A stretch of DNA of 64,000 bases from Chthoniobacterales bacterium (GTDB lineage Bacteria > Verrucomicrobiota > Verrucomicrobiia > Chthoniobacterales > UBA10450), in NCBI GenBank assembly GCA_038321775.1, contig JBBQFI010000014.1:536-64535 (forward strand). Reading direction: 5' to 3'. Below, piece after piece: positions 1 through 64,000 of the stretch. The translations under genes and the position numbers were made by a program. The notes below the pieces were generated by a model. It saw only the letters and a list, made by a program, of their open reading frames with translations. It did no database searches and had not been told where the DNA came from. Positions within the stretch are counted from its first letter, which is position 1. Each line of letters starts with the position of its first letter.

Positions 1-687
1 GCCATCGCTCGCGCCCACATAGCCAACCGAGCGGCGAATGAATTCCGGCGCGCAACCCATGACCAGATGCAGATCGTCGCGCCAGGCCCGTACCAAACTT
101 CGGCCGCCGTTGTTGCAGATCGCGGCGGAATTATGATACCCCTCGCGCTTGAGATGCGGCGCGAGCAAAACGAAGACGCGCAGCTTCTTCCCTAACGACT
201 TGTCGAGAATCTCCACCCGTGTGTGCATGAGCAGCACGGAGGAATGGGGATCGGTCGCGATTTCCTTGATGATGCGATAGCGCCCTTCGCGATCAGTATT
301 CGTTAGGCGATAAAGGAGCGCGCCGTCTTCCGGATACTCGATCTTGTGCTCGAGGTCGCGCCGTTCTTCGTGGCAAAAAGTTTCGCCATCGGTGATGAGA
401 AATTGCAGGTCGCGCGTGTTCGGCTGGTCGACATGCGGATAATAAATTTCATTGATGATCCCATGCGAAATGGTGAACCAAAGCCGGCAGCTCGAATGAT
501 AAGCCGTGCCGATTCCATCCTTCGCGCTCCGCGTCCAGCGCGGCTCCAAGCCCGGCGCCCCGAACGCGCCGCCGGGCGATTTGCCGCTGAGTTTGCGCCA
601 GACTTTTTCGCCCGCACGCTGGAGTTTCGTTTCGGGTGCGGGCGGCTCGTGCGGCACGGTGATGGGATCGGAGACTGGTGCAATCAT
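1..687 (-). CDS. Glycoside hydrolase family 15 glucoamylase-type enzyme, N-terminal part (gene continues past the left edge)
   Basis: Own translation of the minus strand from ATG at 687 stays open to position 1: MIAPVSDPITVPHEPP...GAPGLEPRWTRSAKDGIGTAYHSSCRLWFTISHGIINEIYYPHVDQPNTRDLQFLITDGETFCHEE. This is the typical N-domain of prokaryotic glucoamylases. It is absent from the ORF track because it has no stop in the window. Confidence 0.8.
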   Translation of the reverse strand, partial: MIAPVSDPITVPHEPPAPETKLQRAGEKVWRKLSGKSPGGAFGAPGLEPRWTRSAKDGIGTAYHSSCRLWFTISHGIINEIYYPHVDQPNTRDLQFLITDGETFCHEERRDLEHKIEYPEDGALLYRLTNTDREGRYRIIKEIATDPHSSVLLMHTRVEILDKSLGKKLRVFVLLAPHLKREGYHNSAAICNNGGRSLVRAWRDDLHLVMGCAPEFIRRSVGYVGASDG

Positions 688-825
688 GCAAGTCTTGTGA
701 GATCGACTGAGTGCAATTTATTCCCGCAGTTCCTCGCTAGGCGGAACGCTGGTGAGCGTCCGCTCGGAAACAAAAACCCGCCAACAGGAAAATGGATGAG
801 CGCGTAACATTTCGGTCCCACTTCA

Positions 826-3378
826 TCACAGACGCGGATCGACCGGCTCGCTTTCAAGGGCGAGAACTCCAAATACGCACTCATGCACGCGCCGGAGGGG
901 CTCGCGTTCGACGAACCGTTGGAGGGCTTCAACACCAAGTGCAAATTCGCGCAACGCAAGCGAGCGCTTGGCGGACAATCCGCGGGATCGCAGTCTCTCA
1001 AGGTTCGGCGGCGATGTATATTCGGGACCGTAGATGATGCGCAGGTATTCACGACCCCGGCATTTAACTGCCGGCTGAGTGATGCCGCGGCGCCCTTTCG
1101 CGACGAAGTTCAAAGGTTTCACCACCATCCCTTCGCCGCCGCGTTCAGTTAGCTCCTCCCACCAGCGGATTGCCGCGAGTTCACTTTCCGAATCGGTCAC
1201 ATTTACAAGGCGATATGGCGTCGGAAGTAGAAGCTCGGTGTCGGCTGCACAAATCTTCGCCAGCGTCTCCATATGCCAGACGTGATCTTTGTCGGTGAAG
1301 ACACCGCTCTCTGCCGCCAGTACATGAAACGGCGCGATCTTAAGATCAGAGACGGACGCGACCGGCCAGCAGTAGCCGCGATATGCTTCCACGTATTGAT
1401 CGACCATCGTCTTACGCTCGCGGTAGGCATCGAGTAACCCGCTGACCTCAAGTCCGTTTCCCTTCGCTTGTTCGAGCACGGCAATCGCCTCCGGTAAAGC
1501 AGCACGCGATGCCGCGCCAACAGCGGCATACTGCTGGCGGAGTAACTCCTGAGCTTTCGCCGACCACGGCATGAGTTCGCAGTCGAGGCAGACCCAGTCA
1601 GTTGTGAACTCGCTCCAGAAATTCGTCGCGTCGAGTGCTGCGCGCACGCGGCCGATCACCTCGCGTTCGACGACTTCATCGTCGAAGAAGCGCCGTCCGG
1701 TGCGCGTGTAACAGATCCCGCTTTCGCCAAGGACTCCGAACCGAGTGCGTGCTGCGTCTTCATCGCGGCAGATGACGAGAACCGCGCGCGAACCCATGTG
1801 CTTCTGCTCGCAAATGACCTGCGCGATTCCCTCGTGTCGATAGTAAGCAAATGCTTGAGCCGGATGTTCGAGCAGGCCTGGTTCCGTCGTCGTCTCCGTT
1901 GGCGACATCGTGGGCGGAAGATAGATGAGCCATTTGGGATTGGCGGCGAAGCGACTCATCACTTCCAAAGCCGCTATCGCGTTCTCTTCACGAATGGTGA
2001 CGTTGTGGTGCAGGCTCGTGGAAACGATCCGCTTCCCGAGGACATCATCCATGTCGAGCACGTCATCGAGCTGCTGTTGGCTCGTGAGTGGCGCTGTTCT
2101 TTCTGACGGAAGGAAGGGCTTAGCCGGAACGCAATAGGTCTCCGGCGCGGCTACCGAAACCAACTCCTTCTCCGGATATCTGAGGGCCGTGAGCTTTCCG
2201 CCGAACACGCAACCGGTGTCGATGTTGATCGTGCGGTTCAGCCATTCTGGCTCCGGTACGGGCGTGTGCCCATAGACCACCATTCCTCGTCCGCGGTAGT
2301 CGGCGGCCCAGTTATAGCGAACCGGTAATCCGAACTCGTCGTTCTCGCCTGTGGTTTCTCCGTAGAGGGCGAATTCACGCACACGACCGGAGCCGCGACC
2401 CTGCATCTCTTCCTTCATTCCGGCATGGGCAACGACAAGCCGGCCCTCGTCGAAGACGTAATGACTAACGAGTGCATCAATGAACTCCGCCGCCACCCGG
2501 CTGAACCCGTGATAACCCTGTTCGTAGTTCTCAAACTGCTGCAAGGACTCGGCGAGGCCGTGCTTGATCTGCACGTTCTTGCCCCAAACGGCTCGCATGA
2601 ACTTGATGTCATGATTGCCCGGAACACAGAACGCCTGGCCAGCTTTGACAGTTTCAATCGCGAGACGGACGACCTCCGGAATCTTCGGTCCGCGATCAAC
2701 GAGATCGCCGACAAAGATCAGCTTGCGCCTCTGTGGATGTAAATAGCTGCCGCCGGGCTGCGGTTCGTATCCGAGCTGCGCCAACAGCGTCACGAGTTCG
2801 TCGAAACATCCGTGGACATCGCCGATGATGTCGAAAGGACCGTGTTCGGTTCGGCGGTTATTCCAGAGCGGTTGACGCTCAACGACCGCAGCATCGACTT
2901 CCCCGGCGGATGACATCGTAAACGCATGTCGAAATCCTTCGCGTTGAAGTTTCCGCAGCGAGCGACGCAGTTGCTGGCTCTGCTGACGAATGACGTGAGG
3001 CCCAAACGTCCTGTCGGGTCGTCCGCTGTTGCGTTCCTGACAAAGTTTTTCAGGAAGGTCAAAGACGATAGCAACAGGCAGACAATGATATTGTCGCGCC
3101 AGCGCGACGAGCGGTTTGCGCGCCTCCTCCTGTACGTTCGTCGCATCTACGACAGTCAGTTTGGCCGCGGCGAGACGCTTCGAAGCAATGAAGTGTAACA
3201 CTTCGAAAGCATCTGTAGTCGCGGCTTGATTATTCTCATCATCCGACACCAATCCGCGGCAATAGTCCGACGAGAGAACCTCCGTCGGTTTGAAGTGCTG
3301 GCGCGCGAAGCTGGACTTGCCGGCACCAGAAGGGCCAATCAGTACAACAAGCGACAATTCAGGAAGTGTGATCTTCAT
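826..3378 (-). CDS. pnkp: Polynucleotide kinase-phosphatase (Pnkp): P-loop 5'-kinase, calcineurin-like 2',3'-phosphoesterase and C-terminal adenylyltransferase/ligase domains
   Basis: 850 aa. N-terminal Walker A (GPSGAGKSS), central metallophosphoesterase signatures (GDVHGC, GDLVDRG, GNHD), and a C-terminal ligase-like lysine motif (EQKHMGSR). It overlaps the upstream hen1 stop by 4 nt. Confidence 0.9.
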   Translation of the reverse strand: MKITLPELSLVVLIGPSGAGKSSFARQHFKPTEVLSSDYCRGLVSDDENNQAATTDAFEVLHFIASKRLAAAKLTVVDATNVQEEARKPLVALARQYHCLPVAIVFDLPEKLCQERNSGRPDRTFGPHVIRQQSQQLRRSLRKLQREGFRHAFTMSSAGEVDAAVVERQPLWNNRRTEHGPFDIIGDVHGCFDELVTLLAQLGYEPQPGGSYLHPQRRKLIFVGDLVDRGPKIPEVVRLAIETVKAGQAFCVPGNHDIKFMRAVWGKNVQIKHGLAESLQQFENYEQGYHGFSRVAAEFIDALVSHYVFDEGRLVVAHAGMKEEMQGRGSGRVREFALYGETTGENDEFGLPVRYNWAADYRGRGMVVYGHTPVPEPEWLNRTINIDTGCVFGGKLTALRYPEKELVSVAAPETYCVPAKPFLPSERTAPLTSQQQLDDVLDMDDVLGKRIVSTSLHHNVTIREENAIAALEVMSRFAANPKWLIYLPPTMSPTETTTEPGLLEHPAQAFAYYRHEGIAQVICEQKHMGSRAVLVICRDEDAARTRFGVLGESGICYTRTGRRFFDDEVVEREVIGRVRAALDATNFWSEFTTDWVCLDCELMPWSAKAQELLRQQYAAVGAASRAALPEAIAVLEQAKGNGLEVSGLLDAYRERKTMVDQYVEAYRGYCWPVASVSDLKIAPFHVLAAESGVFTDKDHVWHMETLAKICAADTELLLPTPYRLVNVTDSESELAAIRWWEELTERGGEGMVVKPLNFVAKGRRGITQPAVKCRGREYLRIIYGPEYTSPPNLERLRSRGLSAKRSLALREFALGVEALQRFVEREPLRRVHECVFGVLALESEPVDPRL

Positions 3379-4781
3379 GATCGTACTTCGAAGACGCCCA
3401 TCTGTGTCGGCGCGCCGACAATAGGATCTTCCGGGCCGACTGGCAGATATCGAACAGCGTAATTGAACCGCTCACCGATGCCGTTCGCCCACGATTGAAA
3501 CTGCTCGCGCGTCCATTCGAAGCGGTGGTCTTTGTGACGGAACTTGCCGGCCGGCAGCGTCTCCCATTTGACGTTGTACTCCGCATTCGGAGTGGTGAGG
3601 ACAACGGTTCGTGGCTTCGCGAATTCAAACAGCGTTCGCTCAAAAGCAGAGAGCCGCGGCGGATCCAAATGCTCGATCACTTCAACCACGGCCGCAGCGT
3701 CGTAGCCTGCGAGACGTTTGTCGCGATAGGTCAGCGAACCATGCACCAACTGGATGCGTTCTCGCTGCTTTGGCGGCAGGCGGTCAAAGTGCAGTCGGTC
3801 CTGCGTGATCTCCAAGGCGCGATACGACACGTCCATCCCGACGATCGCTTCGAATTGTTTGTCCTTTAACAGCTCGCGGAGCAATCGACCCTCGCCGCAA
3901 CCGAGATCAATCACGCGTTTCGCGCCCAAATTCTTGAGCGCCGCCAACACCGCACCGATGCGCAGATCGTTCAGGAGAATCTTCTCTTCGACCCGAGCCT
4001 CTTCCGCGGCATGAAGCTGCTCGGCCTGGTCAGGGTCGGGATTGTCGTCGTCGGTCAAACGCGAGAGCGCATCGTCCACGAGATTGCGCCGATGCTTCAG
4101 ATATCGCCGCGTGATCAGTTCGCGTTCGGGATGTGTCGCAAGCCATCCTTCGCCATGACGCAAGAGCTTCTCGACCTCGTCGTCGCCGACCCAGTAATGC
4201 TTGTCGTTATCCAACACCGGAATCAGCACGTAGAGGTGCGTGAGCAGCAACCGAAGCGGCACCGTCGCGCTTAGCGTCACAGTGAAATATGCGCTGGCAC
4301 CCCACTCCGGAAATTTCTCGTCCAGCACGAATCCCACGACTGTGACTGCGTAGCCGAGCGGTTCGAACAATCGTCGCAGAAAGTCTTCGCCGCCGCGGCA
4401 CGGCAGAACAGCAATTTTAACGGCGAGCGGAATCGGCGTCTCGACGAGTTCCGTACGCTCTTTGCTTTTGCCTGCCAGCGCGCTGCCAAACACGTCAGCG
4501 ATCGCGACGCTCATGAACGACGACGCGACATACGGTCGATCATTCACGTACTGCTCCAGACTTCGTCCCTCTCCGGCGGGACCGCGACGATTCCTGACCA
4601 GCCCAATCGGATCAACTTCGAGGAGCAATGCCGCCGTGCAGCGCTGTTCGGCGACTTCGGGATAGAACACGTGCGCCTTCCCGAACGCCAGATCGAAGCT
4701 TTGCGGACGCGCGGGATTCTTCCGAAGCAAGTGACCGAGATCGGTCGCCGGTTCGTGGGTCGTTGTGATTGTCAGCAGCAT
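3375..4781 (-). CDS. hen1: 3'-terminal RNA ribose 2'-O-methyltransferase Hen1
   Basis: 468 aa. Bacterial Hen1 N-terminal domain (MLLTITTTHEPATDLGHLLRKNP) plus a C-terminal class I SAM methyltransferase (VIDLGCGEGRLL). Translationally coupled to pnkp. Confidence 0.9.
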   Translation of the reverse strand: MLLTITTTHEPATDLGHLLRKNPARPQSFDLAFGKAHVFYPEVAEQRCTAALLLEVDPIGLVRNRRGPAGEGRSLEQYVNDRPYVASSFMSVAIADVFGSALAGKSKERTELVETPIPLAVKIAVLPCRGGEDFLRRLFEPLGYAVTVVGFVLDEKFPEWGASAYFTVTLSATVPLRLLLTHLYVLIPVLDNDKHYWVGDDEVEKLLRHGEGWLATHPERELITRRYLKHRRNLVDDALSRLTDDDNPDPDQAEQLHAAEEARVEEKILLNDLRIGAVLAALKNLGAKRVIDLGCGEGRLLRELLKDKQFEAIVGMDVSYRALEITQDRLHFDRLPPKQRERIQLVHGSLTYRDKRLAGYDAAAVVEVIEHLDPPRLSAFERTLFEFAKPRTVVLTTPNAEYNVKWETLPAGKFRHKDHRFEWTREQFQSWANGIGERFNYAVRYLPVGPEDPIVGAPTQMGVFEVRS

Positions 4782-4844
4782 TCGCGGTTGGTTTCTTCAT
4801 TCATACGAGACACCAAAACATCATTCAGAGACAGGGAGAAGGTC

Positions 4845-5015
4845 GCGCGCGATCTTTTATTGGGGCGACATCGACGCTCACGGATTCCTGATGCTGAGCC
4901 GCCTTCGTGAATCGTTCCCGCACGCCGCGCTGCGAAAGCGGGCTGACCGAGACGCGACTGCCTAACGAATTGAAATACGCCCGATTGCTGGAGGTGGCCC
5001 GCGCCGTCAGCTCAG
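4845..5015 (+). pseudogene. Remnant of a DUF2220/JetD-like (Wadjet Toprim-domain) gene, C-terminal fragment only
   Basis: ORF 4765..4965 encodes ...IFYWGDIDAHGFLMLSRLRESFPHA, resembling the conserved (F/Y)xGDxDxxGxxI/L core of the JetD/DUF2220 C-terminal domain. The roughly 300-aa N-terminal part is absent, and the reading frame appears to shift near 4930. Confidence 0.35.
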
Positions 5016-5018
5016 ATT

Positions 5019-5525
5019 CTAGCGAAACCGTTTACTCAGCTGACGCGCCGCTTCGGCGGCTTCGCCCAAGACCAGCGGCACAGTCGCGAATGTCGCCGCC
5101 GCTGCGATCAGACACCAAATGCAAAAGGCCTTGTGTCTGGCCCATTGATCATAACTTAGCCTCGCCGCCTGCGCCGCATCCGTGGTTGCTTTGGCGGCCA
5201 GCGCGAGCGGAATCCATGGCTGCTTTTGCGCGCGATTCTTCGGGCCCATCGCGGCCAGTCCCATGGTGACGGCGTAACTGCCGAGGCCGATGATCGCATC
5301 GCCCATTTGCAGGTGCGAGTAAGCTTCGTCCGACGCGTCCACCTTTTCGGCATCCATCAAAGGCAGTGGCAAGTCCGGCAGACGCCGGATGATGCCCGTT
5401 TGGTAAAGCGCTATCAGACCCATGCAGCCGATCGCGGTGAGCGAAAGCGCGATGACGCCACGCCGTTCCTCCAGGAAATCACCGGAACCCTTGCGCAATT
5501 CTTTGCTCAGCTCTTTAGGTGTCAT
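5019..5525 (-). CDS. Vitamin K epoxide reductase (VKOR)-family membrane protein
   Basis: 168 aa with about 4 hydrophobic helices and a CxxC-type motif (FCIWCL) in the last helix region, as in VKOR-like proteins. Confidence 0.5.
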   Translation of the reverse strand: MTPKELSKELRKGSGDFLEERRGVIALSLTAIGCMGLIALYQTGIIRRLPDLPLPLMDAEKVDASDEAYSHLQMGDAIIGLGSYAVTMGLAAMGPKNRAQKQPWIPLALAAKATTDAAQAARLSYDQWARHKAFCIWCLIAAAATFATVPLVLGEAAEAARQLSKRFR

Positions 5526-5544
5526 TTTTTGACGAGGCGGAAAT

Positions 5545-5967
5545 TTAATTTTCGACGTGTTCGATCTTGTTCAGGAAATGAATGACGATCGGTTTCGTGG
5601 AAAGTGGCTCTAACATCTTTACCCACGCCTTGGAGTAGGCAGAGGTGACGTGCGCATCGAAGGCTGCGGGGCTGGCATATTGTTCGTACCAGAAAATGTG
5701 TCCCGGATCTTTAGCTTCGAATTGCAGTTGATATTGGATGCAGCCGGGCTCTTTGCGGGACTTGGCGATATAGGCTGGTCCCTCCGATTTCACTCTTGCT
5801 ACACCCTCCGGCGTGAGAGAAACCTCGGCCACCATTGTGACCACGCTCGCAAGAAGCTTGGCTTTGATTTCGGGCGTCAAAGGAGAGACATCCGGGTCGC
5901 CGGCAGCGAACAATGATGGTGCCGCAAGAAATGTAGCGGCTAACAGGCAAAGGAAAATCTTAGTCAT
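5545..5967 (-). CDS. Secreted antibiotic-biosynthesis-monooxygenase (ABM)-domain protein
   Basis: 140 aa. Signal peptide (MTKIFLCLLAATFLAAPSLFAAG), then an ABM-like core (SRKEPGCIQYQL...DPGHIFWYEQYASPAAFDAHV). Confidence 0.6.
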   Translation of the reverse strand: MTKIFLCLLAATFLAAPSLFAAGDPDVSPLTPEIKAKLLASVVTMVAEVSLTPEGVARVKSEGPAYIAKSRKEPGCIQYQLQFEAKDPGHIFWYEQYASPAAFDAHVTSAYSKAWVKMLEPLSTKPIVIHFLNKIEHVEN

Positions 5968-6035
5968 AAATTTGTTTTTATTTTAGCAGCTCCTCCCACT
6001 GTTGAGAGCACGCAGAACGAATTTTATTGCAAGCG

Positions 6036-7034
6036 TTACTCTTTCCTTTCCGTGAATAGAACGCAGCCAAGTGCGAGGACGGCGGCCACACCTAGCGCCA
6101 GCGCTCCACGATTTTTCGTCGCCCAAAGTTGTTTGCATTCGGCGGAGGAGCGGTCATCGAATCGGCCATGCGCATCGTGATCGCCCGGCACTGGTTCGAA
6201 CAAGTTGTTAGGCCGATCGGGATTCTCCGCTTCGTTGGTCTGTTGACCGTCATATCCCGTTTTGCCCAAATAGCGATCGAGCAAACCAGGCGCGATTTTA
6301 TTGCCGACGATTGCCTCCACCGTCGGCATACCGACGAACAGCTCGCGCCGCTTCGCATGGGCGGCGAAGTAAATCGCTTCCGCTGCTACTTCCGGTTGAA
6401 AGATCGGCGGGACAGGCTGCGCCTTTCGCGGCAGACGGCTTTTCGTCCAGCCGAATTGCGGAGTATTCAGCGCCGGCATCTGCACCATCGTCACATGCAC
6501 CTTGCTGCCGTCGTGGATTAATTCGCAGCGCAGCGAATCGGTGAAGCCGCGCTCGGCATGCTTGGCCGCGCAGTAGGCCGCCTGCAACGGGATGCTGCGA
6601 TACGAAAGCGCGGAACCGACCTGCACGATCGTGCCGCGATTGCGCGGCAGCATGCGTTTCAAGGCGGCGAGCGTTCCATGCACTACGCCGAGATATGTAA
6701 CTTCGGTCACGCGCCGGAATTCCTCCGCCGTCATTTCTTTAATCGGCGAAAACACGCTCACCATGGCGTTGTTCACCCAGATATCGATCGCGCCGAATTC
6801 GCGCTCGACTGTTTCCGCCGCGGCTTCTACCGCCGCCGCGTCCGCGACATCGGCCACGAGAACGAGCGCGCGTCCGCCGGCTTGTTCGACTTCGCGGCGC
6901 GCCGCTTCCAGTCCATCGCGGCCGCGCGCGATCAAGCCGATGTGTGCGCCGCGTTTTGCGAACTCGCGCACCGCAGCACGACCGAGGCCGGCTGAAGCGC
7001 CGGTGATGACAACGACTTCTGGTTTAGATTTCAT
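6036..7034 (-). CDS. SDR-family oxidoreductase with C-terminal membrane anchor
   Basis: TGASAGLGR cofactor motif and YCAAK catalytic motif. The start is taken at the internal ATG 7034 (MKSKPEVVVITGAS) rather than the ORF-track maximum at 7139. Confidence 0.85.
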   Translation of the reverse strand: MKSKPEVVVITGASAGLGRAAVREFAKRGAHIGLIARGRDGLEAARREVEQAGGRALVLVADVADAAAVEAAAETVEREFGAIDIWVNNAMVSVFSPIKEMTAEEFRRVTEVTYLGVVHGTLAALKRMLPRNRGTIVQVGSALSYRSIPLQAAYCAAKHAERGFTDSLRCELIHDGSKVHVTMVQMPALNTPQFGWTKSRLPRKAQPVPPIFQPEVAAEAIYFAAHAKRRELFVGMPTVEAIVGNKIAPGLLDRYLGKTGYDGQQTNEAENPDRPNNLFEPVPGDHDAHGRFDDRSSAECKQLWATKNRGALALGVAAVLALGCVLFTERKE

Positions 7035-7191
7035 AAAAATTGCGGCGCGGGCAGAATTAGAAGCGTTTCGGTTTACTGGATATCTTCTCTTAGATCGGAT
7101 CGAATGTAATCTGAAACGGATGTGAGCGGCTTGGCGCATTGCTTATTCCCAAAGAGTTTTTTCGGAAGGCTCGCCGGAATAAAACGCGCGG

Positions 7192-7557
7192 ATGCAACTC
7201 GAAGAGAGAAGCCATCCAAATTTTTTCATGAACGTGACCCATATTTTTGCAGCCGGCAGCGGCTTTCGTGTTCTCGAGACGACGGAGCGGAGTCAAACCG
7301 GTCTGCTCACACTCGAGCCGGGCGAATCCAGCAGCGAGAAGCCGAGCATACACAAGGATAGCGACCAGACGCTCATTCTCCTCGTCGGCGAACTGCGAGC
7401 GGAGATCGGTGACGAACAAGCCATACTAGAAGACGGAGACGCCGTGCTCGTTCCCGCGAAAACGCCACATCGATTTACTAATACCGGCAAAAGTCGCGCG
7501 ACTACGTTCAGCGTTTACGCGCGGCCCGCTTTTCCGCCTAACGAGCAGAGCGAATAA
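7192..7557 (+). CDS. Cupin-domain protein
   Basis: 121 aa with cupin-like motifs (HKDSDQTLILLVGEL ... GDAVLVPAKTPHRFTN). Confidence 0.7.
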   Translation: MQLEERSHPNFFMNVTHIFAAGSGFRVLETTERSQTGLLTLEPGESSSEKPSIHKDSDQTLILLVGELRAEIGDEQAILEDGDAVLVPAKTPHRFTNTGKSRATTFSVYARPAFPPNEQSE

Positions 7558-7579
7558 CCAAACAATTAACCAAATCAAT

Positions 7580-8089
7580 ATGCTTGCGTCCTCTTCCTTG
7601 CAGCCACCTTCTTCATCACGCGATGCTCTTAGCATTGGCAAAGCGATTGTCTTCGGGCTGGTCGCCGGTCTCGTCGCCAGCGGTGTCAAAACCATTTGCG
7701 AATTGATTTCACCGCCGCGGCTGCCCGGGGAACTGTCGCCGTTGGGGAAGATGATCGATTACGGTTCGGTCCTCGCGACTGGCGAACCGATGGCGGAGTC
7801 GGCCCGGAAACTGACCGAGCCTTTTGTGCATTTCGGTTTTGGCGCGGCTGCGGCCGCGATCTATGTCGTCGTCTCGGAACGTTTCCCGATTTTGCGCACG
7901 GGTTGCGGTTCACTTTTCGGCGTCTTGTTCTGGTTAGGCGTGCACGAAATCTTCTTGCCCCTGGCCGGGTTTTCCGCTTCGCCGGCCGTGATGACCTTCC
8001 GGGAACAAGGTAACGAATTTGTTTCGCACATTATTTTTGGCGTCACCGTTGAACTCGTTAGGCGCGGGCTGACCTGGAAATTGGCCTAA
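7580..8089 (+). CDS. DUF1440/YagU-like inner-membrane protein
   Basis: 169 aa with four hydrophobic segments and general similarity to the YagU family. The stop codon lies inside a copy of the 9-mer word. Confidence 0.45.
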   Translation: MLASSSLQPPSSSRDALSIGKAIVFGLVAGLVASGVKTICELISPPRLPGELSPLGKMIDYGSVLATGEPMAESARKLTEPFVHFGFGAAAAAIYVVVSERFPILRTGCGSLFGVLFWLGVHEIFLPLAGFSASPAVMTFREQGNEFVSHIIFGVTVELVRRGLTWKLA

Positions 8090-8092
8090 CGA
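8055..8092. repeat. Inverted pair of the abundant 9-mer (TCGTTAGGC ... GCCTAACGA) separated by 20 nt at the 3' end of the preceding gene
   Basis: ctcgttaggcgcgggctgacctggaaattggcctaacgatc read directly. The two arms are exact reverse complements and could form a 9-bp stem. Confidence 0.8.
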
Positions 8093-8125
8093 TCAAACGG
8101 TGCAGCGCGCGCGGCGTCTTGATTC

Positions 8126-9673
8126 ATGAACGCGAGTGATTCTTACGACGTAATTATCATCGGCACTGGTGCCGGTGGCGGCACGCTCGCGCGACGGCTC
8201 GCGCCGCGTGGGAAGCGAATTTTGATTCTCGAGCGCGGAGGTTTTCTGCCGCGCGAAAAAGAGAATTGGCAATCGAAGGAAGTGTTCCAAAAGATGCGCT
8301 ACCACACGAAGGAGGAGTGGCGTGATCGCGACGGCAAACCCTTCATGGCGCACACCGGTTACTTCGTCGGTGGGAACACAAAAGTTTATGGCGCCGCATC
8401 GTTCCGTTTGCGGGAGCGGGACTTCGAAACGGTGCAGCACAGGGGCGGCATCTCGCCGGAATGGCCGGTGAAGTATCGCGACTTCGAGCCGTATTACACC
8501 CAGGCCGAAGCGCTCTACGATGTCCACGGCAAACGCGGTGTCGATGAAACCGAACCGCCGATGAGCGCGGAATATCCGTTCCCACCCTTTGCGCATGAGC
8601 CGCGCATTCTCGAGCTGGCCGAACGGTTGCAGAAACGCGGACGCAATCCATTTCATTTGCCCCTCGCTCTGAAGCGCAACGAAGCCGATCCGCTCCACAG
8701 CCCATGCATTCGCTGCAATACCTGCGACGGTTTTCCCTGCCTGATCGATGCCAAGGCCGACGCCGATCTCAATGGCGTCCGGCCCGCGATGCAGAAAAGC
8801 AATGTGACGTTGCTCACGCACGCGCGGGTGAAAAAGATCCTAACGAATGGTTCCGCGCGCGAGGTCTCGACGGTAGAGACGGAGATCGACGGCGAGACGC
8901 ATCATTTTCGCGGCGACATCGTAGTCGTGGCGGCCGGCGCGATTAATTCCGCTGCGCTCCTGCTCGGGAGTGCGTCGGATAAACATCCGAACGGTCTGGC
9001 GAATTCCTCCGATCTGGTCGGCCGCAATTACATGCGACATCTGAACAGCGCGATCCTCGGTATGACGACCAAGAAGAATCCCACCGTTTTCCAAAAAACT
9101 CTGGCGATGAACGATTTTTACTGGGGCGATGACGACTTCCCGTTTCCCATGGGACACATCCAGCTCCTGGGAAAAACCGACCGAGGTATCATCGCGGGCG
9201 ACGCGCCTTTTTTCACGCCCGGCGTGGCGCTCGATGTCATGACCAAACATTCCGTCGATTGGTGGCTGACCGCGGAAGACCTGCCCGATCCGGAAAATCG
9301 CGTCACACTCACGCGCGACGGCCAGATTCAACTCAGCCAGCGCGATCGTTATCACGAACACTTCGATCGCCTGATCGCGCGTTGGACGGAAGAATTGAAA
9401 ACGGTCGATGCGATCGATCAGCTCATCCCGCTTTCGCTTTATCTGAAAAATAAAATCCCGCTGATGGGCGTGGCGCATCAAAACGGCACCTGTCGTTTCG
9501 GCGACGATCCGAAGACGTCGGTGCTGAATATTTTTTGTCAGGCGCACGACGTCGATAATCTCTACGTCGTCGATGGCAGTTTTTTCTGTTCGAGCGGCGC
9601 GGTCAACCCGTCGCTTACGATCGCAGCGAATGCGTTGCGCGTGGGCGATCACATCCTCGAGCGATTGGGATGA
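8126..9673 (+). CDS. GMC-family FAD-dependent oxidoreductase
   Basis: 515 aa. N-terminal FAD fold (YDVIIIGTGAGGGTLARRLA) and a GMC C-terminal region (VVDGSFFCSSGAVNPSLTI). Confidence 0.85.
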   Translation: MNASDSYDVIIIGTGAGGGTLARRLAPRGKRILILERGGFLPREKENWQSKEVFQKMRYHTKEEWRDRDGKPFMAHTGYFVGGNTKVYGAASFRLRERDFETVQHRGGISPEWPVKYRDFEPYYTQAEALYDVHGKRGVDETEPPMSAEYPFPPFAHEPRILELAERLQKRGRNPFHLPLALKRNEADPLHSPCIRCNTCDGFPCLIDAKADADLNGVRPAMQKSNVTLLTHARVKKILTNGSAREVSTVETEIDGETHHFRGDIVVVAAGAINSAALLLGSASDKHPNGLANSSDLVGRNYMRHLNSAILGMTTKKNPTVFQKTLAMNDFYWGDDDFPFPMGHIQLLGKTDRGIIAGDAPFFTPGVALDVMTKHSVDWWLTAEDLPDPENRVTLTRDGQIQLSQRDRYHEHFDRLIARWTEELKTVDAIDQLIPLSLYLKNKIPLMGVAHQNGTCRFGDDPKTSVLNIFCQAHDVDNLYVVDGSFFCSSGAVNPSLTIAANALRVGDHILERLG

Positions 9674-9725
9674 GGCTCGTGGCGCGGCGAACTCTTCCGG
9701 GTAGCGCACGCGTCTCGCATGCTGG

Positions 9726-9753
9726 CGATGGCGTCTCGCCATCGAGGACTTTT
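9726..9753 (+). terminator. Rho-independent terminator candidate after the GMC oxidoreductase gene
   Basis: 8-bp perfect stem cgatggcg/cgccatcg with loop tct, followed by aggactttt. It lies inside the 5' extension of ORF 9719..11410. Confidence 0.55.
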
Positions 9754-9766
9754 CTCAGGCGTACCC

Positions 9767-11410
9767 ATGCTTCCTGTGCGAGCCATATTTAAAAAAGCCT
9801 GTTTCGGCGGGACGCCGAAACCAGCACGCGGGAGGCGCGCGCTACCCAGATGGGCCATCGGGGCGCTGGCATTCTTATTACCGTTCTCTTTGCGCGCCGC
9901 CGTGGAGGTCGCGGCGATCGAGATGAGCGTGTCCGATCTTCCTCGAGCAGTTGCGTTCTACACCGACACATTGCAATTCAAGTTAAAAGATGCGGACGAG
10001 TCGCGCGCGCGCCTTCAACTCGGCCAAGAAACGTTGGTCCTCCGCCACGCGGCGACGGAAGGACGGCCTATCCCGCGCGATTTACCCGCAAACGACCAAA
10101 CGTTCCAACATATCGCCATCGTGGTCGGCGACATCGACGCGGCTTATGCGCAACTGCAACGCCACCACGTGCAGCTCGTTTCTACTGGCGTGCAAACTTT
10201 GCCCAATTGGAATTTCGATGCGGCAAAGATCCGCGCGCTTTACTTCCGCGACCCGAACGGCCATTTCCTCGAATTGATTCACTTCCCGGCTAACAAAGGC
10301 GAACCGCGCTGGCATCGCCGGAGCGGTGCGCTTTTTCGCGGGATCGATCACTCTGCGGTCGTCGTCACCGAAATGAAACGCAGTCTCGCTTTCTACCGCG
10401 ACCAACTTGGTTTCACCGTCATCGGAAACAGTTTCAACTACGGCGGCGAACAGGAACTGCTGAGCGGTGTGGCGGGGGCGCGCGTGCGCATCACAAGTTT
10501 ACGCGGCGCCAAGGGTCCGGGGCTCGAACTTCTGCAATACGAAACGCCGGGCTCCACAAACATTCTCCGCAAAACATCTTCGCCTAACGACTTGTCACAT
10601 TGGCAAGTCGATCTCCTGACGACGCGACACGACATCGTCGGTGAACGCTCCGATCCGGACGGCCACGCCTTCGCGATCGAGCAACGACCGAGCGGCGCGG
10701 CCCGCGGCGAATATGCGATGGAAGCCTTGCGCCAGCATTGGCCGCGCTACCTGATGGAAGGCGCGGAGCTCGGCATCTTCATGATCGTCGCGTTGCTTCT
10801 CGCGCTCGTGTTGGAACATACGCGTTCGAGTTTGCATAAAGCGATCGGCTCTCCGCTGCTGCGCCGATTCTTCGTCGGCCTCGGCATCGGCGTCATGGTC
10901 GTGATCCTGATTTACTGCACGTGGGGCCGGCAATCGGGCGCGCAGTTCAATCCCGCAGTTACGCTCGCGATGCTTTACCTGCATCGCATCCAGCCGTGGG
11001 ACGCGTTCTTCTACATCATCGCCCAATTTCTCGGCGGATTGCTCGGCGTCCTAATAGCGGCAGCGCCGTTTTGGAAAGCGAGCAAGCATAAAAAAGTAAA
11101 TTTTGTCGTGACCGAGCCCGGTAAGCCGGGCGTCGCGGTTGGATTCGCAGCCGAATTCGTCATTTCATTTATTCTACTGGCGACGCTGCGACTCGTTTAT
11201 CACAGCGATTTGCTCAAACCGTCGCTCGGTTACTTCGCCGGATTTCTCCTCTGCCTTTACATTACCTTCGAGGCGCCGCTCTCCGGGATGAGTTTGAATC
11301 CCGCGCGCAGCGTCGCCTCCGCCATCCCGGCGAAAAGCTGGAAGGCGATGTGGATTTATTTCATCGCGCCGCTGCTCGCGATGTGGCTCGCGGCGAAGCT
11401 GTGCGGTTAG
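9767..11410 (+). CDS. Fusion protein: two glyoxalase/VOC-family domains plus a C-terminal MIP-family channel (aquaporin Z-like)
   Basis: Two VOC repeats (IEMSVSDLPRAVAFYTDTLQF... and IDHSAVVVTEMKRSLAFYRDQLGF...), then a 6-TM channel with both NPA boxes (GAQFNPAVT, GMSLNPARS). The start is uncertain: ATG 9767, or GTG 9902 immediately before the first VOC domain. 9719 is unlikely because it spans the terminator hairpin. Confidence 0.8.
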   Translation: MLPVRAIFKKACFGGTPKPARGRRALPRWAIGALAFLLPFSLRAAVEVAAIEMSVSDLPRAVAFYTDTLQFKLKDADESRARLQLGQETLVLRHAATEGRPIPRDLPANDQTFQHIAIVVGDIDAAYAQLQRHHVQLVSTGVQTLPNWNFDAAKIRALYFRDPNGHFLELIHFPANKGEPRWHRRSGALFRGIDHSAVVVTEMKRSLAFYRDQLGFTVIGNSFNYGGEQELLSGVAGARVRITSLRGAKGPGLELLQYETPGSTNILRKTSSPNDLSHWQVDLLTTRHDIVGERSDPDGHAFAIEQRPSGAARGEYAMEALRQHWPRYLMEGAELGIFMIVALLLALVLEHTRSSLHKAIGSPLLRRFFVGLGIGVMVVILIYCTWGRQSGAQFNPAVTLAMLYLHRIQPWDAFFYIIAQFLGGLLGVLIAAAPFWKASKHKKVNFVVTEPGKPGVAVGFAAEFVISFILLATLRLVYHSDLLKPSLGYFAGFLLCLYITFEAPLSGMSLNPARSVASAIPAKSWKAMWIYFIAPLLAMWLAAKLCG

Positions 11411-11878
11411 TTACGGCTGCTTCTCAAACTTCATCGCGGCCGAATTCATGCAATAGCGCAATCCGGTCGGCTTTGGTCCATCGTCAAACACATGGCCGAG
11501 ATGTCCGCCGCAGCGTTCGCACAGGACTTCGGTGCGGGTGGAGAAAAATCCTTTATCCTCTTTCGTTTCGACCGCGTCTTTCGAGATCGGCTGATAAAAA
11601 CTGGGCCAGCCCGTGCCTGATTCGAATTTCGCATCGGAACTGAAAAGCTCCTTCCCGCAAGCCGCGCATTTAAAAATACCGTGATCGTGCAGACCGTTGT
11701 AAGCGTTGGTGAACGGCCGCTCTGTTCCCTTCTCCCGCAGCACGCGATACTGCTCCGGGGTCAGCTCTTTCTTCCATTCCGCGTCCGTCTTTTCAATTTT
11801 GTCGCTCATAGGATTCTGGGCCGACACAAAATTGCACAAGGCAAGCGCGGCGGCGAATAAACAGGTCGTTAGTTTCAT
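11411..11878 (-). CDS. msrB: Peptide-methionine (R)-S-oxide reductase MsrB, with signal peptide
   Basis: 155 aa. Contains [23 protein letters not shown] and GLRYCMNS, the MsrB zinc and catalytic motifs. Confidence 0.9.
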
Positions 11879-11923
11879 AGCCAGGTTCTTCTTTCAAAGA
11901 ATGGGAGGCGGTCGCCCCTCACA

Positions 11924-13852
11924 TTATTCCCGCCACTTCGAGGCGTTGGAAACGAACAGCACCGCGGTTTTCGGCACCCGGAAAAGTCCCGCGATCACAC
12001 CTTTCCATCCGATAGTGGGGCCGACGCTGCGTTCGAATTTTTCGTGATCGGGCAACGCGTGAAACCCGCGTTTCTTTTTCGCGTTCTCCAGATTCAGAAT
12101 CGTCTGGATCAAACCGAGATGCGAAAAAGCCTGCGGAAAATTCCCGAGAAATTCGCCACTCTCGGGATCGATTTCTTCCGAATAAAGACCGAGCGGACTG
12201 GCGAGTTTGATGATGGCCTCGAGCATCTCTTCCGCACGAGCGAGATGGCCTTCACGGATCAGATGATCGATGCACCAGAAGCTGCAAATCAGGAACGCGC
12301 CTTCTTTCCCCGGCATTCCTTCCGTCCGATAAAAAAGCGGACCGCGCCCGAGCTCGCGCTCAATCGCTTCGCGCGTCGGCCGGGCCGGGTGCACGTCGAG
12401 AAAACCAGTGGTGAAAGCGAGCAGGCTGGAAACGTCGAGTGAAGCCGCGTCCATTTTTGCCGAGAGGATCTGGGCGCCGTCTTTCGTCACCAAACCGTGA
12501 TCGAGGACCTCGCGGCGTATTTCTCCGCAGACTTTTTCCAGCTCGCCATCATCGTCACCGAGGAGTTCGCGCGCCCGTTGCAACGCGATCCAGCACATGA
12601 TTTTCCCATAGGTGAACTGGCTCGTTTCACGCACTTCCCAAATGCCGTTATCGGCGCGGCGCCAGAAGCGCTTCGCTTCATCGGTCAGACGCGTGAGCAT
12701 CTTGCGTTTGTCGCCATCGATCTTGCCGCCGGTATGCCGGAAAAAATAAAACGACTGCAGGACGTGGCCGTAATTATCGAGCTGAAATTGCCCGAGCGCG
12801 CCATTGCCAAGGCGCACCGGTTCGGAATCGGCATAACCGGCGAGATGATCGAGATTGGTTTCCGGCGGGATGGGCGCATCGCAAACAGGGTAGAGGACAT
12901 CGACGCTCGATTGTTCGTTAGGGGCTTCCGCTTTCTCCTTTCGCTCCATCCATTTCCTGACCGCGAAATTAAGAAAAGCGTTTGCTTCGCCGGAATAACC
13001 GAGGCCGAAGAGCGTTTGAATAAAAAGCGCGGTATCGCGCAACCAGGTGTAGCGATAATCCCAGTTCAATTCTCCGCCCGCTTTTTCGGGAAGCGAGGTG
13101 GTGGGTGCGGCGACAAACCCGCCGGTCGCAGCGTAGGTGAGTAATTTCAAAGTCACCGCGCTCCGCCTAACGATCTCCTGATGCGGGCCACGATAGTAAT
13201 TGAAGAGATTCCATTCGCGCCAGAACGCCGTCGTTACGCGCAGCCATTCGCGAACGCTCGCGAGATCGGGCCAGCGTTGGTCGTCGCTGTAGTCGAGCAC
13301 AGCGTAAAACGGTTCGTTCGGCGCGACGACGAAATTGCCTAACAAGTCATCATCGCTCGTTTCGATCGGCACGTTGCTATAAAATGTGGCTGCCTCCATC
13401 TCGAAGCCGCCGTCGTAGCAGCGGTGCCAGGAGGCGGCTTTCCGCGCATACGATGGTCGCGCGCTTACCCGCATTCGCATGGCCACGCGCGCGCCGTCTT
13501 CAGCTTCGAGCAGGCGCACCAGTTTGCGCGTCGGATGCAAAGTGGTGAAGTCGTAAAAGCGCGCTTTGCGCGCTCGCGCGATCACGAAAAAATCGGTTAG
13601 CCTAACGACACCTTCGGCCGTGATGAAGCGTGTCTCCAGGATGGCGCTGTCTTCGCGATATTTTCGCTCGACGCGAAATGGCTTCACCGGCGAAAGCGCA
13701 AAGCTTCCGCCTTTTTCCTCGTCGAGCAGCGCGGCGAAAACCGAGCCGGCATCGAACGCCGGCAAACAAAGCCAATCGATATCGCCCTGCGGCCCGATCA
13801 ACGCCGCCGTTTCGCAATTGCCGATGAGCGCGTAATCGCGGATCGGCGTCAT
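11924..13852 (-). CDS. Glycoside hydrolase family 15 protein (glucoamylase/trehalase-like)
   Basis: IRDYALIGNCETAALIGPQGDIDWLCLPAFD N-terminus typical of GH15. The start is taken at the internal ATG 13852, giving a 4-nt overlap with the upstream gene. Confidence 0.85.
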   Translation of the reverse strand: MTPIRDYALIGNCETAALIGPQGDIDWLCLPAFDAGSVFAALLDEEKGGSFALSPVKPFRVERKYREDSAILETRFITAEGVVRLTDFFVIARARKARFYDFTTLHPTRKLVRLLEAEDGARVAMRMRVSARPSYARKAASWHRCYDGGFEMEAATFYSNVPIETSDDDLLGNFVVAPNEPFYAVLDYSDDQRWPDLASVREWLRVTTAFWREWNLFNYYRGPHQEIVRRSAVTLKLLTYAATGGFVAAPTTSLPEKAGGELNWDYRYTWLRDTALFIQTLFGLGYSGEANAFLNFAVRKWMERKEKAEAPNEQSSVDVLYPVCDAPIPPETNLDHLAGYADSEPVRLGNGALGQFQLDNYGHVLQSFYFFRHTGGKIDGDKRKMLTRLTDEAKRFWRRADNGIWEVRETSQFTYGKIMCWIALQRARELLGDDDGELEKVCGEIRREVLDHGLVTKDGAQILSAKMDAASLDVSSLLAFTTGFLDVHPARPTREAIERELGRGPLFYRTEGMPGKEGAFLICSFWCIDHLIREGHLARAEEMLEAIIKLASPLGLYSEEIDPESGEFLGNFPQAFSHLGLIQTILNLENAKKKRGFHALPDHEKFERSVGPTIGWKGVIAGLFRVPKTAVLFVSNASKWRE

Positions 13853-14583
13853 CGTAGCCAACCGCCGATCGCCTGGATCGGCTCGATCTGGCCCGGTTCC
13901 GTCACCCACGCTACGATCGCGCCGCGCGTATTTGCCGCGGGCTGCGCGCCGGCTTCCGGCAAGCGCACTTCCGCTTTGCCGGCCGGCATCTTTTCCGTCC
14001 TGAGTCCGAGCACGACAAAATCGTGCAGCAATTTGCGTCCGCTATTTTCGCCGGCCTTGACATTGACGGTCAGATCGAATCCGAGCCGCGCGAGATGTAG
14101 ATCAAGCGGGCGTGCTTTGCCATTGGCCGGCTGGAAAGAAACGCGCGCGGTCTCTCCATCGGTCGAAGAAAGCTTTAAGACCCCCGGCGTATCCGATGCA
14201 GCACCGGGAACGCCGCTGCTGCGCCACTCGCGGCCGTCGAGGACAAAGCCGGGCGTGTAAACGCTGCTGCTATTCCAATGTGCGGAATAAGCATATTGCC
14301 GCGCCGTCCATTCTTTCGACGCGTAGGGATCGCGCCAGCCAAGCCGATCCCAGTAATCGACATGAAAAGCGATCGGCACGTAATCCTGCCAAAGCCGCGG
14401 CTCGCTCTTGAGTTTGCTCAACCACGCTTCCGCCGGCGGACAACTGCTGCAACCTTCCGAAGTGTAGAGTTCGAGTAAATGCGTTTTGGCCGGCGCGCTT
14501 TCCAATTCGAGAGCAAAGACGGAAGTGGCCGCGCCGCCAAGGCTGGCCGCGGAAAAAATTGCGAGAAGCAAGCTCGTTTTCAT
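13849..14583 (-). CDS. Secreted DUF1223-domain protein
   Basis: Signal peptide from the internal ATG (MKTSLLLAIFSAASLGGAA). ELYTSEGCSSCPPAE and HVDYWD motifs are characteristic of DUF1223. Confidence 0.7.
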   Translation of the reverse strand: MKTSLLLAIFSAASLGGAATSVFALELESAPAKTHLLELYTSEGCSSCPPAEAWLSKLKSEPRLWQDYVPIAFHVDYWDRLGWRDPYASKEWTARQYAYSAHWNSSSVYTPGFVLDGREWRSSGVPGAASDTPGVLKLSSTDGETARVSFQPANGKARPLDLHLARLGFDLTVNVKAGENSGRKLLHDFVVLGLRTEKMPAGKAEVRLPEAGAQPAANTRGAIVAWVTEPGQIEPIQAIGGWLR

Positions 14584-14725
14584 ATTGGTGAGAGCGCCGT
14601 TCTCTGGGAATATTTCACGCTTTGGAATAACGGCGCCACCCCGGCCTCTCACGCTCAACTTGAGATTGCCACGCTGCCCGATATTTTTAGCTGGCGTCGT
14701 GCAACAGGACGATTAGGTAGGTTTT

Positions 14726-15268
14726 GTGGCGGAAGGCGATAACGAGCAGTTGGTCGAGAAATTTTATGCGCCGCTTTATCGCTTTGGTCTTTCGCTCAGC
14801 CGCAAGGAAGCGGACGCGTGCGATCTGGTGCAGCAAACCTTCTGCACCTGGGCGGCGAAGGGCCACCAACTGCGCGATAAATCGAAAGTGAAAACCTGGC
14901 TTTTCACTACGCTCTACCGCGATTTCCTCGCAAAGAAGCGGCACGACGCTCGCTTTGTCGAAACGGAAAACGAAGCGGATTTCGTCGAACCGTTGCATAT
15001 CGCGCCCTCGGTGGTCGAATCAATCGATGCGGCGATTGTGCAGAAGGCTTTACATCTGCTTGATGAACGCTATCGCGCACCGGTGACTTTGTTTTACATG
15101 CAACAACATTCCTATCGCGAGATCGCCGAGATTCTGGCCGTTCCCATTGGGACGGTCATGTCCCGCATCTCGCGCGGCAAAGCCGAGCTGCGCACGGCGT
15201 TGAGCGATACCACCGCGCTCGAAGCGCGTAAAATCGTGCGCATCGAAGGGGGACAGGCCCATGGATAA
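14726..15268 (+). CDS. ECF-type RNA polymerase sigma-70 family factor
   Basis: 180 aa. Region 2 (DLVQQTF..., WLFTTLYRDFL) and region 4 HTH (SYREIAEILAVPIGTVMSRISRGK). Confidence 0.85.
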   Translation: MAEGDNEQLVEKFYAPLYRFGLSLSRKEADACDLVQQTFCTWAAKGHQLRDKSKVKTWLFTTLYRDFLAKKRHDARFVETENEADFVEPLHIAPSVVESIDAAIVQKALHLLDERYRAPVTLFYMQQHSYREIAEILAVPIGTVMSRISRGKAELRTALSDTTALEARKIVRIEGGQAHG

Positions 15269-16010
15269 CAGGGAAGCTTATTCAATTTTGAGCCTTCATC
15301 GCCCTGAAGAGCCGGCGCTCGATGAAGGACGACTCCAGGAGGCGCTGCGGAAAGTCGAGGCCGATCCCGAGTTGGCGCAATGGTGGAAGGCCGAGCGGGA
15401 GCTTGATGCGATTATCGCGGCCAAACTAACCTCGACGCAGTTGCCGGCTGACCTGAAGTCGCGGCTCTTATCTCCCGCGCCGATGCGAACTCGGGTGGTC
15501 CGATCCAGCTGGAGCCGCGCTGTCCTTGCGGCCGCCGCGTCAATTGTCGTCCTCGGCGTGATATTCAGTTCGTGGCGCGGACCGTTTCAGACGGCTGTTT
15601 CACTGGCAGATTATCGAGAAGAAATGGTGAGCTTCATTAAGGTTCCACCGAATCTCGAATTGCAATCGTCCGACCTGGCGCGCTTAAAAACCTTCCTGGA
15701 GAAAGCCGACGCGCCAGCGCAATTCGCGTTGCCGAAAAATCTACAGGCATATGAACCGGTTGGTTGCCGTGTCCTGCGTTTTCGAAGGCACGATGTGTCG
15801 CTCGTTTGTTTCAAGATCGGTGGCGATCGCCTTGCGCATCTGTTTGTCGCCGACGCAAAATCAGTGCCCACTAAAGGCAGTGCTTCCGCGCCGGTCTTCG
15901 CTGCGGAAAACGATTGGATGACCGCGACATGGACTGAAAACGGCCAATCCTATCTGTTAGCAGTTCGAGGCGATCGCGCGGCGGCCGAGAGATTTCTTGG
16001 CGACTCGTGA
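15261..16010 (+). CDS. Putative membrane anti-sigma factor
   Basis: Overlaps the sigma gene by 8 nt. Has one central TM helix (AVLAAAASIVVLGVIFS). The call rests on position and architecture only. Confidence 0.45.
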   Translation: MDNREAYSILSLHRPEEPALDEGRLQEALRKVEADPELAQWWKAERELDAIIAAKLTSTQLPADLKSRLLSPAPMRTRVVRSSWSRAVLAAAASIVVLGVIFSSWRGPFQTAVSLADYREEMVSFIKVPPNLELQSSDLARLKTFLEKADAPAQFALPKNLQAYEPVGCRVLRFRRHDVSLVCFKIGGDRLAHLFVADAKSVPTKGSASAPVFAAENDWMTATWTENGQSYLLAVRGDRAAAERFLGDS

Positions 16011-16531
16011 CGATAAAGCGGAAATCCTCCGTCAGTACCCGTTCACTCAAAGGGAAGGGCACTGGCTGGTTCTCCGGTTATTCCACCACGAAACGCCCTC
16101 TCGGTGGTTATGCCGCGCTGGTAGCTCTCTTCACCGTCGGATTAGCCAGCGCTTTTGTGGCCTCCAAGCAGAAAGCCAAACATTTGCCGGACCTAAGCGC
16201 CACTGATCTGCTCCTCTTTAGCATCGCCACACATAAGCTCAGCCGCATCGCGTCGAAAGATCTCGTGACCAGTCCATTCCGCGCGCCGTTTGTGAAATTC
16301 AAGGCGTCGGCCGGAGCGGGCGAAGTCGAAGAAAAAGCGCGCTGCGAAGGCTTGCGAGAAGCCGTCGGCGATCTTATCACCTGTCCGTATTGCATGGCAC
16401 CGTGGATCGCCGCCGCGCTGGTGTTTGCCGCGGAACGTGCACCTCGCAGCACGCGCGTGGTCAGCGCAATTTTCAACATTGCCGCAGATTCCGATTTCTT
16501 AAATCGCTTATACGCTCGGACGAAAGAATAG
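16007..16531 (+). CDS. DUF1360-domain membrane protein
   Basis: 174 aa. The CPYCMAPWIAAALVF motif is typical of DUF1360. Overlaps the previous gene by 4 nt. Confidence 0.6.
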   Translation: MTIKRKSSVSTRSLKGKGTGWFSGYSTTKRPLGGYAALVALFTVGLASAFVASKQKAKHLPDLSATDLLLFSIATHKLSRIASKDLVTSPFRAPFVKFKASAGAGEVEEKARCEGLREAVGDLITCPYCMAPWIAAALVFAAERAPRSTRVVSAIFNIAADSDFLNRLYARTKE

Positions 16532-16560
16532 CACACGCGAGGTGTGCTTTTCGTTATTTT
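16530..16560 (+). terminator. Rho-independent terminator of the ECF-sigma operon
   Basis: agcacac-gcgag-gtgtgct stem-loop immediately after the stop, followed by tttcgttatttt. Confidence 0.65.
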
Positions 16561-16594
16561 CAAGAAACGGTGGCTCTGTTGAAAAGCTGCCTGC

Positions 16595-16687
16595 TGTCAT
16601 GTCGAGCGAAGTCGAGACATCTCTTACTATTCATCTGCGCTTGGAACATCAACAATGAGAGATTCCTCGACTGCGCTCGGAATGACA
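16595..16687. repeat. REP/MITE-like imperfect palindromic element
   Basis: The left arm tgtcatgtcgagcgaagtcgagacatctct and right arm gagagattcctcgactgcgctcggaatgaca are about 25/30 complementary, with a spacer of about 30 nt. Arms of this type (gtcattccgagcg.agtcgagg) recur in many environmental bacterial genomes. Confidence 0.55.
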
Positions 16688-17111
16688 TAGCTTTTTAACA
16701 AAGCCAGAAACGATCAGGGTTTGTGTCCGCAAAAACCGGAAGAGATTCACACCTCTTCAGACGCCACGTGTGTCTGATCGAACCGACAATCCGTCCTTCT
16801 AAAAAAAATTCTATGCTGAAAACGCTGTTCTCGCCTAACGAATTCTGCGCAGACTTGCGCCGTAATCGTAGATCGGGGAACAGTGTTCACCGAGTCCCCT
16901 CGCCTCTTCCCTCCTACAGTCCCGAATTTTCCTCGTCCTCCTTAGCAAGGACACACCGCGAATTAAAAAAGCAGGATCGGTTCTTTTTCCCGAACCTCAA
17001 TTTGTTCTCGACCTCGCGCTTCAGAAGCGGCGACTCGAGACCTCGCAGCTCGCAAGCAGCGACATCATCGAATCGCAGCGAGGAAAAACGGCGAAGTCAT
17101 CATAATCAAAT

Positions 17112-17466
17112 TGGAGGCGAGGGGAGTCGAACCCCTGTCCTCGAAGCCATCCGCACAAGCTTCTACATGCTTAGCCGGTGATTTATTTTTAAAGAGCCGA
17201 AGGCTGCGCCGGCACACTTCGTCTCCCGAGCGTCCACGAATTCCTTCACCGTCCGGCGCGGTCACTCCGCCGTCCGATTAGCCTGCTGTCCATGTCCCGA
17301 GCCGTAGCAGGCGTCAAGCCCGGGACATCGCAGTCAATTAAGCCGCGAGAGCGAGATCTTGGTGATCTGCATTTATTTTTTTTGGTCCGGATTTTAACGA
17401 GGCCAACGAACCATCCTCGACATGCCGCCTGCGTTTCAAACAACGAGTCGAAACCAGTACGCCCCC
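17112..17466 (-). ncRNA. ssrA: tmRNA (SsrA)
   Basis: The minus strand starts GGGGGCGTACTGGTTTCGACTCG and ends GGACAGGGGTTCGACTCCCCTCGCCTCCA, giving a tRNA-Ala-like acceptor/T-arm. CCA is not encoded. The internal tag ORF GCA GAT CAC CAA GAT CTC GCT CTC GCG GCT TAA reads ADHQDLALAA. Confidence 0.9.
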
Positions 17467-17481
17467 TTTTTAAGAGAAACG

Positions 17482-17510
17482 AAGATAGCGCGGCTGGCGC
17501 GCAATTGCAA
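17482..17510 (-). promoter_or_regulatory. Candidate sigma-70-type promoter for ssrA
   Basis: The minus strand reads TTGCAA, 17 nt, TATCTT, ending about 16 nt upstream of the mature tmRNA 5' end. Confidence 0.3.
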
Positions 17511-17519
17511 TCGTTTCGC

Positions 17520-18521
17520 CTAACGAGTCTCGTCGCCTTTAAAAATGTGGAAGAGGAAATAGAGCGACGGCAGGAGAAGGATGGCGCCGGCGCCGAGAGC
17601 GATGATGAGCAGTCGCAACGTCGCCTGTGGCGCAGCGCTGTTCGCGAAAGTCAGGTCAGGCGTCACAAAGTTTGGATACTGGGCCAGACTCCAACCTGAC
17701 AAAATCAACACGACCTGACCAATCGCAGCGATGCGCGCGAAGACATAGCGACGGCGCCAAAGCGCGATGAGCGCGGCGACGGCAAAGCAGCTCGTCCAGC
17801 CTAACAAGAGCGGCGCCCACCATCGCGTCAGGCCGTCGAAAATATCGGGCGCGTCTTTTCGCGCGGTGAGAAATGCAATGAGCGCAATCGGCGCAAGCGT
17901 AAGCCCGGACCAAATCGCGCGCTGTCGAAAGTCGTTTTGTAATTCCGGGTCGTCGCTGGTATCGACCGTCAGATAAGTCGCGGCGAGAAACGCGAAGAGA
18001 GCGACGGCGAAAATTCCGCAGACAAAAGCGAACGGCGTCAGCCAGCCCGCCAGGAAGCCGCTCGTTAGTTTTCCATCAACGATTCGGATGTTTCCGGTCG
18101 CGAGTGCGCCCACGGTGATGCCTTCGACAAACGGCGTGAAAAAACTCGAGACGCCAAACAAGACGCTCCAGCGCCGTTGCACGACGGCGACATCGCGATC
18201 GTATTTGCGAAAGACAAACGCGGAACCGCGCAGAACGATTCCGATCAGGATGAGGGTAAACGGAATGTTGAGCGCGGTCATCATCGCGGAAAATGCCGGC
18301 GGAAATCCGGTGAAGAGCAAAACGATAACGAGAATGAGCCAAACGTGATTCGCTTCCCAGATCGGGCCGATGGCCTCGGCGATTGCTTCCTTTTGTCGCT
18401 GCGCGCGCGGACCGGTTGCCAGGAAATCCCACATTCCGCCGCCAAAATCCGCGCCGCCCATGAGCGCGTAAATCACGAGCGAAACCACCATGAAAAACGC
18501 GACGATTAATTCCAGAGTCAT
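17520..18521 (-). CDS. cydB: Cytochrome bd ubiquinol oxidase subunit II
   Basis: 333 aa polytopic protein with a CydB-like N-terminus (YALMGGADFGGGMWD). Overlaps cydA by 4 nt. Confidence 0.9.
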   Translation of the reverse strand: MTLELIVAFFMVVSLVIYALMGGADFGGGMWDFLATGPRAQRQKEAIAEAIGPIWEANHVWLILVIVLLFTGFPPAFSAMMTALNIPFTLILIGIVLRGSAFVFRKYDRDVAVVQRRWSVLFGVSSFFTPFVEGITVGALATGNIRIVDGKLTSGFLAGWLTPFAFVCGIFAVALFAFLAATYLTVDTSDDPELQNDFRQRAIWSGLTLAPIALIAFLTARKDAPDIFDGLTRWWAPLLLGWTSCFAVAALIALWRRRYVFARIAAIGQVVLILSGWSLAQYPNFVTPDLTFANSAAPQATLRLLIIALGAGAILLLPSLYFLFHIFKGDETR

Positions 18522-19834
18522 GCGCTTTTTTCGGTCGCCGCTTCGGGCGATCTTAGAAACTGTCGACGCAATAAAAAGAAAACGCTGATCGCGAGAAAAA
18601 TGTAGAGCGCAGTGAACGCGAAAAACGGAATCGCGATGCCGGGCATCGGTGTGACTGCTTCATGCGTTCGCATCACGTTATAAATAATCCACGGTTGGCG
18701 GCCGACTTCCGTTACCGTCCATCCGGCTTCCATGGCCAGAAAACCGAGCGGCCCGGCTAGGATTATTCCGCGCAAAATCCATCCGCGATCAGGCAGACGG
18801 CGGTTCTTCAACCAAAGGCATGCTGCGGTAATGGAGAGCGCGAGGAGATAAAGCCCGCACGCGACCATGAGATCGAAGGACAAATGCACAATGCGCACGT
18901 CGGGCCATTGATCGCGCGGAAATTCCTCCAGGCCGGTGATGCGTGCATCCGGATCGCGCGCTACGAGCAGGCTCAATCCGCGCGGAATATGCAATGCACC
19001 TGCAACTGTCTCCGATTTGTCGTTAGGCAAACCGCCGATGATTAACGGCGCGCCGTTTTGCGTATGATAATGCGCTTCCATGGCGGCGAGTTTTGCCGGC
19101 TGCAACTTGGCAACTTTACGCGCGCTGAAATCGCCGCTCACGATTTGCAGCGGCGCGCAGACACAAGCGACAGCGAGCGAAATCCCAAGCGCGCTGCGAT
19201 GAAACGCACTCTCGCGATCGCGCAGCAGAAAAAATGCATGCACGGCCGCGACGGCAAATCCTGTCGCGATGAAAGCAGCGAGTGTCATGTGAATGACTTC
19301 ATGCAGGCTCGCGGGATTAAGCATGGCCGCGATCGGATCGATGTCGGTCGGTTTGCCGTTCACCATTCGAAAACCGGCGGGCGCATTCATCCAGGCATTG
19401 GCCGTGACCACAAAAATCCCGGAGAGCGTTCCGCCAATCGCCACCAAAATGCCGCAGACCCAATGCAAAATCGGCGAGAGACGATTCCATCCATATAAAT
19501 AGAGGCCGAGAAAAATCGCCTCCGCGAAAAACGCGAAGCCTTCCAGGGAAAATGGCATCCCGATAATCGCCCCCGCTTTTTCCATGAAGCCGGGCCAGAG
19601 CAATCCCAATTCAAACGCGAGCACTGTTCCAGACACTGCGCCGACGGCGAAAAGAATCGCGGCGCCGCGCGACCAGCGTTTCGCCAAATCGAGATAGACC
19701 GGTTTTTTTGTGCGCAGGTAGGCGGCTTCCGCGACCGCCATTAATACCGGCAACCCGATACCGATCGCGGCAAAGATAATGTGAAACGCGAGCGACATCG
19801 CCATTTGCGACCGCGCAAAAAGAAAATCGCTCAT
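18518..19834 (-). CDS. cydA: Cytochrome bd ubiquinol oxidase subunit I
   Basis: 438 aa. ARSQMAMSLAFHIIFA and GWTVTEVGRQPW motifs are typical of CydA. Confidence 0.9.
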   Translation of the reverse strand: MSDFLFARSQMAMSLAFHIIFAAIGIGLPVLMAVAEAAYLRTKKPVYLDLAKRWSRGAAILFAVGAVSGTVLAFELGLLWPGFMEKAGAIIGMPFSLEGFAFFAEAIFLGLYLYGWNRLSPILHWVCGILVAIGGTLSGIFVVTANAWMNAPAGFRMVNGKPTDIDPIAAMLNPASLHEVIHMTLAAFIATGFAVAAVHAFFLLRDRESAFHRSALGISLAVACVCAPLQIVSGDFSARKVAKLQPAKLAAMEAHYHTQNGAPLIIGGLPNDKSETVAGALHIPRGLSLLVARDPDARITGLEEFPRDQWPDVRIVHLSFDLMVACGLYLLALSITAACLWLKNRRLPDRGWILRGIILAGPLGFLAMEAGWTVTEVGRQPWIIYNVMRTHEAVTPMPGIAIPFFAFTALYIFLAISVFFLLRRQFLRSPEAATEKSA

Positions 19835-19893
19835 CGTTTTAGTTAATCTGAAATACTTGCAATGCGTGCCAGTGTTAACGCTAGTTAACGGTA

Positions 19894-20601
19894 ATGAGCG
19901 CTTCTGGCAAAACGGCGGTTGTGGCGGGCGTGGGTCCGGGATTGGGCGCGGCGCTGGTGCGCAAGTTTGCGCGCGAAGGTTGCCGCGTCGCGATGTTTGC
20001 GCGTTCCGGCGAATATCTCGAGAAGCTCGCAGCTGATAATCGCGGGTCGAAACTGCTCGCCGTCCCGACGGATATTTCGGATGCGGAACAAGTGACGCGC
20101 GGATTCGCGCAAATACGCGAAAAGTTCGGCGCCATCGATATTCTGATCAATCACGCCAGCGCTTCGGCCTGGAGCGGGATTGCGGAATTAACGCCGGAGA
20201 AATTTGAGCACGCGTGGCGCGTGACTACTTACGGGGCATTCCTTTGCTGCAAGGAAGCAGTGCCCGACATGCTGGCGGCTAAATCCGGCGTGATTCTTTT
20301 TACAGGCGCAACGTCTTCCATTCGCGGACGCAAAGGAGCACTGGATTTTTCGAGCGCGAAGTTTGGTCTGCGTGGCTTGGCCGATTCTCTCGCGCGCGAA
20401 CTCTGGCCGCAAAACATTCACGTCGCTCACATCGTGATTGATGGGATCATCGGTAACACTGAAAAGGCGACCGCGACGAAGGAGCCGATGCTCGATCCGG
20501 ACGCAATTGCAGAAACCTATTGGAATTTGATCGAGCAGGATCGCAGTGCGTGGACATTCGAACTGGAACTGCGTCCGAGTCGTGAGGATTTTTTCGTTTG
20601 A
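19894..20601 (+). CDS. SDR-family oxidoreductase
   Basis: 235 aa. VAGVGPGLGAAL cofactor loop and an S...K catalytic region (FSSAKFGLRG). Confidence 0.85.
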   Translation: MSASGKTAVVAGVGPGLGAALVRKFAREGCRVAMFARSGEYLEKLAADNRGSKLLAVPTDISDAEQVTRGFAQIREKFGAIDILINHASASAWSGIAELTPEKFEHAWRVTTYGAFLCCKEAVPDMLAAKSGVILFTGATSSIRGRKGALDFSSAKFGLRGLADSLARELWPQNIHVAHIVIDGIIGNTEKATATKEPMLDPDAIAETYWNLIEQDRSAWTFELELRPSREDFFV

Positions 20602-20651
20602 TGGCGCCGAGCCCGAGCTATTGCCATCCGCTCTCATCGAAGCCATCTGGG

Positions 20652-20680
20652 AAACTTGACGGCTTTAAGCCGTCAAGTTT
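20652..20680 (+). terminator. Hairpin/terminator candidate downstream of the SDR gene
   Basis: Perfect 12-bp stem aaacttgacggc/gccgtcaagttt with a 5-nt loop. The right arm ends in ttt, followed by cgtg. Confidence 0.5.
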
Positions 20681-20817
20681 CGTGCCGATGATTGCTCTCT
20701 TGGGATTTGAGAGATGGAGTAATGACCTGGCGTTTGAAAAGCCCGCGCTCCTTGATGGAGCAAGGTGACGAAGAATGTTGTTGCGGAGTTTGCGACGCCG
20801 CCGGACGACTTTGCTGC

Positions 20818-21837
20818 ATGACGGAGGATCTCCAATTTGATCAGCGAGCTTGCTTGATTGCGGGCCAGGCGAAATCGGGGACGACGTTACTCGTTGCATT
20901 GCTCGATAATCATCCGGAATTGCTCGTGCTTCCGGAAGAGACCGCGTACTTCCCGACTGTTCTCACAAAATACGGCCAACGGTCGCGCCGCGAACAATTC
21001 GATTACCTAACGAAAGATTCGCTTTCCAATGTCGTCTTCGGCGGTCCATGCAAATGGGGTAAACGCGATTACTCATACTTTCCGACTTCGACATTTTTAA
21101 GTTTATTCGGGGCGCGCGCATTCGATCCCGCCAACGCATCAAAAGATTTGCTGATTCTCATGCTCGAATCATACGCCGAGACGATCGGCCGCCCGCTCGA
21201 TACAATTAAGCGCTGGGTGGAAAAAACGCCCGCCAACCGCAATCATCTTCCCGCAATCTTCAATCGCTTCCCGCAGGCAAAAGTGCTTCTCACGATGCGC
21301 GATCCGCGAGCAATTTTAGCCGCACAAATCGCCTTGGAGAAAACGCGACAACTCCGGCGCTTTTCCATTTACTACTGCGTTTCGCACTGGCTAAGGGCTG
21401 CGACGTTAGCAGCCAACTCGTTGCGGGGGGAAGACGCGCGGACGTTTGTCGTGCCGTATGAAAAACTCGTGCTCGATCCCGCCCAATGTATGGAGAAAGT
21501 CTGTTCGTTCCTGCAAATTAGTTTTGACGAAGAAACGGTTTTGACGCCGACGAAAGTCGGAAAGTTCTGGCGCGGAAATTCCGCCGCCGAGACTGATTTT
21601 TCGCAGATCAGCACCGAACCTTTGACACGATGGGAAACGGAACTTTCGCGCGATGAGATCGGATGGGTGGAATGGCATTGCCGCGAACTGATGCCGATTT
21701 TTGGATACAAACCGCGGCTGGATCGGCGCGAGCTGCGCCATTTTCTTCGTCCAATTCGTTACGAAACTCCGCGCGAATATTTGAAATCGCGCCTTTATTC
21801 TTATCGCGATTCGATGCGATCGCGTCGCAGTTCATAA
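20818..21837 (+). CDS. Sulfotransferase-family protein
   Basis: PAPS-binding 5'-PSB-like loop (AGQAKSGTTLL) and a 3'-PB-like region (LLTMRDPRAILAAQ). The start is taken at the internal ATG 20818; the ORF maximum starts at 20692. Confidence 0.7.
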   Translation: MTEDLQFDQRACLIAGQAKSGTTLLVALLDNHPELLVLPEETAYFPTVLTKYGQRSRREQFDYLTKDSLSNVVFGGPCKWGKRDYSYFPTSTFLSLFGARAFDPANASKDLLILMLESYAETIGRPLDTIKRWVEKTPANRNHLPAIFNRFPQAKVLLTMRDPRAILAAQIALEKTRQLRRFSIYYCVSHWLRAATLAANSLRGEDARTFVVPYEKLVLDPAQCMEKVCSFLQISFDEETVLTPTKVGKFWRGNSAAETDFSQISTEPLTRWETELSRDEIGWVEWHCRELMPIFGYKPRLDRRELRHFLRPIRYETPREYLKSRLYSYRDSMRSRRSS

Positions 21838-21838
21838 C

Positions 21839-22654
21839 GTGTCGCCCATCCGACTCAATTTCAGCAGCCGCGCCCGCTTGTTATCCGGCGGCGATGCCAT
21901 TGTCGTTTCCATTCCGAAAAGTGGCCGCACCTGGGTACGTGCATTCCTCTGCGCCTACTACTGCAAACGCGCTGGAAAACCGTTCACACTGGAACCAGAA
22001 AAGTACGAGCTGCCGGGGATACCGCGGATCATTTATACGCACGATCTTTTCGAGCAACGCACGAAGGCCGATCTTTGGGACAAGGTGCGCGGGAAGTATC
22101 TGGTCCCGGCGAGCGAACTTCGCCGCGCCAGGATCATTCTTCTCGCGCGCGATCCGCGTGATGCTTTCGTTTCCCATTACGTGCAACTGGTGCGCCGCTC
22201 CTCCGATACGCCTAACGAGTTAAGACAAAAAAGCCTGAGCGAACTTTTGCGCGATCAGGCGTTCGGGATTGAGGCAATTGTCGAGACGATGAACCGGTGG
22301 CTGAAGGAATTCGGACGCCGTAAAAATTTCCTGCTCGTCACCTACGAAACATTGCGCGCCGAACCGGACAAGACGTTTCGCACTCTCCTGGCGGACCTCG
22401 GTGAAGTCGCGCCGGACGCGGATGCATTCGCTCATGCGCTCGCGTTTTCCGATTTCGAAAATATGAAAAAACTGGAAGCAGCCGGGGCCTTCGATTCTAA
22501 AATTTTGAAGCCGGGCGATGTGACCGATCCGGAGTCGTTTAAAGTACGACGCGGAAAAATTGGCGGGTATCGAGAATATCTTTCCGAAGAGGATCAGCGC
22601 TACGCCGCAGCTGTGCTCAAGCAACTGCATCCTCGTTTCAGCTACGCCGCGTAG
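21839..22654 (+). CDS. Sulfotransferase-domain protein
   Basis: 271 aa. IPKSGRTWVRAFL (5'-PSB) and LLARDPRDAFVSHY (3'-PB) motifs. Starts 1 nt after the previous stop. Confidence 0.75.
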   Translation: MSPIRLNFSSRARLLSGGDAIVVSIPKSGRTWVRAFLCAYYCKRAGKPFTLEPEKYELPGIPRIIYTHDLFEQRTKADLWDKVRGKYLVPASELRRARIILLARDPRDAFVSHYVQLVRRSSDTPNELRQKSLSELLRDQAFGIEAIVETMNRWLKEFGRRKNFLLVTYETLRAEPDKTFRTLLADLGEVAPDADAFAHALAFSDFENMKKLEAAGAFDSKILKPGDVTDPESFKVRRGKIGGYREYLSEEDQRYAAAVLKQLHPRFSYAA

Positions 22655-22679
22655 TCCGGAGCAACGCAAAGCGAAAAGG

Positions 22680-22752
<73 letters not shown>

Positions 22753-22865
22753 GTGATGAATCCTCGCGCGCTGTGCGCGACCGGAGCGTCACTATGCGAA
22801 ATTCCCGGCGCGGAGCAAGAATCATCGCGAAAGGAAAACTTTGTTGTTAGACTGTGTGCCGGATC

Positions 22866-25800
22866 ATGGCAACCGCCGCACAAGAATCGAAGTGGAAGCG
22901 GATTCGCATTTTCATTTCTTCGCCGAGCGACCTGACGGAAGAACGGCTCGCCGGCGAACGCGTGGTAGAAAGATTGCAGGCCGAATTTCTCGGTGCCGCT
23001 GTCCTCGAACCGATTTTGTGGGAAGACCTGCCGCTCACCGCGGAACGGGCGTTTCAGGATCAGATTCCGCTTCCGGCGGAAGTTGAAATCGTTGTCCTGA
23101 TGTTGTGGTCGCGACTCGGTTCGCGCCTGCACAGCAAATACAAAAGTGGAACAGGCGAAGCGCCCACCGGCACGCTCTTCGAATTCCGCAACGCGCTCGA
23201 AGGCCGGAAACGCACCAATCGTTTTCCCGACATCATGGTTTACCGCAAGACAGCGGAACCGCCCAAGGCAAGCATTCGCGATCCCCAGGCGCGCCGTAAG
23301 GAAGAGGACGAGTGGCGGAAGGTGGACGACTTCTTTGCTCGAACGTTCATCGATCAACGTGAAGGAGTTTTTACCGGCGCGTTTCATCAATTCACGCGCA
23401 CGATGGAATTCGAGGCGGTTTTCGAAAAACACCTGCGTAAACTTGTGCGATCGCATCTCGCTGATGCGACGCAGGAAGTGGCATCTTCACAGATTCGCTG
23501 GCCCTGGGACATCAAGCGACAAGGTTCGCCCTTCCGCGGCCTTGGTTATTTCGATTTCGAACACGCCCCGATTTTTTTCGGGCGCGCGGAAGCAGCTACC
23601 TCCGTGCGCAACGCGTTGCGCAGCCAGGCCGCAAACGGAAAAGCCTTCGTCCTGGTAACGGGCGCAAGCGGTCTCGGAAAATCATCACTCGTTAGGGCAG
23701 GAGTGGTGCCAGGCATGGTCCAGCCCGGTGTGGTGGAAGGCGTCAGTCTTTGGCGCCGCGCCGTGGTCGGACCGAAATTTGAGAGCGGCGACCTGTTTCT
23801 CGAGCTGGCGACCGGACTGTTGCGCGATGGCGCTCTGCCCGAACTTGTTTCGGCGCAACAAATCGACGCGCCAAAACTGGCCGCGCAGTTGCGCAGTTCG
23901 CCCGCCGCGGCCGTTTTTAAAATCGAAGCCGGCCTTAGCCTTGTCACGACGGAGGCGCGCGTGCGCGAAGAAGCGAAGCTGCAGGCGAAAATTACCGATC
24001 TCGAAAAATCCGGCGATCTCGCTCAAGCCGCAGAGTTGCAGGAAATGGCCGCGCACATTCTGCAACCGCAGGCGCGCCTGGTTCTCATCCTCGATCAGCT
24101 TGAGGAAATTTTTACCACCGCCGGCGTTTCGGCGGAAGAACGCGAAAAATTTATCGCTGCGATCGACGCTATGGCGCGCAGCGGTTTGGTTTCGGTGATC
24201 GCCACTTTGCGCAGCGATTTTCATGGTCGATTGAGCGAGCTGCCGCAGCTCGTCGAGCTCATGGAAGGCGCGGGCGAATATATCGTTAGGCCACCGACAC
24301 GCGAAGAGCTCGGCCAAATGATCCGATTGCCTGCGCTCGCCGCCGGCTTGCGTTTCCAGGAACGGTCCAAGAAAAACATCGGGCTCGATGAAATCCTTCG
24401 CGACGAAGCTTCCAGCAATCCACAGGCGTTACCGCTCCTCGAATTTGCCCTCGATGAAATTTATCGCCGCCGCGAACCGCAACCGGACGGGACCGCGTTA
24501 TTGACCGTTTCCGCTTATGCGAAACTGCGCACGATCCGGGGCGCCCTTGGACTTAAAGCGGAAGAAACGTTTCGCTCGTTAGGCGCGGAAGCGCAGGAGG
24601 CGTTCGGGAAAGTGATGCGCGGAATCGTGACGCTTTCGCTCGAGGAAAATTCCACCTTTACCCGGCGCTGGGCCAATTACAGTCAACTCACCGCTTCGCC
24701 CGCGGCCGCAACTTTTGTCGACGCGTTTATTAAGAATCGTCTCTTTGTGGCCGATGCGACGAAGGACGACATGCGCGGCTCGGTCAGTGTCGCGCACGAA
24801 GCGCTCTTCACGAGCTGGCCGCGTCTGCGGCGTTGGCTCCACGGCGAAAGCGATTTCCTGAAACGACGCGCGCGGCTCGCACAGGAAGTCGCGCTCTGGA
24901 ACGAGCAAAAACAGGAGGCAGCGTATTTGCTTGAAGGGCGCGCCTTGCAGGACGCGCTCGTGCTCATTGAGGATCATCGCTCTGATCTCACCGCGGAAGA
25001 AATTACTTTCATCGAGCGTTCGCGTCACGCTTTCGAACTGAAAGCGCGCCGGCGTCAGCGTGCGCTTATGACACTGGCCGCGGTTTTTCTGGCGCTGGCG
25101 ATTTTGTCCGGCGTCGGTGCGTTCTTCGGTTTTCGCGGCGAGGGACGCGCGCGGGTAGCGCAGCGCAGCGCCGAATCGGAAAAATCGGCCGCGCAAAAAA
25201 CTCTCAGCCGTTCCGATTTTTTCCAAGCCGGTCGGTTGCTCGAAAACAACGACGCGTCGCATGCGCTGGCTTATCTCGCGCGCGCTTTGCGCGTCGATCC
25301 CGCCAATCGCGCGGCGAGCGATATGATCAGCGCATTATTGCTACAACGAAACTGGCCGCTGTTGATCGGACCGAAAGTTCCTTTTGAAGCCTCCATCCTC
25401 ACCGCCAGCTTTAGTCCCGACGCGAGTAAGGCTGCGACTATTTCCTACGACAACACGGTGCGTATTTGGAACACGAAAACCGGCGGTGCGCTGACGCCGC
25501 CGCTCACGCAACAATCGCCCGCGTTCTCGGTCGTTTTCAGTCCCGACGGAAAATCGGTGCTCATCGCCTGCTATGATTACACGGCACGCATTTGGAGTGC
25601 GGAAACCGGACAGCCGATCGGCCCAGTCATGAAACACGATGGCAGTCTCGAATCGGCGGTCTTTTCTGACGACGGCAAAACAATTGTCACTACAAGCAAC
25701 GACAAAGGTTTTTTGTGGGAAAGCAAAACCGGGCTAGCGGCCCGCGAACCGATTCAAGCTGACGGCCAGGTCAATTACGCGGCGTTCAGCCCCGATGGCA

Positions 25801-27503
25801 CCCATCTCGTCATCGCGACATGGGAAGCGGTACGTGTGTGGGATGTGCAAAGCGGGAAGTCGTTAGGCACGGCGATTCCGCACGAAGGCGCGATCAAGTC
25901 GGCCGGTTTCACACCGAACGGCGCGGCTATTTTCACGGCCACTTGGGATAACGTGGTGCGGCTGTGGAATTGGCAGACAGGCGAAGCGCTCGCGGCGCCG
26001 CTGCATCATGGCGATTATGTGAACTCTGTCGTCTTCAACGCGGACGGCTCGAAAATTTTAACTGCATCCAAAGACCGCACGGCATGTTTGTGGGACGCGA
26101 AAACCGGAAGGGAAATCGCGGAGCCGATGCAGCACGACGCGGCGGTACTGGCGGCGACGTTTAGCCGCGACGGCGGAAACGTTTTCACGATTGCGGGCGA
26201 TTACGATGGGCGCGGGACGAGCGCGACGTGGGAAGTGCGCGACGGCCGCGCGCTCGTGCAAACGATGTCGCACCAGGATGGTGTCACTTCCATCGAGTTT
26301 AACGGCGACGGCAGCAAAATTCTTTCGGCGTCGAAAGACAACACCGCACGTATCTGGAACGTGCAAACTGGCCAGCCGATCACGCCGCCTCTGCCACACG
26401 ACGACGCCGTGCAATGCGCGACGTTCAGTCCTGATGGCGACAAGGTGCTTACTGGTTCCCTGGATAAAACGGCGCGCTTATGGGATGCGAAAACGGGCGC
26501 ACCGATCGGCGAGCCTTTGCGACACGACGATAGCGTGCAAGCGATCGCGTTTAGTCCCGATGGCGCGCACATCGCGACGGCTTCGAGTGATAAGACCGCG
26601 CGCATTTGGAACACGAACGCGCCGCGCGATCCGTTAATTTTGCGACATGCCGACGCAGTGACGTCGGTAAACTTCAGCCCAGATGGGCGCCGCCTTGTCA
26701 CGGCCGGCGCGGATAACACCGCGCGCGTGTGGGACGCGCAAAGCGGAAAGGAAATTCTTTCGCCATTACGTCACGACGTGGCCATGGAGGGCAGCCACGA
26801 GGCCGGTGTGGTCAGCGCAATGTTCAGTCCCGATGGAAAACTGATCGTGACTGCGAGCAAAGATAACACCGCGCGCATCTGGAATGCGCAGACCGGCGCG
26901 TCGATCGGCACGCCGATGCGGCACCACGCGTACGTTGTTTCGGCTGCGTTTAGCGCCGATAGCCGCCGGGTTCTCACCGCGGCGGGCGAATTCGGAAAGC
27001 CCGGTTCGGCACGCATTTGGGATGCGGCAAACGGACACGCCTTGATCGAACCGCTGCCGCACGATGATGGCGTGACAACGACGGCGTTCAATCGCGAAGG
27101 AACGCGTGTGATCACATCTTCGTACGACAAAACCGCGCGGCTCTGGGATCCGGAAACCGGCCGCTCCCTGAGCGATCCATTTCGTCACGAACAACTCGTG
27201 ACCTCGGCGAAATTCAGTCCAAATGGAAAACAAATCGCGACCGCCTCACTGGATGGCATGATTCGCGTCTGGGAAGTTTTTGCGGCGGACGAACAATTTC
27301 GTTCTCTCGCGGCCGATCTCGCGGAAAGCGTGGGCCGTGTGCATTTGAATGCTCTCGGAATTCCCGAACCCGCGACCGCAAAGATTCCCGAAATAAACGC
27401 CTCGCCATTTCTGCAATGGTTCCTGGCCGATCGCTCCACACGCGCGCTCGCGCCCTCTCTTGCGCAAACGGCACGCTCGTTAGGCGAACAGGTGCGAAAT
27501 TGA
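22866..27503 (+). CDS. Large STAND-type NTPase: N-terminal DUF4062-like domain, P-loop NTPase, one TM helix, about 15 C-terminal WD40 repeats
   Basis: KRIRIFISSPSDLTEER (DUF4062-like), Walker A VLVTGASGLGKSSL (DNA 23661..23684), Walker B-like LVLILDQLEE, and a hydrophobic helix LMTLAAVFLALAILSGVGAFFGF (25066..25134). These are followed by repeated SPDG...D.TARIWD units. Confidence 0.85.
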   Translation: MATAAQESKWKRIRIFISSPSDLTEERLAGERVVERLQAEFLGAAVLEPILWEDLPLTAERAFQDQIPLPAEVEIVVLMLWSRLGSRLHSKYKSGTGEAPTGTLFEFRNALEGRKRTNRFPDIMVYRKTAEPPKASIRDPQARRKEEDEWRKVDDFFARTFIDQREGVFTGAFHQFTRTMEFEAVFEKHLRKLVRSHLADATQEVASSQIRWPWDIKRQGSPFRGLGYFDFEHAPIFFGRAEAATSVRNALRSQAANGKAFVLVTGASGLGKSSLVRAGVVPGMVQPGVVEGVSLWRRAVVGPKFESGDLFLELATGLLRDGALPELVSAQQIDAPKLAAQLRSSPAAAVFKIEAGLSLVTTEARVREEAKLQAKITDLEKSGDLAQAAELQEMAAHILQPQARLVLILDQLEEIFTTAGVSAEEREKFIAAIDAMARSGLVSVIATLRSDFHGRLSELPQLVELMEGAGEYIVRPPTREELGQMIRLPALAAGLRFQERSKKNIGLDEILRDEASSNPQALPLLEFALDEIYRRREPQPDGTALLTVSAYAKLRTIRGALGLKAEETFRSLGAEAQEAFGKVMRGIVTLSLEENSTFTRRWANYSQLTASPAAATFVDAFIKNRLFVADATKDDMRGSVSVAHEALFTSWPRLRRWLHGESDFLKRRARLAQEVALWNEQKQEAAYLLEGRALQDALVLIEDHRSDLTAEEITFIERSRHAFELKARRRQRALMTLAAVFLALAILSGVGAFFGFRGEGRARVAQRSAESEKSAAQKTLSRSDFFQAGRLLENNDASHALAYLARALRVDPANRAASDMISALLLQRNWPLLIGPKVPFEASILTASFSPDASKAATISYDNTVRIWNTKTGGALTPPLTQQSPAFSVVFSPDGKSVLIACYDYTARIWSAETGQPIGPVMKHDGSLESAVFSDDGKTIVTTSNDKGFLWESKTGLAAREPIQADGQVNYAAFSPDGTHLVIATWEAVRVWDVQSGKSLGTAIPHEGAIKSAGFTPNGAAIFTATWDNVVRLWNWQTGEALAAPLHHGDYVNSVVFNADGSKILTASKDRTACLWDAKTGREIAEPMQHDAAVLAATFSRDGGNVFTIAGDYDGRGTSATWEVRDGRALVQTMSHQDGVTSIEFNGDGSKILSASKDNTARIWNVQTGQPITPPLPHDDAVQCATFSPDGDKVLTGSLDKTARLWDAKTGAPIGEPLRHDDSVQAIAFSPDGAHIATASSDKTARIWNTNAPRDPLILRHADAVTSVNFSPDGRRLVTAGADNTARVWDAQSGKEILSPLRHDVAMEGSHEAGVVSAMFSPDGKLIVTASKDNTARIWNAQTGASIGTPMRHHAYVVSAAFSADSRRVLTAAGEFGKPGSARIWDAANGHALIEPLPHDDGVTTTAFNREGTRVITSSYDKTARLWDPETGRSLSDPFRHEQLVTSAKFSPNGKQIATASLDGMIRVWEVFAADEQFRSLAADLAESVGRVHLNALGIPEPATAKIPEINASPFLQWFLADRSTRALAPSLAQTARSLGEQVRN
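25390..27277 (+). repeat. Tandem WD40-repeat coding array (about 15 units of about 126 nt)
   Basis: Recurrent ...FSPDG..(I/L).T(A/G)S.D.TARIW(D/N)..TG... at the protein level, and recurring accgcgcgcatttgg-like strings at the DNA level. Confidence 0.8.
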
Positions 27504-27540
27504 AATTGAACAAATCCCCCTAACCACCAATAATCCGCCA

Positions 27541-28038
27541 ATGAAAATACTGCGCCGCGCCTTCCTGCTCGCTTGTGGCCTAACGACTATTGCTTTGGCG
27601 CACGCCCGAGTTTTTGACGGCGAAAAACAATACGAAACACTCTTCGGTGCGGACACCAACAAGGCGATTCAGTTCACGCCACCGCACAAGCTCGCCATTT
27701 ATCGGCACAAGCGCTACGTGATCCTCGCGTTGTTCGATGGCGCAAGGAGTGAGGGCGAATTCATCATGCGCAGCAGTGGCCGCCTTTCCGAAACGGACGT
27801 GAACGGCATCCTCTCGGTCAACCAGGGCTCGTCCTCGTGGAAAAAACAGAAGATCGATACTTCGAAGGATCCGAACCTGGTGCAGGCCGGCCTTTGGATG
27901 CGCGGAGACGGAAAGCTTTTTGCACTCTCCGGCCTAACGAACGGTAACGCGTTTCTTTTGATCGGAACAAAACGCGGCGGCGAGATTTTATTTAAGGAAA
28001 AAGATAAATTGCCGGCGGCGGCCGCGGCAAAGAAGTAA
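27541..28038 (+). CDS. Hypothetical secreted protein
   Basis: 165 aa. Signal peptide MKILRRAFLLACGLTTIALAHA and no recognisable domain. Lies 37 nt downstream of, and co-oriented with, the STAND-WD40 gene. Confidence 0.5.
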   Translation: MKILRRAFLLACGLTTIALAHARVFDGEKQYETLFGADTNKAIQFTPPHKLAIYRHKRYVILALFDGARSEGEFIMRSSGRLSETDVNGILSVNQGSSSWKKQKIDTSKDPNLVQAGLWMRGDGKLFALSGLTNGNAFLLIGTKRGGEILFKEKDKLPAAAAAKK

Positions 28039-28049
28039 AAGGACGCCCC

Positions 28050-28631
28050 TTAGGTTTTTCGCACGCCGAAAGTGCGCGGCAGATTCGCGGCGCGTGAGAG
28101 CAGATGCATATATTGACTTCGCGGAATCTCGATGCCGCCAAATTGCAGCAAGTGCGGCGTGAGCCATTGTGTGTCGAGCAAGGTGAATTTTTTTGCGCGT
28201 AACCGCTCGACCAACCCACACAGCGCGATCTTCGATGCGTCCCTCACGTGATGAAACATCGACTCGCCAAAAAATGCCGCACCGGACGAAACGCCGTAAA
28301 GGCCGCCCACAAGTTTACCGTCGGCCCATGCCTCGACTGAATGTGCATGACCGAGTTCGTGCAGCCGTGTGTAACTTTCGATAATCTCGTGATTGATCCA
28401 CGTATCCGGCCGCTGCGCACAGGCCTGCATCACTTCAGCAAATCGAGTATTGATCCGGATCTCAAAAAGATTTTTGCGGAACGTTCGATCGAGGGCGTGG
28501 GGAATATGAAAATTGTGCAACGGAAGAATTCCGCGCGGTTCCGGTGAGAACCATTCGATGCGCCCATCTTCCATTGCCATGGGAAAAACGCCGAGCCGAT
28601 ATCCCTCCAATAAAAGCTCGGGTTCGATCAT
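28050..28631 (-). CDS. aat: Leucyl/phenylalanyl-tRNA--protein transferase
   Basis: 193 aa. LLEGYRLGVFPM, WFSPEPRGILP and GGLYGVSSGAAFFGESMFH motifs. Confidence 0.9.
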   Translation of the reverse strand: MIEPELLLEGYRLGVFPMAMEDGRIEWFSPEPRGILPLHNFHIPHALDRTFRKNLFEIRINTRFAEVMQACAQRPDTWINHEIIESYTRLHELGHAHSVEAWADGKLVGGLYGVSSGAAFFGESMFHHVRDASKIALCGLVERLRAKKFTLLDTQWLTPHLLQFGGIEIPRSQYMHLLSRAANLPRTFGVRKT

Positions 28632-28748
28632 CGATTTGTCGCAGCACTCAAAACGTTAAAACAGACAACGGCTCCATCGCTTTAACTTTCGAACGATTCA
28701 ACCCGCAACGTTCTTGCCAACAACAAAGCATGCTTCTAATCTTGACGA

Positions 28749-28973
28749 ATGAAACGCGCGCTCGCTTCCCTGGCGATGATCGGCGCGCTCATGTTCGGCA
28801 GTTGCGCCGATGAACTCGAACAACAAACGCCCGACGAAGTAGGTCAGCGTTTGCAACGTGGTTTTAAAGGTGAAGGCACGATCGGCCCGCGCGATCGCAG
28901 TGACGATCCTTATGTGCGCGGGAACGATCCAAGCATTCCGATCGAGCACAATCAAGAGCCGCCGCCACCGTGA
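28749..28973 (+). CDS. Small putative lipoprotein
   Basis: 74 aa with a lipobox-like ALMFGSC. Overlaps the guaA start by 4 nt (ATGA). No homology was recognised. Confidence 0.4.
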
Positions 28974-30553
28974 AGAGCAAAGCGGTTGCCGCTCATTCAG
29001 AGATCCTAATTCTTGATTTCGGTTCGCAGTACACTCAGGTAATCGCACGCCGTATTCGCGAATGTCAGGTTTATTCCGAGATCGTTCGGTTCAATATCAC
29101 GGCCGCTGAAGTGGCCGAATCAAAACCGAACGGCATCATTCTCTCAGGCGGCCCGGCCAGCGTTTACGACGAACGCGCGCCTCAGATTGATCCGCAGATC
29201 TTCTCGTTAGGCATTCCCGTTCTCGGAATTTGCTACGGCATGCAACTCATGGCGCATCATCTGCAGGGACAGGTCGAATTCAGCGCACGACGCGAATATG
29301 GCGCTGGCCTTTTGCACGTCAACAAGGGCTCCGCGCTCTTCGATGGAGTCGGACCGCAGATTGATATCTGGAGCAGTCACGGTGATAAACTCACCGGACT
29401 TCCACCGGGGTTCAGCGCAGTTGCGCACACAGAAAATTCCAAATTCGCCGCCATCGAAGATCCGGCGCGCAAACTTTACGGCCTGCAATTTCATCCTGAA
29501 GTCGCGCATACACCGCGCGGCAAGGATATCCTGCAAAACTTCGTCTTCCATATCTGCCACTGCGCGATGGATTGGACAATGGGGTCGTTCATCGAGCAAA
29601 CTTGCGTGCGCGTGCAGCGACAGGTGGGCGAAGAAAAAGTTGTGCTCGGCTTGAGCGGCGGGGTCGATTCCTCTGTCGTGGCTGCGCTCTTGCATAAGGC
29701 GATTGGCGATCAGCTCACTTGCATTTTCGTGAACAACGGATTGTTGCGCGCGCGCGAAGAAGAAATGGTGCAGCGCGTTTTCGGCGAGAATTTTCACATC
29801 AAATTGAAATACGTCGATGCCTCGGAGCGTTTCTTAAATGCGCTCAAAGGCGTGACCGATCCGGAAACGAAACGCAAAATCATCGGCAACGAATTCATCG
29901 CCGTATTTCAACACGCGACCGAAGAATTGTTAGCCGAAGGCAACGACAAGGACGGTGGCTACCGCTTTCTCGCGCAGGGAACTCTTTATCCCGATGTGAT
30001 CGAAAGTGTTTCCATCGGTGGGAATCCCGCGCACGTAATCAAAAGCCATCACAATGTGGGTGGGCTGCCGGAGAAAATGCACTTCGAACTCGTGGAACCG
30101 GTGCGGCAATTATTTAAGGACGAAGTGCGCCAGGCTGGACGGCAGCTTGGATTGCCTAAGGAAATCGTCGACCGCCAGCCTTTCCCCGGGCCGGGCCTCG
30201 CTGTGCGCATTCTCGGCGAGGTCACACCGGAACGTCTGCGCATTTTGCGCGAAGCCGATACGATCGTGACGAGCGAAATGGAAGCGAGCGATTGGTATTA
30301 TCGCGTTTGGCAATCGTTCGCCGTTTTGTTGCCGGTGCAATCGGTCGGTGTCATGGGCGATCAGCGCACGTATGAAAACACGGTAGCGCTACGCGTCGTC
30401 GAAAGTCAGGATGGGATGACCGCGGATTGGGTGCGCCTGCCTTACGACCTGCTTGCGCGCATTTCCAATCGCATCAGCAACGAAGTCAAAGGCGTCAACC
30501 GCGTCGTCTACGACATCTCGAGTAAACCACCGAGCACGATCGAGTGGGAGTGA
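28970..30553 (+). CDS. guaA: GMP synthase (glutamine-hydrolysing)
   Basis: 527 aa. GATase (GICYGMQL), ATP-PPase P-loop (LSGGVDSSV) and a conserved C-terminus (PPSTIEWE). Confidence 0.95.
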
Positions 30554-30570
30554 TTCCTCGTTAGGCGCAA

Positions 30571-31434
30571 GTGATGGACGCGTCCGCGAAGGAAGGAGCG
30601 TGGCTGGAAACAGTCGATAGCGAAATCCACGAGCTCCAGGGAAGTTGTTCGCTCGGACGGGCCGACGTTAACACGATCGTGATTGATTCGCCGAAAGTAT
30701 CGCGACAACACGCCGTCATTCATTTGCAAAACATGGGCGAGTTTTGGTTGATCGATTTCGGCAGCAGCAACGGAACGTTCGTAAACAAGCGGCGCGTTCA
30801 GCAACCGGTGCGCTTGAATGACAACGATCAAATCAGCATTGGCGATCGCGTTTTTACATTCCGACAGGACGTTGCGCCGCTCGAATACAGACGAATGGCA
30901 GCGCAGCAAACAGTGCGCGAGATCGAAAATATTCCCTGCTGGTTGCTCGTCGCGGACATTCGCAATTTCACGACGTTAAGTCGCAACCTGCACAGTGAAG
31001 GTCTCGATCTTCTGATCGGAGGATGGATCGCGGCCTGCAAAGAAATTATCGAGCAGCATCACGGAACGATTAATAAATATCTCGGCGACGGTTTTCTGGC
31101 CTACTGGACGGAGAACGCGATCAGGCCTGAAGAAATGGCTGCGATTCTCTCCGCCTTCAAAGAGCTGCAGAAAAAAAATGCGCCGGAGTTTCGTGTCGTC
31201 GTGCATTTCGGACAGGTGTCGATCGGTGGTGTCGCATCGATGGGCGAAGGAAGTTTAATGGGGAAAGAAGTGAACCTGATTTTTCGCTTGGAAAAACTTG
31301 CGGGTTCGTTAGGGGAAAGCTGCGGACTGAGCGAAAAAGCGCAGGCCAAGCTTGGAGACTTGATGCCGGCACGGCGACTTGGTGACTACGAGCTAAAAGG
31401 TTTCGATGGAAAATCCGCGTTTTTTGCAGCCTGA
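30571..31434 (+). CDS. FHA-domain adenylate/guanylate cyclase
   Basis: 287 aa. N-terminal FHA (CSLGRADVNTIVIDSPKVSRQHAVI...GSSNGTFVN) and a class III cyclase core (LVADIRNFTTLS...KYLGDGFLAYW). Confidence 0.8.
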   Translation: MMDASAKEGAWLETVDSEIHELQGSCSLGRADVNTIVIDSPKVSRQHAVIHLQNMGEFWLIDFGSSNGTFVNKRRVQQPVRLNDNDQISIGDRVFTFRQDVAPLEYRRMAAQQTVREIENIPCWLLVADIRNFTTLSRNLHSEGLDLLIGGWIAACKEIIEQHHGTINKYLGDGFLAYWTENAIRPEEMAAILSAFKELQKKNAPEFRVVVHFGQVSIGGVASMGEGSLMGKEVNLIFRLEKLAGSLGESCGLSEKAQAKLGDLMPARRLGDYELKGFDGKSAFFAA

Positions 31435-31447
31435 TCGCAAACGGCGA

Positions 31448-31984
31448 TCATGGGTTTTGCAATGAACGATACATCACATAAACGTCGACGTATCCTCGCG
31501 CAGAATGATGAAAAGCGCCCGGCAACGTTCCGACGATTTTGAAACCAAGATTTCGCCAAAGGTGTAACGCCGGTTCGTTGGTCGAGACGACAAAATTGAA
31601 TTGCATCGCTTGGAAGCCGGCACGGCGCGCTTCGCTCAGGCAATGTTCAGCCATGGCGCGTCCAACGCCGAAGCCACGCGCAACCGTCGCGACCATGAAC
31701 GCAGCGTTGGCAACATGAGCGCCGGCCGCGGGTTGATTCGCCCGCAATAAGTAAGTGCCGACAACATTCTCGTCCTGTTCGGCGACGTAGGTGCGCGTGT
31801 CGGATCGAATCCAGTAGTCGAGCGCATCTTTGCGCGACATCTGGGGATCGAAGGAATAGGTGTCGCCGGCAACAACGACCGCGTGGAAAATATTCCAGAT
31901 CGCATCGCGATCTTCATTTGTCGCGGGTCGAATGTTCAGCACAGTCTTGATTAAATCCGATTCTCCGTGTCGGCAAAAATCCAA
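31448..31984 (-). CDS. GNAT-family N-acetyltransferase
   Basis: 178 aa. Acetyl-CoA binding motif A (ARGFGVGRAMAEH) and IRPATNEDRDAIWNIF at the N-terminus. Confidence 0.8.
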   Translation of the reverse strand: MDFCRHGESDLIKTVLNIRPATNEDRDAIWNIFHAVVVAGDTYSFDPQMSRKDALDYWIRSDTRTYVAEQDENVVGTYLLRANQPAAGAHVANAAFMVATVARGFGVGRAMAEHCLSEARRAGFQAMQFNFVVSTNEPALHLWRNLGFKIVGTLPGAFHHSARGYVDVYVMYRSLQNP

Positions 31985-31989
31985 TCTCC

Positions 31990-32514
31990 ATGAAATTTCT
32001 CGTAATCAGCACGAGCGCAAATCCAGACAGCAACAGCCGGAAGATGGGACAGCTCGCCTTTGATTATCTGAAGAAGGCGAATGTTGATTGTCGCTGGCTC
32101 GATACGCGCGAACTGAATCTGCCGATCTGTGATGCCGATACCTGCTACGCCGATCCCGCCGTGAAAGATATTGCGGCAGCGATCACAGCGGCAGATGGAA
32201 TTTTAATCGCGGCTCCTGTTTATAATTTCGATGTGAGCGCTGCAGCCAAAAACATGATCGAACTGACTGGCAAAGCGTGGAACGAGAAGATTGTCGGTTT
32301 TCTTTGCGCGGCCGGCGGACAAGGCAGTTACATGTCGGTGATGGCTTATGCGAACAGTCTCATGCTCGACTTTCGCTGCACGATCATCCCGCGATTTGTT
32401 TTCGCTACGGGCGAAGCGTTCGGCGACGATGGCAAGCCCTATCGACAGGTGACGAAGCGCATTCAAGATCTCGCGCTTGAAGTGATTCGCTATGTTCGCG
32501 GGCTGCGCGGCTAA
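31990..32514 (+). CDS. NADPH-dependent FMN reductase family protein
   Basis: 174 aa flavodoxin-like protein (MKFLVISTSANPDSNSRK..., APVYNFDVSAAAKN). Confidence 0.8.
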   Translation: MKFLVISTSANPDSNSRKMGQLAFDYLKKANVDCRWLDTRELNLPICDADTCYADPAVKDIAAAITAADGILIAAPVYNFDVSAAAKNMIELTGKAWNEKIVGFLCAAGGQGSYMSVMAYANSLMLDFRCTIIPRFVFATGEAFGDDGKPYRQVTKRIQDLALEVIRYVRGLRG

Positions 32515-33536
32515 AGCAGCTGAGCAAAACTTCGGTGGATCGCGGCGCGAGCGCGCACGGCCGCTTTGTTTTCGATCTCAAACGGGAGCGACATCAGTCG
32601 TAAGGCAAACGGCACCAGCGCTCGTTTGTCGTTAGGCAATTGGATTGCACCGATATTTCCGCCGTCAATTTTGCGGAACGGCCAGTTTTGAAAAAACCAT
32701 TCAGCCCCATACGGCATGGCGAAAGGCGTCGGCTCTCCTGATGCCTTCATTTTTTTCCCCAGGGAACCAAGGTGAATATCGTGGAGCACGATCCAGCCGT
32801 CGGCGTCGACAAAAGGCGCGACGCGCAAGACATCGAGCAGAACCCGGGGATGACGATGATCCGCGTCGATAAAAGCAACCTTTAACTCGTTAGGCTGCGA
32901 AAGTTTGGCCACGAAACTGGAATCGTGCGGAACATGAAGCCGAATCATGCTCGCAAAATCGGGGAAGAGACTCTGAATTTCGAAACCGGAAAGCTTTGTC
33001 TCGTCGACGAACCACTGAGTATTAAGGTCGATCGTGTCCACACAGGCGGCGCCATCTTTGCCGTGTCGACGACTTAGCGCAGCCGCGATGATTGCAGCGG
33101 AAAATCCTGTAGATGTTCCGATCTCGATTACACGGGGTGGCGCCAGAATGCCGACTAACGCCGTAAGGAAAAAGAAATCGTTCACTCCGATCCCGCCGGG
33201 ATACCAAATAGTTCGGTGCACCATGGCATCGAGGAATTCCGTCTCGCCCATCGGCGGTATTTGTTCGGGGCGACCCAACATTTTCGCGAGTTGCGAATAT
33301 TTGGCTCCATATTCGGCGAGCGAATCGAACGCGCATGATTCCTCAGGTACACTGCGCGACTCGCTGCGAAAAATCGACGGCAACAAATGGAGCAACTTCC
33401 ATCGGTCACGACCCGAAACTCCGCGAAACGCATTCCAGAAAGTTGAGAAGGGAGTTCTCAATTCGCAGTTCCGTTGCGCAATTCTACGACCGAGCCTCTG
33501 TGCTAACAGCTGTTCTGCGCAGCAGAAGAACGACAC
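32511..33536 (-). CDS. Class I SAM-dependent methyltransferase-like protein
   Basis: VIEIGTSTGFSAAIIAAAL (motif I) and VAFIDADHRH...WIVLHDI. The 5' end overlaps the upstream gene by 53 nt, so the true start may be further downstream. Confidence 0.55.
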   Translation of the reverse strand: MSFFCCAEQLLAQRLGRRIAQRNCELRTPFSTFWNAFRGVSGRDRWKLLHLLPSIFRSESRSVPEESCAFDSLAEYGAKYSQLAKMLGRPEQIPPMGETEFLDAMVHRTIWYPGGIGVNDFFFLTALVGILAPPRVIEIGTSTGFSAAIIAAALSRRHGKDGAACVDTIDLNTQWFVDETKLSGFEIQSLFPDFASMIRLHVPHDSSFVAKLSQPNELKVAFIDADHRHPRVLLDVLRVAPFVDADGWIVLHDIHLGSLGKKMKASGEPTPFAMPYGAEWFFQNWPFRKIDGGNIGAIQLPNDKRALVPFALRLMSLPFEIENKAAVRARAAIHRSFAQLL

Positions 33537-33906
33537 CGATCAGAATAATAAGATTCAGCGCGAGATGAGCTATAAAGCCAAGGTTATCACTCGCGTATCC
33601 GAAGCATCCGCAGGTGATATCAATTCCGCGCACTTTCGCCGAAATAGTTGCGCCGATGAAAACAAGCGTGAGGGCCAGAAGAGTAACGAGACCGCCTGCG
33701 TACAACCGTCGGAATATAACCGCGGCGCCGCACAAAATTTCCAGCCACGGCAAATAGAACGCGAGTCGAACGCCAAGTGCCCATGGAATCACATGATAGT
33801 TCTCGATGTCGCTCGCGAAACGGATTGGTTCCATCGCCTTTAATACGCCGGCATAAATGAAAATTCCGCCAACGACGAAATCGACGATGCGCCAGAACAA
33901 GTTCAT
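33484..33906 (-). CDS. MauE/DoxX-family membrane protein
   Basis: 140 aa with 4 TM helices, FIYAGVLKAMEP and a C-terminal CGCFG motif typical of the MauE family. Confidence 0.7.
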   Translation of the reverse strand: MNLFWRIVDFVVGGIFIYAGVLKAMEPIRFASDIENYHVIPWALGVRLAFYLPWLEILCGAAVIFRRLYAGGLVTLLALTLVFIGATISAKVRGIDITCGCFGYASDNLGFIAHLALNLIILIGVVLLLRRTAVSTEARS

Positions 33907-34331
33907 CTTTCCGCGGCGCGCAATGCTTCCCAGCCGCCATCGAGCACGAACACATTCTTGAGTTGTGCTTCCTTGCGCAAACGTTCCGCCACTGCGCGGC
34001 TCGCACTGCAGCCTTCCGCGCTACAGTAGACAACGATCAATTTTTCCGGCGACCAGGCGGCGAGAACATCGGGCAACTGTTCATTCCAGCGATCTTCGTT
34101 TAACGACAACGCGCTTCGGAAATGCTCATGCGCAAATTCTCGATCCGGCCGCGCGTCTATCCACAGCACTCGCGATCCCCAACTCTTCGCCTGTTCTACC
34201 GTCACCCGCTCGGAAGACGGGACGGGCGATTGCCACGAGACGCGCCCGCGGAAATACAACGCTTCTCCGATCGCCGGCACGAAGGCGAGCACGAGCAGCA
34301 ATAAAATCTGTCTCGTTGGAAAACCGCGCAC
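33903..34331 (-). CDS. Membrane-anchored rhodanese-domain protein
   Basis: 142 aa. N-terminal TM helix, a rhodanese fold with active-site loop (VYCSAEGCSASR), and WIDARPDREF. Confidence 0.8.
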   Translation of the reverse strand: MRGFPTRQILLLLVLAFVPAIGEALYFRGRVSWQSPVPSSERVTVEQAKSWGSRVLWIDARPDREFAHEHFRSALSLNEDRWNEQLPDVLAAWSPEKLIVVYCSAEGCSASRAVAERLRKEAQLKNVFVLDGGWEALRAAER

Positions 34332-34334
34332 TAC

Positions 34335-35009
34335 TTATTGGGCGCTGGGACTGATCACGCGTGCGGTAGCGTAGAAGAGCCTAGCGGGCGACTTCGGACC
34401 TTCGGGCGTGATTGTCAGTGTTGAATTGTGCAATTTGGAATGTTCTTGCGGCAACACCTCGATTTTCCATTCCTTCGCACCGTCGCCTTTTACAACCTTG
34501 GCCGTAATGTCCGGATCGGATGACGTCACGGTCACATTTTTGACTGGAGAATCCTTTGCCGCCTTCACCGTAATTGTCTTGGGTTTCATCTTTTCGTCCT
34601 GCTTCCAGAAAACAAAAAGCGGCTGAACTTCCATTAACGTCGGAATCACGGCGTTCAGTGTCAGAACCGTTTGCGGGTTAGCCGGATCATCTGTCGCCAC
34701 CGTCAACGTTTTGTGTTGGGTTCCCGTGCGACTGCCGATACTCAACGTCGCGGTAATTTCGCCTTTGTCGCCGGGCGCGACATCTTTCGATTTCAAAGTC
34801 GCGACGGTACAACCGCACGAAGTTTGCACCGAAGCGATGTGGATCGGCTTCGAGCCTTTATTCTCGTATTTGAAATGCGCGACCGCGTTGGCGTCGTTGA
34901 ATCCAGGATGAAGCTCGACGGCGCTTTGTTCAAATTTCAACTGCGCATTCGCCACAGTCGTTAGGCAAAAAATGACGGAAAAGATAAGGAGATTTTTTGT
35001 GAAGCTCAT
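34335..35009 (-). CDS. Secreted DUF1573-domain protein
   Basis: Signal peptide from ATG 35009 (MSFTKNLLIFSVIFCLTTVANA). The SCGCT motif (VQTSCGCTVA) is typical of DUF1573. Confidence 0.75.
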   Translation of the reverse strand: MSFTKNLLIFSVIFCLTTVANAQLKFEQSAVELHPGFNDANAVAHFKYENKGSKPIHIASVQTSCGCTVATLKSKDVAPGDKGEITATLSIGSRTGTQHKTLTVATDDPANPQTVLTLNAVIPTLMEVQPLFVFWKQDEKMKPKTITVKAAKDSPVKNVTVTSSDPDITAKVVKGDGAKEWKIEVLPQEHSKLHNSTLTITPEGPKSPARLFYATARVISPSAQ

Positions 35010-35011
35010 GG

Positions 35012-35890
35012 TTAGGAATAAAACTCGGTAACATACTCGGCAACTGCATCCCGCCAATGGCGCGGAACCTTGCCCGTAAGCTGCTCATATTTTTTTGTGG
35101 CGAGCACGGTGTGAACGGGCCTGTGCGCGACCCATTGTTTCATGTCGCGCACGGAAAGCGAGCCAACAGTGCGCGCCCGCAGTGGCACTCCGGCACCGGC
35201 CGCGCAATCGATTGCCCATTGCGCGTACTCCTGCCAGCTGCAGGCTTCTGCATTGGCGAAGTGGAGGATGCCACTCGCGCTCGCCGCATCAAAAAACGCG
35301 GGCATCATTTCGGCGATGTCGCGCGTATAAGTCGGTGCGGAAAATTTATCCGACACGGCCGAAATGCTTTCGTTCTCGCGGGCCCGCTGCAGCATTTGAT
35401 CGACAAAGCTGGGTCGCTTCGGCCCGAATACCCAGGAAACGCGCAGAACCAGATGATGATCGCTCACCGAAAGGACGCGCCGCTCCCCTTCCCGCTTCGA
35501 TTCGCCGTAAAGACTGATCGGTTTCGCGAAATCCTCCTCAGTGTACGGCTCGCGCTTGTTGCCGTCGAAAACGTAATCTGTACTGACGTGAATCATCTTT
35601 GCGCCTTTCTCTGCGCAAACCTCGGCCATCACGGCCGGTGCTTCGGCGTTCAAGAGAAACGCTTCGTCGCGATGCGTTTCGCAGCGATCGACATTTGTTT
35701 GTGCCGCAGAATTGATGAGAACATCGAATTCCAGTGGCGCGAGCGTAGCGCAAAGTTGATCAAGATTTCCGAGATCGAGTTGCGCATGATTAAATCCGAT
35801 CGCGTCGAACTGTTGTTGATATTCCCGCAAAAGCGCCGCGCCAAGCCGGCCCCCCGCGCCGATGATCACGATTTTTTGTTTTGCTTCCAA
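35012..35890 (-). CDS. rfbD: dTDP-4-dehydrorhamnose reductase
   Basis: 292 aa. IIGAGGRLG Rossmann start, STDYVFDG, and YGESKREGE catalytic motifs. Confidence 0.9.
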   Translation of the reverse strand: MEAKQKIVIIGAGGRLGAALLREYQQQFDAIGFNHAQLDLGNLDQLCATLAPLEFDVLINSAAQTNVDRCETHRDEAFLLNAEAPAVMAEVCAEKGAKMIHVSTDYVFDGNKREPYTEEDFAKPISLYGESKREGERRVLSVSDHHLVLRVSWVFGPKRPSFVDQMLQRARENESISAVSDKFSAPTYTRDIAEMMPAFFDAASASGILHFANAEACSWQEYAQWAIDCAAGAGVPLRARTVGSLSVRDMKQWVAHRPVHTVLATKKYEQLTGKVPRHWRDAVAEYVTEFYS

Positions 35891-36081
35891 GAAAAAGACT
35901 CAGTGAAAAACTTTGCTTTGCTGCGCCCAGATGAAACACAGACGGCAGCATCCAGCAAGTGCGCGATATCACTTCAATCACGCTGAATGTCTTCACCTCT
36001 GGCGGCCAAGGGCGATTCCGCTTGATTCGTTTGTGCGCGGGTGCGCGCCGTAAAGAGGTGTGATGAGGCCCAAAAGCGAGC

Positions 36082-36108
36082 CGCCGGGATCGATTACCGA
36101 TCCCGGCG
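36082..36108 (-). terminator. Hairpin/terminator candidate downstream of the 756-aa secreted-protein gene
   Basis: Perfect 11-bp stem cgccgggatcg/cgatcccggcg with a 5-nt loop. On the minus strand it is followed by gctcgcttttg. Confidence 0.5.
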
Positions 36109-36140
36109 ACACACCAATTAAAGATGTTCTGCGCAGACCG

Positions 36141-38411
36141 TTACGGCAGCGCCATACCGGACCTGGACTTTACTAGACTGACATCGCCAGAGTTAACCGA
36201 ACCGTTTGTATTAACATCCTCGCGGAAGTTGGACCCTGTTACCGCCGATCCCGATTGCGATTTGGTTTGGGAAACGTCGGAGGAGTTCACATTACCGTCC
36301 CCGGTCGTATCACCCAACAAGAACGCTACTGGAATAGCTACGTTGCCAGCATTCACGCCATCGTTTGCACCTAGTGTGATTGTTAAACGTTGAGCGTCAG
36401 TTACCCCTGACAAGTTCACCGTCACCTGAGAGCCACTTACCGACGTGCTAGCAACAGTGCCCGTACCAGATGTGACTGATGCGAAACTCACGGTGACGGG
36501 ATTCACAAAAGTCACGATGATCTGATGCTGACCCGCGGTTGGGCCTGTGCGGTCTTCGACTCCGGGGTCCCCGCTGAGTGGCAGAGGAACATCGAAGTCC
36601 ATTACGCCGGTGTGATTTTTACGAGAGACTGCGCTGACGACGGCCGGCGCCGTGAATTTAAAGGTGCCGATGCGTGTATTCCAAGCCGCAGCGGCTATTG
36701 CAGAATAATATTCGTTCGTATGCCAGAAGGTCAGCCCGTCTGTCGGATCAACGAAGAGAGAACTGTAATCTCCCCAGCGTCCGCTGGTACTAGTTTGATG
36801 GCCGCCTCCTGCTTGCATGATCGCTTCGCCTTCCGTGAGGCTGTTCAGCGGATCACCCGCAAGACGACCTGCATATCGGATGGAGGGCTCGGTCGTGGTG
36901 CTCGAAGCCGTGTAACCAATCGCCATATTACCTTGTGCGTCCAGCGCAATGCTCGGCATCCAGCGCCATAGGCCGTCGGCAGCATTGGTCCACGTCTGTT
37001 GCTGTGCTGGCGTCGCGGGAATAACTCCGCCCGTAACATTGAACTGATACCAGCGAATTCCAGTCGGACCGGTACCGCCCTGATTGTTGTTAACTGTCTG
37101 ATCCGCCCACAAAGACTCCGTACCGCCAAGGTTTTGATAAACCAAGGGATACATGATCTTGTCGCCAAGGGTATCAAGGTAACGATTGGTCGTGACCACG
37201 GGTTCGGGTACGAGGTTGCTGGTCGTAGTGAATGCATCAACAAAGCCGTTAACCGTAATGTTTGCGTCCGCTGCATGAGTTGCGCCAGATCCGAAAGTAG
37301 AGTTGGCTGGAATCGCAAAATCAACGTGAAAGCGCCACACATGAACCTGGGTTTGGACTACGCCGGCAGCGGAAGGGCTATCTACCGCGAGTAAATATTC
37401 AGCCGTACCTACCGGGGGAGGACTTCCAGTTCGGAAGCTCGCCGGCACAAGGCTATAGCTGTCACCGAGAGTCGCAGGATCGATTGAGAAGGCGATCGCG
37501 CCAGGGTTGGGGGCGCCAGTGCCATTGATCATATCGTTGCGCGGAAGCGCATAAACACGCACGCCGTTAAACGTCGTGTTATTAGAGAACATATTGACCG
37601 TCATATAATACGCATCGGGCCACATCCCGAACTTGGGATAGTCGCCGAGGTAGGTTGGATTAGATGGATCCACTTGGAGGGCGTAAAGCCACCAACCACC
37701 CGATACTGGGTTGCTCGTCTTGGACACGCCGAAACATTGATAGAATGAGGTGCCAGGAAACGCAGGAAAGGCGAAGTCGCTGATAACCCAGCGATCAGCG
37801 AGATGATCATAGAAAACGACAGCGTCGCCGTCATTTTGATTGTTGCCGCACGGATTACCGGCGCCTAAAGGAGCAAAGAAGGTGTTGTAAGTCGTCGGAG
37901 CCAGAAGCTCGTTTCCCGACTTATCGAGAATCTTGAAACGAGAATTAACAGCTTGAATGTAATGGTTAGGTCCCACATCGCCGTCCGTGTCGGGAGGTAG
38001 GCATCCGCATGCGCTCTGAGCCGATGTGATGCCAGGATACGTCGCCGATGGTGTCGGCATAGCGATGGCTTCGATCGTTTTTCTTACAGCCCGAATTGGG
38101 TCATTCGTCGTTATCTTTCCCGGTCTTGTAAATGGGTGACGCCGCAAGGGCTGCTCGTTCTCCGCCTCGAGTTGCGGAATCTCAGGAAGCGCGCGCAGAT
38201 CTCGATCTTGCGAAACAGGTCCGATCATTCGCACCAACTCTCCCTTGCTCATAACTTTCTGGTTCCCCTTTGGCTTCTGAGCTAAAGCCGAAGGTCCCGA
38301 ATACATACTGAAGGCAACCAGGGCAATAAGAGCTCCTAGAAAACAAAGGAAAGAACTCAAGAGAAAGCGCGGATTAAAGAAGGCCGATTTGGAAATAAAT
38401 TTCTTTTTCAT
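36141..38411 (-). CDS. Large secreted protein with C-terminal dockerin-like repeats
   Basis: 756 aa. N-terminal signal anchor. The C-terminus carries two EF-hand-like repeats (GDTTGDGNVNSSDV, DVNTNGSVNSGDV) of dockerin type I style. The central region was not recognised. Confidence 0.6.
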   Translation of the reverse strand: MKKKFISKSAFFNPRFLLSSFLCFLGALIALVAFSMYSGPSALAQKPKGNQKVMSKGELVRMIGPVSQDRDLRALPEIPQLEAENEQPLRRHPFTRPGKITTNDPIRAVRKTIEAIAMPTPSATYPGITSAQSACGCLPPDTDGDVGPNHYIQAVNSRFKILDKSGNELLAPTTYNTFFAPLGAGNPCGNNQNDGDAVVFYDHLADRWVISDFAFPAFPGTSFYQCFGVSKTSNPVSGGWWLYALQVDPSNPTYLGDYPKFGMWPDAYYMTVNMFSNNTTFNGVRVYALPRNDMINGTGAPNPGAIAFSIDPATLGDSYSLVPASFRTGSPPPVGTAEYLLAVDSPSAAGVVQTQVHVWRFHVDFAIPANSTFGSGATHAADANITVNGFVDAFTTTSNLVPEPVVTTNRYLDTLGDKIMYPLVYQNLGGTESLWADQTVNNNQGGTGPTGIRWYQFNVTGGVIPATPAQQQTWTNAADGLWRWMPSIALDAQGNMAIGYTASSTTTEPSIRYAGRLAGDPLNSLTEGEAIMQAGGGHQTSTSGRWGDYSSLFVDPTDGLTFWHTNEYYSAIAAAAWNTRIGTFKFTAPAVVSAVSRKNHTGVMDFDVPLPLSGDPGVEDRTGPTAGQHQIIVTFVNPVTVSFASVTSGTGTVASTSVSGSQVTVNLSGVTDAQRLTITLGANDGVNAGNVAIPVAFLLGDTTGDGNVNSSDVSQTKSQSGSAVTGSNFREDVNTNGSVNSGDVSLVKSRSGMALP

Positions 38412-38737
38412 AGTAAGGTAAATAAGTGTCGTATATGCATTGGTCTGCGCGGATACTCACTTATTTAACGTGTTTGTCACGTTTCTTAAGATTACAAATT
38501 AGTAATGTGAAAACGGGCCGACTCCCGGCTGACCCTCCGTTCGCCAAGCGATTGCTGAGATCTAAGTGATCGTCGTTCGATCGTGCGCGAAATTATGCAA
38601 AACGTTTCCAACTAATGGGATAACTCAACGATTCAATCGATGCCCGCGCACGCCGTGCAAGTCGATCTCAAACGGACAATCAGACCTATCAGTTAATCAG
38701 GCTACCGAAAATGGGACTTACTCTATAGGTCGAGTAA

Positions 38738-39075
38738 CTAGTCGATAGCATAAACCTCGATCAGAGCTATTCCCGAGCTGCCATTCTTCCCCACGCACAA
38801 TAGCCGTGTAGGGGCCCGGCTCCAAAGTGGCGACGATCGCTGACTCTGCGTTGTTCTGAGGAGGTATTGTAGTAGCAATAATCTCGGATTCTCGCGTCGA
38901 ACGCCAGTCGTCATTGGAGCTAACAAGTGCTCCAAATGGATCTCGCAGCTCCAGAGTAGGGTTCGCTAGCTTCTCGAAAGAGTCAAAGACGGTCCAATCG
39001 CGCGGATGATTACTTTTTGTTTTCCGGTCCCAACAATGATGAATCCTCCGATCAAGACATTGTCGTTCGTTTGCA
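38738..39075 (-). pseudogene. Frameshifted remnant of the C-terminal domain of a secreted protein
   Basis: Own minus-strand translation gives three pieces in different frames. These are VQTNDNVLIGGFIIVGTGKQKVIIRAIGPSLTLSRS-stop, ANPTLELRDPFGALVSSNDDWRSTRESEIIATTIPPQNNAESAIVATLEPGPYTAIVRGEE, and GKNGSSGIALIEVYAID-stop. Together they resemble one continuous beta-rich C-terminal domain interrupted by a stop and a frameshift. Confidence 0.45.
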
Positions 39076-39155
39076 CTAATCCTGAGTCGGAACGTTCGCG
39101 AGTTTCCCGTCCGTGTTCAGATTAAGATCGTACTCTTCTACTAATGCTAATAATG

Positions 39156-40145
39156 CTAATACCGGCCCGTCCGCTCCAGAAGCGGTTCCCACCAAGCACG
39201 ATTGTTGAGATACCAATCGACCGTCGCTTCGAGTCCTTCACGGAAATTATTTAGCGGCTTCCAATTCAACTCGCGCTTCGCAAAACTGGAATCGATCGCA
39301 TAGCGGCGGTCATGACCAAGCCGGTCAATCACAAACGAAATAAGGCTGCGAGGTTTCCCAAGCTTATCCAGAATGAGCTTTACCGTTTCCAGGTTAGGCA
39401 TCTCGCTATCGCCGCCGAAGTTGTAAACGCTTCCCGGCTTACCCTCGAACAACACTGCTACAATTGCCGAGCAATGGTCCTCCACATGAATCCAATCGCG
39501 CACATTCATACCATCGCCATAAACCGGCAGCGGTTCATCGCGCATCGCCTTGACGATCATGAGCGGAATCAATTTTTCCGGAAACTGATACGGGCCGTAG
39601 TTGTTTGAGCAACGCGTTACCAGAACTTCCTGGCCATAAGTCTTATGATAACTCAGCGCGACAAGGTCGGCACCGGCCTTACTAGCCGAATAAGGCGAAC
39701 TTGGATCAAGCGGAGATTGCTCGGTAAACTTTCCATCCTTGCCTAACGAACCGTAAACTTCATCGGTTGATATTTGAACGAAGCGCTGGACGCCATGCCG
39801 GCGCGCACAATCCAAAAGAACGCTCGTTCCGACGACATTCGTGTGAACGAAGTTTTGCGGCGAATTAATACTGCGATCGACATGCGATTCGGCGGCGAAG
39901 TTGATCACGGCATAAAACGAATGCTCCGTCATGAGGGCATCCATTTGGTCGGCGCTTGCGATATCTGCTTTAAAGAATTCATAGCGGTCGCCATGATCCT
40001 CGGCTACCCCGTTGAGGTTGGCGAGGTTGCCAGCGTAGGTCAGCACATCAACATTTGTCACCGAGGCCGGCTTGTAATGTTCCAAAATGTAGCGAATAAA
40101 GTTGCTCCCGATGAATCCACAGCCACCAGTGACTAAAACACGCAT
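39156..40145 (-). CDS. rfbB: dTDP-glucose 4,6-dehydratase
   Basis: Start taken at the internal ATG 40145 (MRVLVTGGCGFIGSNF). YSASKAGAD catalytic motif and HVDRSI. Confidence 0.9.
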   Translation of the reverse strand: MRVLVTGGCGFIGSNFIRYILEHYKPASVTNVDVLTYAGNLANLNGVAEDHGDRYEFFKADIASADQMDALMTEHSFYAVINFAAESHVDRSINSPQNFVHTNVVGTSVLLDCARRHGVQRFVQISTDEVYGSLGKDGKFTEQSPLDPSSPYSASKAGADLVALSYHKTYGQEVLVTRCSNNYGPYQFPEKLIPLMIVKAMRDEPLPVYGDGMNVRDWIHVEDHCSAIVAVLFEGKPGSVYNFGGDSEMPNLETVKLILDKLGKPRSLISFVIDRLGHDRRYAIDSSFAKRELNWKPLNNFREGLEATVDWYLNNRAWWEPLLERTGRY

Positions 40146-40218
40146 TGCAGCGCGTACTAGCAGCACTGATCCGACCGCGCTAGCAGATTTTCCGACGTGG
40201 CGGGAGCGCGCGGCGCAA

Positions 40219-41877
40219 ATGGATTGGACGCCGTGGCTGATCGTCGCCCTCGGCGCGTTTCTACGAATCCTATTGCTCGGCATTAAGCCGCCGCATTTTG
40301 ACGAAGGCATCAACGGTTGGTTCGTCGATCAAATGACCAAAACCGGTTTTTACCGGTACGATCCGACGAACTACCACGGACCGCTGCATTTCTACGTGTT
40401 GTTTCTTTCGCAAACGCTTTTTGGCCGAAACCTTTGGGCATTACGGATGCCGGTCGTGCTTGTAAGCATTGCCTCTATTTACCTCGTCCTTAAATTTGAG
40501 ATCCTGGTCGGCCGAAATGTGGCGCGCCTAGCCGCGCTCGCCATGGCCGTTTCGCCCGGCTTTGTTTTTTACGGCCGATATTCCATTCACGAAGTCTGGC
40601 TGCTCTTATTTACGATGTTGTTTGCTTTGGGATTACTTGGGCTCTGGAAGTTCGGCACGACTAATTATCTTTGGTTTGCCGGCATGGGTCTGACCGGAAT
40701 GGTTCTAACAAAAGAGACCTATATTATTCATCTCGCCTGCGCAGTTTTGGCCGTGCCAGCACTTTGGTTATCACACAAGATTGTGCCGATGGAGAATCTT
40801 ACAATCGCGCGGCAGCGATGGACCAGGGTCGATCTAATAGCAGTAATCACGGCAGGTATGGGTCTGATTATTTTCTTCTACTCCGGCACGTTTTTTAACT
40901 GGCAAGGACTTAAGGGCATCTACCAAACATTCGCGACCTGGTTTCAGACCGGTGCAAACGGCAATGGCCACGAAAAGCCCTGGTATTACTGGCTTGAGCT
41001 CATAGGTCGGTATGAGTGGCCGGTGGCCGTCGGTCTTGCGTACTGCTTACGAAGTCTTTGGATTCGAAATCCAATCGTTCTCAAGATCGCTGTCCTGACA
41101 ATCATTGCTGCAGTCGTTGCTCAATCGATCTTCTGCGTTCTGATGTTGACTCACTCTATAAGCCTGGGAATCGACAACCCACTTTTCTGGTTGCCGTCTG
41201 CCATCAGTCTCGCAATTCTTTTAGGCCTTGGCAGCGCCTGTATTGGTAACTTCACGCTACGAGCAATTGCCATCTACGCAGTTGGGGTTCTTATCGTCTA
41301 CAGTGTCATTAACTATAAGACGCCCTGGTGTATCATTAGCATAACCTGGCCATTTTTGTTTCTTTTCGGTGCGCTTATTTCGGTTGTACCTTTACGATAT
41401 GAAAGACTCCGTAACACTATTGCCGCCATCCTTTTTTCTATCTCGTTAGGTTTGTGTACTTGGTTGAACTATTTCCGCTACACCACAGACTCCGAACCCT
41501 ACGTCTATGTCCAAACCTACAAAGACATCCGCGAACTCACGACTCCGCTGCTAAAACTCGCTCATCGCAATCCCATTTATTATCAACTTGTTGGACACAT
41601 GATTCGCACCAGCGCCTATCCATTTCCTTGGATTCTTGGGGATTTTCCGCGGATCGGCTACTATGAACACGACAATTTGCCAGACAAGGTGGACGCTGAT
41701 TTTCTTCTCGTGGAGGAAGATCGTATTGCGGCAGTGGAAAAGAAACTGCACGATCCCTATTACACAATGCCGCTAACTATTCGTCCTTACCAGGACACTT
41801 CTAAACTCTATCTTAGCGCCAAGACTTTTAAGGAATTTTTTCAAGATCGTCAGCCTGACTTTCACGGCGCGAAGTAA
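40219..41877 (+). CDS. Polytopic GT-C-type glycosyltransferase-like membrane protein (GT39/TIGR03663-like)
   Basis: At least 10 hydrophobic helices. KPPHFDEGINGWF and YDPTNYHGPLHFY near the N-terminus resemble the first periplasmic loop of ArnT/PMT-like enzymes. Start uncertain (40102..40219). Confidence 0.55.
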   Translation: MDWTPWLIVALGAFLRILLLGIKPPHFDEGINGWFVDQMTKTGFYRYDPTNYHGPLHFYVLFLSQTLFGRNLWALRMPVVLVSIASIYLVLKFEILVGRNVARLAALAMAVSPGFVFYGRYSIHEVWLLLFTMLFALGLLGLWKFGTTNYLWFAGMGLTGMVLTKETYIIHLACAVLAVPALWLSHKIVPMENLTIARQRWTRVDLIAVITAGMGLIIFFYSGTFFNWQGLKGIYQTFATWFQTGANGNGHEKPWYYWLELIGRYEWPVAVGLAYCLRSLWIRNPIVLKIAVLTIIAAVVAQSIFCVLMLTHSISLGIDNPLFWLPSAISLAILLGLGSACIGNFTLRAIAIYAVGVLIVYSVINYKTPWCIISITWPFLFLFGALISVVPLRYERLRNTIAAILFSISLGLCTWLNYFRYTTDSEPYVYVQTYKDIRELTTPLLKLAHRNPIYYQLVGHMIRTSAYPFPWILGDFPRIGYYEHDNLPDKVDADFLLVEEDRIAAVEKKLHDPYYTMPLTIRPYQDTSKLYLSAKTFKEFFQDRQPDFHGAK

Positions 41878-41893
41878 GAGCTGCTAATACGAG

Positions 41894-43750
41894 ATGAAAT
41901 GCCTTGGCGCTGGGTTGGTTTTCGTTAATTTCGCCACCGTTTGCGCGCTACTGCTCGGCATCGCTCTTGGCGGATTAAGCACAGCGACAGCTTTACTTTC
42001 TCTGTGCATCGGAATTTTCGCCGCCTTTTTCGCTTACCGAACAATATGCGATCCAGACCTTCGGCTTGAGCCCGTCGGAAAAGAAGCAAAACGATCAAAG
42101 GAGGGGCGAAAAACTGCGAAACAAGTTAGTCCACGAAGTCGTAAATCGATTTGGTTTTGGTTGCTGGCAGTTTGTTTCGCACTGTTCGCAATCCGTTCCT
42201 TTTGCTGGTTGCTCTTTATTGAGGGCGATCAGTTAAAGATTCAATCAACGAATAACCTTGGCGACATTGCGCTGCATATCACTTATATCCGCAACTTCGC
42301 CAACGGCATCGCGCTGTGGCCAGAGAACCCAATCTACGTTTTCAGTTCCGTTCGTTATCCGGCCGGGATCGATCTTTTCAACGCGCTGCTCTTGTTAGTC
42401 GGAGTGGACCTTCGACACGGGTTGATCTGGGTTGGTTTGCTTACATCGCTTGCAACCTTTTATGCCTTCTGGCGTTGGGCCGGCTCCTTTGGCATTGCCG
42501 GTTTTCTCTTTAACGGTGGCTTAGTCGGCTTTCAGATCTTTACCACGCGAACCTGGTCCGATTTCCAGAGCGAACCATGGATCGCATGGAAAAGCATTCC
42601 GTTGGCTATGTTCGTGACTCAACGTGGATTGCTTTATGCCATTCCGGTTGGCGTTCTGCTTCTTTATCAGTGGCGTGCAAAATTTTTCGGCAGCGATGGT
42701 CAATCCCCAGCCGACTCATCGCGCGCAGCCTTACCTTTTTGGCTTGAGTGCTCGCTCTATGCTTCGATGCCGCTCTTTCATTTGCATACGTTCCTGGCGC
42801 TTTCTATCGCGCTCGCTTTTTGGTTCTTAATTGGAAGCGCAACTGTGCGAAAACAACTGCTCCTCCTTGTAGGTTGCGCGTTAGTGCCTGCTACTTTTTT
42901 TGTGTGGTTAATTACCGATCATTTCCAGGCGAGTTCCATCCTGGCATTCAAAGCCGGCTGGGTTCAGCCCGTGGGACCGAATAACGACTTCGGTCGACCG
43001 TTTTTCCAGTTCTGGTTCTTAAACTTCGGACTTTGGCTCCCGCTTGTTTTATTGTTAATCGGTATCTTTGCCTGGCGCTGGTGGAAAGGCGGCGAGCGTT
43101 CTATTTTCAAACTGCCAACCAATCTCGCCTTCTTAATTCCCGCAGCCACAATTTTTCTCCTAGCCTGTTTCGTAAAGACCGCGCCGTGGGATTGGGACAA
43201 TACAAAAATCATCATCTGGTCTTACTTCATGGTTCTGCCATTTCTTTGGGAAGACCTGATCGCACGTTGGCCGGAATCAATCAGAGCTGGCGTTTGTGTG
43301 ATGCTCTTTGGCTCGGGATTCGTTAGTCTCTTCGGCGGGCTAGCTGCGCCGGGTTATGACTTCGCCACGCGCAGCGAAATTGATGGAGTTGCCGTTGGCC
43401 TTCGAAAGCTGCCGATAGAAGCACGATTCGCCGCGTTTCCTACCTATAACCATCCGCTCTTGTTGAACGGGCGAAAAGTCATCCTTGGTTACCCGGGCCA
43501 TCTCTGGACGCAAGGATTCGATTACGGAAAAGTAAACGACCAGCTCACGGCGCTGATGAACGGGGCGCCGAATTGGCGCCAGCTCGCTCACGGTCTTAAA
43601 ACTCGTTACCTTTTTTGGGGACGTGAAGAAAAGACGAACTACACAACAAGCTCGCGTCCGTGGGAGAGACAAATGACCCCAGTTGCCAGCGGATCGTGGG
43701 GAGCAATCTACGACCTAGAACCAAATCAACTCACGGTTAACAAACGATAA
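41894..43750 (+). CDS. Large polytopic membrane protein, possibly second GT-C-like enzyme
   Basis: 618 aa, many TM helices plus a soluble C-terminal domain. No specific family recognised. Co-oriented with, and 16 nt after, the previous gene. Confidence 0.45.
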   Translation: MKCLGAGLVFVNFATVCALLLGIALGGLSTATALLSLCIGIFAAFFAYRTICDPDLRLEPVGKEAKRSKEGRKTAKQVSPRSRKSIWFWLLAVCFALFAIRSFCWLLFIEGDQLKIQSTNNLGDIALHITYIRNFANGIALWPENPIYVFSSVRYPAGIDLFNALLLLVGVDLRHGLIWVGLLTSLATFYAFWRWAGSFGIAGFLFNGGLVGFQIFTTRTWSDFQSEPWIAWKSIPLAMFVTQRGLLYAIPVGVLLLYQWRAKFFGSDGQSPADSSRAALPFWLECSLYASMPLFHLHTFLALSIALAFWFLIGSATVRKQLLLLVGCALVPATFFVWLITDHFQASSILAFKAGWVQPVGPNNDFGRPFFQFWFLNFGLWLPLVLLLIGIFAWRWWKGGERSIFKLPTNLAFLIPAATIFLLACFVKTAPWDWDNTKIIIWSYFMVLPFLWEDLIARWPESIRAGVCVMLFGSGFVSLFGGLAAPGYDFATRSEIDGVAVGLRKLPIEARFAAFPTYNHPLLLNGRKVILGYPGHLWTQGFDYGKVNDQLTALMNGAPNWRQLAHGLKTRYLFWGREEKTNYTTSSRPWERQMTPVASGSWGAIYDLEPNQLTVNKR

Positions 43751-44509
43751 ACTAACTAGTCTCGATCGTACAGCATGCGACCGATCCAGGTCGAAGGTGA
43801 GCTGCTTCACTTTCACTTTCTGCGCAACAAAAGCTGGTAGACCAAAAGCACCACCCAGGTCCTGACGCCGCGCAAACACGAGCAACTTGCCGCCTTTATT
43901 CTCCCGCGTAAAAGAGACAATTTTTTCCGCCGCAAACTGTTCTGTGGCAACATGCGTGCGATACAGGTTTTCGATATCGCGTTCCTGTAATCCGCGCACC
44001 GCGGCAAGCTGCTCTGCAAAGTCGTCCAAACCTCCAGGCGGCATGCGATAACCGCGAGGAAGCATCCTCTTATCATCGCCGTCAAGAACGTATCCTGATT
44101 GTAGCTTGCTACGAATGGGCGCAGGCAATCCGAGAAAGAGTTGGCGAACATCCATTGCTTCGCGCATCACTAATTTGCAGTGATCGCGCAAGCGGCCGGA
44201 GTAGCTCCAGTGCGACTCGCTGTCGGTTCCGTTTCCATACTCAATTCCCACCCACCCGATTGAAAAAGCCGTTCCGCTATTCCGCAAGGCACGCACCATT
44301 TTCACGGCTGATTGATTCGAAGCTACGCTGAGTGCTTCGACCGGGAAATAAATGATGTCGGCACTCTGCACGGCAAGTGTCCATTGATCCGAAGGTTCAG
44401 CGGCCACATCTCGATCCGCTTGTCTGGGCAACGCGGGTTTTGTGGAAAACAAACCGCAACCGCCTGCGAAAACACAAGCGAGACATAATAGAAGACGATC
44501 AGTCTTCAC
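43715..44509 (-). CDS. Lipoprotein, ChaN/DUF399 (haem-binding uptake, Tiki superfamily)-like
   Basis: Lipobox VFAGGC, ADIIYF, and a C-terminal LLVFARRQDLGGAFGLPAFV resembling ChaN-family proteins. Its 3' end overlaps the convergent gene by 36 nt. Confidence 0.4.
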   Translation of the reverse strand: MKTDRLLLCLACVFAGGCGLFSTKPALPRQADRDVAAEPSDQWTLAVQSADIIYFPVEALSVASNQSAVKMVRALRNSGTAFSIGWVGIEYGNGTDSESHWSYSGRLRDHCKLVMREAMDVRQLFLGLPAPIRSKLQSGYVLDGDDKRMLPRGYRMPPGGLDDFAEQLAAVRGLQERDIENLYRTHVATEQFAAEKIVSFTRENKGGKLLVFARRQDLGGAFGLPAFVAQKVKVKQLTFDLDRSHAVRSRLVSLSFVNRELIWF

Positions 44510-44511
44510 TG

Positions 44512-44994
44512 CTAGCCAGAAGTCTTGCCGGCAACACTCAACACGAGTTCTCCTTGCGCGACAGTGGAAAGGTCAACGGTTGCATCCACTTTGAATTGCA
44601 GCAGGTCATGCACCTGCGCGAGTTTTTCAGCACGCAGGACAATCCGCTCACCGGGTCGCACAGCACGAAGAAATTTCATGGAACGAATTGCCGAGAGAAG
44701 AAAAAGCGGACGCTGATCTTCAGCATAACCGGACGCAGCCGCGATTCCCGCGGTCTGTGCGAGCGCTTCGGTTAAAATCACCCCAGGAACGAGCGGATTG
44801 CCGGGGAAATGTCCGGCGAACATTGGATCGTCGGGCGCGAAGGTCGTTGCGCACTCCGCCGATTTGCCGTCGAGGCATTGAAGCAATTCGTGCACAAAAA
44901 CAAATGGCTCGCGATGCGGCAAGCCGAGGAAATGACAAGTGACCAGTGATGAGTGACGAGATTCTTCTCCGCCTTTTTGCTTGTCACTCGTCAC
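44512..44994 (-). CDS. FabZ/FabA-like hot-dog fold (3R)-hydroxyacyl-ACP dehydratase
   Basis: LPHREPFVFV and FAGHFPGNPLVPGVILTEALAQ motifs. The real start is probably TTG 44922 (MPHREPF...), because the ORF-track 5' extension runs through a 16-bp inverted repeat. Confidence 0.7.
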   Translation of the reverse strand: MTSDKQKGGEESRHSSLVTCHFLGLPHREPFVFVHELLQCLDGKSAECATTFAPDDPMFAGHFPGNPLVPGVILTEALAQTAGIAAASGYAEDQRPLFLLSAIRSMKFLRAVRPGERIVLRAEKLAQVHDLLQFKVDATVDLSTVAQGELVLSVAGKTSG

Positions 44995-45002
44995 TCGTCA
45001 CT
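44945..45002. repeat. 16-bp inverted repeat built from GTCACTC-type heptads
   Basis: agtgatgagtgacgag (44945..44960) and ctcgtcactcgtcact (44987..45002) are 15/16 complementary with a 26-nt spacer. The right arm is a tandem gtcactc gtcactc gtcact. Confidence 0.7.
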
Positions 45003-45006
45003 TCCC

Positions 45007-45459
45007 TCAGCCGTTGACGAAATAAGCGAATTTCCAACTGCCATTGACGCGCACGATGCCGGCGCGATAGCCATCGTAATTCAAATTTTCATCAGCGAAT
45101 TGCGGAGGAGCGACCATGAAGTCGTCTTTCGGCACAAACTTTTCCGACAAGATGCCGTCGAGTTCTTCCCAAAGATTGTTTTCATCCCAATACTGAAAAA
45201 CGCCAGGTCCCGAACCGACGGGATTCAAGCGATAACCGAAATTTTCCGTCATCATCGGTGCGAGCGTGTTTGCATCGTGGGCCCTAACCGCTTTGTGCAA
45301 GCGACCGACGAAAGCCTGAAAATCGACTTGCGACGATTGATCCTGTGTTTGCTCATCCGCTTTCTTTTTAGCGGCGTTTTTTGAGTGGTGCTTGTGGAAA
45401 AGACTGCAACCGGACAAGGCCAAGGTGAGGACGAAGAAAAAAGATAGGATGGTCTTCAT
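45007..45459 (-). CDS. Hypothetical lipoprotein
   Basis: Start at the internal ATG 45459 (MKTILSFFFVLTLALSGCS lipobox). No domain recognised. Confidence 0.5.
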   Translation of the reverse strand: MKTILSFFFVLTLALSGCSLFHKHHSKNAAKKKADEQTQDQSSQVDFQAFVGRLHKAVRAHDANTLAPMMTENFGYRLNPVGSGPGVFQYWDENNLWEELDGILSEKFVPKDDFMVAPPQFADENLNYDGYRAGIVRVNGSWKFAYFVNG

Positions 45460-45506
45460 AATATTCACACCGCGATGCAACGGTGTGCCACGTTTGCTGC
45501 GCCGAT

Positions 45507-46310
45507 TCAAGACTGGCGTGCGCAATTGTGGGAATGAGCCACTCGCCCACGTCGGCCAGGCAAGGCCCGGCGATATCGCTTCAGCGGATGTTTGATGAAG
45601 ACGAAGTAGAAGGCATTAACGATTTCCGCCATGGAACACGGAGGACTCGTTAGGCGAATTGGCCCGGTCCGGAGCGCGGAAAAAATACTTTCCGCCGTGA
45701 TCTCGGCGGGACGCGGGACGCTGGTAAAATGCGAACCAAAAGCATGGAGGCGATGTGCATCCGAAGTGGCGATCAGTCGCTTGCCGTATTTTGCCGCGAC
45801 CCTCCTGGCGCGTCGATTGGGATTGAACCAGCCCTTGTAAAAGTGACACCACTCGATCCCGTCAAAACAATCGATTTTATCGAACAACCGACCACCGATC
45901 GATGCCCCCACAACATAAAACGGATGCGGCGCGAAAGTGAAGATGGAGTCCCGGCGCTGGGCCCGCAGCTTTCGCAGATCGTCAAAATCATGGAGTCGCG
46001 CAATTTCTTCTGGCGTCACATTGAGAACAACAACATCTGCTCCTTGCAATCGAATCTCCGCCGCTGGAATCAAAAGAATTCCCATATTGCGGGCATCGGC
46101 GAAGACTTCCGCGCGATTAAAAACGGCATCGTGCAGTGTGATAGCGAGGACGTGAAAGCCCAGCGCGCGCGCGCGCTCGAGCAATTCGTGCGCGGTATAA
46201 TCGATCGTGTCTTTCGGATCGTCGAGCGTATGAATATGAAGATCGAGCTTGATCCAATCTTTTCCGTCCGGCTCTTTTTTTTCCAGCTCCACGACGGAAG
46301 ATAAGAGCAA
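45507..46310 (-). CDS. PHP-domain metal-dependent phosphoesterase
   Basis: 267 aa. DLHIHT start of the PHP fold, LAITLHD, and TSDAHRL. Confidence 0.75.
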   Translation of the reverse strand: MLLSSVVELEKKEPDGKDWIKLDLHIHTLDDPKDTIDYTAHELLERARALGFHVLAITLHDAVFNRAEVFADARNMGILLIPAAEIRLQGADVVVLNVTPEEIARLHDFDDLRKLRAQRRDSIFTFAPHPFYVVGASIGGRLFDKIDCFDGIEWCHFYKGWFNPNRRARRVAAKYGKRLIATSDAHRLHAFGSHFTSVPRPAEITAESIFSALRTGPIRLTSPPCSMAEIVNAFYFVFIKHPLKRYRRALPGRRGRVAHSHNCARQS

Positions 46311-46431
46311 GACTCAGTCCTTTCATCTTTTACCGCCGTTCGATTTTTTTGATAATGCTGAGCGCAAACAGAATGCGCGGGCGAATACGCTTCTTGCTTT
46401 CCTGAGTTCCTGATTCAATTTTCTGCTCCCA

Positions 46432-46512
46432 GCTCGGGTGGTGAAATGGCAGACACGTACGTTTGAGGGGCGTATGCCGAAAGGCATGGGGGTTCAAGTC
46501 CCCCCCCGAGCA
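46432..46512 (+). tRNA. tRNA-Leu (anticodon GAG)
   Basis: GCTCGGGTGGTGAAATGGCAGACACGTACGTTTGAGGGGCGTATGCCGAAAGGCATGGGGGTTCAAGTCCCCCCCGAGCA. Hand-folded, with a long variable arm and anticodon loop TTGAGGG. Confidence 0.9.
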
Positions 46513-46575
46513 TAACCTTTCTCACAAGCGATCCTACGCGTACAGCCTAATGGGCATATAAGAAAACGGCAGACC

Positions 46576-47232
46576 TTACCGGGTTCGCAAAGTAAAGGTA
46601 CACGGAAAGCGGACTTGCTTTCCAGCATACTGCTTATGGGTCCGCCAGTGGCGAGTCGCTGTCATCGCAGCATTATCCAAATCAGAGTAACCTGAACTCT
46701 TGGAAACTCGTACTTCCGCGACCCGGCAATCTGTACCGATCCTCGCGATAAGTTGAACCTGACCTTGCTCGCGTCTGCGACGAGCGCTTTCTGGATAAGC
46801 GGGAAACGGCGCAAAAACCCAAGGGCCTGTTGATTTGCCCTCGAACCATGCAAGGCGGTCTCGGTAAATGGCTGCTGGCATTGCTTCCTGCGCAAAGTCA
46901 AAAACAATGCGATGTCCTTCCTTCAAATCCGCCGGGGTGATCGACGCGGGTTCCATCTTCCATTTCAGGACGCTCTGGACAGCCGCATTATCAAGCTGCG
47001 CGTCCCCGCTGCTTTTCATAACGTCGACGTTGACTACGCTACCATCTGAAGCAATAACAGCGCGAACCGCGACCGAGCCCTCAACGAAGGCCTTCAGAGC
47101 CTCGCTCGGAAACTTCGGCTTAGGAGATTTGCGCCATTTGGTTTCGGCCTCCAACGTAGGACCGAGTGGCCAAAGCGCGAGAAGGACCATCAGGAGTAAT
47201 CCAAGGAAAGAGGAGGGAACGCGAGACAGCAT
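46576..47232 (-). CDS. TonB-family protein with two TonB C-terminal domains
   Basis: 218 aa. N-terminal anchor, and two copies of the P.(F/Y)P..A......G.V.(V/L) ... LD.AA......W motif. Confidence 0.7.
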   Translation of the reverse strand: MLSRVPSSFLGLLLMVLLALWPLGPTLEAETKWRKSPKPKFPSEALKAFVEGSVAVRAVIASDGSVVNVDVMKSSGDAQLDNAAVQSVLKWKMEPASITPADLKEGHRIVFDFAQEAMPAAIYRDRLAWFEGKSTGPWVFAPFPAYPESARRRREQGQVQLIARIGTDCRVAEVRVSKSSGYSDLDNAAMTATRHWRTHKQYAGKQVRFPCTFTLRTR

Positions 47233-47311
47233 GACTCCGAGTATATCAAGTCAGAGCAAATCCTGCCAAGAGCGAAGGGCGAGCAGTGCGAAAGGATCGA
47301 TCGACTTCTCA

Positions 47312-47995
47312 CTACTCGGGTGCTTTTCGGGCCACCTTAGACCCCTTGTTTGTCGGGTAAAAGAATAGTTTGGCGTAGGTGTAGGCGACAGCTTCTCCGA
47401 TAACATCTCGAACTCCGTCACTCGAGCACCACCACCGCTTCGGATCATAATCTTGATTCTGGGCTGCGATGATGCCGATCGCGACGTTGTCGCCAAATGC
47501 TTCCCGGTACAGAAGCCGAGTACGTCGGGCATGCGCCATTTCTGTTACGACATTCATGTTCCGAATTTCTGACTTGTGTTGGCGAAGCCAATCCCGCAAC
47601 GCAACTGCCGCATGGAAAGTTCTGTCACGGCCGACTTCGTGCGAGGGAACCGAATGCAGAAATTCGTTCGGAATGCCTCGGTAATGCAACCAATCGGCCA
47701 TTGTCGCCGCAGCAGTATCCGAATCGGATAAAGCGCCGGGCCGAGGTCCGCCGGTGGTAAAGATGGAATGGTAGCGGCCGGTTTTGTACTCTTCCACACT
47801 GGCGCGAATTCCAAATTCATTCACCCAACCTTCAACGACCAGAACATCGGTGTTCACACGCTGAGTTACGGCAAGAAAAGGATAAATCGTTACAGCCAAT
47901 ACGCAGGGCGTGAGAATCACGATCGCGATAACCAAAATCCAACCAATACCGGACAGGCCCCAGCGTTCCTTGCGCGTTACGATCTGGATTTTCAC
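47312..47995 (-). CDS. YdcF/ElyC (DUF218) family protein
   Basis: 227 aa. N-terminal TM helix and a DUF218 core (DVLVVEGW..., NMNVVTEMAHARR). Confidence 0.7.
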   Translation of the reverse strand: MKIQIVTRKERWGLSGIGWILVIAIVILTPCVLAVTIYPFLAVTQRVNTDVLVVEGWVNEFGIRASVEEYKTGRYHSIFTTGGPRPGALSDSDTAAATMADWLHYRGIPNEFLHSVPSHEVGRDRTFHAAVALRDWLRQHKSEIRNMNVVTEMAHARRTRLLYREAFGDNVAIGIIAAQNQDYDPKRWWCSSDGVRDVIGEAVAYTYAKLFFYPTNKGSKVARKAPE

Positions 47996-48038
47996 AGCTT
48001 CAGACGCGAAAGAGCGCGGTCGCGCCTAACGAGTTGAA

Positions 48039-50033
48039 TCAACTCAGAGGCAACCAATTTCCCGGTTGCGGCAATGGCTTGCTCCCGTTCAGGGAAAGAT
48101 AAGTGTATTCCTGGAGAAGACGCTCGTAGTCCGAGAGCAATTTCATTCCGTCATTAGGCTTTAAGCGATCGGTTTTAATCGCGGTATCAACCTGTGTTTT
48201 TAGCAACCGCATTAGCTCGACTTTGTCCCATTGCGTCATGGAAAGCACTTCTCCGATCGTGCTGCCTTCGATCACTTCTTCAATGTACCAACCGGATTCC
48301 TCGTCCGGATCGAGAAAGACATGCACTTCGGTAACGCGGCCAAACAAATTGTGCAGATCCCCCATGATGTCCTGATAAGCCCCCACCATGAAGACACCGA
48401 GGTAATAAAGCTCCCCGGGAGTGATGCGATGCAAAGGCAATGTGTACTTCACATCCTGCAGGTCGATGAATTTCGAGACCTTGCCATCGGAGTCGCAAGT
48501 AATGTCCACGATCATGCCATTACGGTCCGGGGCAGTCGTTAGACGATGAATCGGCATGATAGGAAACAGTTGCCCCAGGGCCCAATGATCGAGAAGGGAT
48601 TGAAAGACAGAAAAGTTGCAGATGTATTGATCGCCTAACGAGATCTCAAGTTCCTTCACTTCTTCCGGAACGAAACGCAGACCGCGATGCATGTTCACGA
48701 TTTGCTGCGCAAGCTGCCAGTAAACCGTATCGATCTTCGCTTTCGACTCGAGATCGAGCAGCCCAAGATCGAAAGTTTGCTGCGACTCTTCCTTGATCTG
48801 TTGAATGTCGTGCAAACTCTCGATGCGATTGCCGCGCTTGAGACGCTGTTTCACATCGAGAATGTCAGCGACAAGCTTGTGATCTTTCTCCGCGACTTCG
48901 ACCTTCAACTTCGGCGCCGTTTTTTCGATGGAGCTGAATGCTTCAACGACCAGGACGGAATGGTGCGCCACGATTGCGCGCCCGCCCTCGCTCACGATCG
49001 CCGGATGCGGAATACCCTCAGAATCGCAAACGTCGGCAATATTCCAGACGACGTCGTTGGCATATTCCTGGAGCGAATAATTTGTTGAGCTATCGAAATC
49101 GCTGCGTGAACCGTCGTAATCGACACCAAGTCCGCCGCCCACGTCGAGATAACCGAGATCGTGCCCGAGCTTGGCGAGTTTGGTGTAATAACGAGCGGCT
49201 TCGCGAACGGCGCGCTTGATCGTGGAAATATCCGGCACCTGCGAACCGACATGGAAATGGACGAGCTTGAGACAATGCGAAAGCCCAGCCGTTTTCAACA
49301 TCTCGCTCGCCGCGACCAGACTCGTGGTGTCGAGACCGAACTTCGCGTTCTCGCCGCCGCTCGGCGACCATTTCCCCGATCCTTTACTGTAGAGACGAAC
49401 GCGAATGCCGATGTGCGGTTCGACGCCGACTTCCTGGGCGGCGCGGATTGTTTGTTCGAGTTCCTCCAGTTTTTCGACAACGATGATAACGGACTTGCCG
49501 AGTTTACGTCCGAGAAGCGCAATGCGAATGAACGCGCGATCTTTGTAGCCGTTGCAAATGATCAAACTTTCCGGGTCCTTGTGCATGGCCAGCGCCGCGA
49601 CCAATTCCGGTTTGCTCCCGGCTTCGAGACCGAAGTGGAATTGCGCGCCGGCATCGACGATCTCTTCAATCACTTCGCGCAATTGGTTGACCTTGATCGG
49701 AAAAACGCCGCGATAAACGTTTTTGTAACTGAATTCGGTCATCGCGTTCTCGAACGCGCAATTGACTGCTTCCACGCGGTGACGCAGCAAATCCTGAAAC
49801 CGAATCACGAGCGGAAAACCGAGCCCGCGAATGCGCGCTTCGTTGACTACTTCAAGCAGATCAATGGAACCGCCTTTTTCCTGGAGCGGCCGCGCCACGA
49901 CATTGCCCGCCGCGTTGACGGTAAAGTAATCACCACCCCAGCGATCGACGTTGTAAGTCGCGATCGCGGCTTCCACGTCCCATTCATTTTTTATTTTTTC
50001 CGGGGCTGGCACGGTAGCAATGCGCATCATCAA
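48039..50033 (-). CDS. speA: Biosynthetic arginine decarboxylase
   Basis: 664 aa. YNVDRWGGDYF N-terminus, a PLP lysine region (VFPIKVNQ) and LDVGGGLGVDYDG. Confidence 0.9.
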   Translation of the reverse strand: MMMRIATVPAPEKIKNEWDVEAAIATYNVDRWGGDYFTVNAAGNVVARPLQEKGGSIDLLEVVNEARIRGLGFPLVIRFQDLLRHRVEAVNCAFENAMTEFSYKNVYRGVFPIKVNQLREVIEEIVDAGAQFHFGLEAGSKPELVAALAMHKDPESLIICNGYKDRAFIRIALLGRKLGKSVIIVVEKLEELEQTIRAAQEVGVEPHIGIRVRLYSKGSGKWSPSGGENAKFGLDTTSLVAASEMLKTAGLSHCLKLVHFHVGSQVPDISTIKRAVREAARYYTKLAKLGHDLGYLDVGGGLGVDYDGSRSDFDSSTNYSLQEYANDVVWNIADVCDSEGIPHPAIVSEGGRAIVAHHSVLVVEAFSSIEKTAPKLKVEVAEKDHKLVADILDVKQRLKRGNRIESLHDIQQIKEESQQTFDLGLLDLESKAKIDTVYWQLAQQIVNMHRGLRFVPEEVKELEISLGDQYICNFSVFQSLLDHWALGQLFPIMPIHRLTTAPDRNGMIVDITCDSDGKVSKFIDLQDVKYTLPLHRITPGELYYLGVFMVGAYQDIMGDLHNLFGRVTEVHVFLDPDEESGWYIEEVIEGSTIGEVLSMTQWDKVELMRLLKTQVDTAIKTDRLKPNDGMKLLSDYERLLQEYTYLSLNGSKPLPQPGNWLPLS

Positions 50034-50135
50034 TTACCGCGGACGACATGCAAGCACAGGACGAAAGAATTTTTCGCGCGCGTTGTCCGGGTCGGATGCT
50101 TGTTTTTCGTATCGCCTCGCATACCGTTTCTCCGG

Positions 50136-50630
50136 ATGGATAAAACGGTGATTGAGGTGCAGGTGCGGGCGGTCTTGCCCACTAGCGGAGGATGCGCTGT
50201 TTTTCTCGGGAATCACGACAAGGTGTTTATTATTTATGTCGACCAAACGGTCGGTAGCGCGATCACGATGTTCATGCGCGAGATCACAAAAGAGCGCCCG
50301 TTGACGCACGATCTCATGGGGCATTTCATGACCGCGGTCGGCGCGCATGTGGAGCGAGTCATCATTAACGATTTAAAAAACGCCACCTACTACGCGCGCA
50401 TTATTATTCGAGCGGAAAACGAACTGCAGCAGAAAAAAATCATCGAACTCGATGCGCGACCGAGCGATTGCATCGCCATGGCCACACAGCAAAAAGCGCC
50501 CATTTACGTGAGCCAGGAAGTTTGGGATGAAGTCGATGATATGAGCGACGTCCTGCGCAAGATGGAAGAGGAAGGCCTCAAGCCCGATCCTGAAACGGAA
50601 TCGGAATCGGAATCGAGCGAAGAAGAGTAG
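50136..50630 (+). CDS. Bifunctional nuclease (DUF151) family protein with acidic C-terminal tail
   Basis: MDKTVIEVQVRAVLPTSGGCAVFLG...ERPLTHDLM...DARPSDCIAMA. Only the 3' third of ORF 49161..50630 is used, because the rest is antisense to speA. Confidence 0.8.
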   Translation: MDKTVIEVQVRAVLPTSGGCAVFLGNHDKVFIIYVDQTVGSAITMFMREITKERPLTHDLMGHFMTAVGAHVERVIINDLKNATYYARIIIRAENELQQKKIIELDARPSDCIAMATQQKAPIYVSQEVWDEVDDMSDVLRKMEEEGLKPDPETESESESSEEE

Positions 50631-52394
50631 CTACAAAAGATCCGCGTAATGTTTTTGCGCGAGCGCCTGGCATCGCTCGAGAATTTCCGCCGGCGTTTCC
50701 ATCTCCAACGCTTCCTGAACGAGCGCTTCACATTCGCTCGCGCTCAATCTTTGCACCGCTAATTTTACCCGTGGAACGAGCGAAGCACTGGCGCTCAATT
50801 CGTCCATCGCGAGGCCGAGCAAAAGCGGAGTGAGCACAATATCGCCCGCCATCTCACCGCAAACACCGACCCAGATGTCGTTCGCGTGCGCCGCGTCCGC
50901 GACCATTTTCAACAAGCGCAATACCGCGGGATGTGTGGGCTGATAAAGATGCGCGATGCTTTCGTTCACGCGATCGACGGCAATGGCGTACTGAATGAGA
51001 TCGTTTGTGCCGATGCTGAAAAAATCCACTTCGCGCGCGAGCGTGTCGGCAGAAATTGCGGCGCTGGGAATCTCGATCATGGCGCCGACCTGCATCTCCT
51101 CGTCGAACGGAATTCCTTCGTCGCCCAGTTCTTTTTTACATTCATCCAAAACCGCGATCGCGCGGCGCAGTTCCGCGATTCCCGAAATCATCGGGAACAT
51201 GATCTTGATGTTTTTCGAAATGCTGGCCCGCAAGATTGCGCGCAACTGCACCTTAAAAATTTCCGGGTGATCGAGACAAAAGCGGATCGCGCGACAACCT
51301 AGAAAGGGGTTCAACTCATCATCAGCTTTGATTGCATCGGCGATTTTGTCGCCGCCCAGATCGAACGTTCGGATGATAAGCGGATGAGGCGCGACACTGT
51401 CGGCAACTTTGCGATAAATTTCGTGCTGCTCATCTTCCGCAGGCATATCGGAGCGGTTGATGTAAAGAAACTCGGTGCGATAAAGTCCGATTCCTTCCGC
51501 GCCGTTTTCCGCCACCGCAACCAACTCGCTCGGTAATTCGATGTTGGCTGAAAGGACAATGTGTCTTCCATCGCTCGTGGTCGATTTCGTTTCACGAAGG
51601 CCGGCAAGCGCTGCGGCCACGCGCTCCTTTGTCGATTCGAGCTCTGTGTAGTGCCGCAGCGTCTCCTCCGTCGGATTCTGAATGAGAATCCCGTTGTAAC
51701 CATCGAGCAAAACTTCGTCGCCGGTTTCGAGCTTCTCGGAAATATCGTGCAGGCCAACTACCGTCGGAATGTTGAGCGAACGCGCCATGATCGCAGTGTG
51801 CGAAGTGCGACTGCCGAGATCGGTCGCCATTCCTAAAACTCGATGCCGATCCATCGTGGCGGTATCGGAAGGCGTCAGATTATGCGCGATGAGAATGTGC
51901 GGTTCACTCACGGCGAGGAACGGCTTCGATGCTTTGCCCTGAAGATTTCGGATGACGCGACGTGTCACGTCCTGGATATCGACTGCGCGTTCGCGCAAAT
52001 ACGGATCGTCGATCTTGCTCAAGGTATCGGCGTAACGTCTTGCCACTTCCTGGAAAATGTATTCCACATTGCAGCGGTCGGATTCGAGCTTGCGCAGAAC
52101 TTCATCAATCAAAGTGCGATCTTCCACCACGAGCAGATGCGCATCGAAAACGCTCGCGTCCTTCGCGCCGATTGCTTCCGCGATGTTCTGCTGCATCTCG
52201 AGAATTTGAGCGCGCGTTTGCATGAGCGCCGTCTCGAAACGCGCAATCTCCTGCGGGACGCGGCTTGGTTCGATGCCGTAGCGCGCGACATCGTCCACTT
52301 CATCACGAACGACATGCGTACGGCCGCGCGCAATGCCGGGAGCTACTCCCACTCCAGTGAAACGAAGTTCTTCTTGCACGCGCCTGTCGCTCAT
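50631..52394 (-). CDS. ptsI: Phosphoenolpyruvate-protein phosphotransferase (PTS enzyme I)
   Basis: 587 aa. Phospho-histidine region (GSRTSHTAIMARS) and PEP-utilising C-terminal motifs (FFSIGTNDLIQY). Confidence 0.9.
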   Translation of the reverse strand: MSDRRVQEELRFTGVGVAPGIARGRTHVVRDEVDDVARYGIEPSRVPQEIARFETALMQTRAQILEMQQNIAEAIGAKDASVFDAHLLVVEDRTLIDEVLRKLESDRCNVEYIFQEVARRYADTLSKIDDPYLRERAVDIQDVTRRVIRNLQGKASKPFLAVSEPHILIAHNLTPSDTATMDRHRVLGMATDLGSRTSHTAIMARSLNIPTVVGLHDISEKLETGDEVLLDGYNGILIQNPTEETLRHYTELESTKERVAAALAGLRETKSTTSDGRHIVLSANIELPSELVAVAENGAEGIGLYRTEFLYINRSDMPAEDEQHEIYRKVADSVAPHPLIIRTFDLGGDKIADAIKADDELNPFLGCRAIRFCLDHPEIFKVQLRAILRASISKNIKIMFPMISGIAELRRAIAVLDECKKELGDEGIPFDEEMQVGAMIEIPSAAISADTLAREVDFFSIGTNDLIQYAIAVDRVNESIAHLYQPTHPAVLRLLKMVADAAHANDIWVGVCGEMAGDIVLTPLLLGLAMDELSASASLVPRVKLAVQRLSASECEALVQEALEMETPAEILERCQALAQKHYADLL

Positions 52395-52416
52395 TGGTGA
52401 GAGACTAGCGTCAATG

Positions 52417-52728
52417 TCAATCCTCGTTAAAGCCTGCTTTTATTAACTCTTCGATATCCTGCATCGCCTTGCTCGCGTCTTCGCCTTCGCAGCGAATGTG
52501 GAGCTTGGAGCCTTGTCCGGCCGCGAGCATCATCAAACCCATGATACTTTTGCCGTTCACTTCCTCGCCGTCCTTATCCACCCAGACTTCGCAACGATAA
52601 CGGCTCGCAATGCGGACAAACATGGCGGCGGGACGCGCATGCAACCCGAGACGATTCACAATCGGAATATCTTTTTCTATTTTCTGGCCCTGTTCAGATC
52701 CGGTGCCTTTGCGATTCAGAAGTCCCAT
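52417..52728 (-). CDS. ptsH: HPr-family phosphocarrier protein
   Basis: 103 aa. GLHARPA active-site His region and a GKSIMGLMML Ser-46-like region. Confidence 0.85.
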   Translation of the reverse strand: MGLLNRKGTGSEQGQKIEKDIPIVNRLGLHARPAAMFVRIASRYRCEVWVDKDGEEVNGKSIMGLMMLAAGQGSKLHIRCEGEDASKAMQDIEELIKAGFNED

Positions 52729-53720
52729 CAGCTCTTATCCATTAAGTCCAGCAACTTTGTATTGAATTCCACTGCGCTGTTATGTCCCATCGCTTTTAAC
52801 TTTTGATCCATCGCTGCTACTTCGATCAAGCGCGCGATATCGCGCCCTGGTCGCACCGGAATCGTGACATGCGGGACCGGCAGTTGCAGGATTTCGTAAA
52901 ACTCCTGATCGAGTCCAATCCTATCCACTTCTTCCAGCTCTTGCCAGTCTTTCAATGTGACAACGAGGTCAAGACGCTTTTCCGTGCGGACTGAGCCAAT
53001 GCCGAAAATTGAAATAACATTGATGATACCAATGCCGCGCACCTCCATGTGATAGCGCGTCAGATCAGGCGCGGTCGCCATCAGTTCGCGGCCTTCCAAC
53101 GATCTGATGCGCGTGACGTCATCGGAAACAAGACTGTAACCGCGCTCGATCAGACCGAGCGCGCATTCACTTTTACCGACACCGCTCGATCCACGAATGA
53201 GCACTCCGATACCGAGAATGTCCACCATGCTGCCGAACTCCGTCACGGTTGGAGCAAAATCCAGTTCCAACGCAATCGTCGCCGCGTTGATGAACTTCAT
53301 TGTAATCATCGGCGTGCGAAAAACAGCGATGCCTACTTCATCGGCGACGTCGAGCAGTTCCGGCGCAAGATGAAAACCACGCGAAGCTACCAGACACGGA
53401 ATCTTTTGCTCGCAAAGAAGACGAAAGCGCTCAACGCGAAGTTTCAGAGGCAAACTTTTCAGGTACGATTGCTCCGCCGCGCCCAGAACCTGCACACGCT
53501 TCGCCGCGAAGTAAATGTAGAAACCGGAAAGCGCGAGACCGGGACGATTGATGGTCGGTTCGCGGATCTTACGATTAAAACCGACGCGTTTGCCTTCGAG
53601 CTTAAGTTGAAGCTTCTCCGCGTGTGCATTGTAAAAACTTTCGATCGTAACTACCGGAACGTTTTTCCGCAGATCGCTCGTCGAAGTAATTGTCTGAATG
53701 CTTGTGCTCCGATTCATCAC
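52728..53720 (-). CDS. hprK: HPr(Ser) kinase/phosphorylase
   Basis: 330 aa. Walker A GSSGVGKSE and a capping/K3-loop region (EVRGIGIINV). Confidence 0.9.
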   Translation of the reverse strand: MMNRSTSIQTITSTSDLRKNVPVVTIESFYNAHAEKLQLKLEGKRVGFNRKIREPTINRPGLALSGFYIYFAAKRVQVLGAAEQSYLKSLPLKLRVERFRLLCEQKIPCLVASRGFHLAPELLDVADEVGIAVFRTPMITMKFINAATIALELDFAPTVTEFGSMVDILGIGVLIRGSSGVGKSECALGLIERGYSLVSDDVTRIRSLEGRELMATAPDLTRYHMEVRGIGIINVISIFGIGSVRTEKRLDLVVTLKDWQELEEVDRIGLDQEFYEILQLPVPHVTIPVRPGRDIARLIEVAAMDQKLKAMGHNSAVEFNTKLLDLMDKS

Positions 53721-53800
53721 GCGATTTCAGATGTATCGCGGGAGCAGATAGAATTCCAGAAAGCATTCTCTTTCTGGAGCGGTGGATTTTTAAAGGCGGC

Positions 53801-54376
53801 CTAACCGGTCGCGGGCTCGATCAATCCGAAGTCGCCGCCCTTACGTCGGTAGAGAACGTTCACCCGGGAGCTAAGCGCATTGCGGAAAACCAAAAACTGG
53901 CGGTGCGACATTTCCATCTGCAACACCGCTTCATCCACATACATCGGCTTCACCTGATAACGTTCGGTCCGCACAATCGGATGGTGCGGATGTTCCTCAT
54001 CCTCGGCCGGCTCGGGATCGAGCACGTGTTCTTCGAGATGCTGCACCACATCTTTGCGTGGCCGGTGTTTGCGCATCAGCCGCGTTTTATACTTTCGCAT
54101 CTGGCGCGCGACTTTGTCCGTGACCTGGTCGATCGCCGCGTACATGTCGTCGGTCTCTTCGCACGCTTCGATCGTGATGTGATTCGAACAGACCAGAACG
54201 ATCTCTGCCGAATGCCGATATTTTTCGACTTCAAGAATCGCGTGGGCTTCGATGATTTTCGGATAATCAAGATGAAGGCTCTCGATTTTTTTCGTGACGT
54301 AATCGTTGATCGCTTCGGTGACGGCGAAGTGGCGACCAGTGATTTTGACGGGCGGATGAGCGTTGGCGGTTAACAC
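53801..54376 (-). CDS. hpf: Ribosome hibernation-promoting factor (long HPF)
   Basis: 191 aa. Sigma-54-modulation/S30EA N-domain plus a C-terminal dimerisation domain (KPMYVDEAVLQME...FLVFRN). Confidence 0.85.
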   Translation of the reverse strand: MLTANAHPPVKITGRHFAVTEAINDYVTKKIESLHLDYPKIIEAHAILEVEKYRHSAEIVLVCSNHITIEACEETDDMYAAIDQVTDKVARQMRKYKTRLMRKHRPRKDVVQHLEEHVLDPEPAEDEEHPHHPIVRTERYQVKPMYVDEAVLQMEMSHRQFLVFRNALSSRVNVLYRRKGGDFGLIEPATG

Positions 54377-54391
54377 ACGATTTCCTTTCTC

Positions 54392-55177
54392 TTACATTTG
54401 AAAACGTTCGCCGAGATAAAGCTGGCGACTGATCGGATCGTTGATCAGAAAATCTTTTGTTCCTTCGCTCTCGACGCGTCCTTCGAAGATGAGATAAGCG
54501 CGATCAACAATGGAAAGCGTCTCACGCACGTTGTGATCGGTGATCATAATGGCGAGGCCCGATTTCCGCAGATTGACGATGATCTGCTGCACATCGTAAA
54601 CGGCGATCGGATCGACGCCGCTGAACGGTTCATCGAGCATGAGTAATTTCGGCTCCGTCACCAGCGAACGCGCGATGGTGAGCCGGCGTTTTTCGCCACC
54701 GCTCAAAGTCAGCGCCTGATTTTTTGCGATGCGTTCGATTCCAAATTGATGCAGCAATTGATCGCAACGATTTCGCCGTTCCGATTTGCTCATGGGCAAG
54801 GTTTCAAGAATCGCGAGGATGTTTTGTTCCACCGTCATCTTGCGAAAGATCGATTCTTCCTGGGGCAAATAACCCATGCCCAGACGCGCGCGCTTAAACA
54901 TCGGATATCTCGTCACGTCGGTTCCGGAAAACGTGACGGTCCCGCTATTGGGCCTAACGAGTCCGACAATCATGTAGAAGCTCGTCGTTTTGCCGGCGCC
55001 GTTCGGACCAAGCAATCCCACGATTTCGTTGCTGCGAACGTTGATATTGATCCCGTTCACAACCGCACGGCCGCCATAAATTTTCACGAGTTGATCCGTG
55101 ACCAAAACATTTTCCGCCTTCGCCGATTGCTGCGGTGCTGGGCCTGGCGTGGTCGCCGGCAGTGTTCCGGTCGTCAT
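54392..55177 (-). CDS. lptB: LPS export ABC transporter ATP-binding protein
   Basis: Walker A GPNGAGKTT, signature LSGGEKRRL, Walker B LLMLDEP, and an LptB-type C-terminus (YLGERF). Confidence 0.9.
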   Translation of the reverse strand: MTTGTLPATTPGPAPQQSAKAENVLVTDQLVKIYGGRAVVNGININVRSNEIVGLLGPNGAGKTTSFYMIVGLVRPNSGTVTFSGTDVTRYPMFKRARLGMGYLPQEESIFRKMTVEQNILAILETLPMSKSERRNRCDQLLHQFGIERIAKNQALTLSGGEKRRLTIARSLVTEPKLLMLDEPFSGVDPIAVYDVQQIIVNLRKSGLAIMITDHNVRETLSIVDRAYLIFEGRVESEGTKDFLINDPISRQLYLGERFQM

Positions 55178-55827
55178 TTTTTGGGCGTTGCGCTGGGGGA
55201 AGCTGACGGCGAACCCGACGGAGAACCGGAGGGCGACGGTGATGGTTGCTGTCGAATTTCGGTACGACTCGGTCCGCGCGTGGTCAGTTGGCCCTCCTGA
55301 TTCAGGATCATCACCGTATCAGGACTGCTGGCAATATGCATGTTCATTCCTTGCTGCACTCGAGGGTTTCCGGTGAGCTGCACGATGCCGTCATTTGTCG
55401 TGTAAACTCCAGTATCCGCCAACCCGATCGACCGCTGCGGCGGGCCTCCATTCGGATCCGGTCGATCGCGAACAACCCCTACATTGCCCGTGGCCACCGC
55501 CTTTTCCAGTCCCTGATTCGCTTTGCTGATGTAGGCCGTCAATTTGTCCGACTGCAAAGCGAAACGCGGATCCCTTACCTTCACGTGGCCGAAAAATTTG
55601 CCGATATTATGGGCCGAATCGAAGAATGTTTCGTCGGCATAAATCTCGGTCGTGACCAGCTCCGTAGGATTCTTCAGATCGAACGCCGCCGGTTTTCCAC
55701 TTGCTGCTTTCTCCTTCGCCGGCTTGGGGGAAGGGCTCGCCGCTTTTTCCTTCTCGGCATCCTTTGCAAGAAGTAAAGCGCTCGCCATCGCGAAAATAAT
55801 TACCACTGCCGATATCCGAATTTTCAT
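55174..55827 (-). CDS. lptA: LptA/OstA-family periplasmic LPS transport protein with Pro/Ser-rich C-terminal tail
   Basis: Signal peptide and an OstA-like beta-jellyroll region. The position between lptC-like and lptB genes supports the call. The tail reads QQPSPSPSGSPSGSPSASPSATPKK. Confidence 0.65.
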   Translation of the reverse strand: MKIRISAVVIIFAMASALLLAKDAEKEKAASPSPKPAKEKAASGKPAAFDLKNPTELVTTEIYADETFFDSAHNIGKFFGHVKVRDPRFALQSDKLTAYISKANQGLEKAVATGNVGVVRDRPDPNGGPPQRSIGLADTGVYTTNDGIVQLTGNPRVQQGMNMHIASSPDTVMILNQEGQLTTRGPSRTEIRQQPSPSPSGSPSGSPSASPSATPKK

Positions 55828-56372
55828 TCGCTCCCCTTCGGCGAAAGCTGAGACTGACCTCTGATAACCATTTTGACATTACCGACCAGCGTTCCTTGTC
55901 GCGTTGTCGTGTCGAATTTCATCGTGTCGCCGACGATATCAAAATCCGCGCGATGCACCGTGGTTTGCTGCTGTGAATTGATCACTCTCGTCTTCAAATC
56001 GAGGACTGAGCTGCTCATGTTGATTTGCAAATCCGGTTTTTGCTCCGCGGTGTAGGTGGTCATTTTCAGATCGCGCATTTCGAGATGAATGTTGTCGAGT
56101 CGTTTTGCAACCCCGGCGTCAAATCGATTACTGAGACGACCACGCAGATCGTAATCAGGTAAAACCAAGCCTTTGGCCTCGTGGCCGATCGGAAGAGGAA
56201 TGTTACTCGCGTCGTCTTTCTTTTCTTGAGCAGCCTTCGCTTCCTCCAGTTTTTTCTTGTGCTTTTTTCCCTTTCCTTCCGCCCACACCGTGTTTGAGCC
56301 AAGGGCGCAAATGAGAAGAAGAACGAAAAGAGCGCGCCCAGTGCGGACGCGACCGCTACGAAACGGTAGCAT
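55824..56372 (-). CDS. LptC-like membrane-anchored protein
   Basis: 182 aa with an N-terminal anchor. The call rests mainly on position (kdsA-lptC-lptA-lptB order) and size. Confidence 0.45.
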   Translation of the reverse strand: MLPFRSGRVRTGRALFVLLLICALGSNTVWAEGKGKKHKKKLEEAKAAQEKKDDASNIPLPIGHEAKGLVLPDYDLRGRLSNRFDAGVAKRLDNIHLEMRDLKMTTYTAEQKPDLQINMSSSVLDLKTRVINSQQQTTVHRADFDIVGDTMKFDTTTRQGTLVGNVKMVIRGQSQLSPKGSE

Positions 56373-57210
56373 GGATAGCCCTTAACATGCGAAGGTGCTT
56401 CGGCAACTGCTTTAGCGGAATCTGATTCGCGCCATCCGAGAGCGCGCGCGCCGGGTTTTCGTGCACCTCGAGAAAAATTCCATCGCAACCGGCCGCCACC
56501 GCCGCGCGCGCCAGCACTGGTGCGAGTTTGCCGTCGCCCGATGTCGCATCTCCCGCTCCACCTGGTCGCTGCACAGAATGCGTCGCGTCGAAAATCACGC
56601 GGTATCCCGACTCGCGCATCCAGTAAAGCGAACGCATGTCGGCCACGAGATTATTATAACCGAACGTTGTTCCGCGTTCGGTGAAAAGGAACTTTTCGTT
56701 ACCGAACTCGGTTAATTTCTCGGCGATGTTCCGCACGTCCCACGGCGCGAGAAATTGGCCTTTCTTCACGTTGATAGGCCGGCCTGTTTCCGCCGCCGCT
56801 TTTAACAGATCTGTTTGGCGGCAGAGGAACGCCGGGATTTGCAGCAAATCGATTTTTTCGCCGGCGATCTCCGCTTCCTCGGGCGAATGCACATCCGTTG
56901 TCACCGGAATTTTAAATTCCTTTCCGATTGCAGCGAGCATTTCGCAGCCTTCGCGCACACCAATTCCACGATAAGAGCGCACCGATGTCCGATTCGCTTT
57001 GTCGTAGGAAGCTTTGAAGATGAACGGCACGGATTCTTGGGCGCAAATCTCCGAAATACGCTGCGCCATTCGCCTAACGAACCGTTCCGACTCGATCACG
57101 CAAGGACCGAGAATAAACGCGAGTTCCTTTCCGCCGATCGAGACGTCTTGAATTTTAAGCGGCTTAGACTTCACGATAATAAATTGTAGGGAGGCTGTAT
57201 CAGCCGCCAA
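56356..57210 (-). CDS. kdsA: 3-deoxy-8-phosphooctulonate (KDO-8-P) synthase
   Basis: 284 aa. GPCVIES, KASYDKANR, QIPAFLCRQTDL and DATHSVQ motifs. Confidence 0.9.
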   Translation of the reverse strand: MAADTASLQFIIVKSKPLKIQDVSIGGKELAFILGPCVIESERFVRRMAQRISEICAQESVPFIFKASYDKANRTSVRSYRGIGVREGCEMLAAIGKEFKIPVTTDVHSPEEAEIAGEKIDLLQIPAFLCRQTDLLKAAAETGRPINVKKGQFLAPWDVRNIAEKLTEFGNEKFLFTERGTTFGYNNLVADMRSLYWMRESGYRVIFDATHSVQRPGGAGDATSGDGKLAPVLARAAVAAGCDGIFLEVHENPARALSDGANQIPLKQLPKHLRMLRAIHATVS

Positions 57211-57239
57211 TCTTTTATAAGGCGTTTCATAGAAACGCC

Positions 57240-57953
57240 CTACAATTTTTGTGCCTTCGTAAAATCAAAAATCGCAAACGGCGCATACAGCACGGCGAAA
57301 AAGAAAAACGCGACCAGATTCATCTGCAAAATGTAGAGCGGTCGCCAGTCCGACAACAAACTCAAGAGCGATGCCGCCTCCGGTTTGTGCAAAAGAAAAC
57401 CGTAATTCACGCCGGTTATCTGATCGAGCGCGAGCGCGACGACCAAATAAACCTCCGACCAAAAAAGTGTTCGCCAGACAGAAGCAAGAACGGGCCGAAA
57501 TCTTCGGCTCAACATCAAATAGATAATGCCGATTACGATCGCACCGTGATCGAGAAAAAAGGAAAAGAAGCGAAAATCTGGAAAACCAAATTGCAGATTG
57601 GGCGTGATGATCGCCTGCATGCTTCCGCCAATTCCCCAAAAATATGCGACTTCGAGCCACAGCTCGCGTTTCTCTTTTAGGAGCGCGACAAGAACAGCAA
57701 CCATCGTCCAATCGCAGAGCTGCATGGGCAACATTTCGCGCCAATTACCGTAACCATGCTGCCAGCGGTAGCCGACGTAACCGATGTAATTGCCAATCAG
57801 CAATGTCGCCAAAGAAAAACGGACGAAGCGATCAAGCGCGACGGATTTCGTGCGACGAAAAGCGATCGCAAAAACGACCGGGATAAAGAGCGTAAGAAAA
57901 ATCGCGCACAGATGTGCCGCACCAAATTGTTGCAATGGCGGCGCCTCGTTCAT
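57240..57953 (-). CDS. TIGR02206/YwaF-like integral membrane protein
   Basis: 237 aa with about 7 TM helices. LPMQLCDW and FFLDHG motifs resemble this family. Confidence 0.5.
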   Translation of the reverse strand: MNEAPPLQQFGAAHLCAIFLTLFIPVVFAIAFRRTKSVALDRFVRFSLATLLIGNYIGYVGYRWQHGYGNWREMLPMQLCDWTMVAVLVALLKEKRELWLEVAYFWGIGGSMQAIITPNLQFGFPDFRFFSFFLDHGAIVIGIIYLMLSRRFRPVLASVWRTLFWSEVYLVVALALDQITGVNYGFLLHKPEAASLLSLLSDWRPLYILQMNLVAFFFFAVLYAPFAIFDFTKAQKL

Positions 57954-57974
57954 CGCTCGCGCAAACTTTCCGCG

Positions 57975-58802
57975 TTAACGAATAACCCAGAGATTGCACG
58001 GGATCACATCGGTGACCCAGGCAATTGCTGCCGGCAATTTTTTCTCCGTGCCAGTTTGTGGCAACACCGGTACCGCCAGCAAATCCGCCTCGACCGCTTG
58101 CACAAAATCGGACGCGGCATAAGCGGTATTTCCACGCACGCAGCGCGCTTCGATCGGAACTTCGGTCTGACCCGCAGCAAGAATGAATTGCTCCAGCGCG
58201 GCTTCTTCCTCTGCGAGCGTCCGCGCCGGCTCGGGGGAAGCTGACGTCTTTGATCGGCGCGAGGCACGCGCTTCATCAAACGTCGTATAAACTCGAATCG
58301 CGTAGAGACGCTCGCATTTTTCGCGCTGAGCGAGCTGGAGCACCATGTGAAATGCTCGTTGTCCGTGCTCCGAGTAATCCGCCATGAACACGATCTTCTT
58401 CATCGGCTTGGGCTCGATTTCCGGATGAACGAAAAGCATGACCGAACACTCCGCATCACGCACGAGGCGGCGGGCGACGTTGCCCAGAAACGGCCGCAAA
58501 ATCACTTCCTTCTCCAGCGCGCCCGCGACAATAAGATCGACGTTATTATCAGCAGCTGCGCGCAGAATCGCCGTGGCTGGTTCGCCTTCCTGGCAATAGA
58601 TGTTCGACTCTGTGGGAAGATCGAGCTGCGCTAAAGCGTCGCCAAACTTCTTCTTCGTCTCTTCACTGCACGGGCCGACATAGATCAAATTCAGCTTCGC
58701 ATCGAGACGATCGCGAATTCGTTTTGCTTCCGCGAGAACTTGCAGAAAGCGAGGAGAAAAAGTGCTGGCAACAGCGATGGAGCGGTGAAATTGCTCGGCC
58801 AT
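57975..58802 (-). CDS. Tandem universal stress protein (UspA-domain x2)
   Basis: Start at the internal ATG 58802 (MAEQFHRSIAVAS). There are two Usp-like halves (DLIVAGA...; DLLAVPV...). Confidence 0.7.
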   Translation of the reverse strand: MAEQFHRSIAVASTFSPRFLQVLAEAKRIRDRLDAKLNLIYVGPCSEETKKKFGDALAQLDLPTESNIYCQEGEPATAILRAAADNNVDLIVAGALEKEVILRPFLGNVARRLVRDAECSVMLFVHPEIEPKPMKKIVFMADYSEHGQRAFHMVLQLAQREKCERLYAIRVYTTFDEARASRRSKTSASPEPARTLAEEEAALEQFILAAGQTEVPIEARCVRGNTAYAASDFVQAVEADLLAVPVLPQTGTEKKLPAAIAWVTDVIPCNLWVIR

Positions 58803-58899
58803 GGAATAACGATCTAACTTCCAGATTCGACCGGTGAAGGCAAATCGCTCACAACGATGTCGCTTTTCATTTTCTTTTTCCTCTGCAATTTTGCGGGAC

Positions 58900-59379
58900 A
58901 TGCGGCGCGCCATCTATCCCGGCAGTTTCGATCCCGTAACGAATGGACATCTCGACGTCATCGAGCGGGCTCGCAAACTTTTCGACGAAGTCATCGTCGC
59001 CGTCGCGCACAACGATCAGAAAGATCCGCTCTTCACTTTGGAGGAGCGGCTCGAGCTCTTGCAAAAGGCCATCGGCGATCGCGATCACGTGAAGATCGCG
59101 CCGCTTGACGGTCTTCTGGTCGAATTTGCCGTGGCGCGCGAAGCGGTCGCGGTTGTTCGCGGTTTGCGCGCGGTTTCGGACTTTGAGTTTGAATTTCAAA
59201 TGGCGCTCATGAACCGAAAGCTCGAGGCAAAAGTGGAGACAATTTTTCTGATGCCGAAAGAGGAATACACGTATCTGAGCTCGCGCATCGTGAAGGAGAT
59301 CGCGAGATTGGGCGGCGATGTCGGTAAATTTGTGCCCGACTGCGTGATGACGGCATTCGCAAAAAAGCTTGAGAAATGA
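58900..59379 (+). CDS. coaD: Pantetheine-phosphate adenylyltransferase
   Basis: Start at the internal ATG 58900 (MRRAIYPGSFDPVTNGHLD). ISSTRIVKE-like motif (LSSRIVKEI). Confidence 0.9.
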   Translation: MRRAIYPGSFDPVTNGHLDVIERARKLFDEVIVAVAHNDQKDPLFTLEERLELLQKAIGDRDHVKIAPLDGLLVEFAVAREAVAVVRGLRAVSDFEFEFQMALMNRKLEAKVETIFLMPKEEYTYLSSRIVKEIARLGGDVGKFVPDCVMTAFAKKLEK

Positions 59380-59822
59380 AAATTCATCTCAAACAAATTT
59401 CCGAATCGGGGTTGCATCTTGACGGGGAAGAAGAATGTCCGATTCCGGAATTGGCGAAAGACGGAATCCGATGCATCGGTCCGTTGCATTACAATTTGGA
59501 CCTTGGCATTTCCGAAGGAGCGCTTTGGGCAAATGGCACCTTGAAACAAGCGATCGAAGTGAGCTGCGTCTCGTGTCTGGAAAAATTTGTGCACGAAATC
59601 AACGTGCCGGCATTTGCCCTGCATACGGAATTGCACGGGCCGGAAACGGTCGATCTCACACCCTTCATCCGCGAAGATATTTTGCTGAATGTGCCGGCTT
59701 ATCCGCACTGCGACCGCGAAGGCGATCGGGTCTGCAAAGCGCCTCGCACCGAAACGACCGCGGAGCCTGCGAAACGGAAACCCGACTGGAGCGCGCTTGA
59801 TAAATTGAAGGTCAAAGAGTAA
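59376..59822 (+). CDS. yceD: YceD/DUF177 family protein
   Basis: 148 aa. CVSCLE...CDREGDRVC cysteine pattern. Located immediately upstream of rpmF, as in many bacteria. Confidence 0.7.
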   Translation: MKIHLKQISESGLHLDGEEECPIPELAKDGIRCIGPLHYNLDLGISEGALWANGTLKQAIEVSCVSCLEKFVHEINVPAFALHTELHGPETVDLTPFIREDILLNVPAYPHCDREGDRVCKAPRTETTAEPAKRKPDWSALDKLKVKE

Positions 59823-59868
59823 CGACAGGTTGTTTTTTTCCGATTTCCTGCTTTCCTGATCCGCTCGT

Positions 59869-60051
59869 ATGGGAGTTCCAAAACGCAAAACCTCGAAGAT
59901 GCGCCTGCGCACGCGCAAGGCATCGCATCGCTGGCGCGCACCATTGCTGAACAAATGTTCGCAATGTGGTAGCAGCGTCGCCTCACACACAGCGTGTCCT
60001 TCATGCGGTTATTACAAGGGACGACAGGTGTTAACGGTCGAGGCAAAATAA
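59869..60051 (+). CDS. rpmF: 50S ribosomal protein L32
   Basis: 60 aa. MGVPKRKTSKMR start and a CxxC...CxxC zinc ribbon. Confidence 0.9.
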   Translation: MGVPKRKTSKMRLRTRKASHRWRAPLLNKCSQCGSSVASHTACPSCGYYKGRQVLTVEAK

Positions 60052-60184
60052 TTTCTACCGATTTGTAACGCCGCCTCGCAGCGGCAAATGATTTGCTGCA
60101 ATTTATTTGTTGCGAATGAACGCAGCGCTCGACTTAAATTTTCGCTTTGCATTCAACCGCTGAAATTTGCAGACTGCCGCCCCG

Positions 60185-61216
60185 ATGAAGATCGCTTTAG
60201 ATGCGATGGGAGGCGATTTTGGTCCGCCGAACCTGGTTGCTGGCGCAGTAATGGCTCTGCGCGAATATCCTCATATCAACAATCTCTCTCTTGTCGGCGA
60301 CGCCACGCAGATTGAATCAGAATTAAAAAAGCTCGGTTGCAATGATCGTCGTATCGAGATCGTCCATGCGACGCAAGTCGTAGACATGTGCGATCGTGCG
60401 GTGGAAGCGGTCCGGCGAAAAAAAGATTCGTCCATCAGTCGCGCTGTCGATCTGGTAAAATATGGGAAAGCGGACGCGGTTGTCAGCGCCGGACATACGG
60501 GGGCTGCGGTCGCTGCCAGCGCCATTAAATTGCGGACGTTGCCCGGGATTGACCGCCCAGGAATAGCAGCGGTTCTGCCAACGGAAACAAACGTTTTTGT
60601 GCTGGTCGACGCGGGCGCAAACATCGACGCGCGTCCCGAACACCTTCTGCAATATGCGTTCATGGGAACGGTTTATTCTCGTCATGTTCTGGGATACAAA
60701 AATCCGACAGTCGGTTTGATTTCGCTCGGCGAAGAGGACGTTAAAGGGAACGAAATGACGAAAGAAGTCTTCAAGATGTTGAAGAAAAGTTCTCTCAATT
60801 TTATCGGTAACATCGAAGGCCGTCACCTTTTTGAAGATCCGGTCGAAGTGGTGGTTTGCGATGGTTTTGTCGGCAACGTTATTTTGAAAACGTCGGAATC
60901 GATTGCGGTCGCAATTTTCGCCTGGCTCAAACACGAGCTCAAGCGCACACCGATGAGGAAAGCCGGAGCCTTCCTCGCACGCGACGCTTTTCACACGATC
61001 AAGGATAAAACGAACTACGAAGAATATGGCGGCAGCCCGCTCCTGGGCGTGAATGGAATTTGTATCATTGCGCACGGAGCGAGCACACCGCTTGCGGTTA
61101 AAAATGCGCTGCGCGTGGCAGCCGAGTCGATTGAACAGCAGGTGAATCCGCATATCGTCGAGGAGATTCGCCGGTACAATGAAACGACAGCCCCGCTCGA
61201 GCCCGCACTCCGCTAA
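60185..61216 (+). CDS. plsX: Phosphate acyltransferase PlsX
   Basis: MKIALDAMGGDFGP start (internal ATG 60185), and VSAGHTGA. Confidence 0.9.
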   Translation: MKIALDAMGGDFGPPNLVAGAVMALREYPHINNLSLVGDATQIESELKKLGCNDRRIEIVHATQVVDMCDRAVEAVRRKKDSSISRAVDLVKYGKADAVVSAGHTGAAVAASAIKLRTLPGIDRPGIAAVLPTETNVFVLVDAGANIDARPEHLLQYAFMGTVYSRHVLGYKNPTVGLISLGEEDVKGNEMTKEVFKMLKKSSLNFIGNIEGRHLFEDPVEVVVCDGFVGNVILKTSESIAVAIFAWLKHELKRTPMRKAGAFLARDAFHTIKDKTNYEEYGGSPLLGVNGICIIAHGASTPLAVKNALRVAAESIEQQVNPHIVEEIRRYNETTAPLEPALR

Positions 61217-62204
61217 ATCACAGCGGACAGTCTCGATCATCGGTACCGGCAGTTACGTGCCGGAAAAAATTCTCACCAACGAAGACCTCTCGCGCATCGT
61301 CGAGACGACTGACGAGTGGATCGTCAGTCGCACCGGCATCAAAGAGCGGCGTGTTGCGGCCGAAGATGAATTCACCAGCGACATGGCGACGAAGGCCGCG
61401 CTCAAAGCAATCGAGCAAGCTAAAATCAAAGCCATTGAGATCGATTTGATTCTCGTCGCGACGGCGACGCCCGACATGGTGTTTCCGGCAACCGCTTGTT
61501 TCGTGCAAACGAAAATCGGCGCAACGAAGGCAGCGTGCCTCGATGTTTCTGCGGCGTGCGCTGGTTTTCTCTTTGCTCTCGAGATCGCGCAACAATTTAT
61601 CACTTCACACACTTACGAAACCGTTCTCGTCATTGGCGCTGAACGATTGACGTCGATCACGAATTGGACCGATCGCAACACTTGTGTGCTCTTTGGCGAT
61701 GGCGCGGGCGCGGCGATTCTGCGTCATCGCGGCGGCGGAACTCACGGTGTCATCAGCACTCACATCGGCAGCGACGGTCAATACGCGGATATTTTATTTA
61801 TGCCCGGAGGCGGCTGCAAGACTCCGATCACGCGTGAAAACGCGGGCGATCATTTGCAGACGATTCACATGTCGGGCAAGGAAGTTTACAAGCAGGCTGT
61901 CATCGCAATGTTGGACGCGTCGAAAAAGGCGCTCGAAAAGGCGGGGCTAACGATCGACGATATTTCGTGCGTCATTCCGCATCAGGCAAACGTGCGGATT
62001 ATTGAAGCGATCGCGGATCGTTTGAAAATTCCGATTGAGAAATTCTACGTCAATCTCGATCGTTACGGGAACACTTCCGCGGCGGCAGTAGCAATCGCTT
62101 TGGACGAAGCAAACCGCACCGGACGCATCAAAGCAGGCGACTACATTTTGATGGTTGTCTTCGGCGGTGGGCTAACATGGGCGAGCACGGTCATCGAATG
62201 GTGA
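61179..62204 (+). CDS. fabH: Beta-ketoacyl-ACP synthase III
   Basis: 341 aa. IIGTGSYVP, active-site Cys region (SAACAGF), HQANVRI, and GNTSAAAV. The 5' end overlaps plsX by 38 nt. Confidence 0.9.
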   Translation: MKRQPRSSPHSAKSQRTVSIIGTGSYVPEKILTNEDLSRIVETTDEWIVSRTGIKERRVAAEDEFTSDMATKAALKAIEQAKIKAIEIDLILVATATPDMVFPATACFVQTKIGATKAACLDVSAACAGFLFALEIAQQFITSHTYETVLVIGAERLTSITNWTDRNTCVLFGDGAGAAILRHRGGGTHGVISTHIGSDGQYADILFMPGGGCKTPITRENAGDHLQTIHMSGKEVYKQAVIAMLDASKKALEKAGLTIDDISCVIPHQANVRIIEAIADRLKIPIEKFYVNLDRYGNTSAAAVAIALDEANRTGRIKAGDYILMVVFGGGLTWASTVIEW

Positions 62205-62267
62205 TATTTGGGAAGGACAGGCATTCTGTCTGGTTAGGCTAACGGGCGTTCCGCTCGTTTCACAAAA

Positions 62268-63128
62268 ATGCTAATCGAAACACACGCACATCTTGACTAC
62301 CCCGATTTCGCGAACGACTTCGACGAAGTTCTCCAACGCGCGAAAGAAGCCGGGGTCACACGCATTATTACCATCGGCACTTCGATCGCGAGCAGCCGGC
62401 GCGCAGTCGAACTTGCGGAAAAACATCCTAATATTTTCGCGGTCATCGGCGTCCACCCGACTTCTGCCGAACAAGCGGATGAGGACGTGATGGCTCCGTT
62501 GCGCGAATTGGCAAAGAGTTCGCGCGTCGTGGCGATTGGCGAAACCGGTTTCGATTATCATCGACTGCCGAGCGTTGAATTATCCAAAGAACGCAAGGCG
62601 CAAGTCTTCGCCAAGGCGTTACAAAGTTCGACGGAAGACGAAATCGAAGCCGATATCCACGATGGCGCTTACAAAGCACAACAAGCGAGCTTGTTCGAGC
62701 AACAACTCGATCTCGCTGCGGAACTCGGACTAAATGTGGTGATCCATCAACGCGACGCTTGGGACGACACGCTTGCAATGATGAAACCTCACACGGGAAA
62801 ATTACGCGGAGTCTTCCATTGCTTCGGCGGAACCCGCGAACAAGCCGAGGAAGTCATCGCGCTCGATCATCTGGTTTCGTTTACCGGTATCGTCACGTTT
62901 AAGAACGGGGCGAGTGTGCGCGACGTCGCGGCACAAATTCCGCTTTGGAAATTCACGGTGGAAACTGATTGTCCCTATCTCGCGCCGGTTCCTTTTCGCG
63001 GGAAACGTTGCGAGCCCTGGCATACAAAACTCGTTGCTGAATCGATCGCCGCCGCGCGCGGTTTGACCTTGCAGGAAATCGCAGACGCGACTACTGAGAC
63101 CGCGGAAAAGTTTTTTCGGTTTACCTGA
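62268..63128 (+). CDS. tatD: TatD-family metal-dependent hydrolase
   Basis: 286 aa. ETHAHLD start, AIGETGFDYH, VIHQRDA, and ETDCPYLAP. Confidence 0.85.
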   Translation: MLIETHAHLDYPDFANDFDEVLQRAKEAGVTRIITIGTSIASSRRAVELAEKHPNIFAVIGVHPTSAEQADEDVMAPLRELAKSSRVVAIGETGFDYHRLPSVELSKERKAQVFAKALQSSTEDEIEADIHDGAYKAQQASLFEQQLDLAAELGLNVVIHQRDAWDDTLAMMKPHTGKLRGVFHCFGGTREQAEEVIALDHLVSFTGIVTFKNGASVRDVAAQIPLWKFTVETDCPYLAPVPFRGKRCEPWHTKLVAESIAAARGLTLQEIADATTETAEKFFRFT

Positions 63129-63763
63129 TGCTGAAATCAGCTCCTCGTTTTCTCGCTCTCGCTACTGGCGCTTTCGGGCTTTTGCTCCTTGTCGTTTCCT
63201 GCGCGACTCCTGTCGATACGGCGCATCGTGTCGTCATCAGTATTCCGGAACAAAAGATGGCTGTCTTAGACAAAGGCGTTCCCCTTGCCACTTATCCGGT
63301 TTCGACTTCGAAATTTGGCCTCGGGGATGCGGCCGGACGATGGGGCACTCCTCTTGGCAAAATGGAAGTGGCGACAAAAATCGGAGACGCAGCTCCAATT
63401 GGAGCAGTTTTCAAGGATCGCCGCCTGACGGGCGAAGTCATTCCCGTAGATGCTCCGGGACGAGATCCCATCGTAACACGCATCTTGTGGCTACGTGGCA
63501 CAGAGCCGCAAAATCAAAATGCGTATCGACGTTTCATTTATATTCACGGAACGCCGGAAGAGCGAAACATTGGATTCCCGGTGAGCTATGGCTGCGTGCG
63601 CATGCGGTCACGCGACGTCGCACAGCTCTACGAGACGATCGGCATTGGCGCTGAGGTCTCGATCGTGAATACGACGCTACACGCGGTCGTTCCAGCGGTG
63701 CTTCCGCCTGGCGGTCGTTTAGCGCTGATGAAGGAACCGTTCGCCGGCGCCATCGCTCGTTAG
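63128..63763 (+). CDS. L,D-transpeptidase (YkuD-domain) lipoprotein
   Basis: Lipobox LLVVSC and a catalytic region IHGT...SYGCVRM. The stop codon is embedded in a copy of the 9-mer word. Confidence 0.85.
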   Translation: MLKSAPRFLALATGAFGLLLLVVSCATPVDTAHRVVISIPEQKMAVLDKGVPLATYPVSTSKFGLGDAAGRWGTPLGKMEVATKIGDAAPIGAVFKDRRLTGEVIPVDAPGRDPIVTRILWLRGTEPQNQNAYRRFIYIHGTPEERNIGFPVSYGCVRMRSRDVAQLYETIGIGAEVSIVNTTLHAVVPAVLPPGGRLALMKEPFAGAIAR

Positions 63764-63777
63764 GCGAATTGCTTCGC

Positions 63778-64000
63778 TCAAGGCAGCTTGCCGAGACGTT
63801 TTTGCGGGCCGCGGTGCGAAAGTGTCTCCATATCCGCGTCAACCATGATGCGAACCAATTCATGGAAACGCACTTTCGGTTCCCAATCGAGAATCTTCTT
63901 CGCTTTCGTGGCGTCCCCGATGAGCAAATCCACTTCCGCGGGCCGCTCGTAACGGTCGTCATGTTTCACGTACTCTTTCCAATCCAGATCAACGTGAGCA
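63778..64000 (-). CDS. gmd: GDP-mannose 4,6-dehydratase, C-terminal part (gene continues past the right edge)
   Basis: Own translation reads ...AHVDLDWKEYVKHDDRYERPAEVDLLIGDATKAKKILDWEPKVRFHELVRIMVDADME..., and the frame is open to position 64000. Confidence 0.8.
   Translation of the reverse strand, partial: AHVDLDWKEYVKHDDRYERPAEVDLLIGDATKAKKILDWEPKVRFHELVRIMVDADMETLSHRGPQKRLGKLP

Follow-up and report, generated by a model that had tools for sequence, protein, structure and literature searches.

A hyper-abundant 9-mer in soil Chthoniobacterales that may act as a DNA uptake or self-recognition signal

The closest described counterparts of the word analysed here are the USS of the Pasteurellaceae, with its 9-bp core AAGTGCGGT and the Apl-type ACAAGCGGT, and the DUS of the Neisseriaceae, GCCGTCTGAA and its dialects, with ComP as receptor. 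As a class, DUES are 9-10 nt long, exist in hundreds to thousands of copies and make up to ~2% of the DNA, and about half of them, together with most of their inverted pairs, lie in predicted terminators. Cyanobacterial HIP1, GCGATCGC, is a palindrome overlapping methylation sites, for which a comparable DNA-level drive, site conservation beyond background and lineage specificity are reported. Chi, KOPS and other polar words that impart an architecture to the chromosome are asymmetric 8-mers, strongly strand-polar and in only few-fold excess. REP, BIME and MITE elements are greater in length, have a structure and conserved flanks, and lie between genes.

The window, that is the whole 64-kb stretch of DNA that was analysed, comes from a soil member of the Verrucomicrobiota, a Udaeobacter-like representative of the Chthoniobacterales. 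Its commonest 8-mer and 9-mer are TCGTTAGG and TCGTTAGGC; the 8-mer is present in 37 exact copies, 18 on the plus and 19 on the minus strand, and 30 of these carry the full 9-mer. The copies are the following.

190..198 (-): TCGTTAGGg; sense S-L-G, glucodextranase-like gene 1-717(-)
300..308 (+): TCGTTAGGC; antisense L-T, gene 1-717(-)
4960..4968 (-): intergenic, hen1 (3375-4781 -) / VKOR gene (5019-5525 -)
7536..7544 (-): antisense P-N, cupin gene 7192-7557(+)
8055..8063 (+): sense V-R, DUF1440 gene 7580-8089(+); left arm of the sole inverted pair of the window
8084..8092 (-): A-stop, its TAA being the stop of DUF1440 gene 7580-8089(+); right arm of hairpin 8045-8101
8838..8846 (-): TCGTTAGGa; antisense L-T, GMC oxidoreductase gene 8126-9673(+)
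10582..10590 (-): antisense P-N, glyoxalase-MIP gene 9719-11410(+)
12915..12923 (+): TCGTTAGGg; antisense P-N, glucoamylase gene 11924-13909(-)
13165..13173 (-): sense V-R, glucoamylase gene 11924-13909(-)
13600..13608 (-): sense V-R, glucoamylase gene 11924-13909(-)
16833..16841 (-): intergenic, downstream of tmRNA gene (17109-17466 -)
17518..17526 (-): R-stop, its TAG being the stop of cydB 17520-18521(-)
19020..19028 (+): antisense P-N, cydA 18518-19834(-)
21005..21013 (-): TCGTTAGGt; antisense L-T, sulfotransferase gene 20692-21837(+)
22210..22218 (-): antisense P-N, sulfotransferase gene 21839-22654(+)
23689..23697 (+): TCGTTAGGg; sense V-R, STAND-WD40 gene 22854-27503(+), in the 5.3-kb tRNA-Phe insertion
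24283..24291 (+): sense V-R, STAND-WD40 gene 22854-27503(+)
24576..24584 (+): sense S-L-G, STAND-WD40 gene 22854-27503(+)
25860..25868 (+): sense S-L-G, STAND-WD40 gene 22854-27503(+)
27477..27485 (+): sense S-L-G, STAND-WD40 gene, 19 nt ahead of its stop
27578..27586 (-): antisense L-T, ORF 27541-28038(+)
27932..27940 (-): antisense L-T, ORF 27541-28038(+)
29204..29212 (+): sense S-L-G, guaA 28970-30553(+)
30558..30566 (+): intergenic, guaA stop / FHA gene start
31306..31314 (+): TCGTTAGGg; sense S-L-G, FHA gene 30571-31434(+)
32629..32637 (+): antisense P-N, methyltransferase gene 32511-33536(-)
32887..32895 (+): antisense P-N, methyltransferase gene 32511-33536(-)
34958..34966 (+): antisense L-T, DUF1573 gene 34335-35057(-)
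39741..39749 (-): sense S-L-G, dTDP-glucose dehydratase-like gene 39156-40313(-)
41443..41451 (+): TCGTTAGGt; sense S-L-G, PMT_2 glycosyltransferase gene 40102-41877(+)
45647..45655 (+): antisense L-T, PHP gene 45507-46310(-)
48024..48032 (-): intergenic, immediately downstream of arginine decarboxylase gene 48039-50033(-)
48633..48641 (-): sense S-L-G, arginine decarboxylase gene 48039-50033(-)
54952..54960 (-): sense V-R, lptB-like ABC ATPase gene 54392-55177(-)
57072..57080 (-): sense V-R, DAHP_synth_1 (kdsA-like) gene 56356-57210(-)
63757..63765 (+): R-stop, its TAG being the stop of YkuD gene 63128-63763(+)

An earlier note on this DNA had reported the same counts and strands; its coordinates stand save for one (48644, correctly 48634), and the one-mismatch variants that it listed do occur, two of them at positions slightly displaced (TCGCTAGGC at 734, not 733, and TCGTTAGA(C) at 48536, not 48537). 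Its claim of an abundance far above chance is borne out in the window by low-order Markov models and by both kinds of shuffle, each yielding about one copy. Markov models of order 1-3 lead us to expect 0.8-1.4 copies of the 8-mer and 0.3-0.5 of the 9-mer; dinucleotide shuffles give means of 1.08 and 0.40, none of the 100 coming near the observed figures; and shuffling of synonymous codons within genes, which does not touch the intergenic copies, leaves a mean of 7.1, meaning ~1 coding copy where ~29 are observed. The over-representation of TCGTTAGGC is confirmed, with an observed-to-expected ratio of 80-120 in the window and its relatives, at a density of 0.58/kb in the window and at most 1.6/kb (in L023), amounting to 0.5-1.4% of the DNA.

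All four stop-free frames are in use, sense and antisense, and the word is also accepted at stop codons and in intergenic DNA. In the window, the 18 sense copies are read as S-L-G (9), V-R (7) or R-stop (2, with which cydB and the YkuD gene terminate), the 15 antisense copies as P-N (7), L-T (7) or A-stop (1), and four are intergenic; about 80% of the copies are within genes, and three supply a stop codon. This tally reproduces exactly that of the earlier note and agrees with its statements that the word is no protein motif and is balanced with respect to transcription. Permissive codon contexts are filled in 30 of 84 cases (S-L-G 9/14, P-N-[DE] 7/10), and codons that the note had called rare are indeed so: TTA and CTA make up 7% and 4% of Leu codons, and only 3% of Arg codons are AGG, of whose 40 occurrences 7 fall inside the word. 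Being held against codon usage and, in relatives, against amino-acid conservation, TCGTTAGGC is made and maintained at the DNA level, as had been proposed. As had also been proposed, there is no longer repeat behind it: the flanks of 141 pooled sites are uninformative, save for weak preferences at -1, 0 and +11, and the word is therefore not a REP or MITE. Like REP, BIME and MITE it has many dispersed copies, but its information is limited to 9 nt and most of its copies are in coding sequence. Relatives L016 and L038 do have true REP-like inverted pairs, which do not resemble TCGTTAGGC copies.

Related genomes, represented by pieces of ~20 kb and designated here by L numbers, show that as a genomic word TCGTTAGGC is lineage-specific, belonging to one clade of soil Chthoniobacterales at about the rank of a family. 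It is enriched throughout the Udaeobacter-like clade, where TCGTTAGG is again the top 8-mer of several relatives (up to 1.6/kb) and the same four frames are occupied, and it is absent from the Chthoniobacter and Terrimicrobiaceae outgroups and from the other phyla compared. Between L023 and L029, which are 74% identical in DNA, 7 of 11 word sites are shared (7 of 8 when the comparison is reversed), the background being 13% conserved 8-mers; comparisons of rich with poor genomes give 0/5 and 1/4, site conservation being confined to pairs in which both genomes are word-rich. Copies, once formed, are kept across long divergence. They build up by point substitution wherever coding sequence tolerates it. 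At the S-L-G site of guaA the word is present in nine relatives, others encoding S-L-G by TCGCTCGGC and similar sequences, and in the densest genomes, L023 and L029, guaA gained copies through substitutions that altered the protein at conserved motifs (EIVRF to EIVRH, LPKEI to LPNEI). Some lineages depart from the standard form. L012 has five copies of a one-base variant, TCGTTAGCC, and none of the GGC form, and L019 prefers the GGG form, TCGTTAGGG; an unrelated, equally frame-neutral second word, CAAGATCGACA, with the same mismatch profile, is found in L026, L027, L006 and L015, and in L081 and L083 two unrelated words are found together at similar density.

We may now set this word beside the uptake sequences. 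Like USS it is an asymmetric 9-bp core at about one copy per kb in both orientations; it is mostly intragenic, in frames that avoid stops, shapes the choice of codons and amino acids, and is conserved in position among related species, with family-level types. Like DUS it is a short exact word, extrapolating from local density to thousands of copies, with one-base dialects between lineages. Its length and share of the DNA are inside the range quoted for DUES. The observed-to-expected ratio falls steeply from exact to one-mismatch forms, from 81 to 0.8 in the window and from 118 to 1.5 when pooled, a profile nearly identical in shape to those published, 183 to 2.0 for USS and 392 to 4.8 for DUS (PMC1939737). 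The clade also encodes type IV pilus machinery: word-rich L005 and L028 have the type IVa retraction ATPases PilT and PilU in tandem, with scores exceeding the NCBIfam cut-off, and L016 and L021 have PilB/GspE-type ATPases and a prepilin. These ATPases were seen in relatives only, the window having no pilus or competence genes, and since PilT/PilU also serve twitching motility, their presence is simply permissive for uptake. Density, length, mismatch profile, family-level conservation and dialects match published properties of USS and DUS, and the interpretation of the earlier note is supported in every part that lies within reach of computation. Literature searches, which returned no description of TCGTTAGGC, agree with it that words of this sort are undescribed in such organisms. 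As the best account of TCGTTAGGC, a role as DNA uptake or self-recognition signal is given a probability of about one half.

Several points set the word apart from USS and DUS or go against this reading. The word belongs to another phylum, is unrelated in sequence to USS and lacks its AT-rich phased flanks. While about half of DUES are in terminators, these hold few copies here and there is a single inverted pair among 37 (hairpin 8045-8101, dG -23.1 kcal/mol, z -2.9). Some sister lineages carry a wholly unrelated second word, and the coexistence of two such words in one genome is undescribed in known uptake systems. The uptake model gives no explanation for an uneven density: permissive sites are occupied at 47% in 1-35 kb and at 18% in 35-64 kb, a region that contains the core genes ptsI, hprK, lptB, plsX and fabH. 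In favour of uptake, on the other hand, the densest part of the window is a lineage-specific 5.3-kb insertion at tRNA-Phe (1.35/kb), as it should be if relatives carrying the word are the preferred source of acquired DNA; the Pnkp/Hen1 operon of the window, patchy in its distribution, has no copy.

Other sequence-specific processes would likewise conserve sites and drive a word at the DNA level, as with HIP1, which is also a hyper-abundant, lineage-specific exact word kept at the DNA level across genes; these properties, lineage specificity included, need not be a mark of uptake. The 9-mer could be what a sequence-specific DNA methyltransferase or a repair activity acts on. An orphan asymmetric methyltransferase coupled to very-short-patch-type mismatch correction, for instance, would turn near-cognate sequences into the word and make it a by-product, or a landmark for repair or recombination, unrelated to uptake. 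Two modification systems would easily account for two words per genome, CAAGATCGACA includes GATC and TCGA, and the same scan recovers HIP1, as a positive control, with 44 copies in the 21.6 kb of the cyanobacterial locus L077, where it ranks first among the words. We nevertheless consider this origin unlikely: TCGTTAGGC is asymmetric whereas HIP1 is palindromic, and no methylation link is seen; the excess is ~100-fold, whereas known very-short-patch repair yields modest over-representation only; C-to-T deamination variants are not depleted (TTGTTAGGC, three copies); and the methyltransferases of the window are all of a small-molecule type, none being suitable.

That an abundant chromosomal protein binds the dispersed copies, each of them under selection of its own, seems slightly less likely still. 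The protein could be nucleoid-associated, or organise the chromosome, or be a self-marking factor by which the cell shields its DNA against a nuclease or defence system. The sharp definition of the 9-mer, with eight invariant positions and few one-mismatch forms, would suit a sequence-specific protein that binds as a monomer. Word-rich genomes conserve their sites, and regional differences in density recall macrodomain-specific sites. Yet thousands of copies per genome are extrapolated here, while parS, matS, Noc and SlmA sites and DnaA boxes number tens to hundreds, and sites of that kind are not known to have altered the codons or amino acids of a whole genome. That 36-70% of all permissive contexts are occupied resembles a saturating drive and not individual-site selection, and unrelated words in sister lineages would demand repeated joint replacement of all sites.

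That the word is a Chi-like recombination hotspot for RecBCD or AddAB, over-represented through chromosome protection and repair, is very improbable, even if it is, like Chi, 8-9 nt long, asymmetric, lineage-specific and over-represented. Chi sites are ~75% on one strand and far less over-represented, and are not known to force amino-acid changes; TCGTTAGGC is 3-8 times as dense as Chi in E. coli, and its strands are balanced at 18:19 in the window, which is without a GC-skew switch, and at 13:21 in L023, so that the lack of local polarity seen by the earlier note holds. Local orientation blocks do exist (4+/12- before 22.3 kb, 14+/3- at 23.6-45.7 kb, 1+/4- after 48 kb), but they were picked after the data had been seen, and the 37 copies form 16 runs against 19.5 expected, which is not significant. 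Finally, an artefact of composition or codon usage, a protein motif or pieces of a longer repeat is refuted to near certainty by the shuffles and low-order Markov models, the use of four frames on both strands, the uninformative flanks and the presence of the word in independent MAGs of different projects with outgroups devoid of it, the Markov models of order >=5 that 'predict' the observed counts being circular and uninformative because their sub-words derive mostly from TCGTTAGGC itself.

If TCGTTAGGC is an uptake signal, the force behind it would most likely be that of the Pasteurellaceae USS and Neisseriaceae DUS. Retractile type IV pili would have a surface DNA receptor that binds double-stranded DNA with the word in it, and word-bearing DNA of the organism's own kind would then enter and recombine at a higher frequency than DNA of other sorts. 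In the long run, this bias together with mutation would push the word to high density, a molecular drive that selection for within-lineage exchange may assist. Changes of receptor in sublineages would give variants such as TCGTTAGCC and TCGTTAGGG, or an unrelated word such as CAAGATCGACA, and lineages losing the bias would let the word decay. Uptake sequences let two proteobacterial families recognise their own DNA, and it is these that the word, ~80 times commoner than chance in genes of this soil member of the Verrucomicrobiota and of related bacteria, appears to resemble most.

The word under study, the asymmetric 9-mer TCGTTAGGC with its 8-mer core TCGTTAGG, provides both the most frequent 8-mer and the most frequent 9-mer of the window, and its counts lie beyond what chance accounts for. 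A pattern search over the 64 kb returned 37 exact copies of TCGTTAGG (18 on the plus strand, 19 on the minus strand), 30 of which carry the full TCGTTAGGC. The counts and coordinates listed by eye in the earlier note were correct apart from three slips: 48644 should read 48634, and two coordinates of one-mismatch variants were off by one. Dinucleotide-preserving shuffles of the window lead one to expect the 8-mer 1.08 times and the 9-mer 0.40 times, and Markov models of orders 1-3 yield 0.8-1.4 and 0.3-0.5, respectively. The maximal-order Markov check that had been proposed in that note proved to be circular, as from order 5 upwards the expectation rises to the observed count; these orders are uninformative because their sub-words derive mostly from the word itself, and orders 1-3 together with synonymous-codon shuffles were therefore used instead. 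Synonymous shuffling, which keeps every protein and the codon usage of each gene, is considered the better control: it left a mean of 7.1 copies, a figure that includes the unshuffled intergenic and stop-codon copies, and for coding copies it sets about 29 observed against about 1 expected. The resulting density is 0.58/kb, or 0.5% of the DNA of the window. It ranges from 0.5 to 1.6/kb in four word-rich loci of related genomes (L005, L028, L029 and L023; such numbers denote loci or contigs of related and outgroup genomes, in pieces of about 20 kb), the word making up 1.4% of L023, and the ratio of observed to expected copies (O/E) is 80-120 in the window and its word-rich relatives. One-mismatch forms are scarce in the window, with 0-4 of each, and C-to-T (deamination) variants, looked for as a signature of very-short-patch repair, are not depleted, within small counts.

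How the word sits in genes was established on gene calls made anew and checked with Pfam, to which one missed gene (39156-40313, minus strand) was added. The result, 18 copies in sense and 15 in antisense, is exactly that obtained earlier from the sequence alone.

Reading of the word in the window
Sense, S-L-G: 9 copies
Sense, V-R: 7 copies
Sense, R-stop: 2 copies (stop codons of cydB and of a YkuD gene)
Antisense, P-N: 7 copies
Antisense, L-T: 7 copies
Antisense, A-stop: 1 copy
Intergenic: 4 copies

Four stop-free frames are thus in use, and stop-containing frames occur at gene ends only (3 copies); about 80% of the copies lie in coding sequence. The codons that the word forces had been said to be rare, and they are: TTA and CTA account for 7% and 4% of the leucine codons and AGG for 3% of the arginine codons of the window, where 7 of the 40 AGG codons are part of the word. 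Among the permissive contexts of the window proteins, that is, peptide positions where synonymous codon choice allows the 8-mer, 30 of 84 are occupied, with 9 of 14 for S-L-G and 7 of 10 for P-N-[D/E], while codon frequencies alone would give about 2% and 7% for these two. In a logo of 141 pooled sites information is confined to nine bases, position 9 being C in 80% of them, and flank preferences are faint at -1, 0 and +11, with none further within ±25 nt. The frame tally and the flank logo together mean, therefore, that the word is neither a protein motif nor a fragment of a longer repeat, as the earlier note had argued on both points: a protein motif is out since four frames over both strands are read, and a REP or MITE is out by flanks that carry no information and by the mostly coding location. 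Closely spaced inverted pairs that do look REP-like, with conserved flanks (GGTAGGGCG..., TTGTAGCCGCGAA...), are present in two relatives, at 181/243, 15607/15672 and 21437/21501 of L016 and at 10928/10981 and 15698/15749 of L038; they are unlike the 9-mer.

Two further structural candidates were rejected. A role as hairpin or terminator is not borne out by folding, as five of six intergenic or stop-codon contexts folded no better than shuffles, and no known RNA includes the word, the Rfam matches in the window being the tmRNA and one tRNA only, with the word in neither. Inverted (convergent) pairs are limited to one among the 37 copies, at 8055/8084, and one in L023, at 9406/9442. The window pair folds to a hairpin (dG -23.1 kcal/mol, z -2.9). 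It belongs to an extended inverted repeat, ACCGTTGAACTCGTTAGGC ... GCCTAACGATCAAACGGT, at 8045-8101 at the end of a DUF1440 gene, the arms of which reach past both word copies, with no T-run after them.

Orientation, assessed on stretches of 20-64 kb, is balanced as had been described, the ratio of plus to minus copies being 18:19 and that of sense to antisense copies 18:15; L023 has 13:21. A polar word of the Chi or KOPS type is rejected by the 18:19 ratio over 64 kb along which the sign of the GC skew is unchanged. The copies can be parsed into orientation blocks (4 plus and 12 minus at 191-22218, 14 plus and 3 minus at 23689-45655, 1 plus and 4 minus at 48024-63765) that are independent of gene direction; these blocks were picked post hoc, and their runs count is not significant.

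By Pfam and RNA gene searches the window is ordinary chromosome. It carries genes for Pnkp/Hen1 RNA-repair proteins, a glucoamylase, cytochrome bd oxidase and a STAND-WD40 protein; guaA, aat, rhamnose-pathway genes and an arginine decarboxylase gene; and ptsI, HPr, hprK, lptABC, a kdsA-like gene, plsX, fabH and tatD.

RNA genes of the window
17109-17466, minus strand: tmRNA, tag peptide ADHQDLALAA
22678-22752, minus strand: tRNA-Phe(GAA)
46432-46512, plus strand: tRNA-Leu(GAG), found by ARAGORN, below the Rfam gathering threshold, 100% identical to a stretch of the related locus L022

The word is unevenly spread over these genes. Its density is 0.89/kb in 1-35000 against about 0.2-0.3/kb in 35001-64000, and occupancy of permissive sites falls likewise from 47% in the first 35 kb to 18% in 35-64 kb; the second half holds core genes, and the core-gene stretch at 48-64 kb is word-poor. 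The densest segment, with 7 copies (1.35/kb), is a lineage-specific insertion of 5.3 kb (22854-28038) between tRNA-Phe and aat, which in about 20 of 23 relatives stand 60-260 nt apart; it holds two ORFs, one for a 1549-residue nSTAND1 NTPase bearing WD40 propellers, the other without a family match. The Pnkp/Hen1 operon (826-4781, 4 kb), which encodes the PNKP ligase, kinase and phosphatase and the Hen1 methyltransferase, has no copy and uses none of its five permissive sites, even though the half of the window around it is the dense one. Near 28 kb the GC content of the window, about 0.58 up to there, drops to about 0.53.

The GuaA and PtsI proteins of the window have no exact match on record. 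Every relative identified with GuaA in a collection of species-representative genomes is a member of the Chthoniobacterales (Verrucomicrobiota) from soil or peat; 'Candidatus Udaeobacter' MAGs are among them, and amino-acid identities are at most 85%. Among 8-mers the word ranks first in L023 (34 copies in 21.6 kb), in L029 (19 copies), which comes from a complete chromosome of 4.02 Mb, in L028 (11 copies) and in L005 (10 copies in 12.3 kb), and most other loci of the Udaeobacter-like clade have 1-6 copies against about 0.3 expected. The 9-mer has no copy in Chthoniobacter, Spartobacteria, Terrimicrobiaceae, other Verrucomicrobiota outgroups or 40 loci of other phyla, and the 8-mer at most single copies in these outgroups and loci. 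As a positive control of the same scan, HIP1 (GCGATCGC) came out as the top word of the sole cyanobacterial locus. In a metagenome scan with CydA, meant to yield contigs of the same species in which polymorphism could be examined, the best matches reached at most 76% amino-acid identity, and the word was found in L081, L083 and L092 only.

Across this family-level clade, point substitutions create copies of the word, and these are retained at the level of DNA. At the S-L-G site of guaA (29204) the window and nine relatives have TCGTTAGG(C), other relatives use TCGCTCGGC or similar forms for the same peptide, and further ones show the one-base decays TCGCTAGGC, TCGTTGGGC and TCTTTAGGC. Between L023 and L029, at about 74% DNA identity, the word is exact at 7 of 11 alignable L023 sites and, in the reverse direction, at 7 of 8 L029 sites, where 13% of background 8-mers are conserved; from word-rich to word-poor genomes 0 of 5 and 1 of 4 sites are conserved, with no excess. 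In guaA of L023 and L029, moreover, two further copies arose through changes at conserved residues: the EIVRF of nearly all relatives has become EIVRH, which gives the ninth base of the word, and LPKEI has become LPNEI. A force acting at the DNA level and overriding protein conservation has been described for the uptake signal sequence of Pasteurellaceae (USS).

Neither strand nor frame is favoured, and the word carried differs from one sublineage to another. In L012, TCGTTAGCC stands at five positions (1048, 2435, 4010, 11090 and 12354) and TCGTTAGGC at none, and L019 has TCGTTAGGG four times and the GGC form twice; on these small counts the two may be one-base dialects. A second, unrelated word, (C)AAGATCGACA(A/T), occurs in L026, L027, L006 and L015, where its 45 sites (19 plus, 26 minus) fall in at least four reading frames (K-I-D, D-R, S-I, V-D), and its sub-words are also found in L008 and L011. 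Between L026 and L027 its sites are kept at 3/5 to 3/6, against a background of 18%; in the window it has a single copy (60445-60453), at chance level. L081 and L083, two metagenome contigs of one species (98.9% identical), contain both words, with a density of about 0.4-0.5/kb for each, and differ at one polymorphic site per word, TCGTTAGG/TTGTTAGG and GATCGACA/GATCGACG.

This behaviour can be set beside that of USS and of the uptake sequence of Neisseriaceae (DUS), together DUES.

Over-representation (O/E-1) at 0 / 1 / 2 mismatches; expectation for the words of this study from an order-1 Markov model
TCGTTAGGC, window: 81 / 0.83 / -0.31
TCGTTAGGC, five word-rich sequences pooled: 118 / 1.5 / -0.22
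TCGTTAGGC, outgroups: -1 / -0.5 / -0.25
Second word, L026, L027, L006 and L015: 177 / 4.2 / 0.25
Haemophilus influenzae USS (Bakkali 2007; PMC1939737): 183 / 2.0 / 0.22
Neisseria gonorrhoeae DUS (Bakkali 2007; PMC1939737): 392 / 4.8 / 0.65

As with USS and DUS, over-representation falls steeply and non-linearly with the mismatch load, both orientations are about equal, codon and amino-acid usage are altered, and the word is shared at clade level (here the Udaeobacter-like clade) with variants, the counts of which are small. DUES are 9-10 nt long, reach hundreds to thousands of copies on at most about 2% of the chromosome, are limited by stop-containing frames, pile up at permissive sites and form dialects among related lineages (2025 preprint); the word resembles them in length, density, share of DNA, frame use, build-up at permissive sites and dialects. 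It differs with respect to terminators: these contain about half of DUES, whereas the word is seldom found in inverted-repeat terminators, with a single hairpin pair among its 37 copies. DUES are known in Neisseriaceae and Pasteurellaceae only (preprint, October 2025). Our literature search returned nothing on the word and nothing on verrucomicrobial uptake sequences or Udaeobacter competence, matches to the raw word sequence being primers and unrelated items only, which agrees with the statement of the earlier note that no such word was described for such organisms. Judged by its genomic signature, the word would belong with the hyper-abundant DNA-level words of USS/DUS type, in a phylum new to them and with a putative function.

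In the window, Pfam-checked gene calls include no pilus or competence gene. Two adjacent type IVa pilus ATPases of the PilT/PilU family lie a few kb from guaA in the word-rich L005 (448 and 348 bits) and L028 (443 and 354 bits), against an NCBIfam cut-off of 319.

Tandem pilT/pilU-like genes, a few kb upstream of guaA
L005, 4190-6451
L028, 843-3101

A signature search found the same tandem pair in L001, L002, L003, L008 and L037; as it stands near guaA in many relatives and not in the window, synteny around guaA has been rearranged here. Two PilB/GspE-type ATPases are present in L016 and L021, with a prepilin also in L016, and regular expressions for DprA and ComEA signatures found none in about 0.8 Mb of clade loci, which span two neighbourhoods only. 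In competent Gram-negative bacteria, retractile type IV pili act as the organelle of DNA uptake. They serve motility too, and the PilT/PilU finding is therefore permissive, not decisive.

We put at roughly one half the probability that the force behind the word is biased uptake, by a receptor of a type IV pilus, and subsequent recombination. Word-bearing DNA would be taken up preferentially via that receptor, and uptake followed by recombination would correspond to the molecular-drive model of USS and DUS. The most serious competitor, a modification or repair word like HIP1, would fit the drive and the conservation equally well and would also accommodate two words within one genome; we nevertheless find it unlikely, as the word is asymmetric, with an excess of roughly 100-fold, and, unlike HIP1, is not palindromic (the reverse complement of TCGTTAGGC is GCCTAACGA). 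Next comes a dispersed binding site or self-marker, which the density of the word and the saturation of its permissive sites make improbable. A non-polar Chi-like site appears very improbable given balanced orientation, extreme excess and amino-acid changes, and an artefact, protein motif or repeat is refuted.

Returning to biased uptake, we would tentatively propose, at a little under even odds, that the word marks a third independently evolved system of DNA uptake or self-recognition, the first outside Proteobacteria, in uncultured, globally abundant soil Chthoniobacterales related to Udaeobacter, the sublineages of which would switch between one-base dialects or unrelated words (TCGTTAGGC, TCGTTAGCC, CAAGATCGACA) and sometimes hold two at once. 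Sequence-specific DNA uptake has for decades been known from two proteobacterial families only, and the same signature in soil Verrucomicrobiota would mean that recognition of self DNA arose at least a third time. The variation between sublineages is a natural experiment, in which the receptor could be found by co-variation, and the word, as a simple sequence tag, could serve for binning contigs, for recognising foreign DNA in these genomes and for designing DNA suited to uptake by them. Should it not be an uptake signal, it would still reveal a new and so far unexplained force with the strength to alter residues of a conserved enzyme. As an uptake signal, it would be the first evidence of gene exchange by natural transformation in these abundant, mostly uncultured soil bacteria and, if the third system is real, would mean that a dominant soil lineage is often naturally transformed, with kin discrimination.

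Follow-up and report, generated by a model that had tools for sequence, protein, structure and literature searches.

A probable NLR-like conflict sensor across the envelope, encoded with a predicted secreted partner beside tRNA-Phe

According to PMC13581612 and bioRxiv 10.64898/2026.09.04.749371, the bacterial STAND sensors characterised to date all work in the cytoplasm. The gene at 22866..27503 (+) of the window (the whole 64,000-nucleotide stretch of DNA that was analysed) places a strongly hydrophobic helix between its STAND NTPase and its repeats, and we asked whether its product could instead be a conflict sensor that works across the envelope. We conclude that it is probably an NLR-like sensor of this kind.

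Domain make-up of the protein and its head

The gene is a single ORF of 1545 aa running from an ATG at 22866 to 27503, as the earlier note had it; an alternative GTG start at 22854 would give 1549 aa. That note had put the 5' end of tRNA-Phe about 110 nt away; the distance is 113 nt to the ATG and 101 nt to the GTG. The encoded protein has the tripartite architecture of STAND proteins: a head (aa 1–215; 22866..23510, +), an nSTAND1 NTPase module (aa 222–684; 23529..24917, +) and 15 WD40 blades (aa 849–1475; 25410..27290, +), the last predicted to be a periplasmic sensor. A predicted transmembrane helix separates NTPase and blades, and a post-propeller tail follows (aa 1476–1545 and stop codon; 27291..27503, +). 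The P-loop STAND NTPase recognised earlier matched Pfam nSTAND1 (PF20703) over residues 222–684 with E = 3.6e-83 (280.8 bits against a cut-off of 27.1), spanning profile positions 1–377 of 379. Walker A (GASGLGKSS, aa 266–274) and Walker B are intact, and G269, G271, K272, S273 and S274 of the former and D410, E413 and E414 of the latter are invariant in 41 family sequences. A fold search with a model of residues 1–830 returned only generic AAA+/ORC/Cdc6 proteins and CED-4. When run against PADLOC-DB, the full-length protein matched none of the Avs1-5/bNACHT models, its sole match being the candidate PDC-S60. A promoter and terminator scan gave nothing exceeding chance.

The repeats, estimated earlier at about 15, come to 15 blades by motif count with a period of ~42 aa, while Pfam, which matches WD40 and propeller families here, registers 11 WD40 stretches. 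Tandem Repeats Finder detected no DNA-level array in this region and mean blade-to-blade protein identity is only 38%; the blades are therefore not a recently homogenised array like that of the fungal HNWD genes. The tail, with the motif WFLADRSTR..P, is common to the partner-bearing P0027 clade (E 1e-9 to 1e-15) and weakly matched in other relatives. Compared with the nearest homologue, the outer half is 64–78% identical (WD40 blades 77%) and the inner half (head and NTPase) 92–94%. Judging by these identities, the outer half, blades included, evolves faster than the half predicted to be cytoplasmic.

The head had been called DUF4062-like, a description that stands for its family and falls short, by score, for this member. 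Against Pfam DUF4062 (PF13271) it scored 16.9–17.0 bits (E 0.007), under the cut-off of 24.7, and it is therefore filed as DUF4062-related and not as a strict member. At E <= 0.01, 29 of 41 head-family relatives matched DUF4062, the best of them at 2.3e-6, and the 41-member family matched nothing else in Pfam. With homology backed at the family level, 'DUF4062-like' is by sequence the right term, and the head is best described as a divergent DUF4062 relative with a putative TIR/NDT-like alpha/beta fold and a helical extension. The N-terminus of PDC-S60 was matched by 40 of 41 relatives (best E 1.9e-15). The match is confined to positions 5–170 of the 906-position model and to the head; the domain is common to both, and the protein does not belong to PDC-S60.

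Residues F16, S19, P20, D22, E26, R27, W52, E53, P56, W81, G85, G102, T103, E106 and P121 of the head are invariant in alignment A1. Glu106 (codon 23181..23183, +), within GTLFE106F, is also invariant in alignment A2, and in the AF2 model of the head (pLDDT 91.6) it opens helix 102–117 after strand 75–80, the third strand. Where the family motif GTExE has its first Glu, this protein has Leu; that Glu is lost in the subclade and variable among relatives. F16 is a candidate for the conserved N-terminal aromatic residue of DUF4062. DUF4062 has been described as TIR-like with a catalytic Glu (bioRxiv 10.64898/2026.09.04.749371; 10.64898/2026.06.25.731849), and the matching position of Glu106 makes it a candidate for that residue, where the comparison with PsAvs2 E108 and Eva01 E87 is one of position and not of direct residue alignment. 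Foldseek matched the head to TIR (4c6t), SPARTA TIR-APAZ (8spo, 8isy, 8qlp), DNPH1 (9ia6) and nucleoside 2-deoxyribosyltransferase (NDT; 6qai), all weakly (E 1e-3 to 1e-2, TM-score 0.3–0.56) and mixed with other flavodoxin-like folds; the head profile found nothing meaningful among PDB sequences.

DUF4062 is an NADase effector of Avs and other systems, and every DUF4062 domain assayed to date converts NAD+ to ADPR and nicotinamide (bioRxiv 10.64898/2026.09.04.749371; 10.64898/2026.05.01.722283; 10.64898/2026.06.25.731849). This record argues against a conflict module with another output, in which the head would act on a different nucleotide or nucleoside, or make a signalling nucleotide for separate membrane effectors (patatin, SLATT, PLD). 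Such an output would suit the fold neighbours of the head, which include DNPH1 and NDT as well as TIR, and the habits of its NDT, DNPH1 and CMP-hydrolase relatives, which act on other nucleotides or nucleosides. It would also suit the patatin-SLATT-PLD triad that recurs beside homologues and beside a headless paralogue described below, and the SLATT/DUF4231 gene that begins 3 nt downstream of one homologue. In the window, however, no patatin, SLATT or PLD gene adjoins the STAND gene, and we regard an output other than NAD+ hydrolysis as improbable.

The hydrophobic helix and predicted topology

The one hydrophobic helix, placed at about 738..761 by the earlier note, is ALMTLAAVFLALAILSGVGAFFGF (aa 733–756; 25062..25133, +), or residues 737–760 when counted from the GTG. 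Its Kyte-Doolittle value of 2.29 comes from the sole window above 1.6 in the protein, and the additive estimate of its insertion dG, -1.0 kcal/mol, compares with +5.9 for the segment ranked second; neither hydrophobicity windows nor insertion dG revealed a second hydrophobic segment. The helix is present in 117 of 121 relatives irrespective of whether WD40, TPR, RHS or PDZ domains follow, and it is the hydrophobicity that is kept, not the sequence. Across the family the median insertion dG is -0.51 (background +6.05), and Lys and Arg near the helix average 5.9 before it and 3.0 after it, the N side having the larger number in 107 of 117.

An AlphaFold model, which the earlier note had proposed as a check, agrees with a span: in the AF2 model of residues 1–830 (pLDDT 84.8) the segment lies inside one 84-residue helix (aa 710–793; 24993..25244, +) and not in a packed bundle, so that cytoplasmic stalk, membrane span and outer stalk are predicted to be continuous. 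Helices 757–793, 797–810 and 815–827 follow the span, and the juxtamembrane region (aa 757–848; 25134..25409, +) is predicted to be extracytoplasmic and to form TPR-like helix pairs. Prediction thus gives one span of ~20 residues, a positive-inside bias and no second span, the pattern of a single-pass type-II protein. The suggestion that the helix spans the membrane is borne out at this level: it is predicted to behave family-wide as a true single-pass signal anchor with N-in/C-out charge bias, and from this we infer a type-II single-pass inner-membrane protein. The reversed, N-out topology was rejected because a signal peptide is absent, the NTPase depends on NTP in the cytoplasm and the charges favour N-in. 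The C-terminal domains of relatives include RHS, PDZ and PD40. These domains are mostly extracytoplasmic in bacteria.

The same data bear on a more conventional reading, namely a cytosolic NLR-like protein whose helix is a peripheral tether, a buried helix or an oligomerisation helix and whose WD40 region detects its ligand in the cytoplasm, in the manner of Apaf-1 or Avs. Precedent speaks for it: according to PMC13581612 and bioRxiv 10.64898/2026.09.04.749371 all characterised bacterial STAND sensors are cytoplasmic, and Apaf-1-like bacterial STANDs have their WD40 sensors in the cytosol. The segment itself does not, with 21–24 residues free of charge, a favourable insertion dG, hydrophobicity preserved over a changing sequence and a strong positive-inside bias; AF2 sets it mid-way in a long solitary helix, relatives carry RHS and PDZ tails, and a signal-peptide partner gene is conserved downstream. 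We therefore consider a wholly cytosolic protein quite unlikely.

Secreted partner, insertion and neighbourhoods

The gene that follows the STAND gene by 37 nt (27541..28038, +) encodes a predicted secreted protein of 165 aa with a signal peptide ending AHA|RVF; no terminator was found between the two genes and the partner has no Pfam match. Its position is conserved. ORFs 48–50% identical to the partner occupy the same place after STAND homologues of ~41% identity (loci L014 and L018), and an ORF 78% identical follows the 90%-identity STAND homologue (L017). Its family, small at 56 clusters among 1.84 billion proteins, is seen in only two STAND clades, and the partner did not turn up in a sample of 400 genomes from the phylum; all 10 family members sampled start with a signal-peptide-like segment. 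The partner is missing at three homologue loci in related genomes, and it was not found beside the homologues in G024 and G030. A secreted ORF of 187 aa that follows the G030 homologue was considered as a partner homologue and rejected (hhalign probability 0.6%). Its signal peptide would place the partner in the same compartment as the WD40 blades, the periplasm.

Both genes sit in an accessory insertion of 5.3 kb (22757..28072), delimited by blastn and tblastn of the window against four same-genus genomes (L027-L030), all of which lack it. In L027, where the empty site is best resolved, tRNA-Phe stands ~19 nt from aat. The left border and synteny break is tRNA-Phe (GAA; 22678..22752, -; ARAGORN), and nothing else to the left of the insert aligns with these genomes. 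Both junctions are kept in an independent metagenome (X4), and the source sample (the genome comes from a sediment metagenome) also holds contigs that skip the insert. Distribution is patchy, with 5 of 41 relatives matching. The tRNA-Phe was rejected as an integrase attachment site: since the insert lies on its 5' side this is not a classic integration signature, and the window holds no integrase.

On the far side of tRNA-Phe are two sulfotransferase genes (20692..22654, +; Pfam Sulfotransfer_1/3) which were not found near tRNA-Phe in the same-genus genomes. A sulfotransferase encoded directly upstream of the L018 STAND homologue shares 66% identity with the second of them. They may be associated cargo of the module, their membership being uncertain. 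As the immediate neighbours in this genome are these sulfotransferases and the housekeeping genes aat and guaA, there is no defence island at this locus. A survey of homologue neighbourhoods, as the earlier note had envisaged, gave defence and mobile contexts together with the clean empty site in the same genus: neighbours of homologues include TIR_2, TPR-S, TIR-Sel1, patatin, SLATT, PLD and PIN/Phd (toxin-antitoxin) genes and an integrase gene. A second nSTAND1-TM-WD40 gene in this genome has no head and adjoins a SIR2-TIR gene, and this suggests effector displacement. A kinase-TM-repeat receptor gene lies near this second locus. PVC bacteria carry many such receptors. Searching a collection of genome contigs for related loci gave one distant relative only (31%, Halioxenophilus), with no informative context.

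This setting invites the view that the protein is a trans-membrane receptor without an immune role, concerned with envelope homeostasis, cell-cell contact or surface sensing. The NTPase would then be a regulatory switch, the head would be non-catalytic or would signal and not kill, and sulfotransferases and partner would belong to an envelope-modification pathway. The local housekeeping and sulfotransferase neighbours agree with this, as do the related sulfotransferase beside a homologue, the sub-threshold DUF4062 score, the missing first Glu of the motif and the abundance of kinase-TM-repeat receptors in PVC bacteria. It sits poorly with a module that is an accessory insertion absent from four congeners, with homologue neighbourhoods rich in TIR, SLATT, patatin, PLD and toxin-antitoxin genes, with the fact that 40 of 41 relatives have a head matching a PADLOC defence candidate, with the invariance of Glu106, and with a sensor half that changes fast. 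We judge such a receptor unlikely, though a better candidate than a cytosolic protein. Somewhat favoured is a two-gene accessory conflict module of immune type, trans-envelope and with a head of NAD-cleaving type.

Proposed mechanism and comparison with known systems

How might the two-gene conflict module work? Its topology is proposed from sequence statistics, and the proposed mechanism follows the example of characterised STAND/NLR proteins and of DUF4062/TIR NADases. Head and nSTAND1 NTPase would be cytoplasmic, residues 733–756 would cross the membrane within one long helix, and the juxtamembrane helices, 15 WD40 blades and tail would lie in the periplasm with the secreted partner. With sensor and partner predicted outside and head and ATPase inside, the module may therefore detect threats to the envelope and not to the cytoplasm. 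An envelope-borne cue (possibly phage, another bacterium or envelope damage) would bind or perturb the propellers, either directly or via the partner, which could be co-receptor, guardee or inhibitor. The ligand would make the stalk helices cluster or rotate and so gather the cytoplasmic NTPase modules, and NTP-dependent oligomerisation would juxtapose the heads and switch on a Glu106-dependent glycohydrolase acting on NAD+ (or a related nucleotide). The infected or attacked cell would arrest or die. A bolder version, which we offer tentatively, is a hybrid of Toll-like receptor (TLR) topology and NLR machinery: an innate immune receptor surveying the periplasm, with the partner as co-receptor or guarded decoy, that passes its signal along a single helix to set off STAND oligomerisation and destroys NAD+ before, or independently of, the arrival of foreign material in the cytoplasm. 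Its cues may be phage tail or ejection proteins, toxins delivered by other bacteria or contact with an epibiont.

If true, bacterial innate immunity would extend to a further compartment, its sensor lying past the membrane in a layout that echoes animal Toll-like receptors (repeats outside, TIR-type domain inside), and the protein would provide a tractable model of how a single-pass helix activates a STAND oligomer. Hundreds of proteins from several phyla belong to the head-nSTAND1-TM-(WD40/TPR/RHS/PDZ) family, and on the bolder reading they would together make up a whole class of extracytoplasmic pattern-recognition receptors. Experiments have a direct point of entry in the conserved secreted partner, and NADase activity, described for DUF4062 in 2026, gives them a clear readout.

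Our literature search yielded no account of the head-nSTAND1-TM-repeat subfamily or its secreted partner; a trans-envelope NLR-like sensor would probably be an addition to a known kind of conflict protein. Closest are the DUF4062/NIR-bearing Avs and NLR-like proteins (PsAvs2; bioRxiv 10.64898/2026.09.04.749371), which likewise begin with a DUF4062-type effector bearing a conserved Glu, continue with a STAND NTPase and end in repeats, and whose genes are accessory and in defence-type contexts. The present NTPase, however, is nSTAND1 and not of an Avs clade, and no Avs or bNACHT PADLOC model matches; a TM helix stands between it and WD40 blades of predicted periplasmic location, the gene of a predicted secreted partner follows, and the head falls under the Pfam cut-off. 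The eukaryotic NWD1, NWD2 and TEP1 (DUF4062-NACHT-WD40) share the domain order, a likeness of architecture only, but have a NACHT domain and are soluble, with no membrane span. The nSTAND1 conflict proteins of Kaur et al. (PMC8195603; also the DGR targets in PMC10907252) have the same NTPase family (281 bits here), a variable N-terminal effector or adaptor, C-terminal sensor repeats and a patchy distribution of the sort expected from a conflict system, whereas the examples in the available portions of these papers carry EAD adaptors and FGE/CLec sensors and are considered 'likely cytoplasmic'.

For topology the nearest parallels are the receptor-like type-II single-TM ParA immunity proteins (PCTM, TIR-ParA; bioRxiv 10.64898/2026.10.19.760177) and the transmembrane anti-sigma factor DdvA (PMC11506125), which also join a cytoplasmic NTPase or regulator through one TM helix to a variable extracytoplasmic sensor, and in which a coupling of envelope events to immunity has been proposed or shown. 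These have a SIMIBI ParA or no NTPase, and neither a STAND oligomerisation module nor a fused DUF4062 head. Finally, Toll-like receptors offer an analogy only: they too have a repeat sensor outside, a single span, a TIR-type domain inside and ligand-induced clustering, but they are type I (N-out), have no NTPase and use TIR as a scaffold, whereas the protein described here is predicted to be type II, its STAND NTPase lying between the membrane span and the TIR-like head.

Architecture and predicted topology

The STAND gene runs from 22854 (GTG) or 22866 (ATG) to 27503 on the forward strand and encodes 1549 or 1545 aa; numbered from the ATG, as here, it is the single 1545-aa ORF of the earlier note. 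Because tRNA-Phe(GAA) lies on the reverse strand (22678–22752), it faces this ATG with its 5' end, 113 nt away, close to the ~110 nt first estimated. The P-loop NTPase recognised earlier matches Pfam nSTAND1 (residues 222–684, E 3.6e-83, 280.8 bits against a cut-off of 27.1), with intact Walker A (G269, G271, K272 and S273 invariant) and Walker B (D410, E413 and E414 invariant), and its neighbours in a fold search (ORC/Cdc6, CED-4 and other AAA+ proteins) are as would be expected of a STAND module. C-terminal to it Pfam reported numerous WD40 and propeller matches, and a motif count placed 15 blades of ~42 residues each within 849–1475, in line with the about 15 first proposed.

Between NTPase and propellers lies ALMTLAAVFLALAILSGVGAFFGF (residues 733–756, Kyte-Doolittle 2.29), the sole strongly hydrophobic stretch: no other 19-residue window of the whole protein exceeded 1.6. 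A search with residues 1–830 returned 623 relatives; the best 120 of these all share the head, and their C-terminal domains vary (WD40, TPR, Sel1, RHS/YD, PDZ, ankyrin, kinase). The single helix noted earlier is widely kept, since 117 of 121 sequences carry an uncharged hydrophobic stretch of 19–28 residues (mean 21.5) C-terminal to nSTAND1. Lys+Arg averaged 5.9 in the 15 residues before this stretch vs 3.0 in the 15 after, the N side being richer in 107 of the 117. A simple additive insertion free energy, on the Hessa 2005 scale, was -1.0 kcal/mol for 733–751 vs +5.9 for the protein's next-best segment; the family median was -0.51, compared with +6.05 for the most favourable segment among residues 1–600. 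In an AlphaFold2 model of residues 1–830 (pLDDT 84.8) the segment sits mid-way along a single unbroken helix (710–793) outside any bundle, in keeping with the membrane span suggested before. Judged by these sequence features, the helix is a family trait with the predicted behaviour of a signal anchor.

No signal peptide was found in the STAND protein. Given a single span, no signal peptide and an NTPase that needs cytoplasmic nucleotide, we predict an N-in/C-out protein with periplasmic propellers, and consider this single-pass topology very probable. RHS, PDZ and PD40-type domains are mostly extracytoplasmic in bacteria, and their occurrence among the relatives fits the same prediction. A rival reading would make the helix a mere tether for a cytosolic sensor; the positive-inside bias and the insertion energy count against it.

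The head as a predicted effector

Scanned alone, the head gave DUF4062 as its sole Pfam match, below threshold (16.9 bits vs 24.7). The earlier label of DUF4062-like suits so weak a match, and it is upheld at family level: of 41 diverse heads, 29 matched this family at E <= 0.01 (best 2.3e-6) and none matched any other Pfam family. Forty of them also matched the first ~170 positions of PDC-S60, a PADLOC defence candidate (best 1.9e-15). These profile matches indicate a DUF4062-related domain, not a strict Pfam member.

Aligning the 41 heads revealed invariant F16, S19, P20, D22, E26, R27, W52, E53, P56, W81, G85, G102, T103, E106 and P121. Within the family motif GTExE (GTLFE in the STAND protein's subclade) the first Glu varies and the second, E106, does not, making E106 the likely candidate for a catalytic residue. 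It opens the helix after the third strand in a confident AF2 model of the head (pLDDT 91.6), which shows an alpha/beta domain extended by helices. Three 2026 preprints identify DUF4062 (NIR) as a TIR-like NADase whose catalytic residue is a Glu; it is the effector in Avs and further systems, and human TEP1 contains it (10.64898/2026.09.04.749371; 10.64898/2026.05.01.722283; 10.64898/2026.06.25.731849). Foldseek retrieved TIR domains, SPARTA TIR-APAZ, DNPH1 and nucleoside 2-deoxyribosyltransferase, only at E 1e-3 to 1e-2 and amid other flavodoxin-like folds. Between a predicted NADase output and the rival of a non-NAD output, we lean slightly towards the NADase.

A conserved, predicted secreted partner in a subclade

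A 165-aa ORF (27541–28038, forward strand) starts 37 nt after the STAND stop codon, with no terminator-like site found between the two; its signal peptide ends in AHA ahead of RVF. ORFs 48% and 50% identical (E 3e-56, 3e-51) hold the same position, 52 nt downstream of STAND homologues (L014, L018) whose N-terminal regions are merely ~41–42% identical to the window's, and a 78% identical copy lies downstream of the 90% STAND homologue (L017). Searched exhaustively with a profile, 1.84 billion representatives yielded just 56 clusters. All ten members examined have a signal-peptide-like hydrophobic start, and most a mature N-terminus of type R[VIL][FG]E..Q...YG. The partner has no Pfam match and was found neither in 400 sampled genomes of the phylum nor at the STAND-homologue loci of two related genomes (G024, G030); it is specific to a subclade. 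The STAND protein's post-propeller tail (motif WFLADR..R..P) has its strongest matches in the partner-bearing clade. A functional link between the two proteins seems moderately probable.

At L019 (8475–8975) a 166-aa SLATT_1/DUF4231 membrane protein takes the secreted partner's place, 3 nt downstream of the STAND-TM-WD40 homologue P0049. In G030 a 187-aa ORF that begins like a signal peptide lies ~100 nt downstream of a STAND homologue on the same strand (L032 5548–6111); homology to the partner was ruled out (hhalign probability 0.6%). A small exported protein encoded after the STAND homologue may be a recurring, non-homologous theme. Partner-profile matches also revealed the mature partner's N-terminal ~40–60 residues repeated 4–6 times in two large proteins, P0161 (1646 aa) and P0166 (577 aa), which suggests that its first module is a mobile small domain.

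Insertion, contexts and overall reading

Among 41 related genomes a match occurs in just 5, and it is strong in only two. Four same-genus genomes present an empty site, tRNA-Phe directly beside the housekeeping genes aat-guaA (gap ~19 nt in L027). The window has 5,316 nt between them (22757–28072), occupied by the STAND gene and partner and nothing else. Left of tRNA-Phe the window has no homology at all to these four. Both insertion junctions are kept at ~95% identity in contigs of an independent metagenome, and the source sample also has contigs without the insert, probably from relatives. Identity to the 90% homologue is 94% in the head, 92% in nSTAND1 and 64–78% in the TM helix, juxtamembrane region, propellers and tail, a faster C-terminal divergence expected of a fast-evolving sensor or simply of weaker constraint.

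Neither of the two sulfotransferase genes left of tRNA-Phe (20692–22654) was found within 10 kb of tRNA-Phe in the four same-genus genomes. The second shares 66% identity with a sulfotransferase encoded immediately upstream of the STAND homologue in L018, itself 42% identical; it is thus more conserved than the STAND gene, and may be co-inherited cargo. An FHA-domain nucleotide cyclase gene after guaA (30567–31443) has no same-genus counterpart and is also an insertion, as same-genus DNA homology ends at ~30554–30566 and restarts at ~31444–31464. The ~123 nt at 16572–16694 are 80% identical to a different site in a same-genus genome (L030 3948–4066), which fits a dispersed repeat.

The neighbourhoods of STAND homologues are conflict-type or mobile: TIR_2 and TPR-S genes (L012); integrase, patatin, SLATT, PLD and a TIR-Sel1 protein (L013/L014); PIN and Phd toxin-antitoxin pairs (L015); patatin-SLATT-PLD (L018); a TIR/ThsB-like protein (L031). 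Outside the window, the source genome carries a second, headless nSTAND1-TM(520–546)-WD40 gene (1017 aa) among five co-oriented genes (L034 6181–14599, G000:C3:292180–300598), in the order SIR2_2+TIR_2 fusion (493 aa), nSTAND1-TM-WD40, PLDc_2 (442 aa), SLATT (489 aa) and patatin (360 aa). There a separate NADase-type gene (SIR2-TIR) stands in the fused head's place, which favours taking the head for an effector, and the locus looks like a multi-effector conflict operon around a membrane-spanning STAND. Three separate loci (L013/L014 781–4733; L018 10647–14517; L034 10710–14599) each have a patatin-SLATT-PLD triad next to an nSTAND1-TM-WD40 gene, with side and strand differing among them.

A conflict or immune role of the module is likely, the rival being a non-immune receptor. 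The architecture, family-wide signal-anchor signature, partner, insertion and contexts of the STAND gene are matters of observation, and the reading they best support, a trans-envelope NLR-like switch, would be activated by clustering; we give this model reasonable, not high, credence. The earlier note's observations (ORF, STAND NTPase, single helix, WD40 array, tRNA-Phe distance) are confirmed, and its interpretation gains support from the signal-anchor signature, partner, empty site and conflict-type contexts.

In the literature searched, neither the head-nSTAND1-TM-repeat family nor its secreted partner was described, and no experiment on any membrane-spanning STAND was found. The protein's parts are already known: nSTAND1, a described family (PMC8195603), DUF4062/NIR effectors and WD40 sensors. 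Periplasmic CLec sensors have been predicted for some DGR targets (PMC10907252), and receptor-like type-II ParA proteins have been described (10.64898/2026.10.19.760177).
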